Source: Elusimicrobiota bacterium
GTDB lineage: Bacteria; Elusimicrobiota; Elusimicrobia; Elusimicrobiales; UBA9959
DNA length: 61,066 bases
Direction: 5' to 3'
Assembly (NCBI GenBank): GCA_027340875.1
Contig: DAIENX010000104.1
Coordinates: 1-61,066 of the forward strand
The first letter of the stretch is position 1. Each line of letters opens with the position of its first letter. Of this stretch, positions 1 to 61,066 are shown piece by piece. The position numbers and the translations under genes are program-made. Below the pieces are notes generated by a model. The model saw only the letters and a program-made list of their open reading frames with translations, was not told where the DNA came from and did not search any database.

Positions 1-576
1 GGCTTCCTGAAGGCCGCCTACGAGCTCTGCAGGGCCAACCGCGTGCTGTTCGTCGCCGACGAGATACAGACCGGCTTCGGCCGCACCGGCCGCAAGTTCG
101 CCTGCGACTACGAGGGCGTCAGGCCCGACATGATAACGATGGGCAAGGCCCTCGGGGGCGGCGTGCTGCCGATCTCCGCGGTCGTCTCCTCGAAAGAGGT
201 GCTCGGCGTCTTCAACCCCGGCGACCACGGCAGCACCTTCGGCGGCAACCCGCTGGCCTGCGCGGTGGCCCGCGAGGCCCTGAAGGTCCTGACGGAGGAG
301 AAGCTGGTGGAGAACTCCAGCGAGACGGGTGAATACTTCATGGGCCTGCTCCGCACCATAAAGGGCAAGCATATCAAGGAAGTCCGCGGGAAAGGGCTGC
401 TGATCGGAGTGGAACTCGACTGCAAGGCCAGGCCCTACTGCGAGGAGCTGATGGGGCTGGGACTGCTCTGCAAAGAGACCCATGACCACGTGATACGTTT
501 CGCGCCGCCGCTCGTGATCACGCGCAAGGAGATAGACTGGGCCTTCCGCCGCATAAAGAAGGTGCTCAGGAAATAG
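1..576 (+). CDS. rocD: Ornithine aminotransferase (class III PLP aminotransferase), 5'-truncated by window edge
   Basis: [15 protein letters not shown] lysine in [36 protein letters not shown]; frame is open from base 1. Confidence 0.88.
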
Positions 577-586
577 CCAGCAGCGG

Positions 587-612
587 CAGGCCGGCGCAGC
601 TGCGCCGGCCTG
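587..612. repeat. Perfect 26-bp palindrome between rocD and murB
   Basis: caggccggcgcag|ctgcgccggcctg equals its own reverse complement. Confidence 0.8.
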
Positions 613-625
613 AACGCTTTTCAGG

Positions 626-1546
626 ATGCCGGATTTTTCCCAGCTGAAAGACAGGTTCGGTGACTGGTGCCTTTTCGGGGCGCCGGCCGCCGGCTTTACC
701 ACGTACCGCGCCGGAGGTCCCGCCGAGGTGCTGGTGAAGCCGGGGGGGCCGGACGAGCTTATCTGGCTTTCGGACTGGTGCCGCGCCGTCTCCGTCCCCC
801 TGCATGTACTGGGAAGGGGTTCCAACGTGCTCGTCAGCGACAGGGGGCTCCCCGGAGTTACCGTCCTCTCGGAGCGGCTGGCCGGCATAAGGCTGGAAGG
901 CAGGGTGCTGGAGGCCCAGGCGGGGGCTTCCTGGGACGAAGTGGCCCGCATCTCCGCTGGGGCCGGCCTGGCCGGGCTGGAAAAGACCTCCGGCATCCCA
1001 GGCTCCGTAGGCGGCGCCCTGCGCATGAACGCCGGCGCTTTCGGCCAGGAAGCGTTCGACCGTCTTTCCTCGGTGGAAGTTTTCCGGCCGGGCGCCGTCC
1101 CTTTCTCGCTGCGGAAGGCCGATATAGCCCACGGCTACCGCTCGGCCCCCGGCCTCGAAGGCCATATCATCCTGTCGGCGCGCTTCGAGTTCCCGGAGGG
1201 CGACCCCGCGGCGCTCGCGGCGGACAGGGACTGCGTGCTCGCCTCGCGCGCGGCGAAGCAGCCGCTCGACCTGCCTTCCGCCGGCAGCGTGTTCAAGCGC
1301 CCGCAGGGGGATTACGCCTCTCGCCTGATAGACGCCGCCGGCCTCAAGGGCCGCCGCGTAGGAGGCGCCGAGGTCTCCTCCAAGCACGCCGGATTCATCG
1401 TCAACGCCGGCGGCGCCACGGCTTCCGATATCTATGCCCTGATCTGCGAGGTCAGGGCCGCGGTCAGGGAAAAGACCGGTGTTGAGCTTGAGCTGGAACA
1501 GATACTGCTCGGCGAATTCCGACGAGGTCCCGGAGGGGTAGAATGA
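626..1546 (+). CDS. murB: UDP-N-acetylenolpyruvoylglucosamine reductase
   Basis: LGRGSNVLV, GIPGSVGGALRMNAGAFG, QPLDLPSAGSVFKRP, VSSKHAGFIVN, C-terminal LELE. Confidence 0.95.
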   Translation: MPDFSQLKDRFGDWCLFGAPAAGFTTYRAGGPAEVLVKPGGPDELIWLSDWCRAVSVPLHVLGRGSNVLVSDRGLPGVTVLSERLAGIRLEGRVLEAQAGASWDEVARISAGAGLAGLEKTSGIPGSVGGALRMNAGAFGQEAFDRLSSVEVFRPGAVPFSLRKADIAHGYRSAPGLEGHIILSARFEFPEGDPAALAADRDCVLASRAAKQPLDLPSAGSVFKRPQGDYASRLIDAAGLKGRRVGGAEVSSKHAGFIVNAGGATASDIYALICEVRAAVREKTGVELELEQILLGEFRRGPGGVE

Positions 1547-4500
1547 AGAGCATCTTTCTCGCGCTGCTGCTGCCCTGCTGCGCATCCGCCGCCGCTCTTG
1601 AGAAGGCGGACCAGCTGTTCGCCAAGAGATCCTACCAGGAGGCACTGGCGGCCTACTCTCCGCTCATGAAGAAGGGCGGGGAGGAGGGGCTGCGGGCGCT
1701 CTACCGCTGCGTCGAGTGCGACGGCCTTCTCTTCAGGTACGGAGAGGCAGCCCAGTTGCTGTACGGCATCAAGATGCCCTCGGACCTGCTCTGGCAGGGC
1801 AGGCTGCTGCTGCTGCGCGCCGAGGCCGGCCGCAGGTTCCTGGCGCAGTACGGCTATTCGCTGCCGGCGGACGAGGAGAAGGGCGCCTCGGACGTTACCA
1901 AGCTGACAGGGAAGCAGTGGCGGCGAGCGATCTCCGGGGATTATGATTCCCTCTGGTACCTGCGCCGGGAGCTGCTGAAGCACCGGCTGGAAGGCCAGGA
2001 CTATTTCGTGGACCTGAAGGGGGCCGAGCTCTCCTATACCCCCACTTTCTGGTATTTCGCCGTGCTGCGCTGGACCGGCTACCTGCTGGACGAGTCGGAA
2101 GAAGGGGGGAAGCTGCCGGACGCCGCATCCTTCGTGGACCCGTCCTACCGCAAGGACTACAAGAAAACGGCACCGGCTGCGGCCAAGGCGGCGGCCCTCT
2201 TCGAGGACGCCGCCGGCATCAGCTCCGCGGCGATGGATTTCGCGCGTGAGTACTGGAAGCTGGAGAGGCTGAACATCCCGTTCGCCTATCCCGGCCGCGT
2301 GGCGGCGTACGACGCGGCGGCTCTGCGCGCGAAAGCCCTCAAAACCCTGCGCGCCTGGGGCGATTCCTTCAAGACCCGGCAGGGGAAGGCCTGGGCGCTG
2401 TACCGCGCGGCGCTCCTCGAGTCGGACAACTCCGATTTCGAGGAGGTCGTAAGCCTCTGCAAGCGCGTGGAGTCGCTTTCGCCCGGCTCCAAGCCGGCGG
2501 CCTCGTGCGCCGGCATGAGGGCGGAGATAGAGGTCCCGCGGCTGGAGCTCTCGGCCGTTTCCAGGCCGCCTCCCGGGGACGGCGCTATCTCCGTCAACGC
2601 GCGCAATATCCCGCAGGTCTCTTTCCGCGCCTACCGGACCACCCCTTCCGGGCTGCGCGGCCTGTCCGGCAAGGACGGCGACGCACTGCAGAAGCTGCGC
2701 TACCTCCCTCCGGATCCCTTGAGGACGTTGCTGGCCCGCAAGCCGGACCTGGAATGGAGCCAGACCGTCACCTATCCCGGCAAGTACCGTTACGCGGACC
2801 AGCGCGTGGACACTCCTCCGTTCGAGAAGGGGCTGTACGTCGTCATCGCTTCCGGGGACGGGGAGTTCGATGACGGCTCTTCCCTGATAAAGGCCGCCAT
2901 CCTCAACATAACCGACGTGTTCCTGCTCGGCACCACCGGCTTCGGCGGGGACCCGGAGAATTTCCTGTTCGATCCGGCCGCTCCGGGGCGCGGCGTCGCC
3001 GCGGACGCCCTGCGCCTCTACGCCGTGAACGCTCTAGACGGCAAAGCGCTGGCCGGGGCCAGGATAGACGCGGCGTTCTCGCGCACCGGAGTTCCGGGCT
3101 GGCAGGTCCGGGAGCTCGCCACCGGAGATGACGGCGCCGCCGCTTTCTCCGATACCTTCCGGATCGAGGCAAGCCGGTACGATTATCTTTCGGTGGACCC
3201 TCTGCTCAGCTACGGCGGGGCATATGCCTACTGGGGCTCGCAGGCCGGCTCCTACCTGAACGTCCCTCCGCCGGTAGCGGTATTCGCCGAGACGGACCGA
3301 CCGGCGTACCGTCCCGGGCAGGAGGTGAAGTTCAAGGCCACGGCCCTGCTCCGGCTGCCCGGCGGCTACAAGACCTACGACGGTAAGGCCAGGCTGAACG
3401 TGACGGCGCGCGACGCCAACTGGCAGGAACTTTATTCCGCGGACCTTCCTATCACGGGCCTGGGCAGCGCGGCGGGCGCTTTCAAGGTCCCCGAAGGGCG
3501 CCTGCTCGGGAGCTACACGCTGACCGCCACCATAACCGACTTCGGACGCAGCTACTCCGGCTCCGTCAATTTCCAGGTGGAGGAATACAAGAGACCGGAG
3601 TTCGAAGTGACGTTGGCCGCCCCGGATAAGCCTTACCGCTACGGCCAGAAGGCCTCGGTGGGCGGCGAGGCGCGCTACTATTTCGGCTCTCCGGTGCCGG
3701 GGGCCGTGGTGAAGTACCGCGTCAAGCGCTCCCGCTACATACCTTCCTACTGCTGGTACTGGCGCTGGGCCTACGGCGGCGGCGCCGAATCCGAAGTGGC
3801 TTCCGGCCAGACCGTGACCGCGAACGACGGCAAATTCTCGTTCAGCTTCACCCCTGAGCCGGAGAGCGAGGCCTACGGGGGCTACCCGTCCTCTTACCGG
3901 GTGGAGGCCGAGGCGATGGACGCCGGCGGCAGGACGATAACCGCCTCGCGCGAATACAGGGCGGGCTCCAAGGCCTATCTCTTCGACGTGGCCCCGCAGG
4001 CCGGCTTTTTCACTCCGGACTCGCAGGCGGCCGTGGACGTGCGCCTGCTGGACCTGAACGACTCGCAGCAGGCGGCCGACGCCGAGTACCAGCTGTACAG
4101 GCTGGAAGGCGAGCCGGCGCAGCCGGATGCCGGCCGCTGGAGCTATCTGGGAAGGAATCCCTCGCTGGAGCAGGCCTTCAGCGCGGTCCCCGACGGCCCG
4201 CAGGCCGCCAAAGGCAGGGCGAACCTGGCCGCCAAGGGCGTCTCGACGGTCCCGCTGGGAAGGCTTCAGCCCGGAGCTTACCGGCTGAAGCTCAGCGTCA
4301 AGGACCCCTGGGGCGGCCGCTCCGAGTCCTCGGTCGTACTGGTCTCCGCCTCGCTGGAAGCCGGCCGGAACGAGCCGCTGCATCTGCCGCCCGTCACCAT
4401 GTTCGAGCGCGATTCCTACCAGCCGGGGGAGACGGCCAGGGTGCTGATCGGCGGGTCCAAGGTGCGGGGGGCCAAGTTCGCCGAGGTGCTGGCCGGGAAC

Positions 4501-7485
4501 TTCGTGCTTTCCCGCGCCACGGTAAAGGAGGGCGGTCTCTCCGTCTTCCGGCTCAAGGTGGACGCGGCCCACCGCGGAGGTTTCGGCCTCCGCTGGCTCG
4601 GCGCCGGGGACTTCCGCGTCTATTCCGGGATGGCGGACGCGCAGGTCCCGTTCTCCAACAAGAACGTCTCCCTCTCGCTGGACTACGACAAGGTGATGCT
4701 GCCGGGCCAGAAGGTCTCCTGGACGCTCCGGGCGCGGGACTCCGCCGGCCGGGCCGTCACCGGCGAGGCCAGGGTCAAGGTCTTCGACCGTTCGCTGGAG
4801 TATTATGCCGGCGACGGCGGGGCCTGGACTGACCAGCTCTACGCGCGGCGCTACTCCTCCGGAGAGGCCATGGGCTCGCTTTTCAGCCCGCAGGTGACGG
4901 ACCTGCCGGTGCGCAAGGGGATCGTAAGGCGGATGCTCGACGCTTTCCGGGCCGCCGCCCGCGAGCAGAAGCTGGCTTCCCTGAGGATAGCCTCCTCGCA
5001 GATCTACGGGGGCAGGGGCGGGATGGCCTATGCCAAGAGCCTGGCCTTCGACGGGGGCGGCGCTCTCGGCGCGGTGCGCGGCGAGATAGCGGATGCCGAC
5101 GGGCTGGCGCCGGAGGCGCAGTCGAATTCCATGGGGATGAAGCGGAAAGCCGCCCCGGCCCAGGCGCCGGGCGAGGCCGCCGCTCCGCCGCGGGAGCCCG
5201 CGGATGGCGCGGTGAAGGTCCGCTCGGATTTCTCCGAAACGGCCTATTATGAGCCGCAGCTGAAGGTGACAAAGGGAAAAGGCGATTTCTCCTTCTCGAT
5301 ACCGGAAAGGCTGACGTCCTGGAAGATCGGGTCGTACCTGATAACCCGGGACGTCAAACGCGGGGCTTTCTCCGCCGAGGCCGTAACGCGCAAGGACCTG
5401 ATGGTCAGGCTGGACATCCCGCGTTTCTTCCGGGAAGGCGACCGCTCCAGGCTCGCCGCGCTCGTTACCAACGATACCGGGGGCACCCTGGCCGGAGAGG
5501 TGTCCATCCTGGTGACCCGCGACGGAGAGGATGCCGGCGGGGATTTCGGGATCAGGACGCCGTCGAAGGCATTCAGCGTGAAGGCCGGCGGCACCGAGGC
5601 CGTATACTGGGAGATGGCCGCGCCGCGCGGCACCAGCGCCTACAAGGTGCGGGCCGTGGCCCGCGCCGGCCGCCTGGCAGACGCCCAGGAGAACGACCTG
5701 CCGGTACTGCCTTCACGCGAGCGCCTGATCGCCTCGCAGGTGGCCGCGCTGGACGGCGATTCCTCGAAGACCTTCTCGCTGCCCGAGCTGATTGAGCCCG
5801 ACCCTACGCGCCTGACGGAGTCCGTCCACCTCGAGGTGCAGCCGCAGCTGATCCTCACGGTCCTCAACAGCCTGCCTTTCCTGGTGCATTATCCCTACGA
5901 GTGCACCGAGCAGCTGCTCAACCGCTACGTGCCGCTGGCCATAACCAACAGCTTCTACGACAAGTACCCGCGCCTCCGCGAGGCGGCCGCGAAGCTGCCC
6001 CGCCGCACCACGCTCACCCCGGAGTGGGACAGGGACGACCCCGCGCGACTGATGGCGCTGATGGAGACGCCGTGGGAGACGGAATCCCGCGGCCGCAAGG
6101 CCTACTGGCCCGTGACGGACATGCTGGACCCGGCGAAAGTGTCCGCCGAGAAGAGCGAGGCGTTCGAGAAGCTGAAGTCCTACCAGCTCTCCGACGGTTC
6201 CTTCCCGTGGTTCCCGGGAGGGAGGTCCAGCCTCTACATGACGCTGTACCTGCTGGAGGGGCTGGCGGAGGCCGCGCGCTACGGCGTGGACATCCCGGCG
6301 GAGATGGCGAAGCGGGCCCTCTCCTGGACCCTTTCCGAGATCCCAGGGCACATGAAGCCTACGCCGGAGGAGACCTCCGCCGCGCTTTACGCGGCCTACG
6401 TCGTCACGTCGTTCCCCGCGGACTGGGCCGAGAGCGCGACGGCCAGGAACTACGCCAAAGCCTGGGTGGATTACGCCGACCGGCATTCGTCCGCCATGAC
6501 CCCGCTGGGCAAGGCCTACGCCGCCTACGTCTACCTGCGGCTGGGGCAGAAGCAGAAGGCCGGCGCTTACCTGGACGGGGCGATGCAGGGCGCGCGTTCC
6601 GACGATATCTCCGGGGTGTACTGGGCCCCCGAGAAGATCTCCTGGCTCTGGTACAACGACACCGTGGAGAAGCACGCGTTCATACTGCGCACGCTGCTGG
6701 CCGTGCGCCCGAAGGACGCCCGGATACCCGGCATGGTGCGCTGGCTGCTCTTCAACCGCAAGAACAACGAGTGGAAGTCCACCAAGGCTTCCGCCGCGGC
6801 CATATACTCGCTGCTGGACGTGATGAAGACGAGGGGCGCGCTGGACAACGGGGATATCTTCACCGTGACCATGGGCTCGACCACCGAGAAGGTGGACCTG
6901 AAGCCGTTCGACTGGGTGGCGACGCCGCTGCGCTGGTCCAAGTACGGCGCCGAGATAGCCAGCGGCGACCTGACCCCGTCGGTAAAGAAGAAAGGGCCCG
7001 GCCTCGCCTTCGCCTCTTTCACGGGGATCTACACCACCGACAGGCAGGCGAAGGAATCCCCGGACGGGATGATGAACGTCTCGCGCCGGTATTTCCTCCG
7101 CCAGAAGGAGGGCTCCGACTACTCCCTGAAGCCGCTTTCGGACGGGGACGCGGTACGGGTCGGGGACGAAGTGGAGGTGCACCTGACCGTCAGGACGCGT
7201 TCCCAGTTCGAATACGTGCATATAAAGGACCCGAAGGCGGCCGGTTTCGAGGCCGAGCAGCTTACCAGCGGCTGGAAGTGGGAGCAGCTGGCCCGTTACG
7301 AGGAGCCAAGGGACTCGCTCACCAACTTCTTCGTCGAGTGGCTGCCGCACGGCGAGTACGTGCTGAAGTACCGGCTGCGGCCGACGGCGCCCGGCACCTT
7401 CAAGGCCGGAGCGGCGGTGATACAGTCGATGTACGCGCCGGAGTTCGCGGCGCATTCGGCCGGGTTTACCTTGAACGTGAAGTAG
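1543..7485 (+). CDS. Bacterial alpha-2-macroglobulin family protein
   Basis: Signal peptide; ETDRPAYRPGQ (MG2), FQVEEYKRPEF, VRSDFSETAY, PRFFREGD, thioester motif YPYECTEQ, C-terminal SMYAPEF; ATGA overlap with murB stop. Confidence 0.93.
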   Translation: MKSIFLALLLPCCASAAALEKADQLFAKRSYQEALAAYSPLMKKGGEEGLRALYRCVECDGLLFRYGEAAQLLYGIKMPSDLLWQGRLLLLRAEAGRRFLAQYGYSLPADEEKGASDVTKLTGKQWRRAISGDYDSLWYLRRELLKHRLEGQDYFVDLKGAELSYTPTFWYFAVLRWTGYLLDESEEGGKLPDAASFVDPSYRKDYKKTAPAAAKAAALFEDAAGISSAAMDFAREYWKLERLNIPFAYPGRVAAYDAAALRAKALKTLRAWGDSFKTRQGKAWALYRAALLESDNSDFEEVVSLCKRVESLSPGSKPAASCAGMRAEIEVPRLELSAVSRPPPGDGAISVNARNIPQVSFRAYRTTPSGLRGLSGKDGDALQKLRYLPPDPLRTLLARKPDLEWSQTVTYPGKYRYADQRVDTPPFEKGLYVVIASGDGEFDDGSSLIKAAILNITDVFLLGTTGFGGDPENFLFDPAAPGRGVAADALRLYAVNALDGKALAGARIDAAFSRTGVPGWQVRELATGDDGAAAFSDTFRIEASRYDYLSVDPLLSYGGAYAYWGSQAGSYLNVPPPVAVFAETDRPAYRPGQEVKFKATALLRLPGGYKTYDGKARLNVTARDANWQELYSADLPITGLGSAAGAFKVPEGRLLGSYTLTATITDFGRSYSGSVNFQVEEYKRPEFEVTLAAPDKPYRYGQKASVGGEARYYFGSPVPGAVVKYRVKRSRYIPSYCWYWRWAYGGGAESEVASGQTVTANDGKFSFSFTPEPESEAYGGYPSSYRVEAEAMDAGGRTITASREYRAGSKAYLFDVAPQAGFFTPDSQAAVDVRLLDLNDSQQAADAEYQLYRLEGEPAQPDAGRWSYLGRNPSLEQAFSAVPDGPQAAKGRANLAAKGVSTVPLGRLQPGAYRLKLSVKDPWGGRSESSVVLVSASLEAGRNEPLHLPPVTMFERDSYQPGETARVLIGGSKVRGAKFAEVLAGNFVLSRATVKEGGLSVFRLKVDAAHRGGFGLRWLGAGDFRVYSGMADAQVPFSNKNVSLSLDYDKVMLPGQKVSWTLRARDSAGRAVTGEARVKVFDRSLEYYAGDGGAWTDQLYARRYSSGEAMGSLFSPQVTDLPVRKGIVRRMLDAFRAAAREQKLASLRIASSQIYGGRGGMAYAKSLAFDGGGALGAVRGEIADADGLAPEAQSNSMGMKRKAAPAQAPGEAAAPPREPADGAVKVRSDFSETAYYEPQLKVTKGKGDFSFSIPERLTSWKIGSYLITRDVKRGAFSAEAVTRKDLMVRLDIPRFFREGDRSRLAALVTNDTGGTLAGEVSILVTRDGEDAGGDFGIRTPSKAFSVKAGGTEAVYWEMAAPRGTSAYKVRAVARAGRLADAQENDLPVLPSRERLIASQVAALDGDSSKTFSLPELIEPDPTRLTESVHLEVQPQLILTVLNSLPFLVHYPYECTEQLLNRYVPLAITNSFYDKYPRLREAAAKLPRRTTLTPEWDRDDPARLMALMETPWETESRGRKAYWPVTDMLDPAKVSAEKSEAFEKLKSYQLSDGSFPWFPGGRSSLYMTLYLLEGLAEAARYGVDIPAEMAKRALSWTLSEIPGHMKPTPEETSAALYAAYVVTSFPADWAESATARNYAKAWVDYADRHSSAMTPLGKAYAAYVYLRLGQKQKAGAYLDGAMQGARSDDISGVYWAPEKISWLWYNDTVEKHAFILRTLLAVRPKDARIPGMVRWLLFNRKNNEWKSTKASAAAIYSLLDVMKTRGALDNGDIFTVTMGSTTEKVDLKPFDWVATPLRWSKYGAEIASGDLTPSVKKKGPGLAFASFTGIYTTDRQAKESPDGMMNVSRRYFLRQKEGSDYSLKPLSDGDAVRVGDEVEVHLTVRTRSQFEYVHIKDPKAAGFEAEQLTSGWKWEQLARYEEPRDSLTNFFVEWLPHGEYVLKYRLRPTAPGTFKAGAAVIQSMYAPEFAAHSAGFTLNVK

Positions 7486-7496
7486 CGTGGTCGGCG

Positions 7497-7691
7497 GATC
7501 CTGTCAGGTCCGGCGCGAGCGATTTTAGGGCGCAGGGCCCGTGCGGCCGGAGCGGACGGCCTATCATTAAGGCCGCGGCAAAGAATGTTTGAGCGAAGCA
7601 CTGTGTGCTGAGCGAGTTCTTTGCCGGCGAAGGCCCAAGGGCCCTTTTCTGCCGCGCCCGCTTATGAGCGAACGATGGACCTGACAGGATC
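7497..7691. repeat. 195-bp intergenic element bounded by perfect 15-bp inverted repeats with nested internal stems (MITE/REP-like or structured RNA)
   Basis: gatcctgtcaggtcc (7497-7511) pairs with ggacctgacaggatc (7677-7691); cggcaaagaa (7576-7585) pairs with ttctttgccg (7617-7626). Confidence 0.7.
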
Positions 7692-7711
7692 ATGTGATGA
7701 ATCTCGCGAGG

Positions 7712-8032
7712 TTAAAAGCGGCGGAAGGTGAAGGAGTGTTTTGCGCCGGAACCGAGCAGCTTGAACAGCAGGTAGAAGGCGAAGGCGCCGGCCAGCATCA
7801 GCGGGATGCCCAGCAGGGCGCCTATCACGGTAGAGGTGAGCAGCGCCCCGGTCAGCAGCAGCGCGGCCCCAGCCAGCCCCAGTACCGCCGCTAGCGTCCC
7901 TTTGAGGCGCTCCAGCAGTCCAGGGGGGGAGGGAGGAGGTCCGGCAGGACGCTCCGGCCTCGGACCGGCCCCGGGGCCGAGCAGCTCCGGCTCGATGACC
8001 TCCTCGGAAACGGTAACGCGTCTGTCGTACAT
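7712..8032 (-). CDS. Small membrane protein with Pro-rich linker and two hydrophobic segments
   Basis: 106 aa ORF with hydrophobic hairpin ...STVIGALLGIPLMLAG...; TGGTAGAAT -10 element just upstream. Confidence 0.7.
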   Translation of the reverse strand: MYDRRVTVSEEVIEPELLGPGAGPRPERPAGPPPSPPGLLERLKGTLAAVLGLAGAALLLTGALLTSTVIGALLGIPLMLAGAFAFYLLFKLLGSGAKHSFTFRRF

Positions 8033-8038
8033 GTCTAA

Positions 8039-8047
8039 ATTCTACCA
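8039..8047 (-). promoter_or_regulatory. Extended -10 (TGgTAGAAT) 6 nt upstream of the ATG at 8032
   Basis: Minus strand reads tggtagaat-ttagac-ATG. Confidence 0.55.
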
Positions 8048-8080
8048 AAACGGCGCAATATTTTCGTCATAACCCGTTTA

Positions 8081-8086
8081 TATAAT
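8081..8086 (+). promoter_or_regulatory. TATAAT -10 element for the 8126-12737 operon
   Basis: Perfect TATAAT in AT-rich divergent spacer; GGAG SD before 8126. Confidence 0.5.
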
Positions 8087-8125
8087 ATATACGTCTCGGC
8101 CGAGAGCCGTCAATGGAGACTAACG

Positions 8126-9118
8126 ATGCTTAAAAGAGCCTTTATCCTGGCCGCGGCCCTGGCTGCGGCCTTCACCTTCGGGGAGCCGTGTCGGGCGGAG
8201 GAGCAGCCGGCCAACGCGCTTCTGGTGGTCCCCTCAGGTACCGCCTTCAACAAGGGCTTCCAGGATTTCCTGGACAAGAACGGAGCCAAACTGCTGCATT
8301 CCTACCCGCCCAGCGTGTTCATCGGCTACATCCCGCAGACGCTGGACGAGCGCCTCAGGTCAAAGTTCGGCGCCGAGGTCTACCGCGACAAGGTGGACGA
8401 CTGGAGCTCGTTCGCCTCGTACGGAGAGAACGCCGTTTTCGCGGTCAACACCTGGAACAAGCGCTTCGTGGAGGATCCCCCGGAGGCTCCGCTGGTGGTG
8501 AGCGCCAGGGTGCAGAAGGTCGGCCGCAGGGGGGACGGCATAAAACTGGTCTGGAACGACGTTATGAAGGCCGCTTCCTACCGTCTGCAGATCAGCAGCG
8601 ACCCGGGGTTCGGCTCGGTAGAGCTGGAGACCATTGTGGCGCGCAACCGTTTCGATATACAGCCGTCCTTCCTCGCCGACGGCATCTATTACTGGAGAGT
8701 CGCGGGCATCATGAAACTCAATACCGGGGAGACCTCGGAGGGGGCCTTTTCTAACGCTTATTCCTTCGCCGTCTCCAGGCCCTCCTCCGCCAAGGGCCCG
8801 CGCCCCGCGGCGCCGGCCATAGAGAAGAAGATCAACGTCAAGGGCCGCCCTCTCAGCTGGCCCAATCCCTCGGCCGCCCGGTTCTACCGCATGCAGCTTT
8901 CCGACAAGCCGGATTTCGCTTCGCCGCTGCTGGACGTCTTCACGGACACCTGCGCCTACAAGACCTCCGGCCTGCCGCTGGAGAAAGGGCGCAAGTACTA
9001 CATGCGCGTGATGGGCTCCGACGGCTCGGCGGCCGGAGACTGGTCGCAGACCTCCGAAGTGGTCATCGAGCGGCCAGGCCCCGTAAGCAACGACGCGCGC
9101 CGCCGCGAACGGAAATAA
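8126..9118 (+). CDS. Secreted protein with propeptide-like N-terminal domain and two FN3-like domains
   Basis: Signal peptide; repeated W...YRLQISSDPGF...YYWRV and W...YRMQLSDKPDF...YYMRV FN3-like patterns. Confidence 0.75.
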   Translation: MLKRAFILAAALAAAFTFGEPCRAEEQPANALLVVPSGTAFNKGFQDFLDKNGAKLLHSYPPSVFIGYIPQTLDERLRSKFGAEVYRDKVDDWSSFASYGENAVFAVNTWNKRFVEDPPEAPLVVSARVQKVGRRGDGIKLVWNDVMKAASYRLQISSDPGFGSVELETIVARNRFDIQPSFLADGIYYWRVAGIMKLNTGETSEGAFSNAYSFAVSRPSSAKGPRPAAPAIEKKINVKGRPLSWPNPSAARFYRMQLSDKPDFASPLLDVFTDTCAYKTSGLPLEKGRKYYMRVMGSDGSAAGDWSQTSEVVIERPGPVSNDARRRERK

Positions 9119-9121
9119 TAG

Positions 9122-11695
9122 ATGAACAAGACCGCCGCCCTGCTGCTGCTCCTCGCCCTGCCCGCCGCGGCTTCCGCCGCGCCGTACGGCGCGGGCTTCT
9201 ACGACACCTCCGAATACCTGATGGGCAAGGTGGCGGTCAACGTCGTTTTCGTGCAGTGCGCCAGCGGCGGGCCGGATACCTGCACCGAGACCAACGGCTG
9301 GACCCTGACAAAGAGGAACCAGGTAATGAACGGCGTGCAGAACGCCATGGCCTGGTGGGCGGCCAGGAACTCCGCGGCGCACCTCAGCTTCGTCTACGAC
9401 AATACTACGGTCACTACCGGGTATGAGCCGATCTCCCGTCCCAGTACCGACGAGGGGCTTTGGGTAACGCAGGTGATGGGCACGCTCGGTTATTCCGAGG
9501 CCGACTACTTCGACCGGGTCACCCACTACGACAACGACAAGCGCGACGCCGCCGGCGCCGACTGGTCCTTCACTGTCTTCATGGTGGACAGCGAGAACGA
9601 CCTGGACGGCCAGTTCTCCGACAACGCCTTAGCCTACGCCTACATCGGCGGCCCGTTCATGATCATGACCTACGACAACGACGGTTACGGCATCGGCAAA
9701 CTGGCGCCGGTCGCGGCGCACGAGACCGGACACATCTTCTACGCGCTGGACGAATACGCCGCCTCCGCCTGCTTGACGACCGCGCATTCCGGCTACCTGA
9801 ACGGCTACAATACCAACTGCGAGAACGGCGGCGGCGTGGAGAACTGCATCATGAGGGGGGACACTCCCCCTTATGACTTCCCCGCGGTCTGCGGCGCCAC
9901 GCGGAAGATGCTGGGCTGGACCGACGCTAATGCCAACGGCGCGATAGACATCCTCGATCTGCCGCCTAATACGGCCCTTACCTCCTATTCCCCGGACCCG
10001 ACCAGCAACACCTCTCCGGCCTACAGCGGCCTGGCGGATTCCACCGCGGCCTACACCAACAGCAATACTTACGACTACTTCGGTCCCGGCCGCGCCGTGC
10101 ACAATATCTCGATAAACAAGATCGCCGCCGTGGAGTACAATGTCGACTCCGCCGGCTGGCAGGCGGCCACTCCAGCCGACGGCGCTTTCAACGGGAACAT
10201 AGAGCCGTTCACCTTCGCCGCCGCTTCGCTGGCCACCGGCGCACATACCGTACAGGCCAGGGCCCTCGATATCTTCGGCGCCTACGATCCCAGCCCGGCT
10301 TCCGACTCGCTCTACGTGGACGGCGGGCAGGCGCAGGACATCCCCTATGTCTACGACGGGACCGGGGTGGACACGGACTATATCAGGGTTTCCGGGGCGG
10401 CGTCGGCCAACTGGGGCGCCTCTTCACACTCCAGCGGCATCAACCGCTACGAGTACGCCATCGGCACTTCTCCGGGGGCTTTCGATGTGGTCGGCTGGAC
10501 CTCGACGGGGTCCAACCAGTACGTTACGAAGACGGGCCTCGGCCTTTCCGAAGGCGTGAACTACTACTTCTCGGTCCGCGCCTATCCCAATGCCGGGACC
10601 GTTTCCGGGACCAGTTCCTCCGACGGCTTCCAGGTGGACAAGACCAGCCCCACCGCCAAGGTGGCGCTCGTATCCGCTTCTCCCGCTCCGCTGGGCGCTT
10701 TTTCGGCCAGGCTGACCGTGACGGAGGCGAACGGCGTTTCCGGCACGCCGCGGCTGAGCTTCAGGACCTCGACGGGCCGGATAGTCCCGCTCACGCTGTC
10801 CTTCCTGGAGGGCTCCACCTGGACCGCGGCCGGCTACATAGAATCCTACTATTCCACCGGCACCGCCACGTTCCAGCTCTCGGTCTTCGACACGGCGGGC
10901 AACGAGGGCTCGGCGATAACGGCCGGCGGCGCGTTCCAGATCAACGGCGCCATAGCCGGCGCCTCCGGCGGTTCCGCCGTCAACGACGACGGAATGGGCG
11001 CCGTGCTGCCCGCGGGCGCCCACTCGGGTACGTACTTCGTCACGGTGGACACCGTGCCCGCCTCGGATCTGTCCTCCGCGGATTCCGCCTCCCCGGATTC
11101 CCGCAAGATATACTCCAGGGACCTGGCCAGGCGGTTCACGGCCCGCGACACCTCGGGGAACCCCATCACCGTATTCTCTTCCACTGTCACGATAAGGATG
11201 ACATACCCCGACGCGGACAACGACGGCCGGATCGATACGGACCTGATCAGGGAATCCACGGCCTGGATCTACTACCTGGACCCGTCCGCCGGCAAGTGGA
11301 CGCCGGTGGCCGCCGTGACGCGGGACGCCGCGGCCAACCTGCTTACCGCCGTGGTGCCGCATTTCTCCGTCTATTCTGTGCGCGCCGCCGGCGGCACCTA
11401 TCCGGATATAAGCGCGCTGAAGGCCTATCCTAACCCCTGCTATTTCCATTCCGCGCCGCTGCTGACGATAGAAGGCATCCCCGCCGACGCCGCCGGCGTC
11501 TCGGTGTACATATACAACGAGGCCGGGGAGCTGGTGCGCACCCTCACGCGGGGCGCCGGCATAGACGGCCTGAACGTCGCCTCCTGGGACGGCAAGGACT
11601 CCTCCGGAGGCAAGGCGGCCAGCGGACTTTATATTTACCTTGTGCGGACGTCGAACTACGGCAAAGGGACAGGGAAGGTGTTCACGATCTGGTGA
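9122..11695 (+). CDS. Secreted zinc metallopeptidase (metzincin-like) with Ig/FN3 domains and T9SS-like/FlgD-Ig C-terminal domain
   Basis: Signal peptide; AHETGHIFYALDEY zinc motif; CIM Met-turn; C-terminus AYPNP...IYNEAGELVR...WDGKD...ASGLYIY...KVFTIW. Confidence 0.85.
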   Translation: MNKTAALLLLLALPAAASAAPYGAGFYDTSEYLMGKVAVNVVFVQCASGGPDTCTETNGWTLTKRNQVMNGVQNAMAWWAARNSAAHLSFVYDNTTVTTGYEPISRPSTDEGLWVTQVMGTLGYSEADYFDRVTHYDNDKRDAAGADWSFTVFMVDSENDLDGQFSDNALAYAYIGGPFMIMTYDNDGYGIGKLAPVAAHETGHIFYALDEYAASACLTTAHSGYLNGYNTNCENGGGVENCIMRGDTPPYDFPAVCGATRKMLGWTDANANGAIDILDLPPNTALTSYSPDPTSNTSPAYSGLADSTAAYTNSNTYDYFGPGRAVHNISINKIAAVEYNVDSAGWQAATPADGAFNGNIEPFTFAAASLATGAHTVQARALDIFGAYDPSPASDSLYVDGGQAQDIPYVYDGTGVDTDYIRVSGAASANWGASSHSSGINRYEYAIGTSPGAFDVVGWTSTGSNQYVTKTGLGLSEGVNYYFSVRAYPNAGTVSGTSSSDGFQVDKTSPTAKVALVSASPAPLGAFSARLTVTEANGVSGTPRLSFRTSTGRIVPLTLSFLEGSTWTAAGYIESYYSTGTATFQLSVFDTAGNEGSAITAGGAFQINGAIAGASGGSAVNDDGMGAVLPAGAHSGTYFVTVDTVPASDLSSADSASPDSRKIYSRDLARRFTARDTSGNPITVFSSTVTIRMTYPDADNDGRIDTDLIRESTAWIYYLDPSAGKWTPVAAVTRDAAANLLTAVVPHFSVYSVRAAGGTYPDISALKAYPNPCYFHSAPLLTIEGIPADAAGVSVYIYNEAGELVRTLTRGAGIDGLNVASWDGKDSSGGKAASGLYIYLVRTSNYGKGTGKVFTIW

Positions 11696-11696
11696 T

Positions 11697-12737
11697 ATGA
11701 GACCAAGCGCTCTTGCGGCCATGCTCCTGCTGGTCCCCGCCGCGGTCTCCGCCGGCGGGGCGGGGGACGCTCTGCCCTTCCTGAAGATGGACGCCGGCTC
11801 GCAGTCCGCCGCCCTTTCCGGCTCCTATTCCGCCGCGGGCGACGACGCGCTCTGCGTCTTCTATAATCCGGCCGGCACCGCCCTGGTCCAGAAGAAGGAG
11901 GCGCTGCTTGGCCACAACGAGTGGCTGCAGGACATGCGCAACGAGATCCTGGCTTACGTCCATCCGCTGGGTCCCCGCTTCACCGCTTTCGCCGGCGCGA
12001 ACCTGCTGCTCGGCGGCAAGATGGCCCGTTACGACGCTGCCGGAGCGCAGTCCGGCTCCTTCTCGCCTCTGGAAGGCGCCGTCTCGGCCGGCGGCTCCGC
12101 CCGGCTGGGCCGGGGCTGGTACTTCGGCGCCGCGCTCAAGACCCTGTCGCAGCAGGCCGCCGGGGAAAAGGCCTCGGCCTGGGCCGGGGACGCCGGTCTG
12201 CTGAAGAAAGCCGGTGACTGGCGCATAGGCCTTGCCGCGGACAACTTCGGTTCTTCCATCAAGCTGGGCAGGGACAGGTTCGACCTGCCGCTGATGCTGA
12301 GGGGCGGGATCTCTTATACCTTCCTCGGCGACTATACGGCCGCCGCGGAATGGATACGCGCCGGGGGCTCCGACGACGCCGTCGCGGCGGGCGCGGAGGC
12401 GAGGCTGAAGACCGGACCGAAGGAGTATTTCTTCGTAAGGGCCGGCTACAAGAGCGGACGCAGCCGCAATGCCGGCCCCGGGTTCACGGCCGGCGCCGGC
12501 CTCGCGAACCGCGAGCTCCGTATAGACTACGCTTTCGTACCTTACGGGGACCTCGGCGACTCCCACAGGGTCACCGTGGCCTTCCGTTTCGGTGCCGCCC
12601 GTCCGGCGCCCTTCGACCGCGCCGCTTACTACGGCCTGCCGAAGCCTCGCAAGGTGGACGCCCCTCAGGAGAAGAAAGCCGGGAAGCAGGATACCGGGAA
12701 GGAAGGGAAGAAGGACGGGGGCTACTTCATGTGGTAG
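11697..12737 (+). CDS. PorV/PorQ-like outer-membrane beta-barrel (paralog 1)
   Basis: Start moved to ATG 11697; FLKMDAGSQSAALSG, FYNPAG, DYAFVPYGDLGDSHRV family motifs; charged C-terminal tail. Confidence 0.8.
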   Translation: MRPSALAAMLLLVPAAVSAGGAGDALPFLKMDAGSQSAALSGSYSAAGDDALCVFYNPAGTALVQKKEALLGHNEWLQDMRNEILAYVHPLGPRFTAFAGANLLLGGKMARYDAAGAQSGSFSPLEGAVSAGGSARLGRGWYFGAALKTLSQQAAGEKASAWAGDAGLLKKAGDWRIGLAADNFGSSIKLGRDRFDLPLMLRGGISYTFLGDYTAAAEWIRAGGSDDAVAAGAEARLKTGPKEYFFVRAGYKSGRSRNAGPGFTAGAGLANRELRIDYAFVPYGDLGDSHRVTVAFRFGAARPAPFDRAAYYGLPKPRKVDAPQEKKAGKQDTGKEGKKDGGYFMW

Positions 12738-13938
12738 CGGCGAGCAGCTGCAGCCACTGCGCGGCAACTCTGGACAATTCGAAATCCGACGCCCGCCTGA
12801 TGCCGTCCCCGGCGTAGACACGCAGGGCGGCGGGCGCCTGCAGCATCTCAGCCATTTTCCCCGACCAGACCAGTTCCTCGGGCTCGGCCGCGGCCTTGGC
12901 CGCTAGCCTGCGGCCCGAAAGCCTGGGCATCAGCACTCCAAACTCGGCGTTCTCCGGAGCGAGGGCTCTCGCGTCCGGCGCGGTGGACGGCGCCAGTATC
13001 TCGCGCGGTCCGGAGTCGCAGTCGGCGGATATCACCGGGGCTCCCGCGGCCATCGCCTCAAGCAGCGCGTTGGGGAAGCCCTCCCAGAGGGAGGTGAAGG
13101 CGAAGATCCTGGCACGGGCGGTGAAGGCGTGGGGATTCGGGCGGAAGCCGGCGAAATAGACGTCGGCGCCGGCGGGAGGCGCGCCGTGGCCCGCGAAACA
13201 GGAGAGGCCCAGGTCGCCGGCCAGGCCGATCAGGTACTTCTCCAGCTCTCCTTCCCCCAGGAACACCAGGGCGGCTCCTGGAACGGCCTTCCTGACCTCT
13301 CCGAAGATGCGCAGCAGATGCCAGTGCCCCTTGGCGGCGGTCAGGCGGCCGCCTGTGATTATCACGGACCTGGCGAACACCGCGTCCCAGCCCTCCGGCA
13401 GCGCCGCCGCCGCCTGCGCGGCGATGCCGGCCGTGTCGCAGCCGTTGTTGATCACGCGGACCTTCTCCTGCGGCACTCCGAAGTTGGCGCAGAGGTCGCG
13501 GCTAACGCCGCGGGAGTTGGCTACCACGATGTCCGCTTTCGGGTAGTTGCGCCGTATCAGCGGCCTCATCAGCGCGCCGCGCAGGCCGGAGAACTCTCCC
13601 GACGGGCTGGTACGCTCGCAGATGACGGCCCTGTGGCCTGAGCGGGCCGCCGCCATCACGTTGACGATGTTCGCGCGTTCCATGAAGGAGAGCACTGTGT
13701 CGCCGGGGCCGGTCATGGCGGCCAGGCGCCTGGCGTACGACGGGATGGCCGCCGTCTTCATCAGCGGGGAGGTGGACTCCTTGTGCGCGGAAAGTATGAC
13801 AGGGCGCTGCGGGACGGGCTGTGATACCTCGTCCTCGAGCAGCAGCAGCGAATCATGCGGGAGCAGCTTGGCCAGCGCGGCGAACTGTTTTTCGGCGCCG
13901 CCGCGGAAGAGGGAATTGATCAGCAGCTTCAGTCCCAT
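12727..13938 (-). CDS. GT4 glycosyltransferase, PglJ/WabH-like
   Basis: INSLFRGGAEK, YPKADIVVANSRG, GRLTAAKG, SLWEGFPNALLEAMA, DCDSGPREIL. Confidence 0.88.
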   Translation of the reverse strand: MGLKLLINSLFRGGAEKQFAALAKLLPHDSLLLLEDEVSQPVPQRPVILSAHKESTSPLMKTAAIPSYARRLAAMTGPGDTVLSFMERANIVNVMAAARSGHRAVICERTSPSGEFSGLRGALMRPLIRRNYPKADIVVANSRGVSRDLCANFGVPQEKVRVINNGCDTAGIAAQAAAALPEGWDAVFARSVIITGGRLTAAKGHWHLLRIFGEVRKAVPGAALVFLGEGELEKYLIGLAGDLGLSCFAGHGAPPAGADVYFAGFRPNPHAFTARARIFAFTSLWEGFPNALLEAMAAGAPVISADCDSGPREILAPSTAPDARALAPENAEFGVLMPRLSGRRLAAKAAAEPEELVWSGKMAEMLQAPAALRVYAGDGIRRASDFELSRVAAQWLQLLAATT

Positions 13939-13981
13939 CAGGCAATTCTAGAATATTTTCACTGCGGCGGGGGGAAAGAAG

Positions 13982-14005
13982 AAGGGCGGCGGAGCCGCCC
14001 TTTTT
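13982..14005. terminator. Intrinsic terminator downstream of nupC (possibly bidirectional)
   Basis: aagggcggc-gga-gccgccctt hairpin flanked by A-rich and T tracts. Confidence 0.65.
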
Positions 14006-14021
14006 CGCGTCGCAGGCGCGC

Positions 14022-15266
14022 TCAGAGCAGCATGCCGGCTATAGCGGCCGTCATGAAGCAGGCCAGCGACCCCGCCAGCACGGCGTAGAGGCCGAGCTTG
14101 GCCAGGTCGTGGCGCCTTTCAGGGGCGATGCCGCCTATGCCGCCTATCTGGATGGCTATGGAGAGGAAGTTGGAGAAGCCGCACAGCGCGTAGGAGGCTA
14201 TGACCACTGAGCGCTCGCTGAGGGCGCCCGGGTTGGCCTTCAGGTAGTTGGCCATGTTGAAGTAGGCGACGAACTCGTTGAGGACCGTTTTCTGGCCCAT
14301 CCAGTTGGCGACTTGCGCGACGTCGTGCGAGGGGACGCCCATGATCCAGGCCAGCGGCGCGAAGATCTTGCCGAAGATGAGTTCCAGCGTCAGCTGCGGG
14401 TAGTGGAAAAGGGCGCCTACGTGGCCGGTGATGAAGTTCGCCAGCGACAGCAGTGCCATGAAGGCTACCAGGCAGGCGGCCACGTTTATCGCCAGCTGCA
14501 TGCCGACCGTGGCGCCGTTGGCCGCCGCGTCTATAACGTTGGCGTCGGTGATCTCCAGTTGCAGCTTGACTATGCCCCTGGTCTCTGGTTCCTCGGTCTC
14601 CGGGACCAGCATCTTGGCCATCACCAGCGCGGCCGGGGCCGACATGATAGAGGCGGCCAGCAGGTGGCCGGCTATGTTGGGCAGATACCCCATCAGAATA
14701 CCGACATAAGCGGCCATCACGCCGCCGGCTATCGTGGCCATGCCGCCGGTCATGACGGCCATCAGTTCCGACCGGGTCATGCTGGCCACGTAGGGCCTTA
14801 CCACCAGCGGGGCCTCGGTCTGGCCGACGAAGATGTTAGCGCTGGCGGAAAGGGACTCTGCGCCGGAAGTTCCCATGAATTTGGCCATTATCTTGGCGAA
14901 GAACAGCACTATTTTCTGCATGACGCCGAGGTAGTACATCACGGCCATCAGCGAGGAGAAGAAGACGATAGTGGGCAGCACCTGGAACGCGAACAAGAAG
15001 CCAAGGGACTGGTTGTTGATCAGGCTGCCGAACAGGAACCTGGCGCCGTCGTCGGAGAAGGAGAGCAGCTTGATGATGACGTCGTTGAGGAACTGGAAGG
15101 CAATGCGGCCTGGAGGGAATTTAAGTATCAGCAGCGCGAAGCCCACCTGCAGCAGCGTGCCGGTGAGGACGGTCTTGTAGTTTATGGCCTTGCGGTTCTT
15201 GCTGAAGAGCCAGGCTATGCCCAGCAGCACGAAGATCCCGAAGAAGCTGATTATGCGCGGTGACAT
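14022..15266 (-). CDS. nupC: Concentrative nucleoside transporter (CNT/NupC family)
   Basis: FAFQVLPTIVFFS, NIFVGQTEAPL, GMATIAG, LNEFVAY, ALCGFSN. Confidence 0.93.
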   Translation of the reverse strand: MSPRIISFFGIFVLLGIAWLFSKNRKAINYKTVLTGTLLQVGFALLILKFPPGRIAFQFLNDVIIKLLSFSDDGARFLFGSLINNQSLGFLFAFQVLPTIVFFSSLMAVMYYLGVMQKIVLFFAKIMAKFMGTSGAESLSASANIFVGQTEAPLVVRPYVASMTRSELMAVMTGGMATIAGGVMAAYVGILMGYLPNIAGHLLAASIMSAPAALVMAKMLVPETEEPETRGIVKLQLEITDANVIDAAANGATVGMQLAINVAACLVAFMALLSLANFITGHVGALFHYPQLTLELIFGKIFAPLAWIMGVPSHDVAQVANWMGQKTVLNEFVAYFNMANYLKANPGALSERSVVIASYALCGFSNFLSIAIQIGGIGGIAPERRHDLAKLGLYAVLAGSLACFMTAAIAGMLL

Positions 15267-15313
15267 GCTTTCTCCTTACAGATGTTCAGACGATTGGAAC
15301 CATTATACATAAA

Positions 15314-15829
15314 TCAGTAGGCGCCCCTGACCTTGCCGGTGACGCCAGAAAGCGGGAGGAAGAGAGGCGGCCTGCCGGTAGCGGGGTCCTTCCAGGTGGC
15401 GGAGTCCCTGGACCTGTCTCGGTTGTCCCCGAGCAGGAACAGCGTGCCCTCCGGCACCTTCACCGGTCCCAGGTCGTCCCCGGCCAGCAGCTCGTCCGGG
15501 CGCTCGTAATGGGCGTAGCTTTCGTAGATATGCTCGCCGTTGACGTAGACAGCCTTTTCCCTTAGCTCGACGGTGTCGCCCCCGACAGCGATGACCCTCT
15601 TCACGGATTCGTGCTCCTCCCCGACAGGGGACCTGAACGAGATCACCTCGCCGCGGCGCGGCCCGCGGAAGCGATATGTGAGCCTGTCCACCACCAGGTG
15701 CTGTCCTTTGGAAAGGGTGGGGTACATCGAATCGCTCGCTATATAGATGGGCACGGCCACCCACTGCCGCACCGCCAGCATCGCGGCGGTGGTGATAACG
15801 ACTATGATCGTGGTCCTCAGCGGCTTCAT
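15314..15829 (-). CDS. lepB: Signal peptidase I
   Basis: SDSMYPTL (Ser), VKRVIAVGGD (Lys), LGDNRDRSRDS. Confidence 0.92.
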   Translation of the reverse strand: MKPLRTTIIVVITTAAMLAVRQWVAVPIYIASDSMYPTLSKGQHLVVDRLTYRFRGPRRGEVISFRSPVGEEHESVKRVIAVGGDTVELREKAVYVNGEHIYESYAHYERPDELLAGDDLGPVKVPEGTLFLLGDNRDRSRDSATWKDPATGRPPLFLPLSGVTGKVRGAY

Positions 15830-15832
15830 CTT

Positions 15833-17458
15833 TTACTTCGGCAGAGAGACCGGCATGCGGCCCTGGGGGGCGAGTTTGCCGGCCAGCGCCTCGCCCGCGG
15901 CGGCCATGGAGGGCGCCGTCATGCCGTAGAGGGCCAGCACCGCGTCCGCGCCGGGATAGGCCGGGATGTCGTACGGGTTCATCAGGCTGAGCAGGACCGA
16001 GGGCTTGCCGGAATTCAGCAGGATGTTCAGCGCGTCGCGCTGGCCGGCGTTCTGGTCGCCGGTCCACTGGAAGCTCCCCAGCACGAGCACGTCGGCCTTG
16101 GCCGCGGCGGCGGTGAGCTGGGACAGCTCTCCTGGCTTGAGGCCTATGCCGAAGAAGTACTGGCTGGCCTGGTAGCCGGCCGCCAGGAGCTCCCGGTAGA
16201 GGCTTATGGCGTTGGCGGCGAAGCGGGGAGGGGAGAAAATGATGATCGCTATCTTTTTGCCTCTGGGCAGCGGGACGAGGCCTCCGGCCCTCACCAGCGT
16301 GAGGGCTTTTCTCGAAAGGACGCCGGTGATGTCCAGGTAGGCCTTGTCGAAGGGCGACAGGTCCTCCGCCGGGGAGAAGAGGCCGGCGGCTCTCTTGGTC
16401 TCAAGGACGCGGCGGTACGCGTCGTCCAGCCTGGCCTGCGGTATGAGGCCGCTCCGCACCTGCCGGGCTATCTCGTCCGCGGCGGCGCGGTAGCTGCCCT
16501 TGCCTATCAGCAGCAGGTCCGCCCCGGCCTTAAGGGCCGCTGCCGCGGCCCTGTTCTCAGGCATCAGCGACGTTATGGCCCGCATGTCCAAGCTGTCGGT
16601 GACCACCAGCCCCTGATAGCCTAGGTCCTTCCTGAGCAGGCCGTCCAGCACGGCCGGCGAGAGGGTGGCCGGCGCGGAATCCAGCGCCGGGTAGCGGATA
16701 TGGGCCGTCATGATCGCGGGCGCTCCAAGGGCGATGGCGGCCTCGAAAGGCACAAGGTGCGAGGACCGCAGCTCGGCCGTGGAAAGGGAGATCTCGGGAA
16801 GGGTCTTGTGGGAGTCCTTGGCGGCGGCCCCGTGGCCGGGGAAGTGCTTCGCGACGGCTATGACGCCGGAAGCCTTGAAGCCGTTGATGATGGCGGAGCC
16901 CAGGCGGGAGGCAATGACGGGGTCCGATCCCAGGGAGCGGATGCCGATGATCGGGTTCTTCGGATTGGTATTGATGTCGAGGACGGGGCCGAAGGCCATG
17001 TTGATGCCGGCCCGCCGGAGCTCTTTGCCGGCCAGGTAGAAGAGGATGGCCGTATTGTTCTCATCGTCGGCCGCGCCGAGCATCATGTTGGTCGGCAGCT
17101 CAAGGAGGCCGAGCGTGGTGGGGACGTAGACGCTGCCGCCCTCGTAGTCGGCGGCTATGAAGAGCGGGGTGCCCGAAGCGGAGGATTTTGCCGCCTGCTG
17201 GAGGGCCGCGGTCACTCCCCGCGTCTCCTCGAGCGAGTAGGAGCCCCACTGCAGCTGTATGCCTCCTATGCCCGCCGCCGCCGCCTCCCTGGCGCCGGTT
17301 ATATCCGAGGCGTCGGAGGCCACTATCATCAGCTGGGCGGCCTTCTGCTCCAGCGTGGGCCCCTGCGCGTCCGCGGCGGAGAGCGGCGGCGCGGCGCAGA
17401 GCAGGGCGCCCGCGGCGAGCAGGACCTGCAGCAGTTCCGGTCGGAGTTCGCGTTTCAC
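15833..17458 (-). CDS. Secreted GH3 beta-N-acetylhexosaminidase (NagZ-like) with C-terminal domain
   Basis: ADYEGG, KHFPGHG...DSH Asp-His dyad, IMTAH, VTDSLDM nucleophile; GTG start overlaps upstream stop. Confidence 0.88.
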   Translation of the reverse strand: MKRELRPELLQVLLAAGALLCAAPPLSAADAQGPTLEQKAAQLMIVASDASDITGAREAAAAGIGGIQLQWGSYSLEETRGVTAALQQAAKSSASGTPLFIAADYEGGSVYVPTTLGLLELPTNMMLGAADDENNTAILFYLAGKELRRAGINMAFGPVLDINTNPKNPIIGIRSLGSDPVIASRLGSAIINGFKASGVIAVAKHFPGHGAAAKDSHKTLPEISLSTAELRSSHLVPFEAAIALGAPAIMTAHIRYPALDSAPATLSPAVLDGLLRKDLGYQGLVVTDSLDMRAITSLMPENRAAAAALKAGADLLLIGKGSYRAAADEIARQVRSGLIPQARLDDAYRRVLETKRAAGLFSPAEDLSPFDKAYLDITGVLSRKALTLVRAGGLVPLPRGKKIAIIIFSPPRFAANAISLYRELLAAGYQASQYFFGIGLKPGELSQLTAAAAKADVLVLGSFQWTGDQNAGQRDALNILLNSGKPSVLLSLMNPYDIPAYPGADAVLALYGMTAPSMAAAGEALAGKLAPQGRMPVSLPK

Positions 17459-19056
17459 TGCTGGAACGAGTAGCCCCTCGCCTTGGCCTGTCTGCGGATG
17501 GAATCGATCATGGCCTTGTCGAGCGTATTGGAGGCGGAGGACTTCTTCTCCTCGGCGGCCAGGTAGGCGCGCCTTTCGGCCTGCAGCCGGTTTATCTCTT
17601 CCTTGATCTTGCGGCGCTCGGCCAGCTTGTCATCGATATACTTGGCGCGAGCCTTATCGTCCAGCTTGCGCAGTTCGGCGGGCAGCTTGTCAGCCTCCAC
17701 CTCCTCCTTCTTCAGGGAGCCGCTTTCGATGGCCGAGACTACGTCCCAGGAGGCGTCAGCCCTGGCGGCGGAGGGCGCCGCGGCCTGGAAGGCCGCGCGC
17801 TCCGCCATCACCGCCTTGCCCGCGCCCCTGACCTCCGCCACGGCGGCTTTCTTGGACTCCAGCCGGTCCGCGCCCGAGGCCCCGTAGGCCACGTAGGTGT
17901 CGCTGAGCTGCGAGCTGAGCTGGGCTATCCTGTCGTCCTGCGGGGAGGCGATCTCGTAATTGACGGCGGACTGGTCTATATTGGTGTAGTCGCCGTCGGC
18001 TAGGTCCGCGCCGGTCTTCCACTGCTGGGCCAGTCCCTGCTGGCGGGAGCCGCAGTAGATGGTGTTGACGAAGATGCCCTTGGCCTTCGCCTCGGCCGCG
18101 GCTTCGGAGAAGCTGACGGGGCCCTGGGTGAAAGGCTCGTTGCCGGCTATGAAGATGGCCTTGTATACGTCGGTCTTGGGACTCCACTTGAGCCCCTCCA
18201 CGGCGTCCTTGATCACCTGGCCGCAGTACTCCTCGCCGCCGTTGGTCCTGAGCGCGAACAGCGCGGAGGAGACCTTGTCGAGGTCCGCGGTGAACGGCGT
18301 TACCTGTCTGACCCAGCCGCTATCCCTGGAGAGCGTAGAATTGCCGTATTCGTACAGGGCTACCTCTATGGAAGGCCTTGAGCCGCTCTTCTCCGCAGTT
18401 ACCAGCTCGTTGACTATCTTCCAGAGCTGGGTGCGGGCCTGGTTTATCAGCCCGTCCATGGAATTGGAGGTGTCCAGCAGCACCGCCACCTGCACCAGCG
18501 GCTTGGCGCCGAAATCCTTCGGCGGCGTGACGGGCGAGTCGCCCCAGGTGCGGCTGATGGCGGCGGATGCCGCCGCCAGTATCTTCCCGGTCTCGGTGTC
18601 GACGGCGCGCGCGTTGACCTCGGCGCGTCCGTCCTTGAGGTCGTTGAGGGTGCCCAGTACCAGCGCGTCGGCGCCCAGCGTCCTGCCGAGCTTCTTCACG
18701 GAATCGTCGTCGATGGCCCCGGAGGCCTGGAGCTTCAGTTCCGCCAGGACCTTGGTGAGGAGGGCCCGCTCTATAAGGGTCAGGTCCTTGTACTGCGCCA
18801 GCTCCGTGGTAAGGCGCTCCTGCACCACCGCCGGGCCCGCCGAGACCCCGCCTCCGCCGGCGTAAGGGAACTCGAGCACGGCCAGCTTCATGCCCTTGTT
18901 CTTCTTCAGCCCCTTGAAAAGGGATTTGGCCAGGCTCGACAGCTCCTCGGAGGGGGCCGACTTCAGGGCCGGGGCCTCCGCTCCAGCCGCCGGCGCCGCT
19001 GCCTGCGAAACGGCCGGCGACAGCGCGAACGTTATGCTGAAAAATATCTGTTTCAT
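17455..19056 (-). CDS. Secreted FlgO/CsgG-like + von Willebrand factor A domain protein
   Basis: N-terminal LAVLEF...LIERALL...LGADALVLGTL...VNARAVDTETGKILAA; MIDAS DTSNS; TNGGEEYCG; IFIAGNEPF. Confidence 0.8.
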   Translation of the reverse strand: MKQIFFSITFALSPAVSQAAAPAAGAEAPALKSAPSEELSSLAKSLFKGLKKNKGMKLAVLEFPYAGGGGVSAGPAVVQERLTTELAQYKDLTLIERALLTKVLAELKLQASGAIDDDSVKKLGRTLGADALVLGTLNDLKDGRAEVNARAVDTETGKILAAASAAISRTWGDSPVTPPKDFGAKPLVQVAVLLDTSNSMDGLINQARTQLWKIVNELVTAEKSGSRPSIEVALYEYGNSTLSRDSGWVRQVTPFTADLDKVSSALFALRTNGGEEYCGQVIKDAVEGLKWSPKTDVYKAIFIAGNEPFTQGPVSFSEAAAEAKAKGIFVNTIYCGSRQQGLAQQWKTGADLADGDYTNIDQSAVNYEIASPQDDRIAQLSSQLSDTYVAYGASGADRLESKKAAVAEVRGAGKAVMAERAAFQAAAPSAARADASWDVVSAIESGSLKKEEVEADKLPAELRKLDDKARAKYIDDKLAERRKIKEEINRLQAERRAYLAAEEKKSSASNTLDKAMIDSIRRQAKARGYSFQQ

Positions 19057-19144
19057 GGGGGTGCCCCTTTTACGCCTTGTTATCCTACGGCGATTCTAGA
19101 ATACAAAATAATTGCTCTCCGCGGAACCGCGCCTGGCGGTCTTA

Positions 19145-19173
19145 TTGAAATGCACCGGCAAATAAGGTATTTT
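19145..19173 (+). promoter_or_regulatory. Sigma70-type promoter TTGAAA-N17-TATTTT, 7 nt before the apbE ATG
   Basis: Direct read of 19145-19150 and 19168-19173. Confidence 0.5.
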
Positions 19174-19180
19174 TAGGGAT

Positions 19181-20212
19181 ATGACGGCGAATACCGCCCT
19201 GACGAGAGCCTTGCGCCTGTTCCTTCCCGCCGCGCTGATCCTGGCGGCCGCCGCCTGCGGAAAGCGGCCGGACGAGGTCTACCTTCAGAAGGCCTTCATC
19301 ATGGGCGTCCCGGCCCAGGTGAAGGTGTACGGCGCCGACGAGGCTTCGGGCAAGGAGATCGCGGACTCCGTTTTCAAGGAATGGGAACGGATCTCCGGGG
19401 ATTTCAGCTATACCGACCCATACAGCATGACGTCGGTGGTGAACAAGAAGGCCTTCGGCGACTGGGTGAAGGTCAACTACGAGTTCCTGTCCCTGCTGCG
19501 CCTTTCGCTTGACTACTATAAGCTGACCGACGGCGCTTTCGACATCACCTTCGCCCCGCTCTGGCCCATCTGGCAGCAGGCCGCCTCCACCAAGAAGATG
19601 CCCTCCAGGGAGGAGATCGCGAAGGCGCTGGCCAACATGGGCTCCGGCTACGTGCAGGTGGACGAGACCCGGAAAATGGTGCGCTTCTCCAGGCCGGTGC
19701 AGATAAACCTGGGGGGGATACTGCGCGGCTACTGTGTCGTCCGGGCGGCCAGGATGCTGCGGGAGATGAACCCTCCCTACCCGGTGGAGCTGTGGCTGGG
19801 CAGCAACATGCTGGCCTACGGCAAGCGGGACTGGGAGTACCCGGTCACGGACCCGTTCGACGCGGACAAGACCTTCGGCAAGTTCAAGTTCAGCCAGGGG
19901 GTGATGCTCTCTTCTTCGGGGCGCGAGCATTTCGTGCAGATAGAGGGGAAGCTGTATTCCCACATCCTCGACCTCAAGACAGGCTATCCGCTGCCGGACT
20001 TCTCCAGCCTGGTGGTGTATTTCCCGCGGCTGGAGAGCGAGAACTACATGTCCTCCGCCATGCTGGCCGTGATGGGCAGGCAGAAGGCCTTCTCGCTGCT
20101 CTCCAGGATGAAGGGTACCGCCGCGGTATGGATAGACGGCTCCGGGAAGGAGACCGTGCTGACCAACCCCGACAGCGGCGCGGTGTGGGAGAAGACCCGC
20201 AAGCTCTTCTGA
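19181..20212 (+). CDS. apbE: ApbE-family FAD:protein FMN transferase, divergent lipoprotein
   Basis: AAAC lipobox-like site; TDGAFDIT, NLGGILRGY, SSSG, YSHILDLKTGYP. Confidence 0.85.
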   Translation: MTANTALTRALRLFLPAALILAAAACGKRPDEVYLQKAFIMGVPAQVKVYGADEASGKEIADSVFKEWERISGDFSYTDPYSMTSVVNKKAFGDWVKVNYEFLSLLRLSLDYYKLTDGAFDITFAPLWPIWQQAASTKKMPSREEIAKALANMGSGYVQVDETRKMVRFSRPVQINLGGILRGYCVVRAARMLREMNPPYPVELWLGSNMLAYGKRDWEYPVTDPFDADKTFGKFKFSQGVMLSSSGREHFVQIEGKLYSHILDLKTGYPLPDFSSLVVYFPRLESENYMSSAMLAVMGRQKAFSLLSRMKGTAAVWIDGSGKETVLTNPDSGAVWEKTRKLF

Positions 20213-20229
20213 ACTTCCGCATCGGAACG

Positions 20230-20260
20230 AAAAAAGCCGGGGTTCTCCCCGGCTTTTTTT
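20230..20260. terminator. Bidirectional intrinsic terminator
   Basis: aaaaaagccgggg-ttct-ccccggcttttttt between convergent genes. Confidence 0.9.
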
Positions 20261-20276
20261 CATGTCCTGACCCCGG

Positions 20277-20765
20277 CTAGCGCGCCTCTTCGAACTCGCC
20301 CTTGGCCCGGTTCTTTCTGACGTTGTACCAGTTGAAATAACGCCCGTTCATCGCGATGTAGACCCCGTAAGGGAGGGTCTGCGCGAAGGAAAGGGCCGAG
20401 CCCAGGTTGAAGAGCCCGTCGGAAGAGCCGAACTTGTACGGGACCATCGCCCCGGTGAGGACCACGGTCTTGTTCTTTACCGCCGGGCCGAGGACAGCCG
20501 CCGTACGCGGCATCGTGTCGGTGCCGTGGGTGATGACGATGTGGTTCTCTTTCGCCGCGAGGCAGGCGGCCAGTATCCTGCGCCTGTGCGCGTCGGTCAT
20601 GTTGAGGCTGTCTATCATCATCAGCTCTTTCACCGCGACCTTCACGCGCGAGCGGCCAAGGGCCAGCATCTCGTGCAGGTGCGTCTTGCGGAAGAAGAGC
20701 TGCCCGTCGAGTTCGTTGTATTCCTTGTCGAAAGTGCCGCCGGTAACGAGCAGTTTTATCGTCAT
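20277..20765 (-). CDS. Short-chain L-asparaginase (N-terminal catalytic domain only)
   Basis: TGGTFDK and THGTDTM catalytic Thr motifs; 162 aa. Confidence 0.88.
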   Translation of the reverse strand: MTIKLLVTGGTFDKEYNELDGQLFFRKTHLHEMLALGRSRVKVAVKELMMIDSLNMTDAHRRRILAACLAAKENHIVITHGTDTMPRTAAVLGPAVKNKTVVLTGAMVPYKFGSSDGLFNLGSALSFAQTLPYGVYIAMNGRYFNWYNVRKNRAKGEFEEAR

Positions 20766-20810
20766 GGTGGGGACGGCGGCGCGTCCGCTGTGGCGCGCCG
20801 CCCCGGTTCC

Positions 20811-22253
20811 TTATTTCCTGGCGTCCTTCATGAAGGCCAGGTAGCCCTTGTAGGCCATGTAGATGTCCAGCTTGCCCGCCAGCTCCATCGGCGCGTGCAT
20901 CGAGAAGAGGCCGACGCCGCAGTCCACGACCTGCATGCCGTAGCGCGCCATGAACTGCGCTATCGTGCCGCCGCCGCCCTGGTCCACCTTTCCCAGCTCG
21001 CCGGTCTGCCAGACCACGCCGTTGCGGTCGAAGATGCGGCGGATATGGGCCATGAACTCGGCGCTGGCGTCAGAGGAGCCGCTCTTGCCGCGCGAGCCGG
21101 TGAACTTGGTGACGCAGACGCCGTGGTTGACGAACGCCGTGTTGCGGCGCTCGTTGACCGACGGGAACATCGGGTCGAACAGCCCGTTGACGTCGGCGGA
21201 CAGCATCCAGGAGTTGTGCAGGGCCCGCTTGAGCGCGAGCTCGCTGTAGGAGTCGGAGGTCAGGTTCAGCAGCTCGGCCGAGGAGTTCTCGAAGAGGAAC
21301 GAGGCCATGCCGGTGGCGCCGACGGAACCTATCTCCTCCTTGTCGCAGAGCAGCACGCAGGCGGTGTATTCCGGCACGCCCTTCAGGTCCAGCAGGGCCT
21401 TGAGCCCCGCGTAGGCGCAGACGCGGTCGTCGTGGCCGTAGGCCAGCACCATCGAGCGGTCGAGGCCCGCCTCGCGCGGCTTTGCGGCGGGGACTATCTC
21501 CAGCTCGGCCGAAAGGAAGTCCTCCTCGGTGATGCCGTACTTCTTGTTCAGGAGCGAGAGGATGTTATGCTTGATCTTCTCCTTCTTGTCCTTCTCGGAA
21601 GCGGGGATCGAGCCGGCCACCACGTCCAGGTTCTCTCCGGGTATGGCCTCTCCGATGGTCTTCTTGTACTGGTCGGCCGCGAGGTGCGGCAGCAGGTCGG
21701 TGATGCAGAGCACCGGCTCGGAGGGGTCCTCGCCTATGCAGACCTTCACCTTCTTGCCGTCGGGCTTTACCACCACGCCGTGCAGCGCAAGGGGGATGGT
21801 GACCCACTGGTACTTCTTGATGCCGCCGTAGTAATGAGTGTCCAGCAGGGCCAGCCCGTCCTTCTCGTAAAGGGGGTTCTGCTTGAGGTCTATGCGGGGG
21901 GAATCCGTGTGGCCGCCCACGATGTGCATGCCGGCCTCGAGCGGCTTCTTGCCGACAACCACCGCCATCAGCGTCTTGCCCTCGCTGGAGCGGTAGACCC
22001 GGTCCCCGGGGACCATGCGGGTGCCGTCCTTCTCGAGCTGCTTCATGTTCCTGAAGCCTGCGGCCTCGAGCAGCAGGACGGCCTCGTCGTGGGCCTCGCG
22101 TTCGGTCTTGGCCTTGGTGATGAACTCGATATAGGCCCGGTTCACTTCCTCGCAATGCTTCAGCTCGGCCGGGGAGATCTTCTCGTAGCCGTTCTTCGGG
22201 GCGTAGGTGAGGTGGGAAGCCTTAGCGGCTGGTTTCCTGGCGGTTTTTTTCAT
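20811..22253 (-). CDS. M18 family aminopeptidase
   Basis: GHTDSPRIDLK, HYYGGIKKYQW, GHDDRVC, DKEEIGS, GGGGTIA, SMHAP; start moved to MKKTARK. Confidence 0.92.
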   Translation of the reverse strand: MKKTARKPAAKASHLTYAPKNGYEKISPAELKHCEEVNRAYIEFITKAKTEREAHDEAVLLLEAAGFRNMKQLEKDGTRMVPGDRVYRSSEGKTLMAVVVGKKPLEAGMHIVGGHTDSPRIDLKQNPLYEKDGLALLDTHYYGGIKKYQWVTIPLALHGVVVKPDGKKVKVCIGEDPSEPVLCITDLLPHLAADQYKKTIGEAIPGENLDVVAGSIPASEKDKKEKIKHNILSLLNKKYGITEEDFLSAELEIVPAAKPREAGLDRSMVLAYGHDDRVCAYAGLKALLDLKGVPEYTACVLLCDKEEIGSVGATGMASFLFENSSAELLNLTSDSYSELALKRALHNSWMLSADVNGLFDPMFPSVNERRNTAFVNHGVCVTKFTGSRGKSGSSDASAEFMAHIRRIFDRNGVVWQTGELGKVDQGGGGTIAQFMARYGMQVVDCGVGLFSMHAPMELAGKLDIYMAYKGYLAFMKDARK

Positions 22254-22335
22254 TTTAGGGTCCTCCGGAAAATGGTCTGGGCGACCTGCGTCGGCCAATT
22301 ACATATTACCATTTTGCTATCATTTATACCCGGCC

Positions 22336-23544
22336 ATGAACGACGCGAAATACGCCCGCAGGGTATTGGTGCTGATCTTCGCCCTCAGCCTGTTCAACTA
22401 TATCGACAGGCAGGTGCTGTACGCCGTCTTCCCGCTGATAAAGACCGACCTCCGCTTAAGCGACGCGCAGCTCGGCTTTCTGGCTTCGTCTTTCATGATA
22501 GTGTACATGTGCGTGGCCCCTTTCGTGGGCTACCTGGGCGACAGGCTTCGCCGCCCGGCCATCATAGGCCTCAGTGCCGTCTTCTGGAGCGTCTCCACCC
22601 TTTTCAGCGGCCTCGTGAAGAACTACGCCCAACTGGCCGTGACGCGCTCGGCCGTGGGCGTCGGCGAGGCCGGCTACGGTACCGTCTCCCCGTCCTTCCT
22701 GGCCGAATGGTTCCCGCCGGCCCGCAGGGCCAGGATCATGGCGCTGTACGCGCTGGCCATCCCGGCGGGCAGCGCGGTCGGCTATCTGCTGGGAGGATAC
22801 CTCGGCCAGCGTTTCGGCTGGCGGGAGGCCTTCTACATCGTCGCCGTACCGGGCCTCCTGCTGGGGCTGGCCTCGCTGACGCTGAAGGAAACGCACGAAA
22901 AGACATCGCGGGCGGAGCATGTCCCGCTTTCCGGCTATAAAGCGCTGTTCACCAACCGGACCTTCATGCTCGTCTGCCTGGCGCAGTCCATAGGCACGTT
23001 CACCGTGGGAGGCCTGGCCGCCTGGATGCCTTCCTACTTCGTGAGGACCTTCGGGGTCTCAGTGGCGAGGGCCGGGTTCCTGTTCGGGGCCGTGACCGTG
23101 GCGGCGGGCGTCGCCGGCAATTTCGCCGGCGGCTGGGCCGCGGACTGGCTGCGCTCCCGTACCCGGCGCGCCTATTTCGTGGTCGGTTACGCCAGCTTTT
23201 TCCTGAGCGTGCCTTTCGGCGCGGCTTCCATACTTGCCGGGAACCTGAGCGCGTGCCTGGCGCTGATGTTCTTCGCCGAATTCTTCATCTTCGCCTATTC
23301 CGGCCCGTACCACGCCGCCATCGTTGAGACGGTGCCGTCCGGCATGCGCTCTATGGCCTTTGCCGTGGACATTTTCATAATCCACGCGCTCGGCGACGCC
23401 GTGTCACCGTTCCTGCTGGGTCTGGTCTCGGACGCGGCCGGGCTGCCGTTCGCTATCTTCCTCGCCATACTTTATCTGATGCTGGGCGGCGTGGTCTCCA
23501 TAGCCGCCGGCGAAGCTTACAAAAAGGACTTCAACGACAAATGA
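22336..23544 (+). CDS. MFS transporter (spinster-like)
   Basis: FNYIDRQ, GYLGDRLRR motif A, GVGEA, multiple TM segments; start moved to ATG 22336. Confidence 0.9.
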   Translation: MNDAKYARRVLVLIFALSLFNYIDRQVLYAVFPLIKTDLRLSDAQLGFLASSFMIVYMCVAPFVGYLGDRLRRPAIIGLSAVFWSVSTLFSGLVKNYAQLAVTRSAVGVGEAGYGTVSPSFLAEWFPPARRARIMALYALAIPAGSAVGYLLGGYLGQRFGWREAFYIVAVPGLLLGLASLTLKETHEKTSRAEHVPLSGYKALFTNRTFMLVCLAQSIGTFTVGGLAAWMPSYFVRTFGVSVARAGFLFGAVTVAAGVAGNFAGGWAADWLRSRTRRAYFVVGYASFFLSVPFGAASILAGNLSACLALMFFAEFFIFAYSGPYHAAIVETVPSGMRSMAFAVDIFIIHALGDAVSPFLLGLVSDAAGLPFAIFLAILYLMLGGVVSIAAGEAYKKDFNDK

Positions 23545-24191
23545 AACCAGAAGATATAGAGGTGCTGAAGGAGACCCCTGAGCTGCTGGTGGTGAACAAA
23601 CCGTCAGGGGTGCTTACTATGCCGGCCAGGGGCGACCTCGCCAGGGCCAAGCACCTTGTCGGCCTCCTGCACCAGCGCTTCGGCCGGGTCTACGTGACCC
23701 ACCGGCTGGACAAGGACGCCAGCGGCCTGATCATCTTCGCCCGTACCCCCGAGGCGCACAAGTACTACTCCGGCCTGTTCGAGACCAGGGCCGTGGAGAA
23801 GACTTACCTGGTCGCCGTGGAGGGCCAGGTGCGCGAGAAGAAGGGCGAGATAGACAAGCCGCTCAAGCAGCGCGGCTCCGGGCGCATGTCGGTCGCCTTC
23901 GACGGAAAAGCTTCCCTTACCCGCTACTCGGTGCTCGAGAAGCACAAGAAGGCCACCGTGCTGGAAGTCTCCATCGTGACCGGGCGCCGGCACCAGATAA
24001 GGGCGCACCTCTACTCCATCGGACATCCCGTGATCGGCGACTCCATGTACGGCGACGCCGCGAAGCAGGCGGCGTATCCAAGGCTGATGCTGCATTCCTG
24101 GAAGCTGAGGTTCAAGGACACCGAGGGCCGCCAGCTCTCCTTCGAGGCGGACCCGCCGGCGGATTTCCTGGGCGTGCTCAAGGTGCTATAA
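23541..24191 (+). CDS. RluA-family pseudouridine synthase
   Basis: VVNKPSG, HRLDKDASG catalytic Asp, TGRRHQIRAH, GHPVIGD..YG, LMLHS. Confidence 0.93.
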   Translation: MKPEDIEVLKETPELLVVNKPSGVLTMPARGDLARAKHLVGLLHQRFGRVYVTHRLDKDASGLIIFARTPEAHKYYSGLFETRAVEKTYLVAVEGQVREKKGEIDKPLKQRGSGRMSVAFDGKASLTRYSVLEKHKKATVLEVSIVTGRRHQIRAHLYSIGHPVIGDSMYGDAAKQAAYPRLMLHSWKLRFKDTEGRQLSFEADPPADFLGVLKVL

Positions 24192-24192
24192 T
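24184..24192 (+). promoter_or_regulatory. Perfect extended -10 (TGcTATAAT) overlapping the RluA-family gene stop codon
   Basis: gtgctataat; the TAA stop at 24189-24191 lies inside the element. Confidence 0.55.
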
Positions 24193-24219
24193 AGCCCTGT
24201 AGCGGAGCTGCTTCCCTGT

Positions 24220-24249
24220 AAGGCATCCTGCAAGGATGCCTTTTGCTTT
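24220..24249 (+). terminator. Intrinsic terminator
   Basis: aaggcatcct-gca-aggatgcctt followed by ttgcttt. Confidence 0.7.
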
Positions 24250-24318
24250 GGCGCCCGGCACGCTGAAACTTCGACCCGCCGGCCGCATCTAAATAGGAAG
24301 GGAAAAAGGAGAGACCAT

Positions 24319-24960
24319 ATGGGATTCATGGACCAGCAGACCGCGGACGAGGTGCGCAAGAGGCTTGCGGAGCTGGCGGGCGCGGTCAAGATAGTGTTCT
24401 TCAAGGAGAACCTGATGTGCCAGACCTGCGCTCCGGCCGAGGAGTTCTACAAGGAAGTATCCGGCCTTTCCGATAAGGTCGTATTCGAAGTCCATAACCG
24501 CGTCACCGACGCGGAGAAGGCCTCCGCCTACGGCGTGCAGCTGACGCCTGCCGCGGTAATAGAGGGCCCCGCCGGCGCGCGCGTGCGGTTCTACGGCATC
24601 CCGGCCGGCTATGAGTTCGTCTCGCTGCTGGAGGCTCTGAAGAACTCGGCGGCGGCCGCCCAGGACCTGCAGCCGGAGACGGTGGCCGCCCTGGGCGCGG
24701 TGGCCAAGCCCGTGAACATCAAGGTTTTCGTGACGCCCAGCTGCCCGTACTGCCCTTCGGCCGTGGTGATGGCGCATAAGTTCGCGCTGGTCTCTCCGAG
24801 CATTACCGCGGAGATGGTGGAAGCCTCGGAGTTCCCTGACCTGGCGGACAAGTACGGGGTGTCCGGGGTGCCCCAGATCGTAGTGAACGACAAGATAAGC
24901 CTGGTCGGGGCACAGCCGGAGCCGGCCATGCTGAAGGCCGTGCTGGAAGCGGCGGCCTAG
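24319..24960 (+). CDS. Protein disulfide oxidoreductase (two thioredoxin folds, AhpF-NTD/PDO type)
   Basis: CQTC and CPYC; FYGIPAGYEF; GVP cis-Pro. Confidence 0.9.
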   Translation: MGFMDQQTADEVRKRLAELAGAVKIVFFKENLMCQTCAPAEEFYKEVSGLSDKVVFEVHNRVTDAEKASAYGVQLTPAAVIEGPAGARVRFYGIPAGYEFVSLLEALKNSAAAAQDLQPETVAALGAVAKPVNIKVFVTPSCPYCPSAVVMAHKFALVSPSITAEMVEASEFPDLADKYGVSGVPQIVVNDKISLVGAQPEPAMLKAVLEAAA

Positions 24961-24968
24961 GAGGGGTT

Positions 24969-25175
24969 ATGTTCACCAAGAACGTGGGAAAGCCCGACAG
25001 GGTGATAAGGATAATCGTCGGAATAGCGCTGGGAATAGCGGCTTATCTGACCGGCGGCACGGCCGGCCTGATAATGGGGATAGCCGCCGCGGTGGCCCTG
25101 CTCACCGGCATACTGAGCTGGTGCGGACTTTATTCCCTGCTCGGCATCAATACCTGCCGGATAGACAAGCCGTAG
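24969..25175 (+). CDS. DUF2892 (YgaP-like) membrane protein
   Basis: KNVGKPDRVIR, two TM segments, WCGLYSLLGINTC; GGAGG SD. Confidence 0.88.
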   Translation: MFTKNVGKPDRVIRIIVGIALGIAAYLTGGTAGLIMGIAAAVALLTGILSWCGLYSLLGINTCRIDKP

Positions 25176-25178
25176 GGA

Positions 25179-28100
25179 CTAGCGGGCAGCCAGCTCTATT
25201 TCCGCCGAGCGCTCCGCTCCTTCGGAAAGATAGGTCACGGATACTTTCTGCCCGGGCGAGAGCTCTTTCAGCAGGACCGAATAGGCCCTGAGGTCCTCCA
25301 CGGGCCTCCCCTCCAACTTCACGATAACGTCGCCGGCCCGCAGACCGGCCTTCTCCAGCGGGGAGCCGGGAGTTATCTCCTGGGCTCTCACGCCTTTGCC
25401 GGGGAACGCGAAGTCGGGGACCAGTCCCGTTGAGACCTTCCTCTGTCCCGCCGGGCCGGCCGCCGCCGGCTTCCCGGAGGGGCGCGTCAGGAATTCGGAG
25501 TCCCCGGCCAGATAGTCTATTATCTCCCTGGAGAACTCCGCTATCCTCACCATGCCCCGCGTATCCAGCTTGTCCGGGGTGTCGGACGGCTTGTGATAGT
25601 CCGGATCGGGACCGCTGAACAGCTGGATGGCCGGTATCACGGCGGAGATGAAGCTGGTCTGGTCGCTGGAGTCCAGGTCCCCGGCGGGGGCGTTGTCGGC
25701 CCCCGTCACGAAGCCGGCACCCCGGAGCACGTGCACCCACTTGTCGGAGGAGCCGGCGCCTATCGCGAGTATCTTGCCAGAGCCGAGCCTGCCCACCGTG
25801 TCGAAGTTCAGCGCGGCATCGGTCCTTTCCTTTATGTCGCGGGGCAGCGAGGCTACGAAGGCCCTGGACCCGGCCAGGGCGGTCTCCTCCCCGTCGAAAG
25901 CGGCGAAGACGAGGGTGCGCGCCTGCGGATGGGCCGCGTAATACCGGGCCAGCTCCAGCAGCAGCGCGACTCCCGAGGCGTTGTCGTCGGCCCCGGGGTA
26001 TACGGTACCGGCCTTCTCCGGGAGATGGTCGTAATGTGCGGTAAGGAAGACGTATTCCGCCGGGCGGGACGTCCCGCGCACCGCGCCGGAAACGTTGCGC
26101 TCTCCGGGCTTCGCTTCCGGGACGAACTTGTCGGCGGGGAAGGGCTTGAGGCCGGCTTTCCTGAAGGTGCCGGAGATCCGGGCCGCCGCCTTGTCGTGGC
26201 CTTTGGAGCCCGGGGCCCTGCCTCCCGGCAACTCTGCCAGGAAGTAGGCGTCCTCCTTCAGCCGGCTCTCCGAGAAGGCGGAAGGGAGCTCCGCCAGCGG
26301 GGCGCGCTGCGGGTACGGGCCTTCGCCCGGCGAGGGGTCCGCGAAGTCGACCGACAGGGGGGACTTGCGCACCGGCCAGATCCCGGTGGCCACGGAGTTC
26401 ATGCCGGAGTCGAATACCAGCCAGGAGTATTTGCCGTAATGAGGGAGCTTGGAGGCCAGCAACTGCAGCTTGTCGCGGCTGTCGGAAAGTACCAGCGCGG
26501 CCGAACGCTCCGCGGAGGCGGGGTTGAAGGCGGCGAAGACGAAGGTGTTTCCGGCAAGCGGAAAGACGCGGTTGTCCAGCGTGACGGAATCGCCGGAGAA
26601 GACCGCCCCGTAACGGGCCAGCGATCTTTCGAAGTCGGGGGCGAAGCGGTTCTCGCCGCCGAACAGCCAGTAAGAGGCCGCCTCGGGAGGGGCGGGGAGT
26701 CCGGAATCCTCCGCGATAGCGGGAAGGTTGTTCCTGTCCTTGTTCCAGGCCACGGCCAGGTCCCGCCACCGCGCGCCATCCGCTCCGGCGGGGATCAGTA
26801 TAGCCGGCTTCTCCGCTCCGAGGACGCGGGAAAGTGTAGGCGGGGTCTCCAGGGGGTCCAGACGGCGGAACACGTCGAACTCCGGGTCTATCTCCAGACG
26901 CAGCGGCATAACCGGGACCGAATAGTGGAAGGTGTCCTCGGGGCCGGAGACGGACAGCATCTTCATGCGCGGCGCCGGCTGGCCGGCAAGGTAGATGGCC
27001 GCCGGGACCTGCAGGGAATAAGGCGGGCCGTCCTGGACCTGCGCCACGGTAAAGTCCAGATCGTAGCCTTCCGCCGTCCGCGTTACCCTGGCGTCGCGCA
27101 GCTGCAGGGCCGGGGCCCCGGCGCGCCGCGTCCACTGGTCGAAGAACGGCTTGAGGCGGCCGGGGCCGGTCACGGACTCGAAGGCAGCGCGCAGGTGATC
27201 GAAAGAGGTGGTCCGGAAGAGGTTGTCGGCGTAGAACTTCCGGAGACTCTTGCGGAAGGCGTCGTCCCCCAGCATGTTCCGGAGCATATGGTACATCATC
27301 AGGGCCTTGCCGTAGCCTACGGCCTCGGAGGCGGAGGAATGCCTGGAGCGGAACTCCGTCAGCGGGAAGTCGGCGCCGCCGTTGACGTAGTCGGAATATT
27401 TCTGCAGCGTCGTCATCCGGTAGTCGCGGGCCTTTCCCCTGTTCTCGGCTATCAGGTAGTCGGCCAGGTACGACGTAAGCCCCTCGCACCAGTTGCCGGA
27501 GGGGTAGTCGACGAAGACGCCGTTGCCCCACCAGTTGTGCAGGATCTCGTGGGGATAGGAGGTGTTGATGATGAACGGCAGCCGTATCACCTTGCTGCCC
27601 AGCAGCGTGAAGGACGGCATGCCGTAGCCCGTGTCCCAGAAATTCTCTATGAGCGCGAACTTGCGGTAGGGGTACGGCCCGATCAGGTCCGAATACATTC
27701 CGATGTAGCGGCCTGTGGCTTCAAGGTAGCGCTCCGCCAGCTCCCGGTCCGGCTGCAGCAGGAAAGCGTAATACTTGAGGCCGCGCTCCTCGCGGGAATA
27801 CTCGGTATACCTGCCGCAGGTCATGATTATCTCGTCCTGGGGGGTGGAGGTCTCCCAGCGGGCGCGCGTGACTCCGCCCTTCGTTCCATGCTCCGTCCTG
27901 TCTCCTCCCGAGACGGTGTCGTACGGGGCGGGGATGACCGTGTTAAGGTCGAAGGTCACGAGGCCGTCCCCGAACGAGGGATACCACCCGGAAGCTCCGG
28001 AAAGGTAGCAGCCGTCGGCGGAGATTATCCCCGGCGTTTCGGAGAAGCTCCTGGCGTATTCCTGCGCCTTCTCGTCCGGCGGCTGGAAGATGCGGCCGGA

Positions 28101-28418
28101 GTATTTCAGCGTGAAGGACGAGGCCGGCTTCGCGAAGGAGAGCTTGTAGCTGGTGAGTGGGGCCGCGCCGTCGGAATTTATCCCGTAGCGGGCGGCTGCC
28201 CCGGCCGGCAGCTCTTCCAGGGACCCGCCATTTACCGACGGAGACATCCCCTTGTGCAGGCTGAAGACCACCTCCCGCGACGGGGACCGGAGGGTCACCT
28301 TGTCGCTTACTTCTATCAGGGAATCCGCCGGGACTATCCTCGCGTCTATCGAGTGCCTCATGGACGAGGCGGAAGCGGCGGCGGGCAGTAGGGCCAGGAG
28401 AAGGGGGAGAGCGTTCAT
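25179..28418 (-). CDS. Secreted M1 aminopeptidase + M28 peptidase + PDZ fusion
   Basis: GYGMPS, HEILHNWWGN...EGL, YGK; TAHYDH, GADDNASG, FDGEE, SDQ, YH; C-terminal PDZ GLVPDF...AGLRAGDVI. Confidence 0.88.
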   Translation of the reverse strand: MNALPLLLALLPAAASASSMRHSIDARIVPADSLIEVSDKVTLRSPSREVVFSLHKGMSPSVNGGSLEELPAGAAARYGINSDGAAPLTSYKLSFAKPASSFTLKYSGRIFQPPDEKAQEYARSFSETPGIISADGCYLSGASGWYPSFGDGLVTFDLNTVIPAPYDTVSGGDRTEHGTKGGVTRARWETSTPQDEIIMTCGRYTEYSREERGLKYYAFLLQPDRELAERYLEATGRYIGMYSDLIGPYPYRKFALIENFWDTGYGMPSFTLLGSKVIRLPFIINTSYPHEILHNWWGNGVFVDYPSGNWCEGLTSYLADYLIAENRGKARDYRMTTLQKYSDYVNGGADFPLTEFRSRHSSASEAVGYGKALMMYHMLRNMLGDDAFRKSLRKFYADNLFRTTSFDHLRAAFESVTGPGRLKPFFDQWTRRAGAPALQLRDARVTRTAEGYDLDFTVAQVQDGPPYSLQVPAAIYLAGQPAPRMKMLSVSGPEDTFHYSVPVMPLRLEIDPEFDVFRRLDPLETPPTLSRVLGAEKPAILIPAGADGARWRDLAVAWNKDRNNLPAIAEDSGLPAPPEAASYWLFGGENRFAPDFERSLARYGAVFSGDSVTLDNRVFPLAGNTFVFAAFNPASAERSAALVLSDSRDKLQLLASKLPHYGKYSWLVFDSGMNSVATGIWPVRKSPLSVDFADPSPGEGPYPQRAPLAELPSAFSESRLKEDAYFLAELPGGRAPGSKGHDKAAARISGTFRKAGLKPFPADKFVPEAKPGERNVSGAVRGTSRPAEYVFLTAHYDHLPEKAGTVYPGADDNASGVALLLELARYYAAHPQARTLVFAAFDGEETALAGSRAFVASLPRDIKERTDAALNFDTVGRLGSGKILAIGAGSSDKWVHVLRGAGFVTGADNAPAGDLDSSDQTSFISAVIPAIQLFSGPDPDYHKPSDTPDKLDTRGMVRIAEFSREIIDYLAGDSEFLTRPSGKPAAAGPAGQRKVSTGLVPDFAFPGKGVRAQEITPGSPLEKAGLRAGDVIVKLEGRPVEDLRAYSVLLKELSPGQKVSVTYLSEGAERSAEIELAAR

Positions 28419-28525
28419 AGGGATATACTATAATTTTCCGGCACGGGCGAGGAACCGGCGGATCCGCCCGCCAGCGGCGGTAGTGCCCCTCCCGGGGATT
28501 TGGTAGAATCTTGCACGGAGGAACC

Positions 28526-29752
28526 ATGAAACACGCACAGAGGACCGGACTGCTGATGGTGATAGACGCCGTCGGCCTTTCCACGCTGGAGTATCTTCTT
28601 TCGAAACATCCCGGCAAGGTAAAGCTGCCCAACCTGAGCCGCCTCGGCCTGGGAGAGATAGTCCTGCCGGAGTTCGGAAAGCGCCTCGGCAAGGCCTCCG
28701 GCAAAGCTTACGCGGCCCGCGTCAGCCAGGTCTCCGCCACGGCGGACAGCCTGGTGGGGCACCGCGAGATGATGGGCGTGGTGGACCACCGCACCTACGA
28801 CCTGTTCCCCGACGGTTTCAGGAAGGACTACCTGGCGGAGCTGGAGCGCCGCATAGGCCGCGGGACCTTCTACAACAAGATGGCCGGCGGCATGGAGGCC
28901 ATCGAGCTCAACGCCGAGGAGCACGAGCGCACCGGCAAGCCGATAGCCTACGCGAGCAAGTGCGACCCGCTGATCCAGCTGGCGATGAACGAGTCCGTCA
29001 TCCCCGTGGCGGAGCAGCACAAGATAGCCGAAACCGCCTTCGCTCTGGCGATGGAGATGAAGATCCCCATCACCCGCGCGATAGCGCGCGCCTACGTGAA
29101 GAACGAGCAGGGCGAGATCATCCGCACCTCCAACCGCCACGACTCCGTGCTGCCGATAGGCCAGCGTACGCTGGTCGACGTGATGAACGCCGCCGCGGTC
29201 TGGACCGTCGCGGTGGGCAAGACCGCCGACCTGGTCAACACCGCTTACCGCGCCAAGATCAAACTGAACCACGAGGTCTACCTCGATCCTTCGCTGAAGC
29301 TGCGCTTCGTGCACCCGAAGAAGAAGGACACCAACCCGTTCTCCATACAGGGCACCATCAACGCGCTGGCCGCCGCGCACGGAGTGTACCGCCCGAAGGG
29401 CACGTTCATCTTCACGAACCTCGTGGACACCGACAGCGTCTACGGCCACACCCGCGACGTGGAGGGGGCGCTGAAGTCGCTGGAGGAGATAGACCGCTGC
29501 CTGCCGCTGATAGAGGATAACATGGCCAAGGGCGACCTGCTCGGGATCACCGCCGACCACGGCATGCTGCACCGCGAGGACTACGGCTATCACAACAACG
29601 AGCCGCTGCCGTTCATCGCTTACCGCAAGGGCTGCGACCGGAAGCTGGGCGGCCTGAAGACCGGCCTGATGCCGGGCCTCACCGACATCGGCAGCCTGTT
29701 CGCGCAATACTTCGGCCTCAGGTCCGAATACGCGGCCATAGTGAGGAGCTGA
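28526..29752 (+). CDS. deoB: Phosphopentomutase-like enzyme (alkaline phosphatase superfamily), divergent
   Basis: IDAVG, LPNLSRLGLG, DSLVGHREMMG, RAIAR, NRHD, TNLVDTDSVYGH, TADHG; GGAGG SD and TGGTAGAAT at 28501. Confidence 0.72.
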   Translation: MKHAQRTGLLMVIDAVGLSTLEYLLSKHPGKVKLPNLSRLGLGEIVLPEFGKRLGKASGKAYAARVSQVSATADSLVGHREMMGVVDHRTYDLFPDGFRKDYLAELERRIGRGTFYNKMAGGMEAIELNAEEHERTGKPIAYASKCDPLIQLAMNESVIPVAEQHKIAETAFALAMEMKIPITRAIARAYVKNEQGEIIRTSNRHDSVLPIGQRTLVDVMNAAAVWTVAVGKTADLVNTAYRAKIKLNHEVYLDPSLKLRFVHPKKKDTNPFSIQGTINALAAAHGVYRPKGTFIFTNLVDTDSVYGHTRDVEGALKSLEEIDRCLPLIEDNMAKGDLLGITADHGMLHREDYGYHNNEPLPFIAYRKGCDRKLGGLKTGLMPGLTDIGSLFAQYFGLRSEYAAIVRS

Positions 29753-29754
29753 CC

Positions 29755-30900
29755 ATGAGCATTCCCGCCGCCGCCGTCATCCTGCTGCTGGGCGCCCCGG
29801 CCTTCGCCGGGCCTGCGCTGGACGCCCTTCCGCCGGTTCAGGCGGTCCTTCAGGTCCCGCGCCCGCTGCCGCTGGGCGGCGCCGGCCGTCCCGGCCTGGC
29901 CCAGGCGGGCTATAACGCGCTGATCTGGGACGGTAGGCCCGGCGACTGGTACGAGTGGTGGTATTACAAGACCGTCCTTCCCGGGACTGGGCAGGCCTTC
30001 TACTTCTGCTACGGCGTCGTGAACCCCTGGGACCGCGGCCAGACCGCGCCGGCCTCCCGCTCGTATGTAAGCGCCGGCAATTTCGGCGGATCCGAGTCGG
30101 CCGAGCAGGCCTTCCCCGTAAGCGCGTTCTCCGCCTCGGCTTCTTCTACGTTCGTGAAGGTGGGCGGGAATTCTGCCACCGACAAGGCGCTCACGGGGAG
30201 CATCCTGCTGCCCGGCGGGGGGGAGGCCTCGTGGGACATTAAGGTCGAGAAGGACTGGGGCTTCAACGCGATGGGCTGGACGATGTATCCCCAGGGGCTT
30301 TCCAATATCTACTGGTACCCGGCGCAGGCCTCCGCCTACATGACGGGCAATGTCACCTGGCGCGGCAAGACCTACAGGCTGGACCGCGCCCCGGCCTACC
30401 AGGACCGCAACTGGGGCAAAAGCTTCCCGAAGTGGTGGACGTGGCTGGTCTCCAATCACTTCAAAGGCTCTCCCGGTACGGCGCTGGCCGCCGGCGGCGG
30501 GGAGCCCAAGGTGATAGGCGGCATAAACCTGCCTAACGCGATGGGCATAGGCCTGCGCTACAAGGGGCGCGAGTACGCGTTCCGCCTGGGCAGCGGGGAC
30601 TATATCAAACTCGACGTGAATTACGGCAAATGGGAAGTGCGCGCCGCGAACGGCGATGGCGAGCGCATAGAGATAACCGCCTACGCGCCCGAGGAGAAGT
30701 TTCTGCTGCTGAAGTTCATGGCCCCGCAGGGGCGGGAGTTCTACGATTACGAGGCCCTGCTGGGGAATATAAAGGTGAAGCTCTATTCAGGGAGCAGGCT
30801 GATCGCCGATCTCGAATCGGACGAGAGCGGGATAGAGTTCGGTTCCGGGGCGCCGCAGGAGTTCCACCGCCTCTTCGGCACTAAGGTCCCGCTTCACTGA
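29755..30900 (+). CDS. Secreted tocopherol-cyclase-family protein
   Basis: Signal peptide; YEWWYYK, AMGW, YQDRNWGKSFPKWWTW, AAGGG. Confidence 0.75.
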   Translation: MSIPAAAVILLLGAPAFAGPALDALPPVQAVLQVPRPLPLGGAGRPGLAQAGYNALIWDGRPGDWYEWWYYKTVLPGTGQAFYFCYGVVNPWDRGQTAPASRSYVSAGNFGGSESAEQAFPVSAFSASASSTFVKVGGNSATDKALTGSILLPGGGEASWDIKVEKDWGFNAMGWTMYPQGLSNIYWYPAQASAYMTGNVTWRGKTYRLDRAPAYQDRNWGKSFPKWWTWLVSNHFKGSPGTALAAGGGEPKVIGGINLPNAMGIGLRYKGREYAFRLGSGDYIKLDVNYGKWEVRAANGDGERIEITAYAPEEKFLLLKFMAPQGREFYDYEALLGNIKVKLYSGSRLIADLESDESGIEFGSGAPQEFHRLFGTKVPLH

Positions 30901-30909
30901 GCGGACTTG

Positions 30910-30945
30910 AAAGAAGAACCCCGCCTCTCGGCGGGGTTCTTCTTT
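30910..30945. terminator. Bidirectional intrinsic terminator
   Basis: aaagaagaaccccgcc-tctc-ggcggggttcttcttt, perfect 16-bp stem between convergent genes. Confidence 0.85.
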
Positions 30946-30957
30946 GCGGCGTGCGGG

Positions 30958-32088
30958 CTACTTGTAGGCCGGGTCCACGAAGGCCCGGTAGGAATGCGGG
31001 GTGAGGGCGGACCAGGTGTACTTGTTGGCCGGGTTCCAGAGCACCCAGCTCTCCAGCATGTTGCGGCGCGCGGCTATCAGCTGGGCGCGCACTTCCGGCG
31101 GTCCGTAATGCACTCCGAAGAGGGAGAAATCCTGCAGGTAGGGGCGGACCTTGGCGAAATCCATGCCGAGGCGGCCCATAGCGTCCTTGAGCCCGTGGTT
31201 TATCACCCTGTAGGGGCTGGCGTTGGGGTTCTTCAGCCCATAAATGCCGGGGCCGTAATGCGAGGGGTACATCATCGGGTAGATATAGTCCGCTCCTGAG
31301 GCCAGCGTCTTCAGGTCCTGGCCGATGCCCATGTCGTCCGTCGCGGACGTGGTCAGGCCGAACACGTCGGCCGATATCTTCACCTTGTACGGCGTGAGGC
31401 GCTTGCGGGCGTAGCCCAGGAAATCGCGCAGGTTCGTTATCGCGGTGTGCCGGTTGTGCGTCTTGGAATAGCGGCAGAGGCTGGTGTTCCCTTCCGACGG
31501 ATAGCGGATATAGTCGAACTGTATCTCGTCGAAGCCGAGCTGCGCGCAGCGTTCGGCTATGTCCAGTGTATAGGTCCAGACCTCGCGGTTATAGGGGTCC
31601 ATCCAGGTGGCCTTGTTGCTGCTGCGCCAGAGGCCGCCTCCCGGCTCGCGCACGGCGAGGTCGGGGCGCTCCTTAGGGAGTATCTGGTCCTTGAAGACCA
31701 CTATGCGGGCCACGGTGTAGAGGCCGGCCTGCTTGAAGTCGCGGAGCATCTCCTCGGGCCTGGTTATAGCTCCGGTGTAGGAGTGGAATTTCTCGGCCTT
31801 CTGGATGCCGGGGATGTAGACCTTGCCGTCGGTCTCCTTGATAGCCACCACGACCGTGTTTATCACCGAGCCGGAGATCTTTTTTATAATATCCCTGCGG
31901 TTCTTCTCGGCGCCGGCGCCCCACGAGGTGAGATGTATCCCCCTTATGGCGGGGGAGGAGAGCACCAGGGAGCGGATCGCCGTGGTGGAGACCTCCACCT
32001 TGGCGGTCGTGGAGGAGAGTAACGCTGGGTCCGCGGCGCGCGAGGGAGAAGCCAGGAGCAAAAAAAGCGCTGTGAGGAGCATAGGCAT
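30958..32088 (-). CDS. Putative glycoside hydrolase (DUF4015-like TIM barrel), secreted
   Basis: ARIVVFKD, WMDPY, GFDEIQFDYIRYP, SADVFG, IGQD, PMMYPSHY, RPYLQDF. Confidence 0.85.
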   Translation of the reverse strand: MPMLLTALFLLLASPSRAADPALLSSTTAKVEVSTTAIRSLVLSSPAIRGIHLTSWGAGAEKNRRDIIKKISGSVINTVVVAIKETDGKVYIPGIQKAEKFHSYTGAITRPEEMLRDFKQAGLYTVARIVVFKDQILPKERPDLAVREPGGGLWRSSNKATWMDPYNREVWTYTLDIAERCAQLGFDEIQFDYIRYPSEGNTSLCRYSKTHNRHTAITNLRDFLGYARKRLTPYKVKISADVFGLTTSATDDMGIGQDLKTLASGADYIYPMMYPSHYGPGIYGLKNPNASPYRVINHGLKDAMGRLGMDFAKVRPYLQDFSLFGVHYGPPEVRAQLIAARRNMLESWVLWNPANKYTWSALTPHSYRAFVDPAYK

Positions 32089-32129
32089 ATATTTTACAAT
32101 TAAATGGAACGTTAAAGGGGAACCCCAAT

Positions 32130-34616
32130 ATGAAGCTTCTGCAACTCTTACTTATCGGAGCCGTTATCATGCCAAATCCGCTCTCAGCCGCTGACAAGCT
32201 GGTGATACATTATAGCCGTCTGGACCGGACGTACCAGGGCTGGAACCTATGGGTCTGGAACGAAGGGGACAAGAAGCCGGGCTTCGAGCTGCTCCCCTCA
32301 GGGGAAGGCCCTTATGGAGCCTTATACGAGCTGGACCTCGACGCCAGCGGGCTGTCCGGAAAGAGGACCGGCTTCCTGCCGCGCAAAGGCAACTGGGCCG
32401 ATAAGGACGCCCCGGACCGCCTGCTGGATCCCGCCAGGCAGGGGGAGGTCTATCTGCTCGAGGGGGACCCGAAGGTCTATACCTCGCCGCCGGCCATCTC
32501 CACGGCGGTGACCGGCGTCTGGCTGGACTCTCCCGGAACCGTCCGCGTGGCCTTTACCAGGCCGCTGGACAAAGCGTTCCTGGCCGCACAGTCTTTCAAG
32601 CTCCTGCGCGCGGGCGAGACCTTCTCTCCGGCCTCCGCCGATCCCCTCGGCGGCGGCTACTCCCGCGCGGTGCTGCTCTCCTTCCCGGGCCTGGAGGCCG
32701 ACTACTCCGCCATCAACGCCGGGGAATACTCGCTGCAGGCGCCGGGACTGGGAACGGCCACGCTGCGCCTCGGCGACCTGGTCTACGGCCCGGAGTTCAC
32801 GTCGGACCTGCCGATGGGTCTCTCCGGGGATCCGAAGAGCCCGGTCCTGCGTCTCTTCGCGCCGTACTCGGTCAGGGCCGAGGCGCTGGTCTACGGCCCC
32901 GGCGGGACCGAGCCCGAGGTCTACGCTATGCAGCCCCGCGGCAATGGGGTATGGGAAAAGGATTTCGATTTCCCGCTCGAGGGGAAGTCCTACCGCATCA
33001 GGACCGAGCAGAACGGGAAGGTATACGAGGGGCTGGACCCGTACGCGGCCTGCGTGACCGGCGACGCCGGCCGCGCGCTGGTGTTAAAGGACACGACCCC
33101 TGTCGCCGACGCCCCGGTCTTCGACCGTTCCGAAGCGGTGGTCTACGAGGTCCATTTGCGCGACCTCACGATGGACCCGCATTCCGGAGTGAAGAACAAG
33201 GGCAAATACATCGGCGCGGCCGAGTCCGGCACGCGCGACACGGATTTTCCCGGGATCGCCACCGGGCTTGACCACATCAAGGAGCTGGGCGTCAACGCCG
33301 TGCATATACTGCCTATAGAGGACTTCGAGAACGGCGACAGCACGTCCTCCTACAACTGGGGCTACATGCCGGTCAACTACAATTCCCCGGAGGGCTCCTA
33401 CGCCACGGACCCGTTGGACGGCTCGCGGGTGCGCGAGGTCAAGGAGATGGTGGACGCCTTCCACAGGAAGGGCCTCAAGGTGATAATGGACGTGGTCTAC
33501 AATCACACGGCCGAAACCCGTGCCAGCGTGTACAACTTCAACGCGGCCGCGATGGACTACTACTACCGCCTGAAGTCCGACGGCACGTACTACAACGGCT
33601 CGGGCTGCGGCAACGAGATAAGGACCGAGGCGCCGATGGCGCGCAAGTTCATCATCGACAGCCTGCTGCACTGGGTGCGTGACTACAAGGTGGACGGGTT
33701 CCGCTTCGACCTGATGGGCCTGATGGATACGGGGACCGCCGACGCCATCATGGCCGCGCTGAAGAAGGAAAAGCCCGGCATCATCGTCTACGGCGAGCCG
33801 TGGAAGGCCGGCGATTCGCCGGTGAACGGCGTCGGGAAGGGCAGCCAGCGCTCCAAAGGCTATGCGGTGTTCAACGACGGGTTCCGCGACGGGATAAAAG
33901 GCAGCGTATTCTCGCTGAAGGACCTGGGCTACGTGGAGGCCGCGCGCAACAGGGAGGCCGTGATGCGCGGCATCCGCGGAGCGGTGGACGACTTCACCGA
34001 CGGGCCGCTGGAGACGATGAACTACGTCTCCTGCCACGACAATCACACTTTGTGGGACCGCATCGATCTCTCCGTGCCCGAAGAGAAGTATGAGAACAAG
34101 GTCGCCATGGACAAGCTGGCCAACGCGCTGGTGCTTACCTCGCAGGGCATACCTTTCCTCCATGCCGGAGAGGAGTTCCTGCGCACAAAGGGCGGCGAGG
34201 ACAACTCCTACAACCTGCCGGATCCGGTCAACAAGCTCGACTGGGACCGGAAGAAGAAGAACTTCGCGGTCTTCTCCTACTACCGCGACCTGATAGCCAT
34301 GCGCAAGGCGCATCCTGCTTTCCGCATGACCACGGAAGCCCAGGTGCGTGAGGACCTTAAGTTCTACGAGCAGCTCGGCCTGAAGGTACAGCCGCCCGCG
34401 ATCGCCTACCAGCTCTACGGCGAGAAGGTCGGCGATCCCTGGGGACGCATAGTGGTGCTTGTGAATCCCGAAAAGAAGGCGCGCAGTTTCGCTCTGCCCG
34501 GCGGCAAATGGCTCAGGGCCTTCGGCCCGGACGGGCTGGTCAAGGACCCGGGCGCGCCGGTCTCCGGGAATTTCATGGTCGAGCCGCTCTCGCTGGCGGT
34601 GCTGCGTCTGAAGTAG
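32130..34616 (+). CDS. pulA: Type I pullulanase (GH13) with N-terminal pullulanase-associated/CBM domain
   Basis: IHYSR...WNLWVW; YNWGY; DVVYNH; GFRFDLMG; YGEPW; YVSCHDN. Confidence 0.92.
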   Translation: MKLLQLLLIGAVIMPNPLSAADKLVIHYSRLDRTYQGWNLWVWNEGDKKPGFELLPSGEGPYGALYELDLDASGLSGKRTGFLPRKGNWADKDAPDRLLDPARQGEVYLLEGDPKVYTSPPAISTAVTGVWLDSPGTVRVAFTRPLDKAFLAAQSFKLLRAGETFSPASADPLGGGYSRAVLLSFPGLEADYSAINAGEYSLQAPGLGTATLRLGDLVYGPEFTSDLPMGLSGDPKSPVLRLFAPYSVRAEALVYGPGGTEPEVYAMQPRGNGVWEKDFDFPLEGKSYRIRTEQNGKVYEGLDPYAACVTGDAGRALVLKDTTPVADAPVFDRSEAVVYEVHLRDLTMDPHSGVKNKGKYIGAAESGTRDTDFPGIATGLDHIKELGVNAVHILPIEDFENGDSTSSYNWGYMPVNYNSPEGSYATDPLDGSRVREVKEMVDAFHRKGLKVIMDVVYNHTAETRASVYNFNAAAMDYYYRLKSDGTYYNGSGCGNEIRTEAPMARKFIIDSLLHWVRDYKVDGFRFDLMGLMDTGTADAIMAALKKEKPGIIVYGEPWKAGDSPVNGVGKGSQRSKGYAVFNDGFRDGIKGSVFSLKDLGYVEAARNREAVMRGIRGAVDDFTDGPLETMNYVSCHDNHTLWDRIDLSVPEEKYENKVAMDKLANALVLTSQGIPFLHAGEEFLRTKGGEDNSYNLPDPVNKLDWDRKKKNFAVFSYYRDLIAMRKAHPAFRMTTEAQVREDLKFYEQLGLKVQPPAIAYQLYGEKVGDPWGRIVVLVNPEKKARSFALPGGKWLRAFGPDGLVKDPGAPVSGNFMVEPLSLAVLRLK

Positions 34617-34676
34617 GTCAAAGGTCCCAGGAAAGGCCTGGGCCCAAAGACGCTTACGGCGGAGGCCGCCGAAGCG

Positions 34677-34682
34677 TATAAT
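34677..34682 (+). promoter_or_regulatory. TATAAT -10 element upstream of 34714
   Basis: Perfect TATAAT followed by AGGAGG SD. Confidence 0.5.
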
Positions 34683-34713
34683 ACAGTAAAGTTCAGAATC
34701 CAGGAGGCAGTAG

Positions 34714-35358
34714 ATGAAGAGACTCATTCTAGCGGCCGCGGTCGTTTTCCCGGCGGTATCCGCCCATGCCGTTGATTTTCAGCTGGACCGTATGACGGTG
34801 CCGGACCTGATGGTCGCGGCCGAGCCCCAGGCCGTACCGGCTCCGGCGAAGGACGAGGTCCCGCAGGACCTGGTCAACAAGTTCCAGCGGTTCAGGAACG
34901 ATATCTCACGCATTGAGAACGACACGATCTGGCTGCGCAACGATATCGACCGCCTCGAATCCGACGCGCGCAGGATAGAGCAGGGCACCTCCAACCCCTT
35001 CTTCTCCAGTGACCTGCGCAGGATGAAGTCGGATATGGACCGTCGTTACAACGACCTCCAGCGTCTCGCGTTCGATATCAAGGACCTTCTGAACAATGCC
35101 GTCAAGGACGCCGGGCTCAACCAGCTGGCCCGTGATATAGAGAGGGACGCCCGCGACCTGGACAACCGTTTCCAGTTCGAAGTGCAGAACTCCGCGCAGA
35201 GACTGGAGGATACCGTGCGCCGCATAGATCCCAGGCTGATAGGCTACGATGCGCAGTGGACCGCCTCCGATCTCAGCCGCGTCTGCCGCGATATCCAGTG
35301 GAAGACCCGCGACATGCGCTGGGACGCTCAGGACCTGGTCCGCAAGACGCAGCCATAA
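34714..35358 (+). CDS. Secreted helical/coiled-coil protein of unknown function
   Basis: Signal peptide (AHA), AGGAGG SD, heptad pattern RNDISRI-ENDTIWL-RNDIDRL-ESDARRI. Confidence 0.8.
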   Translation: MKRLILAAAVVFPAVSAHAVDFQLDRMTVPDLMVAAEPQAVPAPAKDEVPQDLVNKFQRFRNDISRIENDTIWLRNDIDRLESDARRIEQGTSNPFFSSDLRRMKSDMDRRYNDLQRLAFDIKDLLNNAVKDAGLNQLARDIERDARDLDNRFQFEVQNSAQRLEDTVRRIDPRLIGYDAQWTASDLSRVCRDIQWKTRDMRWDAQDLVRKTQP

Positions 35359-35374
35359 AGGCGGTGCCGGACCG

Positions 35375-35406
35375 ACGCCCCGGGGCCGCGAGGCACGGGG
35401 CGTTTT
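35375..35406 (+). terminator. Possible terminator/stem-loop
   Basis: acgccccg...gcc-gcga-ggc...cggggcgt followed by ttt. Confidence 0.45.
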
Positions 35407-35428
35407 CATGAGGAGAGATGGAGCATGT

Positions 35429-36067
35429 ATGGAACAGCAGATCGGCGCCCTTAAACTCATGAAGCTGCAGAGTGCCGCGAAGGCCCTTCGCGTCAACGGT
35501 TTTTCCGCCGAGGTCTACGCTTTCGGCCGGGAGGCGGCCGATGCGGTCCTGAGGCTGGCAGGCAGCGGCAGGAAGATCGGGGTAGGGGGATCCATGACCG
35601 TCCAGGGGCTGGGGCTCCCGGCGGCGCTCGAGAAGGCCGGCAACGTTATCGTTACCCATAAGCCCGGGATGGACGCGGAGCAGAAGCGGTCCGTCTGGCT
35701 GGAGGCGCTGGCTTCCGACATCTACCTCGCTTCGCCGCAGGCCGTCACCATGGACGGCAAGCTCATCTTCGTGGACGCCAACGGCAACCGCGGCGCGGCG
35801 GTCACGTGGGGCCCCCGCAGGCTGGTACTTATCGCCGGCGTAAATAAGCTCGCTAAGGACCAGGAGGAAGGGCTGTGGCGCTCGCGCAATGTCGCGGCCA
35901 TCGCGAACAACATCAGGCTTTCCAAGGATAATCCGTGCGTCAGGACCGGCCGCTGCGCGGACTGCGCCTCTCCGTCCCGGATCTGCAACGCGGCCACTAT
36001 ACTCTGGAAGAAGCCCTGGCCGGCCGATATCTCCGTGCTGCTGGTCAACGAGGAACTGGGCTACTGA
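35429..36067 (+). CDS. LUD-domain (lactate utilisation LutC/YkgG-like) protein with Cys cluster
   Basis: GVGGSMTV, VDANGNR, AGVNKL, PC.RTGRC.DC...RIC, ELGY; start moved to ATG 35429. Confidence 0.85.
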   Translation: MEQQIGALKLMKLQSAAKALRVNGFSAEVYAFGREAADAVLRLAGSGRKIGVGGSMTVQGLGLPAALEKAGNVIVTHKPGMDAEQKRSVWLEALASDIYLASPQAVTMDGKLIFVDANGNRGAAVTWGPRRLVLIAGVNKLAKDQEEGLWRSRNVAAIANNIRLSKDNPCVRTGRCADCASPSRICNAATILWKKPWPADISVLLVNEELGY

Positions 36068-36173
36068 ACCGGCGTATCTTCGCGGGCGCGCCCGCGCTTA
36101 TCTGTAACTTCCGTCAAACGTATCCCCCGTCACCTTACCCCTTCGGGCTATATTAACTATAATATAAGGTGGA

Positions 36174-39100
36174 ATGAAAAAGGCCGTTTGGGCAGGGACT
36201 TGCTTTGCTTTCTTTTCGGGTGCCGCAATGGGAGCCGTACCTGCGGGGGTGGGCTTCACCTCGGCTTCTACCGACTCTGTCTCGCTGGCCTGGAGCCTGG
36301 ATACCCCCGGCACGGAAACCCCTTGGGTGGCTTTTTCCTACGACCCGGCCTTTTCCGTTACTTTAGCCAGCGCAGCGCTTACGCTGGGGCAACAGACCAC
36401 GGCTTATTACGGGCTTTCCTCGAACATGAGCTACTATTTCAAGGTCAAGGTCTCCACCGACCCCGATCCCGCCGGCTACTGCGCCACGGTCTCCACCGTC
36501 ACGCCGCCCGGCGCTCCATCGTCGTTCGCGGTCACGGACCTCGGCATCAGCAGCGTCACGGCGGGATGGGGGCAGGGGAATAACGCGCCGGGAACCGAGT
36601 ACTGGACCGAGCTGGCCAGGGACGACTCGTTCGCGCTCTACTCGCTTTCCAGCGGTACCGCCGTTTCCGCTCTCTACTCCGGCCTTGTCCCCAACTCCAC
36701 TTATTTCGTCCGGGTCAGGACCGTGGGGGTCGGCGGCCAGGACAGCGGCTTCGTCGAGCTGTCCACCATAACCTTCTCCTATCCTCCGGGTTCGGAGGCC
36801 TACGCGCTGGTCTCATCCACCACACTGTCAGTCATCTGGGACGACAACGGCAATCCGGCCGGCACGCGCTACGAGATAACGGAATCCACCGACGCCTTTG
36901 CCACCGCCAATTATTCCACGGTCACGCCCGGCGGCTGGTTCGAGGCCTCGTCGCTGCGTCCCAACACCACCTATTACTACCGCGCGGCCGCCTACGGCTG
37001 GGGCGGGGCGTATTCCGGCATAACGACCTTCGGTTCCACCATGACCTATGCCGCGCCGCCGGCCCCCAATCCTCCCGGTCTCGGCGTTCCCGACGCCACC
37101 TCGGTACAGACCCAGTGGTCCGCCAACGGGAACCCTAACTTCACCGAGTACTACGTGCAGGTCAGCAGCTCCGCCGACTTCTACGGCGACGACTACGGCC
37201 CCAAGGCCTGGTTCAACGGCCCGGCCTATAACGTTACGGGGCTGGAATCCGGCAGGCTTTATTATTTCCGCGTCGGCGCAAGGGACACGATAGGCAGGCC
37301 CAGCGGCTGGCTGGGCCTGGGTTCGGCCGCCACGCAGGCCGGGGCGGACAATACGCCTCCCTCGGTGACGGACCTGCAGGGGGGGGACGACAACTGGCGC
37401 GGCTCGGCCAGCGGGGCCTACATGGTCCATTTCTCCGACCTGGGCTCGGGCCTGGACCGTTTCCAGGTGAAGGTCACTACCGGCCCGTCCTTCAGCGGCA
37501 CGACCGTGGCCGACTGGACCGACGCGGTGACAGGAATAAATTCGGACAGCTATGCCCAGGATTGGGTGCTGCCGGCGCCGGTGTTCGGCGCGATCCAGGA
37601 GGCGGTAACGAGCTACGTATCGGTGAGGGTGTACGACAAGTCCGCGAACAGCACGGTGTATCCGGACGCTTTTTACGTCCTGCGGGACACCTCCCCGCCG
37701 ACCATAACGAACAATGCCGCGTCGCCGGCTGGTTGGCTGGCCGCGGACCCGGGAAGCGTGTTCGACGTGGACGCGGCCGACGCTCTTTCCGGACTGGGCC
37801 AGCTGCTCTACAGCGCCAGCGCGAGCGCCGGCGCAGCGGACGGCGGCGTGCTCGGTTGGACGGCGGTTCCGGGCTTCTCCACCGGCCCGGTATATACCGC
37901 TCTGTGGGGGGTGGATTTCACGTCGCTCAAGGACGGCGTCACGAATTACATAAGCGTCCGCGCCATCGATAAGGCCGGAAATCCCGTCACGCTGGCCGAC
38001 GCCTTCAGGATACTGAAGAACACTGTCGGCCCGGCGATGTCGATAATCACGCCTTCCACCGCCTATGTTTCCACGGTATCCGCGGTTTCCGGGGCCGCCG
38101 CCGGCATGACGGAAAGCAGCCCGCCTACCGGGAGCCAGGTCTCGCTGCAGGAACTGACGGGAAACTTGTATTTCGACGGCGCCTCCTTTTCCTCCGTCTC
38201 TCAGGTCTGGCTGGAAGCCCAGGGGCTGACCTCCTGGTCTTATAACGCGTCGACCGTGCCTTTCTCCGCCGGCACGCAGTATAAGCTCTCCGCGCGGGCT
38301 CGGGACGGCTCCGGCCGTATCACCGCTCTGCCGTATCCGTCGGTCACGTTCAGCCTCGACCAGGTCCCGCCTACGGTCTGGCTGTCTACCCCGCTGGCCG
38401 GCACGACGGTCTACGCGCTGGACGCCGTGGGGGGAACAGCCGCGGACGCCGGCGGCGCCGGCCTGGCCGAGGTCGATATCTACATGCGGCGCGTCTCTGA
38501 CGGCAAGTGGTGGAACTTCGTGTCAGCGGACTGGGACACGGTGCAGGTGGCCAGCGCGGTCCCCGCCGGAGCTTCCTGGACGTTCACCCCGGGTACGGCC
38601 CTGCGGGGCGCGCTGGCCAACGCGCAGCAGTACTTCGTGGCCGCGTTGGCCAGGGACGCGGCCGGGCCGCCGAACGCCTCCTCGTTCGGCATGGCCGGCT
38701 CCACGTTCACGTGGCTGGACACCGTGCCGCCGGAGGCCGTCGCCGACTTCGCCCCGTCCACCGGGACGTCGCCCGGCCGCATAAGGGTCTCCTGGACCTT
38801 CCCCGGGGACGACGGCGGCCTGCTCGCCCTTACCTACGGCCAGTTCGCCATACAGTACTCCACCGACCCTGCGGTCGTCTTCGCCACGCGGTCCGCCCAG
38901 GTGCTGATCTCCACGGCCATGGTGCGGCCCGGATCCGCCCAGGCCTATACCTTGTCCGGCCTCACCCCGGAGACGACTTATTACCTGCGCATGTGGGTGA
39001 AGGACGACGCCGACCTCTGGTCCTCCGCCTCGCCGCTGTCAGGCACGCTGTCGGGCGACCGCCTGAACGATATGATAGCCGGCACCATAAAGACGCCTGC

Positions 39101-39890
39101 CGGCGCAGGCGTCACCGGGGTCATAGTGGACGCGGTCTCTTCCGACGGGATCATCGTCGCCACCGCTTATTCCCTGGACGACGGACTCGGCTCTTTCACG
39201 CTGAGCCCGCTGCCGGACGGGCTCTACCGTGTGCAGGCCACCTGGACGGAGCATGGCTTCGCCAGCTCTATAGCGAAGGACCTGGTGCCGATGGGCTACG
39301 CCGACGCCAATTTCGAGCTTTCCATCGACTACGCGCTGGCCAGCGTCTCCGGCGTGCTGCCGGCCGCCGTACCGGCGGCCATCGGTCCGTCCTCGGTTTC
39401 CGGCGGCGAGGCCCAGCTCTGGCGCGGCACCCGGCTGCTGGCCAGGACCTACGCGGACGCGGCCGGCCGTTTCACCATACGCAACCTCATACCCGGGGCT
39501 TATACCCTTCGCGCGAGGGCCGGCGGCGGCGCCTGGAAGTCCCTGGACATACAGCTCGCTCCGGGACAGGACCTGCAGGTGAAGCCTCTCGGCGTCATTC
39601 TGGCCAGGGGGGCGGTCTACGCCTATCCGAACCCTGCCTCCTCCAAGGTGACCTTCCACGTCGAGAGCGGCGTCTACCCGGTGAGGGTCCGGATCTCGGT
39701 CTTCTCGCTCGACGGCTCGCTGGTCAGGACGGCCGAGGGGGCCATTTCAGGCTCTGCTCCGTACGAATACACCTGGAACTTCTCCGGGAACGCGCCGGCC
39801 AGCGGGATATATTTCTACACGGTGAGGATAGAGGACGACCTTGGCGGCGAGACGGCCGTCTCTTCGCGCAAGTTCGCGGTGATACGATGA
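36174..39890 (+). CDS. Secreted FN3/Ig-repeat protein with T9SS-like C-terminal sorting domain (cargo A)
   Basis: Signal peptide; GLxPNxTYY FN3 repeats; AYPNP...FSLDGSLVR...ASGIYFY...RKFAVIR; TATAAT at 36158. Confidence 0.85.
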   Translation: MKKAVWAGTCFAFFSGAAMGAVPAGVGFTSASTDSVSLAWSLDTPGTETPWVAFSYDPAFSVTLASAALTLGQQTTAYYGLSSNMSYYFKVKVSTDPDPAGYCATVSTVTPPGAPSSFAVTDLGISSVTAGWGQGNNAPGTEYWTELARDDSFALYSLSSGTAVSALYSGLVPNSTYFVRVRTVGVGGQDSGFVELSTITFSYPPGSEAYALVSSTTLSVIWDDNGNPAGTRYEITESTDAFATANYSTVTPGGWFEASSLRPNTTYYYRAAAYGWGGAYSGITTFGSTMTYAAPPAPNPPGLGVPDATSVQTQWSANGNPNFTEYYVQVSSSADFYGDDYGPKAWFNGPAYNVTGLESGRLYYFRVGARDTIGRPSGWLGLGSAATQAGADNTPPSVTDLQGGDDNWRGSASGAYMVHFSDLGSGLDRFQVKVTTGPSFSGTTVADWTDAVTGINSDSYAQDWVLPAPVFGAIQEAVTSYVSVRVYDKSANSTVYPDAFYVLRDTSPPTITNNAASPAGWLAADPGSVFDVDAADALSGLGQLLYSASASAGAADGGVLGWTAVPGFSTGPVYTALWGVDFTSLKDGVTNYISVRAIDKAGNPVTLADAFRILKNTVGPAMSIITPSTAYVSTVSAVSGAAAGMTESSPPTGSQVSLQELTGNLYFDGASFSSVSQVWLEAQGLTSWSYNASTVPFSAGTQYKLSARARDGSGRITALPYPSVTFSLDQVPPTVWLSTPLAGTTVYALDAVGGTAADAGGAGLAEVDIYMRRVSDGKWWNFVSADWDTVQVASAVPAGASWTFTPGTALRGALANAQQYFVAALARDAAGPPNASSFGMAGSTFTWLDTVPPEAVADFAPSTGTSPGRIRVSWTFPGDDGGLLALTYGQFAIQYSTDPAVVFATRSAQVLISTAMVRPGSAQAYTLSGLTPETTYYLRMWVKDDADLWSSASPLSGTLSGDRLNDMIAGTIKTPAGAGVTGVIVDAVSSDGIIVATAYSLDDGLGSFTLSPLPDGLYRVQATWTEHGFASSIAKDLVPMGYADANFELSIDYALASVSGVLPAAVPAAIGPSSVSGGEAQLWRGTRLLARTYADAAGRFTIRNLIPGAYTLRARAGGGAWKSLDIQLAPGQDLQVKPLGVILARGAVYAYPNPASSKVTFHVESGVYPVRVRISVFSLDGSLVRTAEGAISGSAPYEYTWNFSGNAPASGIYFYTVRIEDDLGGETAVSSRKFAVIR

Positions 39891-39901
39891 GGCATAAGGA
39901 T

Positions 39902-41635
39902 ATGAAGAAATTCCATCTAATAGCCGTTTCCCTGCTGCTGCCGGCGGCTGCCGCGGCCCAGAACCTGGTCGGAACAGGGGCATCGGTCCATGACTCCGCC
40001 GGGACCTTGCGCGAGACGTTCACCAGCGGAGAGACCATAACTCTGCGGCAGGGCGTCAACGTCCTGGCTACCGACACCTCCAGCGTGCAGTTCAAGTTCG
40101 AGATACTCAACCCGGCCGGCACCGTGGTGTTCACCCATACCGGCAACGCGGCGCCAGGCACCGCCGGAGGCGCCCAGAGCCAGCTGGCGGGCATCTCGGT
40201 CAATTCCTTCTATTCCTCGCCCGGCGACTATACTTTCAGGGGAACGGCCACGCAGACCCCGTACACCCCGGTGGTGCAGACCACTAGCTTCCTGATCTCT
40301 TCCCCTAACATAACCCTGATCTATCCGCCGTACGGCGCCCGCGGCCTTTCCGACGACCCGCTCACCTTCCGCTGGACGGCCAGCGGCGCCAGCAAATACC
40401 GCGTCACGGTGGCCGATAACGCGGGTCTCTACAACGAGCTGCACTCGGCGGTCAACTCAGGGACGAACTATTACAGCTACCCGCAGAACCCCACGCGGCC
40501 GCGCGAACAGCTGGTCCCGGACCAGGTCTACTACTGGAAGGTGGAGGGCCTGGACGGCAGCAATAACAAGATCTCCGAGAGCAACGTCTACAACTTTTCG
40601 CTGAAGGGCCAGGCCTCGGCCCAGACGCGCAACGTCGCCGTCACCAGGCTGGACCTCTCCTCTCCCATGTCCTACACCAACCCGGTCAGCTTCCGGGTGA
40701 CGCTCAGCAATACCGGCTCCGCCACGGAATCCAACATCTCGGTCAAGTTCTCGCTGGGCGGCGTTGCCTCGCAGGACTCTCCCAAGCAGGTGGCCTCGAT
40801 AGGGCCATCCGAGCAGACGGACCTGACCTTCACGGCCTTCATGCCGGCGGGACAGGATCAGGCGCTGGCCGTGGCCTGCGCTGACCTCTTCGACGACAAC
40901 ATGCCTGATAACTGCAAGACCAGGCTGCTCGCCCCGGACGCCACGACCTCGGCCCCCGCCGGCCCGGGCAGGAAGCTCAGCTACGACGAGATGTTCCAGG
41001 CCATACTGCAGCGCCTGGGGCCGGACGCGGCGAAAGCGCTGGAAGGCTACACCTTCGAGAGTCTCTCGTGCCCGGACTGCACGCAGGACGAACTGACGCA
41101 GGTCGTCGCCGCCCTTATCAGCGGCGACGCGCAGCTGGTGAGCGCTTCGGTCACGGACACCGGCGGTCCGGCGGAAGCCGCTACTACGGACGCCGCGGCC
41201 GCGGCCGCGTCCGAGACCCAGGACAGCGAGAGCCTCGAGCTGGCGGAGGAACCGTCCATAGACATGTCTTCGCTGGCGGAGAAGGTCCCCGGTGAGTGGA
41301 GCGGCTACACCGACTTCCGCGGCAAGCAGGCCTCCACTTTCGTTATACGCGGCGTAAAGGAATGGCGCAAGCTCTGGAACTCCCTGTCCGAGGAGGCGGT
41401 GCCGGACCTGGACTTCGCCTCTTCGATGGTGGTGGGCGTGATCTCCGGCTCCGAGGACAGGGCGGCGGCCGTGCGCCTGCTGGGCAGCCGCAAGACGGAT
41501 GACGGGATAGCTTTCGATTACTATCAGATAGAGGCGGCGCGCGGGGCGGAGGTCCCCACGGCGGCCTATATCTTCCGCGTTTTCAAGCGCTCTGACGAGA
41601 AGGCCTCCTTTGCGAGGCTGGACGTCAAACGCTGA
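39902..41635 (+). CDS. Secreted Ig/FN3 + CARDB-like + PrcB-C-like protein
   Basis: True start MKKFHLIAV after AAGGA; QVYYWKVEG; VTLSNTG...DDNMPDN; CPDC; FVIRGVKEWRKLW...VPDLDF...VVGV resembles PrcB C-terminal domain. Confidence 0.75.
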   Translation: MKKFHLIAVSLLLPAAAAAQNLVGTGASVHDSAGTLRETFTSGETITLRQGVNVLATDTSSVQFKFEILNPAGTVVFTHTGNAAPGTAGGAQSQLAGISVNSFYSSPGDYTFRGTATQTPYTPVVQTTSFLISSPNITLIYPPYGARGLSDDPLTFRWTASGASKYRVTVADNAGLYNELHSAVNSGTNYYSYPQNPTRPREQLVPDQVYYWKVEGLDGSNNKISESNVYNFSLKGQASAQTRNVAVTRLDLSSPMSYTNPVSFRVTLSNTGSATESNISVKFSLGGVASQDSPKQVASIGPSEQTDLTFTAFMPAGQDQALAVACADLFDDNMPDNCKTRLLAPDATTSAPAGPGRKLSYDEMFQAILQRLGPDAAKALEGYTFESLSCPDCTQDELTQVVAALISGDAQLVSASVTDTGGPAEAATTDAAAAAASETQDSESLELAEEPSIDMSSLAEKVPGEWSGYTDFRGKQASTFVIRGVKEWRKLWNSLSEEAVPDLDFASSMVVGVISGSEDRAAAVRLLGSRKTDDGIAFDYYQIEAARGAEVPTAAYIFRVFKRSDEKASFARLDVKR

Positions 41636-41675
41636 CGCGCGGCTTTGGTTGAACGAGATGGTGAAGGGAGGAGTT

Positions 41676-42410
41676 ATGAACAGGAAGATGAAGTTCGCGG
41701 CGGCGGCAGCGGCGCTTATCGCCGGCGGCCTTGCGGGCTGGGGGCTGACCGCCTCCTGCGCGCCCCAGGTGGCGGCGGTGGCCGTGTATATCGACGGCGA
41801 AGTGCAGGTCAAGCGGGCGGGCGAGGCCGCTTATTCGGAGCTCAAGGTCAACGACATGCTTTACGGCGGCGACAACATAAAGACCGGCAAGGGCGCGAAG
41901 GCCGGGCTCGTGACCAAGGGCGGCGCGGAGGTGCGCCTGAACGAGAGCTCGGAGTTCGAGATCTCCAAGGGCGGGAAGCTGCGCGAGATGCTGAAGCTCT
42001 CGTTCGGCCAGCTCTGGACCAGGATGCTGCATAAGATGGCCAAGATCAACGTGCGTACGCCTTCCGCGGTCTGCGCGGTGCGCGGCACCGAGGCCGATAT
42101 AGAGCAGAGGAGCCTCCTGACCGTGAAGGTCTACGAGGGGCACGTGGACGTGCAGAACTCGCTGGGCAAGCAGTCCTTGCGCGCCGGCCAGATGACCACC
42201 GTGACCGGGCCTAACGCCGCCCCGGAGGCAGCCAAGAAGATGTCCGGGCAGGACGCCGGGAAATGGCAGGAAGGGGTGAAGGTCAGCGACTATGACAAGT
42301 TCATCAACCTTCTCAAGGAGAGCGCCGATTCGGGCAAGACGCTGAAGACCAGCGTGCGCATGCCGGACGGCAGCGTGAAGCAGATAGAGGGCGGCCTGAA
42401 GAAGAAGTGA
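41676..42410 (+). CDS. FecR-domain exported protein
   Basis: GEVQVKR, GDNIKTG, VRLNESS, TPSAVCAVRGT, VKVYEGHVDV, LRAGQ; GGAGGAG SD. Confidence 0.85.
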   Translation: MNRKMKFAAAAAALIAGGLAGWGLTASCAPQVAAVAVYIDGEVQVKRAGEAAYSELKVNDMLYGGDNIKTGKGAKAGLVTKGGAEVRLNESSEFEISKGGKLREMLKLSFGQLWTRMLHKMAKINVRTPSAVCAVRGTEADIEQRSLLTVKVYEGHVDVQNSLGKQSLRAGQMTTVTGPNAAPEAAKKMSGQDAGKWQEGVKVSDYDKFINLLKESADSGKTLKTSVRMPDGSVKQIEGGLKKK

Positions 42411-42444
42411 GAGCGACACTGACAGGTCACGACGCGGAGGAGAT

Positions 42445-43374
42445 ATGAGACCGGGAATACTATTCGCCGTATTGCTGCTGTCGCGCGCGGCGCCTTGCGC
42501 CGCCGCGGGCAGTTCGGCGGCGCAGTTCCTCAGCCTCGGTTTCGGGGCCAGGGCGCTGGGGATGGGGGAGGCGTATACTGCGGTCTCGGACGACATATCC
42601 TGCGTCTATTATAACCCGGCCGGCCTGGCGGCGGGGCAGGAAGGCCGGCAGCTGGCCTTCTCCCACGCTTTCCACCTGGAGGGCACGTCGGTGTCCCAGG
42701 CGGCGTATATGAAGCGCCCCTACGCGGCGGCGGTCACGTACTTCTCCGCCGGGGACCTGGAGGGGCGCGACGCGTCGGCGAACCCGACCGGGGATTTCAC
42801 CGCCAGGGACGTCGCCGCGCAATACTCCCGGGGCTTCCGCCTGGGACCGCTCGCTGCAGGCGCCACCGGTAAGCTGATAAGCCAGCGCATCAAGTCCAGC
42901 GGGGCCACGTCGTTAGCGGCGGACCTGGGGCTGCTGTACCGGCTGGAGGGCACGCCGTACTCGTTCGGCGCCGCGGTCACCAACCTGGGGACCAGGGTGA
43001 AGTTCGAGGAGGAGAGTTTCCCGCTGCCGCTCAAGCTGAAGGCGGGCGCGGCGGCCTCTTTCGCCGGCCCGCGCCTGCTGCTGGCGCTGGACGGGGAGTT
43101 CCCGAACGACGGCCCGGCCGCGCTGCGCGCCGGGGCGGAATACCGGGGGCTGGAAGGGATAGCGCTCAGGCTCGGCTGGCGGACCACGGCTTCCGGCCAG
43201 CGCGACGCGGTACTGGGCCGCGGCTTCGGGGACGACGTCTCCGGGGTAGCCGGGATGTACGGTTTCTTCGCCGGGGCGGGCTTCGCGTACGCCGGTTTCA
43301 CGCTGGACTACGCTCTGCTCCCCTATGGCGACCTGGGGACCGCTCACCGCTTTTCGGTGGGGATGAAGTTCTGA
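42445..43374 (+). CDS. PorV/PorQ-like outer-membrane beta-barrel (paralog 2)
   Basis: QFLSLGFGARALGMGEA, YYNPAGL, DYALLPYGDLGTAHRFSVGMKF with terminal Phe. Confidence 0.85.
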   Translation: MRPGILFAVLLLSRAAPCAAAGSSAAQFLSLGFGARALGMGEAYTAVSDDISCVYYNPAGLAAGQEGRQLAFSHAFHLEGTSVSQAAYMKRPYAAAVTYFSAGDLEGRDASANPTGDFTARDVAAQYSRGFRLGPLAAGATGKLISQRIKSSGATSLAADLGLLYRLEGTPYSFGAAVTNLGTRVKFEEESFPLPLKLKAGAAASFAGPRLLLALDGEFPNDGPAALRAGAEYRGLEGIALRLGWRTTASGQRDAVLGRGFGDDVSGVAGMYGFFAGAGFAYAGFTLDYALLPYGDLGTAHRFSVGMKF

Positions 43375-43376
43375 GA

Positions 43377-43471
43377 CGGTCCCATGCGCGGGCATGGGAC
43401 CGCCGACCCCGCCGGAGCGTTGAGGCAAGCGCGGGAGCGTCGCAAGGCGCCGCCGGGATTGCCTGAACGCT
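43377..43471 (+). other. Two stem-loops in the leader of the giant fibre gene
   Basis: cggtcccatgc-gcgg-gcatgggaccg (43377-43402); agcgtt-g-aggcaa...gcgtc-GCAA-ggcgc...ttgcct-g-aacgct (43416-43471). Confidence 0.55.
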
Positions 43472-43512
43472 ATGCGTGAAAGAACGTTGATGATCCGCTC
43501 ATGGAGGCGGTT

Positions 43513-46500
43513 ATGAAGAAGCTCATACTCTCTATTTTCCTGCTCGCTTGCTGGGCGGCCTCGCCGTCAGCGGCCGAGATAATGACCTACCAGGGGAGGC
43601 TCAAGGACGGCCCACTGCCGGCCAACGGGAGCTACAGCTTCTCGTTCGACTTCTGCTCCGACGGCACCGGTTCCGGCGCCGGCTGCCAGTCCGCCGGACC
43701 GGCCCAGTCCTTCAGCGTCGCCAACGGCCTTTTCAGGTCCACTTTCACCCTTCCCGCCGTGAACCTCTCCGCCGGTCCCTGGTATCTCCGCGTCACGGTG
43801 AACTCCTCTCCGCTCATTCCCCTGGAGCGCCTCACCTTCGTGCCGTATTCCGTCTTCTCGTCCAGCGCAGGCTACGCCTATTCCGCCTCCACGCTTACCG
43901 CGCTTTCCGGTCCCGCCGTCTTCGCGTCCACGCACGTCGTGGTGCGCGGGGAGCTCACTGCGGCGGACTGGACGGTCGATCCTTCCACCTATGCCGTGGT
44001 GCAGGGGGCCGCGTTGCTGAAGGACCTGACCCCGGGCACGCAGGACGTCCGCGTAGGCGTCAGCGGGCACGTCATCTCCGCCACTTCGGACAGCTCCGAC
44101 ATAATGGCCGGCGGCAATTTCGAGGCGGAGATCCCGTCGGGGAAGAACGGCATCATGATAGGCGTGCGCGCCGGCATCAACAACTCGGGGTCTTCGCCCC
44201 AGGCGACGGCGCTGTTCATCGACGGAGTGAACAATACCGGCACCATAGCCGACACCTACGGCGTCTACATCAGCACCCTTTACTCCGGGACCCAGCCCAA
44301 TAAGCCGTTCGCCATCTATTCGATCGATCGCGCCGCGCGCACCTATATAGCCGGCAATGTCGGCATCAGCTCGGTTCCCGCTTACGCGCTGGTGGTCTCC
44401 AGCGCCTCCGGCGACGTCATGTGGGTATCCAGCTACGCCGTGCACGGGCAGAAATTCGTCGGCGACGGCTCCGGCCTCACCGGGGTTACCGGCGCCACCG
44501 GCACCGACAACACGAAGGTGTTCAAGACAGGCGACACGATGACCGGCCAGCTCACAGTGGCAGGCTCGACCCTTACCGTGATAGCCCCGGGCAGCTTATC
44601 CAACTCAGGCGTGCTGTGGGCCGGTACCAGTACCGTAGTGCCCATGCTCTTCGTCTCCACGAAAGGCTACGTGGGCGTCGGGACATCCTCGCCCATGTAT
44701 CCCCTTCATGTGATAGAGCGTTCGGGTCAGGTGGCCGTCCTCATCGAGGGATACGACTCGAGCTACGACAGTCTTTATATCGACTCCAAAGGTACAGGTA
44801 ATCCGCTGATCGGTCTGGAAAAGGCGGGTCTGCTGAAGAGCAGCATGTACGTGGACGCCTCCGATAATTATGTCCTGGCGATGAGCGGGGCCGGAAAGAT
44901 GACGGTCACGCAGAGCGGCAACGTCGGAGTGGGCACTTCGGCCCCCGTATATCAGCTGCATGTCAACGGGGGGCTGTTCGCGGTTTCCAGCGTCACCACC
45001 CAGGGTTTCGTCAACGCGGGTTCTTACCAGATAAACGGCAGCACGGTGCTGCGCGTCCTTCCCGGCTCTTCCAGTCTGGCCGTCGGCGATAGAGCCGGCC
45101 TATCCGACGCCGGCAATTACAATATTTTTGTCGGTTCCGCCGCAGGCAAGGGGCATGGTTCCGGGGACAACAACACGATGCTCGGCTACGGCGCGGGCTT
45201 CTCCAACACGGTCGGCTCGGGCAATACCTTCCTGGGGTCTACGGCGGGGATGAACAATACCACCGGCGGCAATAACATAGTCATCGGCGCGTTGCAGAAT
45301 ACCTCAGCGCCCAACTCTTCGAACGAGATCAACATCGGCGGTCTTCTCTTCGGCAGGATGGATACCGCAGGCATCGGCGTCAGCACCCGCAATCCGCAGG
45401 CGGCGCTGGACGTGGTCTCCACCGGCGCGGTCTCCAACGTCTACGCGCAGATCTGGCGCGACTCGACCGGCAATATCATCTCCTCTATGTCCGCCTCAGG
45501 CGCTTTCGAAGCCGTCCGCTTCGTCGGGGACGGGTCCGGACTGACCGGCGTGACGGGCGCGACCGGCACCGACAGCACCAAGGTGCTCAAGGCCGGCGAC
45601 ACGATGACCGGCCCGCTCACGATGGCCGGGTCCACGCTGACCGTGACCGGCAACGCCTTCTCCGTGGGAGGGGGGACCTTGGCGGTCATCAACGGCCGCG
45701 TAGGCATCGGGACCAGCTCCCCGGCCTCCGCGTTCCATGTGCTCGTGACGGACAACAGCAATCTCAATTTCGCCAATTACGGCGGCAACCTCGTGTTCAA
45801 CACGGTCCCGCAGGCCTTTGCGAAAACGATCTTCAATAACAATGCCACCGGCAAGATCTCCTTCATGGTGGATTCCAATGAGATACTGGTGGTCTCCACC
45901 CCTACCCGGGTGGGTATCGGTACCGACGTTCCGCTTTACCGGCTGCACGTCTCCAGCGGCGCCGGAGAGAGCGGCACGATGATGGCGGTTTCCACGGGGA
46001 CTACCGACCTGTTCTGGGTGGCCGGAGACGGCGCGCACGCCGTTAAGTTCGTGGGGGACGGTTCCGGGCTCACAGGGGTCACGGGCGCCACCGGCACGGA
46101 CGCCACGAAGGTCCTGAAAGCAGGCGACACCATGACAGGACAGCTGACGCTGGCGGGCTCGACGCTGACCGTGACCGGCGGCGCATTTTCTGTCGGCGGC
46201 TCCACGCTCGCGGTATATTCCGGCAAGGTGGGCATAGGTACCGTTCTTCCGTCGGTGGAACTCCACGTCAAGAATACGTACGGCCGCGCCTTCCTTGAAT
46301 CCGCCGCCGGGAATACGGCCTGGCTGGGATTGGGACAGAACGCGAACGCCTACTGGATGCTGACCAACAATCCTACCGGAGGCAACTGGCTATCTTTCAA
46401 TAACCTGGGGAATACCCCCCAACTGGTGATACAGCAGGCCGGCAACGTCGGGATCGGCGATACCTCCCCGATGGCCAGGCTTCATGTCGAGGAGACCAGC

Positions 46501-49500
46501 GCGCTGGCGCAGTACGCGCTGATAGTTTCCACGAACGCGGACGCCGCCTCGTACAGGCTGGCCGTTTCCACCAGCGGCAGCCTGGGGGTGCGCGCCTTCC
46601 CGCCGGCCGCGGCGCTGGACGTGGCGGCCGAAGGCTCCGGCGCCTCGGACTATGTCCAGCTCTGGAGGAATTCCGCCGGGGTGATAATCGCCAGCGTCAC
46701 CGACAACGGGACCTTGTACGGCAACGGCTCGGGCCTGACCGGAATAAGCGCTTCCGGCCTGACCAGCGCCGGGGATATACTGGTGAATTCCACCGGTGGC
46801 AACACCCGCATCCAGACCGGCGGCACCGATATCGCCACCTTCCTTCCTGCCGGGACTCTCCAGGTCAATACGGCGAACACCGCCGGCGCGGTAAAGGAAG
46901 CCCTCAGGCTGGGGAACCCCGGCGCTGGCAATACGACCGGCGCCTCCCTGACCTTCTACAACAACGGTCCCACATGGGAGCAGGCTGGTATTGCCGGGTT
47001 CTATGATAATCCCACTAACTCCAATACCCTGGCCTTCTACACCGGCAACGGCCATACCGAGCGTATGCGCATCACGGGCTCCGGTTTCGTGGGGATAGCC
47101 ACAGGTACCCCGCAGGGCCTGTTCCAGGTCGGCGGGGGCACCTTTACTGTGCTGTCCAGCGGCACCGTCGGCATCGGGACGGAAGCGCCCGTGGCAAGGC
47201 TCGACATCTACGCCCCGAACACGGTCTCCTACATGGAGATCCACAACGCCAGCAATCTGAACCGCAAGGTGGCGCGTATATCGCAGTTCGCCAATAACGG
47301 ACTCCTCGACGTGTTCGATATCAACGAGGGCGTCGTGGTCCGCCTTAACGCCGACAAAACCTCTCCGTCCTATATCAATGCCGGCTACCTGGGGATCGGG
47401 ACGACCGCCCCTAAAGCCAGGCTGGACGTGCAGGAGACGGATACGGTGAACATGAACTACTCCCTGCGGGCCTCCACCTCCGACACCAGCTATCACCTGG
47501 TGGTCACCACCGGCGGCTGGGTCGGGATCAATCAGAAGGCTCCGCACAGCACGCTGCATATCGTAGGCGACAGCAAGAACGCCGGGGTGATGATGGAGCA
47601 GTCCGCCGAGATAAGCGACTCCGCTTTCCTGGCCCTCTCAAAGTCACGTGGCGCACCGGGAGCGGAGGCCATGGTCCTCGCGGGTGATCACCTTGGCCTG
47701 CTGGGTTTTGCCGGCTACAACGGCAACTCCGGCGACCCTTACCCGCTGGCGGCCGCCCTGCTGGCGTCCGTGGACGGAGCTCCTAGCGCCGTGAGCATGC
47801 CGGCCCGTCTGGACTTCATGACCGCCCCTGCGGGTACGCTGACGCCTCTGACCAGGATGACCATCAACGCCAAAGGCGACGTGGGTATCTCCACCGGTAC
47901 TCCCGCGGCGCGCCTTGACGTGCTGGCGGCCGGAAGTACCCTGCTCGATTACGCGCAGATCTGGCGCGACTCCGCCGGCGTAGTGAAGGCCAGCGTGACG
48001 GCCACCGGCGTTTTCTACGGCGACGGCTCCGGCCTTCAGAACGTCACCGCGTCCGGGAACGTACTGAAGTCCGGCGACACCATGTCGGGACAGCTGACGC
48101 TGTACAACTCTACGCTGACCGTGGGCGGCAACGTGTTCTCTGTGGGCGGCTCCACCCTGGTGGTCAATGCCGGCCGGGTCGGCGTCAACTGGACGAGTCC
48201 CGAGGCCGCCCTCGAGGTGAACGGGGGCGCCAAGTTCCTGCTGGGGGCTGGGACCTCGTACATCCTGACCGCCGGCTCCGCGCTCCGCCCGGACATGTTC
48301 TTCGTCTCCAGCGGCGGCCTCGTGGGCATCGGTGATTTCACCGCCGCCAAGGCGGATACCTCGACCGTGCTGCAGCTAGAGCCGCGCCTGCATGACTACG
48401 CGGCCGGAGCGGAGGATTATGCTCTAGGGGTCAGCGTGAACGCCAGGGCCGTCAGCGGCGGCTTGCAGGATGTGCTGGCCGCGGGCAACTTCGAGGCTAC
48501 CGTGGAGGGTCCCGCTTCCGCCGCCATGGCCATAGGTCTGAGGGCCAAGATCCGGCGGGAGATCGCCGGCGTCGGTGTGGTGGGCCGCGCTATGGGCGTT
48601 TTCGTGGACCAGTTGCAGAACGACACGGGGGGAGGAATAACCAATACTTACGGCATCTACATCGCGACGCAGACGGGCGGCGCCCAGACGAACCGCCCGT
48701 ATTCCATCTACGCCGAGGACACCAACGCCTACAACTACTTCGGCGGATACGTCGGCATCAGCTCCGCCGTGCCCGTGGCGGCGCTTGTCATCTCCAGCGC
48801 CCCAGGCAGTTCGGGCCCCATGCTGCTGGTCTCCACCGGGGCGAGCGTGGTGTTCGGCGTGAAGGGCAACGGAGAGGTGTACGCCTCCGGGCGCTTCATC
48901 GGCGACGGTTCGGGTCTCATCAACGTCACCGGGACCGACGCCACCAAGGTGCTGAAGGCCGGGGATGCGATGACCGGCCCGCTGTCGATAAATTCCGACG
49001 TGGCCACTAAATCGGCGGACCTCCTGACAACGGGCATAATCATCTCCACGGGCGGCGCCATGCAGACCACCGGCATAGGCCACGGCACCGTGGCCGGCAG
49101 CGCGCGCGGCACGGGCGCGGTGGACCTGCAGACCTCGCGCCTTGCCGCAGGCCAGGCCGCTACCGGCGACTATTCGGTCATCGGCGGCGGTATCGGAAAT
49201 ACCGCCAGCGGCTATGCGTCCGTGGTTTCCGGCGGTCAGCAGAATTCCGCGGGGGCCAGCAATTCCTACGCCACGGTGGGCGGCGGGGTCGGCAATTCCG
49301 CGTCCGCCACTTATGCCACAGTGGGAGGCGGTACTTCCAACAAGGCATCAGGCTTCTTCTCGGTAGTGGCCGGAGGACAGAGCAATACGGTCTACGCGGC
49401 CAACTCCGCTGCGGCCGGCGGCTTCAATAACGTGGTTTCCTCGTCAAATTCGTTCTCCGGCGGCGGCTATTACAACGTCGTCGCAGGCACCTCCTCCGCC

Positions 49501-51279
49501 GTAGCCGGAGGCGAGCATAACGCCGTCTACGACTTCTACGGCTTCATCGGCTCGGGCGTGAGCAACGTTATAGCCTCCAGCTATTCGGTGGTCGCCGGCG
49601 GAGCGTCGAACATGACGTACGGCGTCTACTCCGCTGTCGGCGGCGGCTTCAGCAACACGGCCAACAGCGGCTATAACACCATAGCCGGCGGCGCCGGGAA
49701 TACCGTGAATAACCAGTACGGCGCGATAGGCGGCGGCATGAACAACGCCGCGGGCGAATACGGGTTCGTCGGCGGCGGCTACGGGAATCAGGCCAGTAAT
49801 GTCCATGCGGCCGTGGCCGGCGGCTGGAACAACATCGCCGGAGGAATGGACGCGTTCGTCGGGGGCGGGCAGGGGAACCAGACCACCAGCAACTATTCCG
49901 TGATCGCCGGCGGCGTTTCCAACTTCATGAGCGCGACCGATCCGTACGCCGTTATCGGCGGCGGCTATGGCAACAACATTACCGGCAGCGGCCTGTATGC
50001 CGTGATCGGTGGCGGATCGAAGAACCAGGCTAACATGCCTTACTCGGCCGTCCTGTCCGGCTCCACCAATACAGCCATGGGGCAGTACTCGGTGGTGGCC
50101 GGCGGCTGGTGGAATACCGCCGGCGCATGGGGCACTACCATCGGCGGAGGTATTTTCAACAATGTCAACGTAGGCTCTTACGCGACCATAGCCGGCGGCT
50201 CCACCAATACTGCCAGCGGTTTCGGCTCGTTCATAGGCGCCGGAGAGCTCAACCAGGCCTCCGGCAATTATGCGGTGATCCCCGGAGGATATATGAACGC
50301 GGCCAATGGCACGTATTCTTTCTCTGCGGGATATAAATCCACCGCGGCCGCCAGCGGTAGCTTCAGCTGGGCCGATGGCACAGGAACGGGAATAGTGAAC
50401 AGCGGCATGAACCAGGTGATGTTCAAAGCGGCCGGCGGCTTCTGGGTGTCGACTTCCACGCTATATTACACCACGGGCCTTTACGTGAGCACCAGCAATA
50501 CGGTCAACATCGGGACTGTTGATTCTACGCGCGCCGACTTGTCGCTGTGGATCAATAAGGGCAGCGGGATGAACACGTTCCTGCTGGGCAATGACACTAC
50601 GAAAGGACTTAAGATACGGGACACGGGGACACTGATAGATCTGGATTCTCAGGGGGTGGACCTGATGTTCAACTCCAGCGGCAAGAACGCCTATTTCTAC
50701 CAGGGCAAGGTCGGAGTAGGCGTTACCACCGCCCTGGCCGGCTCGAAGATGGCGATAAACGAGCCCAGCCCGAATCTTACGGACCCGTACGTCCTGAAGG
50801 TCGGCACCGGCACTTCGCCCGAGATGTTGACGGTCTCAACCACGGGTGTTGTAAGCATGCCGCGCCAGTCCATGGCGCGGGCTTATGCTCCGGCTGCCGG
50901 CAGTTATGTGAGCGCGGCCTGGTCCTGGGTGACCATGAGCGCCAGCTACGAGGATAATCTCCTGGAGTACGATACGCTCAATTCGTACTTCACCTCGAAG
51001 TATGGCGGGCTTTATATGGTCTCGGCGCACGTCACTTTCGCCGCGTCCACTATGGGAACGGTGCGCGGCATAGGCCTGGGCCTTAACGGCGCGGTTCCGA
51101 ATCCTGAGGCGCGGGATGTGCGGCGGGCCGTCTCAAGCGCGACCGATGCCGATGACATGAACCTCACCAGAATAATGCGCATTCCGCCGGGACAGTTCGT
51201 CCGGTTGTTCGTCTACCAGGATACGGGCGCCAATCTTGGCGTGGCGACCGCGACCATGGACGTGGTGAAGCTGAACTAG
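43513..51279 (+). CDS. Giant (~2590 aa) mosaic tail-fibre-like adhesin with beta-helix repeats and C1q-like tip
   Basis: Signal peptide then MTYQGRL...NGSY; repeated FVGDGSGLTGV...KVLKAGDTMTG; many VGIGT motifs; ~14-aa YATVGGGxxNxA repeats; C-terminal EYD...FTSKYGGLYMVSAHVTF; GGAGG SD. Confidence 0.85.
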   Translation: MKKLILSIFLLACWAASPSAAEIMTYQGRLKDGPLPANGSYSFSFDFCSDGTGSGAGCQSAGPAQSFSVANGLFRSTFTLPAVNLSAGPWYLRVTVNSSPLIPLERLTFVPYSVFSSSAGYAYSASTLTALSGPAVFASTHVVVRGELTAADWTVDPSTYAVVQGAALLKDLTPGTQDVRVGVSGHVISATSDSSDIMAGGNFEAEIPSGKNGIMIGVRAGINNSGSSPQATALFIDGVNNTGTIADTYGVYISTLYSGTQPNKPFAIYSIDRAARTYIAGNVGISSVPAYALVVSSASGDVMWVSSYAVHGQKFVGDGSGLTGVTGATGTDNTKVFKTGDTMTGQLTVAGSTLTVIAPGSLSNSGVLWAGTSTVVPMLFVSTKGYVGVGTSSPMYPLHVIERSGQVAVLIEGYDSSYDSLYIDSKGTGNPLIGLEKAGLLKSSMYVDASDNYVLAMSGAGKMTVTQSGNVGVGTSAPVYQLHVNGGLFAVSSVTTQGFVNAGSYQINGSTVLRVLPGSSSLAVGDRAGLSDAGNYNIFVGSAAGKGHGSGDNNTMLGYGAGFSNTVGSGNTFLGSTAGMNNTTGGNNIVIGALQNTSAPNSSNEINIGGLLFGRMDTAGIGVSTRNPQAALDVVSTGAVSNVYAQIWRDSTGNIISSMSASGAFEAVRFVGDGSGLTGVTGATGTDSTKVLKAGDTMTGPLTMAGSTLTVTGNAFSVGGGTLAVINGRVGIGTSSPASAFHVLVTDNSNLNFANYGGNLVFNTVPQAFAKTIFNNNATGKISFMVDSNEILVVSTPTRVGIGTDVPLYRLHVSSGAGESGTMMAVSTGTTDLFWVAGDGAHAVKFVGDGSGLTGVTGATGTDATKVLKAGDTMTGQLTLAGSTLTVTGGAFSVGGSTLAVYSGKVGIGTVLPSVELHVKNTYGRAFLESAAGNTAWLGLGQNANAYWMLTNNPTGGNWLSFNNLGNTPQLVIQQAGNVGIGDTSPMARLHVEETSALAQYALIVSTNADAASYRLAVSTSGSLGVRAFPPAAALDVAAEGSGASDYVQLWRNSAGVIIASVTDNGTLYGNGSGLTGISASGLTSAGDILVNSTGGNTRIQTGGTDIATFLPAGTLQVNTANTAGAVKEALRLGNPGAGNTTGASLTFYNNGPTWEQAGIAGFYDNPTNSNTLAFYTGNGHTERMRITGSGFVGIATGTPQGLFQVGGGTFTVLSSGTVGIGTEAPVARLDIYAPNTVSYMEIHNASNLNRKVARISQFANNGLLDVFDINEGVVVRLNADKTSPSYINAGYLGIGTTAPKARLDVQETDTVNMNYSLRASTSDTSYHLVVTTGGWVGINQKAPHSTLHIVGDSKNAGVMMEQSAEISDSAFLALSKSRGAPGAEAMVLAGDHLGLLGFAGYNGNSGDPYPLAAALLASVDGAPSAVSMPARLDFMTAPAGTLTPLTRMTINAKGDVGISTGTPAARLDVLAAGSTLLDYAQIWRDSAGVVKASVTATGVFYGDGSGLQNVTASGNVLKSGDTMSGQLTLYNSTLTVGGNVFSVGGSTLVVNAGRVGVNWTSPEAALEVNGGAKFLLGAGTSYILTAGSALRPDMFFVSSGGLVGIGDFTAAKADTSTVLQLEPRLHDYAAGAEDYALGVSVNARAVSGGLQDVLAAGNFEATVEGPASAAMAIGLRAKIRREIAGVGVVGRAMGVFVDQLQNDTGGGITNTYGIYIATQTGGAQTNRPYSIYAEDTNAYNYFGGYVGISSAVPVAALVISSAPGSSGPMLLVSTGASVVFGVKGNGEVYASGRFIGDGSGLINVTGTDATKVLKAGDAMTGPLSINSDVATKSADLLTTGIIISTGGAMQTTGIGHGTVAGSARGTGAVDLQTSRLAAGQAATGDYSVIGGGIGNTASGYASVVSGGQQNSAGASNSYATVGGGVGNSASATYATVGGGTSNKASGFFSVVAGGQSNTVYAANSAAAGGFNNVVSSSNSFSGGGYYNVVAGTSSAVAGGEHNAVYDFYGFIGSGVSNVIASSYSVVAGGASNMTYGVYSAVGGGFSNTANSGYNTIAGGAGNTVNNQYGAIGGGMNNAAGEYGFVGGGYGNQASNVHAAVAGGWNNIAGGMDAFVGGGQGNQTTSNYSVIAGGVSNFMSATDPYAVIGGGYGNNITGSGLYAVIGGGSKNQANMPYSAVLSGSTNTAMGQYSVVAGGWWNTAGAWGTTIGGGIFNNVNVGSYATIAGGSTNTASGFGSFIGAGELNQASGNYAVIPGGYMNAANGTYSFSAGYKSTAAASGSFSWADGTGTGIVNSGMNQVMFKAAGGFWVSTSTLYYTTGLYVSTSNTVNIGTVDSTRADLSLWINKGSGMNTFLLGNDTTKGLKIRDTGTLIDLDSQGVDLMFNSSGKNAYFYQGKVGVGVTTALAGSKMAINEPSPNLTDPYVLKVGTGTSPEMLTVSTTGVVSMPRQSMARAYAPAAGSYVSAAWSWVTMSASYEDNLLEYDTLNSYFTSKYGGLYMVSAHVTFAASTMGTVRGIGLGLNGAVPNPEARDVRRAVSSATDADDMNLTRIMRIPPGQFVRLFVYQDTGANLGVATATMDVVKLN

Positions 51280-51305
51280 CGGAGGAAAGCCGGCTCTAAG
51301 GACCG

Positions 51306-54300
51306 ATGAGACAGATATTCGCGGCCGCCATGGCGGTGTGCCTGCTGCCCGCACAGGCGGCGGCCGCAAAAACAGCGGGGAACCTCGCCGTCCTGGGCGA
51401 CGCGGCGGACTATTCGTCTGCCAGCTCCAGCCAGGCCGGTGCCGCCTTTTCCATGGCCGGAGGCCTTTCCTCCGTGGCCAACGACATCACGAGCGACGGC
51501 GCTAATCTTAAGCTCGAATCCGGCTTCTATTCGCGCCTGGTCGTAGGACAATCCGCTTTCGGCTACTATCCGCAGGGCACCAGCAGCGTGACGCTGAGCT
51601 GGACGGCCGCCAATCCTAACGGCACCACTTACGACCTGTTCGTCTCGACCTGGCAGGAGGCCGACCCCTACATGGCCTATTATTCCACCGACGCGGCCGG
51701 CTACCCGGTGGAATCCCTTGCTCCGAACACCAGTTACTATGTCTTCTCCGTGGCGAACTACATGGAGGGCGACTACTCCGCCCCGGCCGCCACTACGACG
51801 GTTACGCTGGCCGGGGTCCCATCCACGGGCGCTTTCACTCTCGCCGACGCGGGGCACGACACGCTCGCGCTCTCTTTTACCGGGCCGGGGAACAGCCCGC
51901 CCCTGCCCCTGCGGCCTTGGTTCCAGTATTCAGCTGGCCTCCCGAGACCGCTTTACGGCCAATCCTCGGTGGTATATGCCACGCATGTCTATCTGAGCGG
52001 CGGCTTCGACGGCGTGTATTTCTCCAGCGCCGTTTACCGCGCCGAGCTGCTGGCCGACGGCTCCCTCGGCGCGTGGGAGACCGCGGCCTATATGCCGGAG
52101 GGGCTGTACGGCCATCAGGCGGTCGCGGCCAGGGGCCGGCTCTTCGTGCTGGGGGGGTACTCTTCCTCCGGGGCGCGCAGGGAGGTCTGGTCGACCGATA
52201 TCTCGAGCGCAGGCTCCCTGGGCGCCTGGGAGCCGGAGACGCCGCTGCCAGACCCCATGTATTTCCACGCGGCAGCCCTGGTGGGCGACAAGATCTACGT
52301 TTCCGGAGGATACAAGAGCGGCTCGGGCGTTCTGGCCGGCTTTAGCTTCGCGGAGCTGGGCGCGGACGCCTCGCTCGGCGCCTGGGATACTTCCAACACC
52401 ATGCCGGCCCCGCGCTACGCGCATTCTATGACCCTGTTCCCGGGCATGCTGGTGATCGCCGGCGGCAAGGACGGGGCTTCGGCCAGGGCGGAGACCTGGT
52501 CCTGCCCCGTCAGCACGGGAGGATTCCTGTCTCCGCCCTGCGCGCCGTGGACCCCGCTGCCTGGCGCGCGCTACGGCCACTCCGCCGTGGCCGAAGGGAC
52601 GAGGTTCTATATCGTCGGCGGCAACAACGGCTATGCCGCGATGCAGCAGGTGTACCAGACCACCATTCCCGCTGCCGGGCTGCCGCAATGGGGCGCCGCC
52701 GCCGCTCTGCCCGCTCCGGTGCAGTTCTCTTCGCCGCTGCTGGGGAGCGGCGGTCTCTATCTCTTCGGCGGTTCCTCGGGTTCGTCAGCGCTGTCGTCCG
52801 TATATGCCTCCAGCATCACGGGTACCGAGTACGCTCTCCAGGCTTCCCCGGACCCTACCTTCAGCGGCGTCCCGCTGACCTCCAAATGGTCCCCGAACCC
52901 CGGCGCGTCCTTCAGCGGCCTGGCCCCGCTGACGCAGTACTATTTCCGCGCTAAGGCCAGGAACTGGACGGGCGTGGAGACGGATTATTCCCCGGTCGGC
53001 TCCACCTTCACCTATGCCGCCATCCCCGCCACCGCGTCCTATACCGGCGTCGGGATAAATACCGCGGTGGCGAACTGGGCGGCTAACGGCAACCCCGCCG
53101 GCACCAATTACCAGCTCAATGTCTCGACTTCCCCGGATTTCTATCCTGAGTACGGATCATATACCACGAACACTTTCCTTACCCTGAGCGGTCTGCTCCA
53201 GAGCACCACTTACTACAGCCGGGTGCGGGTCTTCTCCGCGACCCCTCTTTCCCGCTTCGCGGTGCTGCCGCCGGTAAAGACCAGCTACGATCCGGCCCTG
53301 GACGTGGACAGTCCCACGATCGTCAACGGCCAGAGCCCCGGCGACTACGCCTATTGGATAGCCACCAATACCTTCCTCAGCAGCGCTACCTTCACCGACG
53401 TAGGGGCATCCGGTATAAGTTATTTCGAACTTCAGGTATCCACCAAGCTGGGCGACCCTGCCAGCGCGACTACCGGCTGGCTGCCGGCCGTATCCGGCAT
53501 AAACCAGCCCTCCTACAGCGCCCCGTGGACGCTGCCGCAGTCCGCCTGGGACGCTATGCTCGACGGCGCATCCAGCTATGTCTCGGTGCGGGTTTACGAT
53601 AACTCCGGGAATTACTCCGCCTTGCGCGACATCTTCAGCGTGCTGAAGGACAGCACGCCTCCGGTCATCGGCGTTCCCTATGCCGCCGTCGCGCCTACCG
53701 GCTGGCTGACCGACAACCCGGGGAAAGTGACGGACCTGCGCTTCGACGATCCTCTTTCCGGGCTCGCCAAAGTGCAGTACAGCGTGAGCCGCGACAAGCT
53801 GTTCGCCGACGGCTCCGTTATCCCGTGGACCGATATGGACCTGACCAACTCCACGGCCGCGCTCGCTCACGGCGCTACCTGGTACCAGACCGACCTGAGC
53901 TACAGCTTCAACGCGCTGGCCAACGCCGCTTCCAACTATTTCAGCTTCAGGGCGGTGGACGTAGCCGGCTCGACCTATACTTTCAAGGACGCTTTCGGCA
54001 TAGCCAAGAACGTGAGCGGCCCTACCGTGGCGATATCGACCCCGGCCGGCGCGTATCTCTCCACGTTCACCGTGGTCTCCGGCAACACCGCCGAGACGAA
54101 CGCGCACCCGGTCCTGGGGACAGAGATCTCGCTGCGCGACCTGGACACCGGGCTGTATTTCAACGGCGTCACTTTCCTGTCCGGCTCGCAGTACTGGCTG
54201 GACGCGGCCGACCAGGGCAGCACGTTCACGCTGACGCTGCAGAACCCTCCGCTCATCAGCGGGCGCCATTATCAGGCCGTTGCCCGCTCTTCCGATTCCG

Positions 54301-55919
54301 CGGGGGACTACTCGCAGCTGTTCGCCACGCATACCTTCACCTTCGACACGACGCCGCCGTCCGCCGGAGTGATCTATCCCGCCGCCGGTTCCACTGTCGG
54401 CACCGTCGGCCGCATCAGCGGCACGGCTTCGGACGCCTCCTCGCCGCTCTATTCCTCCGAAGTGGTGCTGCGCCGCCTCAGCGACGGCAGGTGGTGGAAG
54501 AACGATACTTCGTCCTGGGACCTGTCCCCGCAGGCCCTGCAGGCCGGCACCACCCCCTATTGGACCTGGAATTTCCAGCCTTACCTGCGCGACTCGCTGA
54601 CGAGCGGCGCCTCGTATTACGCCAGCGTCAGGGCCACCGACGGGGCTTACCCGCGCAACGTAGGCGCTTTCTTCGCGGCCGGTTCCACCTTCACGTACCT
54701 GGACGATACGGCTCCGCCGCCCACCCTTACCCTGGGCGCGGCGCCGGGGGCCTACAGCGGCTCTGTCGCCCTCACCTGGCGGACATCAGGGGATAATGCC
54801 TACAACGGTTACCTCCTCTCCGGCACGTACAAGATCGCCTATTCCACGTACACCGGCGCGGCCGTCTCGACACAGACTGCCCAGGTGACGATCGCCACGG
54901 CCACCCTCACTGCCGGCGCGACCCAGCAGCGGATGATCAACGGCCTGGACCCCGCGGTCACCTATTACTTCACGCTCTGGACCGCGGACGACGCCCAGAA
55001 CTGGTCCGCCGCCTCGCCGCAAGCGCAGGCGGTCTCCGGCGCCCCCGGCAGCGGCTCGCTGGGCGGCAGGGTGCTGGACGCTTCCACGCAGCCGGTCACC
55101 GGCGTGCTGGTCGAGGCCATCGGACCGACGGGCGCGGTGGAGGGCAGCGACTATACGGATACCTTCGGCCGCTACTCCATACCGGCGCTGGACCCGCTTT
55201 ACCTCACTGTCCGCGCCGTCTGGACGGCGGAGGACATCGAGAGCTCCGTCACCAAGGATTCGGTGCCCAACGGCTCGTCCAGCGTGGATTTCAGGCTCAG
55301 CGTGACCTATCAACTGGCCGCGATAACCGGCGTGATCCCGTCCAACTACCTGGCCTCCTCGGCGGCGCCCAGGCCTTCCTCCGCGCGCTACACCACGCGC
55401 GAGGCGGGCTCCTCTCGCGGCGACGCGCCGTTCGTGGAGCTTTACAGCCACGGCCGCCGCATAGGCGCGGCCTTCACGGACACGGCCGGGGCCTTCCGCG
55501 TGGACAACCTGCTGCCTGGGACTTACGGCCTGCGGGTCTTCAACGGCGAGTATTTCAGCGAGATGGCCACGGTCCGGCTCTATCCCGGCCAGCAGCTGGT
55601 CTTCACCCCCAAGTTCGAGCTGCTCGACAAGAGCGGGGTCTACGCGTATCCCAATCCGGCCCGCACCGCGGTCAACTTCCGCTTCGCGCCTTCGGCCGTC
55701 TCCTTCCGCGCCCAGGTGCAGGTGTTCGATATAGCCGGCACCCTTATAAGGACGCTGGACAATGTCTCGCCGGACACCGTGGCCGGCGGCAGGAAGATCT
55801 CGTGGGACCTGGCCGCCGACAGGGTAGCCCCCGGAGTGTACCTCTACATACTGCGCGTGCAGGACGCCTCGACCGGGGCCGCGGCGAAGGTGGTCAAGAA
55901 ATTCGCGGTAATCAGATAA
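51306..55919 (+). CDS. Secreted Kelch + FN3/Ig protein with T9SS-like C-terminal sorting domain (cargo B, paralog of 36174-39890)
   Basis: Six Kelch repeats (YLSGGF, FVLGGY, YVSGGY, VIAGGK, YIVGGN, YLFGGS); AYPNP...FDIAGTLIR...APGVYLY...KKFAVIR. Confidence 0.87.
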   Translation: MRQIFAAAMAVCLLPAQAAAAKTAGNLAVLGDAADYSSASSSQAGAAFSMAGGLSSVANDITSDGANLKLESGFYSRLVVGQSAFGYYPQGTSSVTLSWTAANPNGTTYDLFVSTWQEADPYMAYYSTDAAGYPVESLAPNTSYYVFSVANYMEGDYSAPAATTTVTLAGVPSTGAFTLADAGHDTLALSFTGPGNSPPLPLRPWFQYSAGLPRPLYGQSSVVYATHVYLSGGFDGVYFSSAVYRAELLADGSLGAWETAAYMPEGLYGHQAVAARGRLFVLGGYSSSGARREVWSTDISSAGSLGAWEPETPLPDPMYFHAAALVGDKIYVSGGYKSGSGVLAGFSFAELGADASLGAWDTSNTMPAPRYAHSMTLFPGMLVIAGGKDGASARAETWSCPVSTGGFLSPPCAPWTPLPGARYGHSAVAEGTRFYIVGGNNGYAAMQQVYQTTIPAAGLPQWGAAAALPAPVQFSSPLLGSGGLYLFGGSSGSSALSSVYASSITGTEYALQASPDPTFSGVPLTSKWSPNPGASFSGLAPLTQYYFRAKARNWTGVETDYSPVGSTFTYAAIPATASYTGVGINTAVANWAANGNPAGTNYQLNVSTSPDFYPEYGSYTTNTFLTLSGLLQSTTYYSRVRVFSATPLSRFAVLPPVKTSYDPALDVDSPTIVNGQSPGDYAYWIATNTFLSSATFTDVGASGISYFELQVSTKLGDPASATTGWLPAVSGINQPSYSAPWTLPQSAWDAMLDGASSYVSVRVYDNSGNYSALRDIFSVLKDSTPPVIGVPYAAVAPTGWLTDNPGKVTDLRFDDPLSGLAKVQYSVSRDKLFADGSVIPWTDMDLTNSTAALAHGATWYQTDLSYSFNALANAASNYFSFRAVDVAGSTYTFKDAFGIAKNVSGPTVAISTPAGAYLSTFTVVSGNTAETNAHPVLGTEISLRDLDTGLYFNGVTFLSGSQYWLDAADQGSTFTLTLQNPPLISGRHYQAVARSSDSAGDYSQLFATHTFTFDTTPPSAGVIYPAAGSTVGTVGRISGTASDASSPLYSSEVVLRRLSDGRWWKNDTSSWDLSPQALQAGTTPYWTWNFQPYLRDSLTSGASYYASVRATDGAYPRNVGAFFAAGSTFTYLDDTAPPPTLTLGAAPGAYSGSVALTWRTSGDNAYNGYLLSGTYKIAYSTYTGAAVSTQTAQVTIATATLTAGATQQRMINGLDPAVTYYFTLWTADDAQNWSAASPQAQAVSGAPGSGSLGGRVLDASTQPVTGVLVEAIGPTGAVEGSDYTDTFGRYSIPALDPLYLTVRAVWTAEDIESSVTKDSVPNGSSSVDFRLSVTYQLAAITGVIPSNYLASSAAPRPSSARYTTREAGSSRGDAPFVELYSHGRRIGAAFTDTAGAFRVDNLLPGTYGLRVFNGEYFSEMATVRLYPGQQLVFTPKFELLDKSGVYAYPNPARTAVNFRFAPSAVSFRAQVQVFDIAGTLIRTLDNVSPDTVAGGRKISWDLAADRVAPGVYLYILRVQDASTGAAAKVVKKFAVIR

Positions 55920-55953
55920 ATTCAAAAAACATATAATAGGGTTTCGCTACAAC

Positions 55954-57873
55954 ATGATAAAGAACAGGACACTACTCCCTCTGCTGCTGCTCCTGGCCGT
56001 GCCGGCCGCCAGCGCTTCCGCGCAGGACACTGCCAGCCTGCAGTTCACCGTGGCCGCCCCGGACCCGGTGATGGCGGGGGAGGAGGTGCGGCTGCAGACC
56101 CTGGTCGTCAATACCGGGACCACCGTCTGGAAGCGGGGCACGTATTACTGGGTGGGGGAGCTGTACGTGCTGGACGGAGACCAGAAGCGGTTCCTGGCCC
56201 AGACGGAGACCCAGTCGCCGGAAGAGGACGTTCAGCCGGGCGCGGCGCAGGGAACCCAGCTGCCCTTCCTCGTCCCGGACAACATGCCCGGACACCGCCT
56301 GCTCTACCGCGTCTTCCTGATCAAGGACGGCCGGCGCATACTGGAGACGGACTACCGCGGCTTCCAGGTCATAGAGAAGGAACTGCGTCCGACGGTGCCG
56401 CAGGATTTCAAGATAGGCGGCGACGTCTCGTTCACCTACAAGAACTCGAGCCGCGACTCCTGGACCAGCCACCAGGGGATAACGGCCGCGAACCTCGTCG
56501 GCAGGATACGACAATCCTCGTTCCTCTTCAACACCTATATCGTCCATACCTACCACAGGCCGATAACGCCGTCGATAGTCTTGCTGAACTACTACGCGCC
56601 GTGGGGCAACCTGGCCGTCGGGGACATCTCTCCCACGCTCACGCCGCTCTCCCTCGACGGGCAGGGCATGCGCGGCGTCTCGTTCGACAGGGCCCGCGGC
56701 AAATATTCGCTGACGGCTCTGATAGGCAGGATAGTGGCCCCGCTGGAGCCGGGGCCGAACAGCGGCGGCCGCTACGCGCGCTATACCGGCGGCTTCAAGT
56801 TAGGCTGGCAGTTCAGGCCTAACCTCAAGGTGGCCGCGGACGCCGTGGTCAGCCGCGACGACCTGCATTCGATAAACATCACCACTACCGCGCTGACGAT
56901 AACTCCGCAGCAGTCCATAGTCTACGGCCTCAACGCCGACTGGGCGTTCCTGCCCGGTTTTGCGGTCAACAGCGACTACCAGATGAGCTCGTACCGGGCG
57001 GACCTCAGGGCCTCCGAGCCCGGAGTGGGAGGCAGCGCGTGGAAGCAGGAGCTGAAGTACAAGGCGAACCTGTTGACGGCTAGGGCGGCCATTTCGCGCG
57101 TGGACCCGAAGTTCTACTCCTTCGCCAGCCCGTCCGTGATCTCGGACCGGCAGACCGTGGAAGGAGAGGTCGGCATCTTCCCCGCGGACTGGACCAGCTT
57201 CACCCTGGCCTACAACGGCTATTCGGACAACCTGGATTCGGACCCGGCCAAGACCACCACGGACCAGGCGCAGACCACGTTCGCCAACATGCTGCGACTC
57301 TTCGGCAAGACCATCGTCAATACTTCGCTGATGACGAATACCACCAAGGGCAAGCCCGCCGGGGTGCAGGACAGCCAGACCACGACCACAAACGTCTCCG
57401 TCACCCAGCCATTGGGCGTGCATACGCTGAGCGCGGCCGTCCAGCAGAGCGACTTCAAGGACAAGACCGGTCTCTCTCATGACCTTTCCACCTCGCTTCT
57501 CTCTCTGAATGGGGCCTTCAAGTTTACCCGGCGCCTCTCGATGTCGGCCGGTATGGTGAACTCCTCCACCAAGGACAAGGCGGATTCCACCACCGGCACC
57601 AACACCAGCGTGACCGGCAACGTTTCCTACGCGATTCCCAGGCGCTCGATGGCCGTGCAATGCTGGGCCACCATGACCTCCTATAAGAACGATTCGCTGC
57701 TGACCCCGGCCGACAACGGCTCCCTGTCCCTCAACGTGGAGACGGTCTGGGTGAAGAGCCAGAGTTCCCGCTTCACGTTCGGTGTGGGCAGCGTTTCGAG
57801 TACGGATAAGCTGAACAAGGGCAATGATACGTCCGAGATCACGGTCCTCACCAGGTATAACTACTCCTTCTGA
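55954..57873 (+). CDS. Outer-membrane beta-barrel protein with N-terminal Ig-like domain
   Basis: Signal peptide; VNTGTTVW...VQPG Ig-like start; alternating amphipathic strands; C-terminal TRYNYSF BAM-type signal; TATAAT at 55932. Confidence 0.78.
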   Translation: MIKNRTLLPLLLLLAVPAASASAQDTASLQFTVAAPDPVMAGEEVRLQTLVVNTGTTVWKRGTYYWVGELYVLDGDQKRFLAQTETQSPEEDVQPGAAQGTQLPFLVPDNMPGHRLLYRVFLIKDGRRILETDYRGFQVIEKELRPTVPQDFKIGGDVSFTYKNSSRDSWTSHQGITAANLVGRIRQSSFLFNTYIVHTYHRPITPSIVLLNYYAPWGNLAVGDISPTLTPLSLDGQGMRGVSFDRARGKYSLTALIGRIVAPLEPGPNSGGRYARYTGGFKLGWQFRPNLKVAADAVVSRDDLHSINITTTALTITPQQSIVYGLNADWAFLPGFAVNSDYQMSSYRADLRASEPGVGGSAWKQELKYKANLLTARAAISRVDPKFYSFASPSVISDRQTVEGEVGIFPADWTSFTLAYNGYSDNLDSDPAKTTTDQAQTTFANMLRLFGKTIVNTSLMTNTTKGKPAGVQDSQTTTTNVSVTQPLGVHTLSAAVQQSDFKDKTGLSHDLSTSLLSLNGAFKFTRRLSMSAGMVNSSTKDKADSTTGTNTSVTGNVSYAIPRRSMAVQCWATMTSYKNDSLLTPADNGSLSLNVETVWVKSQSSRFTFGVGSVSSTDKLNKGNDTSEITVLTRYNYSF

Positions 57874-57879
57874 TGGGCC

Positions 57880-57921
57880 CAAAACGAAAGGACCGTGCTG
57901 GCGCACGGTCCTTTCGTTTTG
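57880..57921. terminator. Bidirectional intrinsic terminator
   Basis: caaaacgaaaggaccgtgc-tggc-gcacggtcctttcgttttg, perfect 19-bp stem between convergent operons. Confidence 0.88.
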
Positions 57922-57933
57922 CATGCCTGCAGG

Positions 57934-58824
57934 TCAGCGCTTGGCCTGACCCTTGGCGTCCTTCTGCTCCTGCACGGATTCGAGCGCTCTAAGGTATTCC
58001 GGCAGCTGCTCGTCCTCGGGGGAGAGCTTGAGCGCCTTCTGCCATGCGGCCCTGGCCCTGCGGTAGTCCTTGAGCTGCAGGTAGGCGGAGCCGAGGCGCT
58101 TCAGCGAGGTGATATCGTCGGGTTCCAGTCGCAGCACCTCCTCCAGCTCCTTCACCGCCAGGTAGAACTTCGAATCGTAGATCTGGTGGAGCGCCAGCTC
58201 CTTCTTATGTTCAAGTATCGGTATGTTGGCCGGCTTGGTGTCGTTGAGCTTGAGCTGGGGGGACTCCTTCTCCAGCTCGGCCACCAGGCGGGGGAAGGCC
58301 TTGTCGGCCGGCGCCAGCTCGGAGGCGTAGCGCACCGCGTCGTAAGCGAAAGGAAGGTCCTCCTCCTCTCCGACCCAGGCGCTGATGCCGTCTGCGGCGG
58401 CGTTCCAGGCCGCGGAGGCCCGGCGGGCGGGCGCTACGGCGGAGATGGCGCGCAGCCTCGCCTGCGTGCGCGTGTAGTACGGGTTCGTGGGGTCGGTGGC
58501 GAGGAGTTCCTCCAGCTTTATCAGCGCGTCGGAATACCGGCCTTTGTTGACCAGCTTCATGAACGAGCCCTTGAGTTCGGCCGCCGAGCCCGCCATCTTC
58601 CCGCGGGCCTCCTCTATCATGTTCTTGGCGGTGGTCTGCTTCGGGTCGGCGCGGAGCACCATGTTCCAGTATTCGATGGCCTTGGCGTAGTCCCCGTCGA
58701 CGTAGTACGTGAAGGCCTTGTCGTAGTACTCCTTGACCTCCACGCTGCCGGCCGGCTGCTCCTGGTCCGCGGCCAGCGCGGGGCCGGCCAGCAGCAGGAC
58801 CGCCAGTATCGTTGATATCCTCAT
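57934..58824 (-). CDS. Exported tetratricopeptide repeat protein
   Basis: Signal peptide (ALA); GDYAKAIEYWNMVLRADP; LGSAYLQLKDYRRARAAWQKALKLSP; 4-nt overlap with upstream MotB-like gene. Confidence 0.85.
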   Translation of the reverse strand: MRISTILAVLLLAGPALAADQEQPAGSVEVKEYYDKAFTYYVDGDYAKAIEYWNMVLRADPKQTTAKNMIEEARGKMAGSAAELKGSFMKLVNKGRYSDALIKLEELLATDPTNPYYTRTQARLRAISAVAPARRASAAWNAAADGISAWVGEEEDLPFAYDAVRYASELAPADKAFPRLVAELEKESPQLKLNDTKPANIPILEHKKELALHQIYDSKFYLAVKELEEVLRLEPDDITSLKRLGSAYLQLKDYRRARAAWQKALKLSPEDEQLPEYLRALESVQEQKDAKGQAKR

Positions 58825-59468
58825 TGGTCACCATCCTCGGGCCGTGCGCGGCGCATGATTATCATCTCTATCCTGCGGTTCTTAACGCGGCCTTCCTCAG
58901 TATCGTTGGGGGCCACGGGGCGGAACTCTCCGTAGCCGAAAGCGGTCAGGCGGGAGGGGGCTACGCCGCGCTTTAACAGATAGTCGATCACCGAGAAGGC
59001 GCGCATCAGCGAAAGCTCCCGGTTGGAGGAGTATTTCCTTCCGAGCATCCTGGCGGCGTCCGTGTGCCCTTCCACTATGACCTGGTTGTCCATCTTGAGC
59101 AGGCTGTCCGCCACGGGGGCCAGTATCTTCACCGCTGACGGCTTCAGGTCGGCCGAGCCTGAATCGAAGAGGACGGGGGAGGCGAAAGTGAGCTTGATGC
59201 GGGAAGTTGTGACCTCCATGCCGAGGCTGCCTTCCTTGATCTGGTCCTTGAGGTCCTCCTCCACTTTCTTCGCGGCCTCTATCTCCTTCTTCTGCTTCTT
59301 TACCTTTATGCCCAGCTGCTCCTGCATCTTAGTAAGGGCCGTTTCGTAGTCCGGGCGTTTGGCGTGATAGGCGAAGCCGTACAGCGCCAGGAACAGGATG
59401 ACCAGCGTGGACATCAGGTCGGCGTAAGGGACCATCCAGAGCTGGGTGTTGTGCTTGTTGTCGCTCAT
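58821..59468 (-). CDS. MotB-like stator B subunit with OmpA-type peptidoglycan-binding domain (copy 1)
   Basis: WMVPYADLMSTL TM with conserved Asp; LFDSGSA, VEGHTD, NRELSLMRA, GYGEFRP, NRRIE. Confidence 0.9.
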   Translation of the reverse strand: MSDNKHNTQLWMVPYADLMSTLVILFLALYGFAYHAKRPDYETALTKMQEQLGIKVKKQKKEIEAAKKVEEDLKDQIKEGSLGMEVTTSRIKLTFASPVLFDSGSADLKPSAVKILAPVADSLLKMDNQVIVEGHTDAARMLGRKYSSNRELSLMRAFSVIDYLLKRGVAPSRLTAFGYGEFRPVAPNDTEEGRVKNRRIEMIIMRRARPEDGDQ

Positions 59469-60133
59469 TTTCTCGGCACCACTATCTCGATCCGGCGGTT
59501 CCGCGCGCGGCCCTCGCTGGTGTCGTTGTCCGCCACCGGGCGGTATTCGCCGTAGGCGGCGGCGATCAGCCTGTCCTGGGGCACCGAGTACTTCGAGGCC
59601 AGCAGGCCGACAACGGCGTTGGCCCTGGCCGCGGAGAGTTCCCAGTTGGTCGCGAACTTGCCTGACTTTATGGGCACGCTGTCGGTGTGGCCTTCGACGA
59701 TCACGTCGTTGGGCAGCTTGTTCAGCACGGCCGAGACGGGGCCCAGCACATCGGCCGCCCTGGGGCCCAGGTCCGCGCTGCCGGAGGCGAAAAGGACCGG
59801 CTCGGCGATGTTTATCTTGATCTGTTTGGCCGTTATCTGGACCTCGGCCATGTCCTTCATCCCGGCCTTCAGGAGGTCCTCCGCCAGTTTCTTCGCGATG
59901 TCCTCCTCGGTGAACTTCTTGACGACCTCCTCGGCTTGTTTCTCCTTCTGCTTCTGGGCGGCCTCCTTGTCAAAGCCGCTCGCGAACTTGGCGGCGGCCT
60001 CGGGCTGGTTGGTGAAGACGTAGAGTATCAGGAAGAACAGCATCAGGTTGGTCATGATGTCGGACAGCACGACCAGCCAGAGAGGATTATCCTCTACTTT
60101 CCTCCCGGAATATCTCTCGATGAAGAATTTCAT
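59465..60133 (-). CDS. MotB-like stator B subunit with OmpA-type peptidoglycan-binding domain (copy 2)
   Basis: WLVVLSDIMTNL TM with Asp; VEGHTD, NWELSAARA, YGEYRP, NRRIE; start moved to MKFFIER. Confidence 0.88.
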   Translation of the reverse strand: MKFFIERYSGRKVEDNPLWLVVLSDIMTNLMLFFLILYVFTNQPEAAAKFASGFDKEAAQKQKEKQAEEVVKKFTEEDIAKKLAEDLLKAGMKDMAEVQITAKQIKINIAEPVLFASGSADLGPRAADVLGPVSAVLNKLPNDVIVEGHTDSVPIKSGKFATNWELSAARANAVVGLLASKYSVPQDRLIAAAYGEYRPVADNDTSEGRARNRRIEIVVPRK

Positions 60134-60164
60134 CAGTAGTCCGCCGCCCCGGCGGGGCGGGGGA

Positions 60165-60941
60165 TCATTTGCCGGGGCCCCTGGCCTTGCGGCGCAAAGC
60201 CAGGGACAGGTAGCCTTCCAGCTTCTTGGAGACCAGCCACGGCACGTCGCCATCGTAGATGGAGAGCACGCCCTTGGCGATGATCTCTCGGCTGAGGATG
60301 TCCTCGTCGGAGTAGTAGCCGAGCTTGCTGGCTATGGGCAGGAAGAGAAAGTTGGCCGAGAAGATGCCGTAGAACGACGCGGTCATCGCGATCGCCATCG
60401 AGGAGCCCATCATCTGGGGATTCTGTATGTTGCGCAGCACCTGCACGACGCCGACCAGCGTGCCGAGCAGGCCGAAGATCGGGGCGAACGTGCCCGCGGA
60501 GTTGAAGATGTTGGTCTGCTGCTGGTGGCGCAGGCGCGTGGTGTTGATGTCGTTCTCCATGCGCTCGCGCAGGATGTGGATGTCCACGCCGTCCAGCATC
60601 ATCTGGAGGCCGTCGGTAAGGAACGGGTGCGGGGAGGAACGCAGCTCGCCGGCGATCGAGTCGATTCCGCCGCGCTTGCCCACTTCCGCGAAGTGCACTA
60701 TGGAGCGGATCAGTTCGTGGATAGGGGCACGTTTCGGGGGGAAAAGGACCATCATCACGGACGCCTTTACCCACTTCAGCGCGGCCCACGGGTAGGCGAT
60801 CATGATCGAACCGGCCGTGCCTCCGAAGATCAGGATTATGGCTTCCCAGTTCAGCAGGAAGCGGAGCATGCCGCCGGAGGAAAGGACGAAGACTATGACG
60901 CCTATGCCTGTGATGCCGCCGATGAAGGTCATCAGGTCCAT
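60165..60941 (-). CDS. MotA/PomA-like stator A subunit
   Basis: IFGGTAG, PFLTDGLQMMLDG, APIFGLLGTLVG, AMTASFYG..SAN.LFLPIASKL; AGGAG SD. Confidence 0.9.
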   Translation of the reverse strand: MDLMTFIGGITGIGVIVFVLSSGGMLRFLLNWEAIILIFGGTAGSIMIAYPWAALKWVKASVMMVLFPPKRAPIHELIRSIVHFAEVGKRGGIDSIAGELRSSPHPFLTDGLQMMLDGVDIHILRERMENDINTTRLRHQQQTNIFNSAGTFAPIFGLLGTLVGVVQVLRNIQNPQMMGSSMAIAMTASFYGIFSANFLFLPIASKLGYYSDEDILSREIIAKGVLSIYDGDVPWLVSKKLEGYLSLALRRKARGPGK

Positions 60942-60961
60942 GTTATTTCATCTCCTGTTTC

Positions 60962-61066
60962 TCAGGGCTTCGGAGCGTTCGGGGCCGGCGCCTTCGGCGC
61001 GGCGGCAGCCGGCGCCGGCTTGGGCGCCGGGGCCGGCCCGGGGCTTATGCCGGCGGCGGGGCGCGG
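60962..61066 (-). CDS. Pro/Ala-rich C-terminus of a gene truncated by the window edge
   Basis: Minus strand reads PRPAAGISPGPAPAPKPAPAAAAPKAPAPNAPKP then stop, 20 nt upstream of the MotA-like start. Confidence 0.6.
   Translation of the reverse strand, partial: PRPAAGISPGPAPAPKPAPAAAAPKAPAPNAPKP

Follow-up and report, generated by a model that had tools for sequence, protein, structure and literature searches.

In systems that export cargo with type-B CTDs, the cargo gene is located next to the gene of its cognate PorP/SprF barrel. The motor of the Agl-Glt gliding machinery of Myxococcus contains two unlike B subunits, AglQ and AglS. The accessible part of one source describes type IX secretion systems (T9SS) as confined to the FCB group (PMC11285876), and according to the accessible part of another, gliding Bacteroidota possess an ion-driven stator-like motor alongside proteins of the outer membrane and sizeable adhesin-like cargo (PMC13104615). 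Orphan motAB, flbD and fliG genes have been reported in Elusimicrobiota without flagellar structural genes, and their role is called enigmatic in the accessible part of that work (Uzun et al., 10.1101/2022.07.08.499144).

The DNA analyzed here, referred to as the window, is a stretch of 61,066 nucleotides from a genome that is 92% complete. Its assignment to Elusimicrobiota, given as probable in an earlier note from the sequence, was correct, and a phylum sample of 151 Elusimicrobiota genomes was used for comparison. The earlier note had delimited a cluster of seven co-oriented genes at 36174–57873, all with signal peptides and ending at a strong terminator, and the open reading frames proved to be real, with N-termini that, inspected by eye, look like signal peptides. 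That cluster did not include the motor operon, which lies beyond the terminator. The features of the locus, and the SprA homologue found elsewhere in the genome, are as follows.

36174..39890, plus strand: CTD cargo A (conserved core), 1238 aa with a type-A CTD and with fn3/CarboxypepD repeats
39887..41635, plus strand: CARDB/Ig protein without CTD; conserved core
41658..42410, plus strand: FecR-domain protein, start codon uncertain (41658 or 41676); conserved core
42445..43374, plus strand: variable insert; barrel of the PorV/PorQ family, of which the genome has about 20 paralogues
43377..43402: 11-bp perfect hairpin separating the PorV-like gene from the fibre gene
43501..51279, plus strand: repeat fibre-like protein, 2592 aa, without CTD; variable insert
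51306..55919, plus strand: CTD cargo B with Kelch and fn3 domains, paralogue of cargo A; variable insert
55954..57873, plus strand: Ig domain and 26-strand outer-membrane barrel, linked to the motor operon; conserved core
57880..57921: perfect 19-bp hairpin terminator separating the convergent operons
57934..58824, minus strand: TPR protein whose start resembles a signal peptide; similarity to the TPR tails of PorV-TPR fusions about 35%
58821..59468, minus strand: MotB′ with plug and OmpA domain, channel Asp present
59465..60133, minus strand: MotB with plug and OmpA domain, channel Asp present
60165..60941, minus strand: MotA of the flagellar-stator type, best models MotA/MotC/PomA
60962..61066, minus strand: likely 3′ tail of a FliF-FliG fusion gene, with a 13-base in-frame overlap with contig C98
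G000:C14:47517-52868, minus strand: divergent SprA homologue (TIGR04189, E 1.3e-39, 135 bits, below the cut-off of 200)

The terminator at the cluster end is indeed strong (−39.6 kcal/mol, z −7.4); a simple terminator scan gave no call at this hairpin. Because the 11-bp hairpin lies between the PorV-like and fibre genes, the seven genes may be on more than one transcript.

The type-A CTDs attributed to cargo A and cargo B were confirmed, both proteins scoring above the TIGR04183 cut-off. The source genome encodes 22 CTD proteins; TIGR04183 matches 16 proteins, 13 of them above its cut-off. At the position of cargo A, relatives carry counterparts of 3,465 to more than 4,700 aa. Matches of the PorU model on cargo proteins span the CTD only. 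The CARDB domain of the 39887 gene and the FecR domain of the 41658 gene were likewise found, while the additional label "PrcB-like" had no Pfam or PDB match and was dropped. The CARDB gene is confined to genomes that also carry the 26-strand barrel (24/24). The 2592-aa fibre protein has no CTD, and its N-terminal domain is common to three more genes in the source genome. A C1q-like fibre tip, guessed by eye, was rejected for want of a Pfam or PDB match.

The absence of SprA and PorKLMN from the window holds for the window open reading frames that were scanned. A reading of the whole genome as devoid of SprA was rejected, since TIGR04189 detects the homologue on C14, which PF14349 missed. A profile of the SprA-like sequences matches 6H3I in three colinear stretches (E 9.8e-44); a single such sequence searched against the PDB gave no match. 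At about 1,780 aa the homologue is shorter than the SprA of known T9SS (2,403 aa), and an SprA-like gene is present in 141 of the 151 sampled genomes. The proposal of a self-contained PorV/CTD export apparatus is contradicted by this distribution. The 42445 product passes the cut-off of the PorV/PorQ family model NF033709 (145.8 against 90 bits) and does not reach the equivalog cut-offs of PorV or PorQ. The profile of these barrels matches the PorV chain 6h3i_F (E 6e-25). The source genome resembles a T9SS carrier in its SprA homologue, PorV/PorQ-family barrels and type-A CTDs, and T9SS-type CTDs do occur together with a PorV-family barrel outside Bacteroidota, as the earlier note had suggested.

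In contrast to the T9SS of Bacteroidota, the PorV family has grown here to about 20 genes, which pair with cargo genes: a CTD gene adjoins 15 of the 20 PorV-like genes, where about 0.4 would be expected. The arrangement resembles type-B CTD/PorP-SprF systems, in which the cargo gene also adjoins the barrel gene, but the CTDs here match type-A/FlgD-Ig models and the barrels belong to the PorV/PorQ family; PorP/SprF had no match in the Pfam and NCBIfam searches. GldL (PorL) was not found in the source genome and GldM (PorM) in none of the 151 genomes, in both cases with controls that included no known carrier genome. GldN (PorN) was found in none of the 151 genomes in a search that had no positive control, and GldK gave one partial match of 44 bits against a cut-off of 350, again with no positive control. 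The PorU sortase (C25 peptidase) was not detected in the source genome and was found in two of the 151 sampled genomes, which shows that the search is able to detect its targets. No canonical complete T9SS was found elsewhere in the genome by the searches for GldK/L/M/N and the C25 peptidase.

The protein encoded at 55954–57873 was described in the earlier note as an Ig domain plus a beta-barrel, in agreement with the predicted fold of an Ig domain and 26 strands (pLDDT 87). Its sequence has no family match in Pfam, NCBIfam or the PDB. The nearest fold is that of MtrB, the Mtr sheath porin (Z 22.2, rmsd 4.5, 457 aligned residues, 12% identity), a shared fold that says nothing on function, and unlike the Mtr complex, the barrel loci read contain no visible cytochrome gene. 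Many other barrels also match, among them FimD (Z 16.1); an usher identity was considered on account of a motif, and FimD ranks 17th. The model contains no plug within its own sequence. The barrel is present in 28 of the 151 sampled genomes.

The seven genes do not form a conserved unit, as their full order recurs in only one of 25 other barrel loci read, and six of the seven are visible in a second. The PorV-like barrel, the fibre and the Kelch cargo are lineage-specific inserts. The conserved core consists of a giant CTD protein, the CARDB protein, the FecR protein and the Ig/26-strand barrel, and the barrel has its conserved partner in the operon encoding FliF-FliG, MotA, MotB, MotB′ and TPR. 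All 28 barrel genomes have MotA and FliG_C matches. In 21 of them motA is on the barrel contig, in 20 of these at most 5 kb away; in six further genomes contig ends leave the linkage undecidable, and in the remaining one (G107) unrelated genes follow the barrel. Among the best 80 of 208 motA loci, the fusion lies upstream in 61 of the 61 with room for it, two motB genes and the TPR gene are present in 51/51 and the barrel in 44/51; common descent gives kin a shared gene order, and the genomes from which the profiles were made overlap. The barrel–motor linkage is kept through five gene orders, and several genomes have barrel and motor without adjacent cargo.

The end of contig C98 (L046:2959-4387) carries the body of the fusion gene. 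Its product, a single chain of about 480 aa whose start resembles a signal peptide and which has one membrane segment in its interior, unites the ring-building domains of FliF with the torque domains of FliG. The fusion profile matches FliG-MC 1lkv (E 1e-54) and the FliF/SpoIIIAG ring domains 9yh6 (2e-5), 5wc3 (4e-4) and 6scn (6e-4), and Pfam agrees with the assignment, with a weak FliG_C match in the source lineage (E 8e-10). One torque-helix Arg is Trp in 15 of 52 sequences. The best model for MotA gives E 5e-55, below the equivalog cut-offs, against only 0.002 for TolQ; its basic and acidic positions are kept (12/12), and the channel Asp is present in 138 of 153 open reading frames matching the motB profile. 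The source genome encodes four full fusion paralogues and five motA genes. The operon resembles the flagellar motor in MotA, in MotB with plug and Asp, in the FliF ring-building segments and in the FliG middle and C domains. It differs in that parts of FliF and FliG form one chain, from which FliF's N-terminal ring domains are missing, and in that the operon contains two different MotBs, a pair which recalls AglQ/AglS. True flagellar stators were rejected as an identity because FlhA, rod/hook proteins (PF00460) and flagellin (PF00669) were not found in the source genome, all with positive controls; FlhA occurs in four of the 151 sampled genomes and in none of the 28 barrel genomes.

In a second, paralogous module a PorV-TPR fusion directly precedes a FliF-FliG fusion; this holds for 16 of 20 fetched regions, and in 10 the module is headed by genes of one CTD family. 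This module also contains an FlbD/SwrD-family gene, and two paralogous motor loci (C76 and C111) include kinase-like and receiver-like genes, judged by eye.

The surface-protein genes and the motor operon are likely to form together one envelope-spanning machine. The best reading, to which we give about an even chance, is a rotor of flagellar origin, driven by ions, that would move a surface protein exported by the T9SS; linkage of the genes was observed, and physical coupling, rotation and function are what we infer from it. We propose Sec as the route of the CTD proteins across the inner membrane and the SprA-like protein as their way through the outer one, after which they would be handed to a PorV/PorQ-family barrel. 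As no PorU was found, the CTD is probably retained and each protein would remain anchored to a barrel of its own; the pairing of cargo and barrel genes could be explained in this way. The fusion protein may oligomerise into a small MS/C-like ring, turned through ion flow by putative MotA5(MotB.MotB′) stators. The periplasmic TPR protein is a candidate link between ring and barrel because a TPR domain is fused to the PorV barrel in the paralogous module. A complex prediction for the barrel, the fusion periplasmic domain and the TPR protein (score 0.06, mark 0.32) gave no answer either way. The wide barrel may serve as a bushing with a partner inside it, possibly CARDB, FecR or the end of the cargo, and the giant fn3-rich cargo would be the moved surface element, serving surface motility or capture. 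The PorV-like barrel, the fibre and the Kelch cargo would be add-on surface passengers in this family. Several observations tell against this reading: the weak FliG_C match and the Trp in the torque helix, the G107 locus, the loci with barrel and motor but no adjacent cargo, the kinase-like genes of two paralogous motor loci, which would fit sensing, the SprA-like and PorV-like genes of families without the motor, and the sub-threshold score of the SprA homologue. More specifically and more tentatively, the machine could be a rotary surface appendage, in which a minimal flagellar motor, its single-chain FliF-FliG ring turned by MotA with a MotB/MotB′ pair, dispenses with type III export and is wired to one giant polypeptide that the type IX route exports and an outer-membrane barrel holds. 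If true, two unrelated machines would have been combined into an analogue of the flagellum or an engine for gliding, with several paralogous versions per genome.

The motor might instead energise secretion, replacing PorLM/PorKN and pulling very large CTD proteins through SprA or through the 26-strand barrel as exit pore. GldLM is stated to power the T9SS and to resemble MotAB in the accessible part of PMC13104615, PorM and PorN escaped the 151-genome searches described above, the motor loci adjoin the largest cargo genes and PorV-TPR fusions, and the modelled barrel lacks a plug of its own. We nevertheless regard this as unlikely. SprA-like and PorV-like genes persist in two large families of about 89 genomes without MotA (MotA and FliG in 0/45 genomes of family f2; MotA in 0/44 and FliG in 1/44 of family f12), so export does not need this motor. 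Furthermore, none of 20 sprA regions read contains a match to the fusion profile, and a ring rotor would exceed the needs of a pulling motor.

Rather improbable, in our view, is a trans-envelope sensor with little net rotation, relaying surface load or binding via barrel, FecR and TPR to the stator–rotor and to two-component systems. Such a role would suit the FecR-domain gene in the core, the kinase-like and receiver-like genes of C76 and C111, the FlbD/SwrD-family gene and the partly degenerate FliG torque helix, but the barrel-linked operon has no conserved kinase gene in the loci read, and MotA, two Asp-bearing MotBs and the ring domain are all kept. The locus could also hold ordinary cargo of a reduced T9SS, the motor serving a different purpose, for instance together with type IV pili, and the linkage reflecting ancestry or shared regulation. 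Twitching or gliding roles have been suggested for the orphan motAB/fliG genes in the accessible part of Uzun et al. (10.1101/2022.07.08.499144), and in the class of the source locus the operons are convergent and not co-transcribed; in one genome they lie apart. This explanation has a low probability given that the linkage outlasts five rearrangements, that some orders place cargo, CARDB, FecR, motor and barrel on one strand, and that a motor paralogue has a separate tie of its own to PorV-TPR and CTD genes.

In the favoured reading, a rotor moving an exported surface protein, the locus resembles the Bacteroidota (GldLM-GldKN-SprB) and Myxococcus (Agl-Glt) gliding machineries in having an ion-driven stator-like motor, outer-membrane proteins and large adhesin-like cargo in one cell. 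Unlike in those, the motor is MotAB with a FliG rotor and not GldLM/TolQR-like, and motility is a putative function. A natural FliF-FliG fusion may exist in Chlorobium tepidum, although our literature searches did not show it; they met neither the fusion of Elusimicrobiota nor its link to a T9SS. The motor part, a natural FliF-FliG rotor in a single polypeptide that has stators and lacks an export gate, matches no system found in the searches. The gene architecture of a fusion motor with T9SS cargo is new, and it would encode a single working machine; the accessible part of Uzun et al. (10.1101/2022.07.08.499144) makes no mention of a FliF fusion, the barrel, PorV or a CTD link.

SprA, PorV-family barrels and CTD cargo are phylum-wide here, outside the FCB group and apparently without PorLM, PorKN and PorU, and this export set makes a minimal T9SS and its energy source testable. 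The fusion offers a natural minimal rotor for studying the turning of a ring by stators, is relevant to whether a flagellar motor module can exist apart from type III secretion, and provides a concrete hypothesis for the enigmatic orphan motAB/fliG genes of Elusimicrobiota. When ten distant clusters were looked up, the sole taxon named was Elusimicrobia; look-alikes do occur in Cloacimonadota, Bdellovibrionota and Bacteroidota. No RNA run was listed for the window; its positions 56000–61066 are covered in short pieces by three DNA runs of one study.

The seven ORFs of the cluster (named here by their start positions) were found where the earlier note had placed them, and its strong terminator is a perfect 19-bp hairpin. 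The assignment to Elusimicrobiota also held, as the named relatives and matching sequence clusters all belong to this phylum; the genome bin has 2.8 Mb, 92% completeness and 5.5% contamination. The two predicted cargo genes, 36174 (cargo A) and 51306 (Kelch cargo B), both encode a type-A C-terminal sorting domain (CTD) above the TIGR04183 cut-off at the C-terminal end, and their products share about 35% identity across about 1,000 residues. The CARDB domain in 39887 and the FecR domain in 41658 were confirmed. The product of 42445, described as a PorV-like barrel, belongs to the PorV/PorQ family but reaches neither the PorV nor the PorQ equivalog cut-off. Family and profile searches with the giant fibre (43501) found no CTD and hardly any match to a known family. 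The 55954 product matched no family and, by sequence, no PDB entry; its predicted structure (pLDDT 87) has 26 strands and an Ig domain, and MtrB is the closest fold.

The barrel (the 55954 product and its relatives) is encoded in 28 of the 151 sampled genomes of the phylum, and all 24 genomes with the CARDB gene are among them. Apart from the window's own locus there are 27 barrel loci, and synteny was read at 25 of them. The seven genes did not prove to be a conserved unit: the full set occurs at one of these 25 loci (genome G054) and six genes are visible at another (G122). At 12 of the 25, a giant CTD gene, CARDB, FecR and the barrel lie within one cluster; the giant protein there has 3,465 to more than 4,700 aa, and those scanned carry many fn3 repeats. 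At 54 motA loci that include the barrel, the first recognised gene upstream of the barrel is a CTD gene (26), FecR (18) or PorV-like (2), with none in 8. Since the core recurs but the full set seldom does, the PorV, fibre and Kelch cargo genes are variable inserts. The N-terminal domain of the fibre (window 43576-43899) recurs in three CTD-less proteins of the same genome (contigs C111, C44 and C107), all three encoded in clusters that start with a small CTD gene; the domain may serve as a signal for anchoring or for piggy-back export. The genome further contains a distant paralogue of the 26-strand barrel (C68:4164-5765, E 9e-10) and, on C109, C96 and C12, contig-truncated fragments of more giant proteins akin to cargo A, the longest of 3,974 aa.

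Most of the export system is encoded outside the window. Profiles built from the genome's own matches detected 22 CTD ORFs; of the PorV-like ORFs, 20 are strong, and a threshold of E 1e-60 removed nine weaker matches, some of them other barrels. A same-strand CTD gene adjoins 15 of the 20 PorV-like ORFs, where gene counts alone would predict about 0.4; 42445 is among the remaining five. SprA was not found in this genome with PF14349. The suggestion of a SprA-free apparatus is overturned by TIGR04189, which reveals a SprA-like ORF of 1,784 aa on contig C14. With TIGR04189, homologues were detected in 141 of the 151 genomes, none exceeding the curated cut-off. The single sequence matched no PDB entry; a 16-row profile matched F. 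johnsoniae SprA over three colinear stretches (E 9.8e-44). The neighbourhood is conserved: of 20 regions, 19 contain an lptF-like family and 16 a comF-like one. On C14 (47517-55187), lptF/lptG-like genes are divergent from the sprA-like gene, and comF is next in most genomes read; this arrangement is also seen in families without the motor. PorV-like genes are present in 142 of the 151 genomes. Searches run without a positive control matched GldM and GldN in none of the 151 genomes and GldL not at all in this genome, and gave nothing stronger than a weak partial match for GldK. C25 peptidase was found in two of the 151 genomes, this one not among them. As SprA-like and PorV-like proteins are present while Gld components and C25 peptidase were not found, the CTD proteins are likely to use a reduced T9SS. 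The existence of such a system outside the FCB group is well supported; the available part of PMC11285876 reports T9SS genes as absent outside the FCB phyla. The observation in the earlier note is borne out in part, and its interpretation is partly supported. A second CTD gene in the window is directly followed by a PorV/PorQ-family gene (9122-12737), an arrangement more frequent in this genome than any other. A PorV-like gene heads a cluster that by eye resembles Flp/Tad pilin genes (C60:165-3708). Two further clusters (C44 and C102) combine FecR-domain genes, an uncharacterised protein of about 400 aa, and PorV-like and CTD genes.

Past the terminator, on the minus strand (57934-61066), the domain search revealed a TPR gene, two motB genes and motA. 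In relatives, motA is preceded by a gene for a protein of about 480 aa that combines a FliF C-terminal ring segment with the FliG middle and C domains. The body of this fusion lies at the end of contig C98 of the window's genome, which overlaps the window end in frame by 13 bases, a short join supported chiefly by the relatives. The fusion profile matches FliG at 1e-54 and the FliF/SpoIIIAG ring domains at 2e-5 to 3e-3, and hydropathy indicates a single internal membrane segment. A natural FliF-FliG fusion may also occur in Chlorobium. Among the best 80 of 208 motA loci, which are closely related to one another and in part included in the training set, the fusion is upstream of motA in 61/61 loci with room, two motB genes and the TPR gene are downstream in 51/51, and the barrel is next in 44/51. 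Across the phylum sample, motA is on the barrel contig in 21 of the 28 barrel genomes; of the other seven barrels, six lie close to the end of a contig and the seventh is not linked to motA. Five gene orders were seen.

Gene orders of barrel and motor across the loci read
Order 1: convergent (class of the window genome)
Order 2: barrel, then motor
Order 3: motor between FecR and barrel (G135)
Order 4: barrel-CARDB-FecR-motor (G001)
Order 5: motor-cargo-CARDB-FecR-barrel (G071)

MotA and FliG_C occur together in 56 genomes, of which 52 lack FlhA, and FlhA, flagellin and rod proteins had no match in the window's genome in searches with positive controls. At the gene level, a putative fused rotor without a flagellum is shown to be tied to the reduced T9SS. 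Both MotBs retain the channel Asp, and MotA retains a basic and an acidic position (12/12), residues which we take to be functional. In the FliG torque helix one Glu is invariant, but one Arg is replaced by Trp in 15/52. A periplasmic Pro-Gly is invariant in the fusion and presumably resembles the rod-gripping FliF loop.

There are five motA genes and four full fusions in the genome, and every fusion lies no more than three genes from a PorV-family gene. Twenty regions were fetched at other motor loci: in 16 the gene immediately before the rotor gene encodes a PorV-TPR fusion, in 10 the module begins with a member of one CTD-gene family, and four have neither. The window TPR is about 35% like the TPR tails of these fusions, which suggests that the window operon is a split version of a single barrel-TPR-rotor design. 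The best 150 matches among 50%-identity representatives are nearly all full-length fusions; look-alike clusters labelled Cloacimonadota, Bdellovibrionota and Bacteroidota are a lead only. Two modules of the genome (L047 on C30, L048 on C81), with coiled-coil, FlbD, motA, motB and lipoprotein genes, are near-duplicates, reflecting either real duplication or bin contamination. At L049 and L050 (C76 and C111), kinase-like genes were seen by eye between PorV-TPR and the rotor/stator genes. A third motor type (L186-L188) consists of the fusion, two unknown genes, motA and motB, with no PorV neighbour.

We give an even chance to the proposal that the cluster and the motor operon form one machine moving a giant surface protein. 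CTD proteins would be exported via the SprA-like protein and anchored by the barrel, without a sortase. The FliF-FliG ring would be driven by MotA, MotB and the second MotB, the TPR protein would be the periplasmic link, and the giant surface protein would be moved. What is established for this machine is gene content, domain identity and linkage only; that the two gene sets are simply unrelated neighbours seems quite improbable to us. Against one machine speaks the retention of SprA-like and PorV-like genes in two large families without MotA; a motor that powers secretion is an unlikely reading, if the least unlikely of the three rivals. The rotor helix is also partly degenerate, and kinase-like genes at the two paralogous loci likewise count against a single machine; a sensory module is as doubtful as the unrelated neighbours.

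In the article listings and abstracts searched, no paper linked Elusimicrobiota, T9SS and PorV, and none connected SprA or PorV to a FliF-FliG/MotAB module; supplementary annotation tables may list such genes. Term searches of the available text of 10.1101/765248, PMC8542988, PMC12204202, PMC1586193, PMC12505986 and PMC13277936 found no link between motor and T9SS. In the parts available, orphan motAB, flbD and fliG of Elusimicrobiota are called enigmatic in role (10.1101/2022.07.08.499144), MotAB is compared with GldLM and AglRQS (PMC13104615), and motility is retained with engineered FliF-FliG fusions (PMC7355467). Elsewhere in the window, positions 1543-7485 encode a bacterial alpha-2-macroglobulin of 1980 aa.
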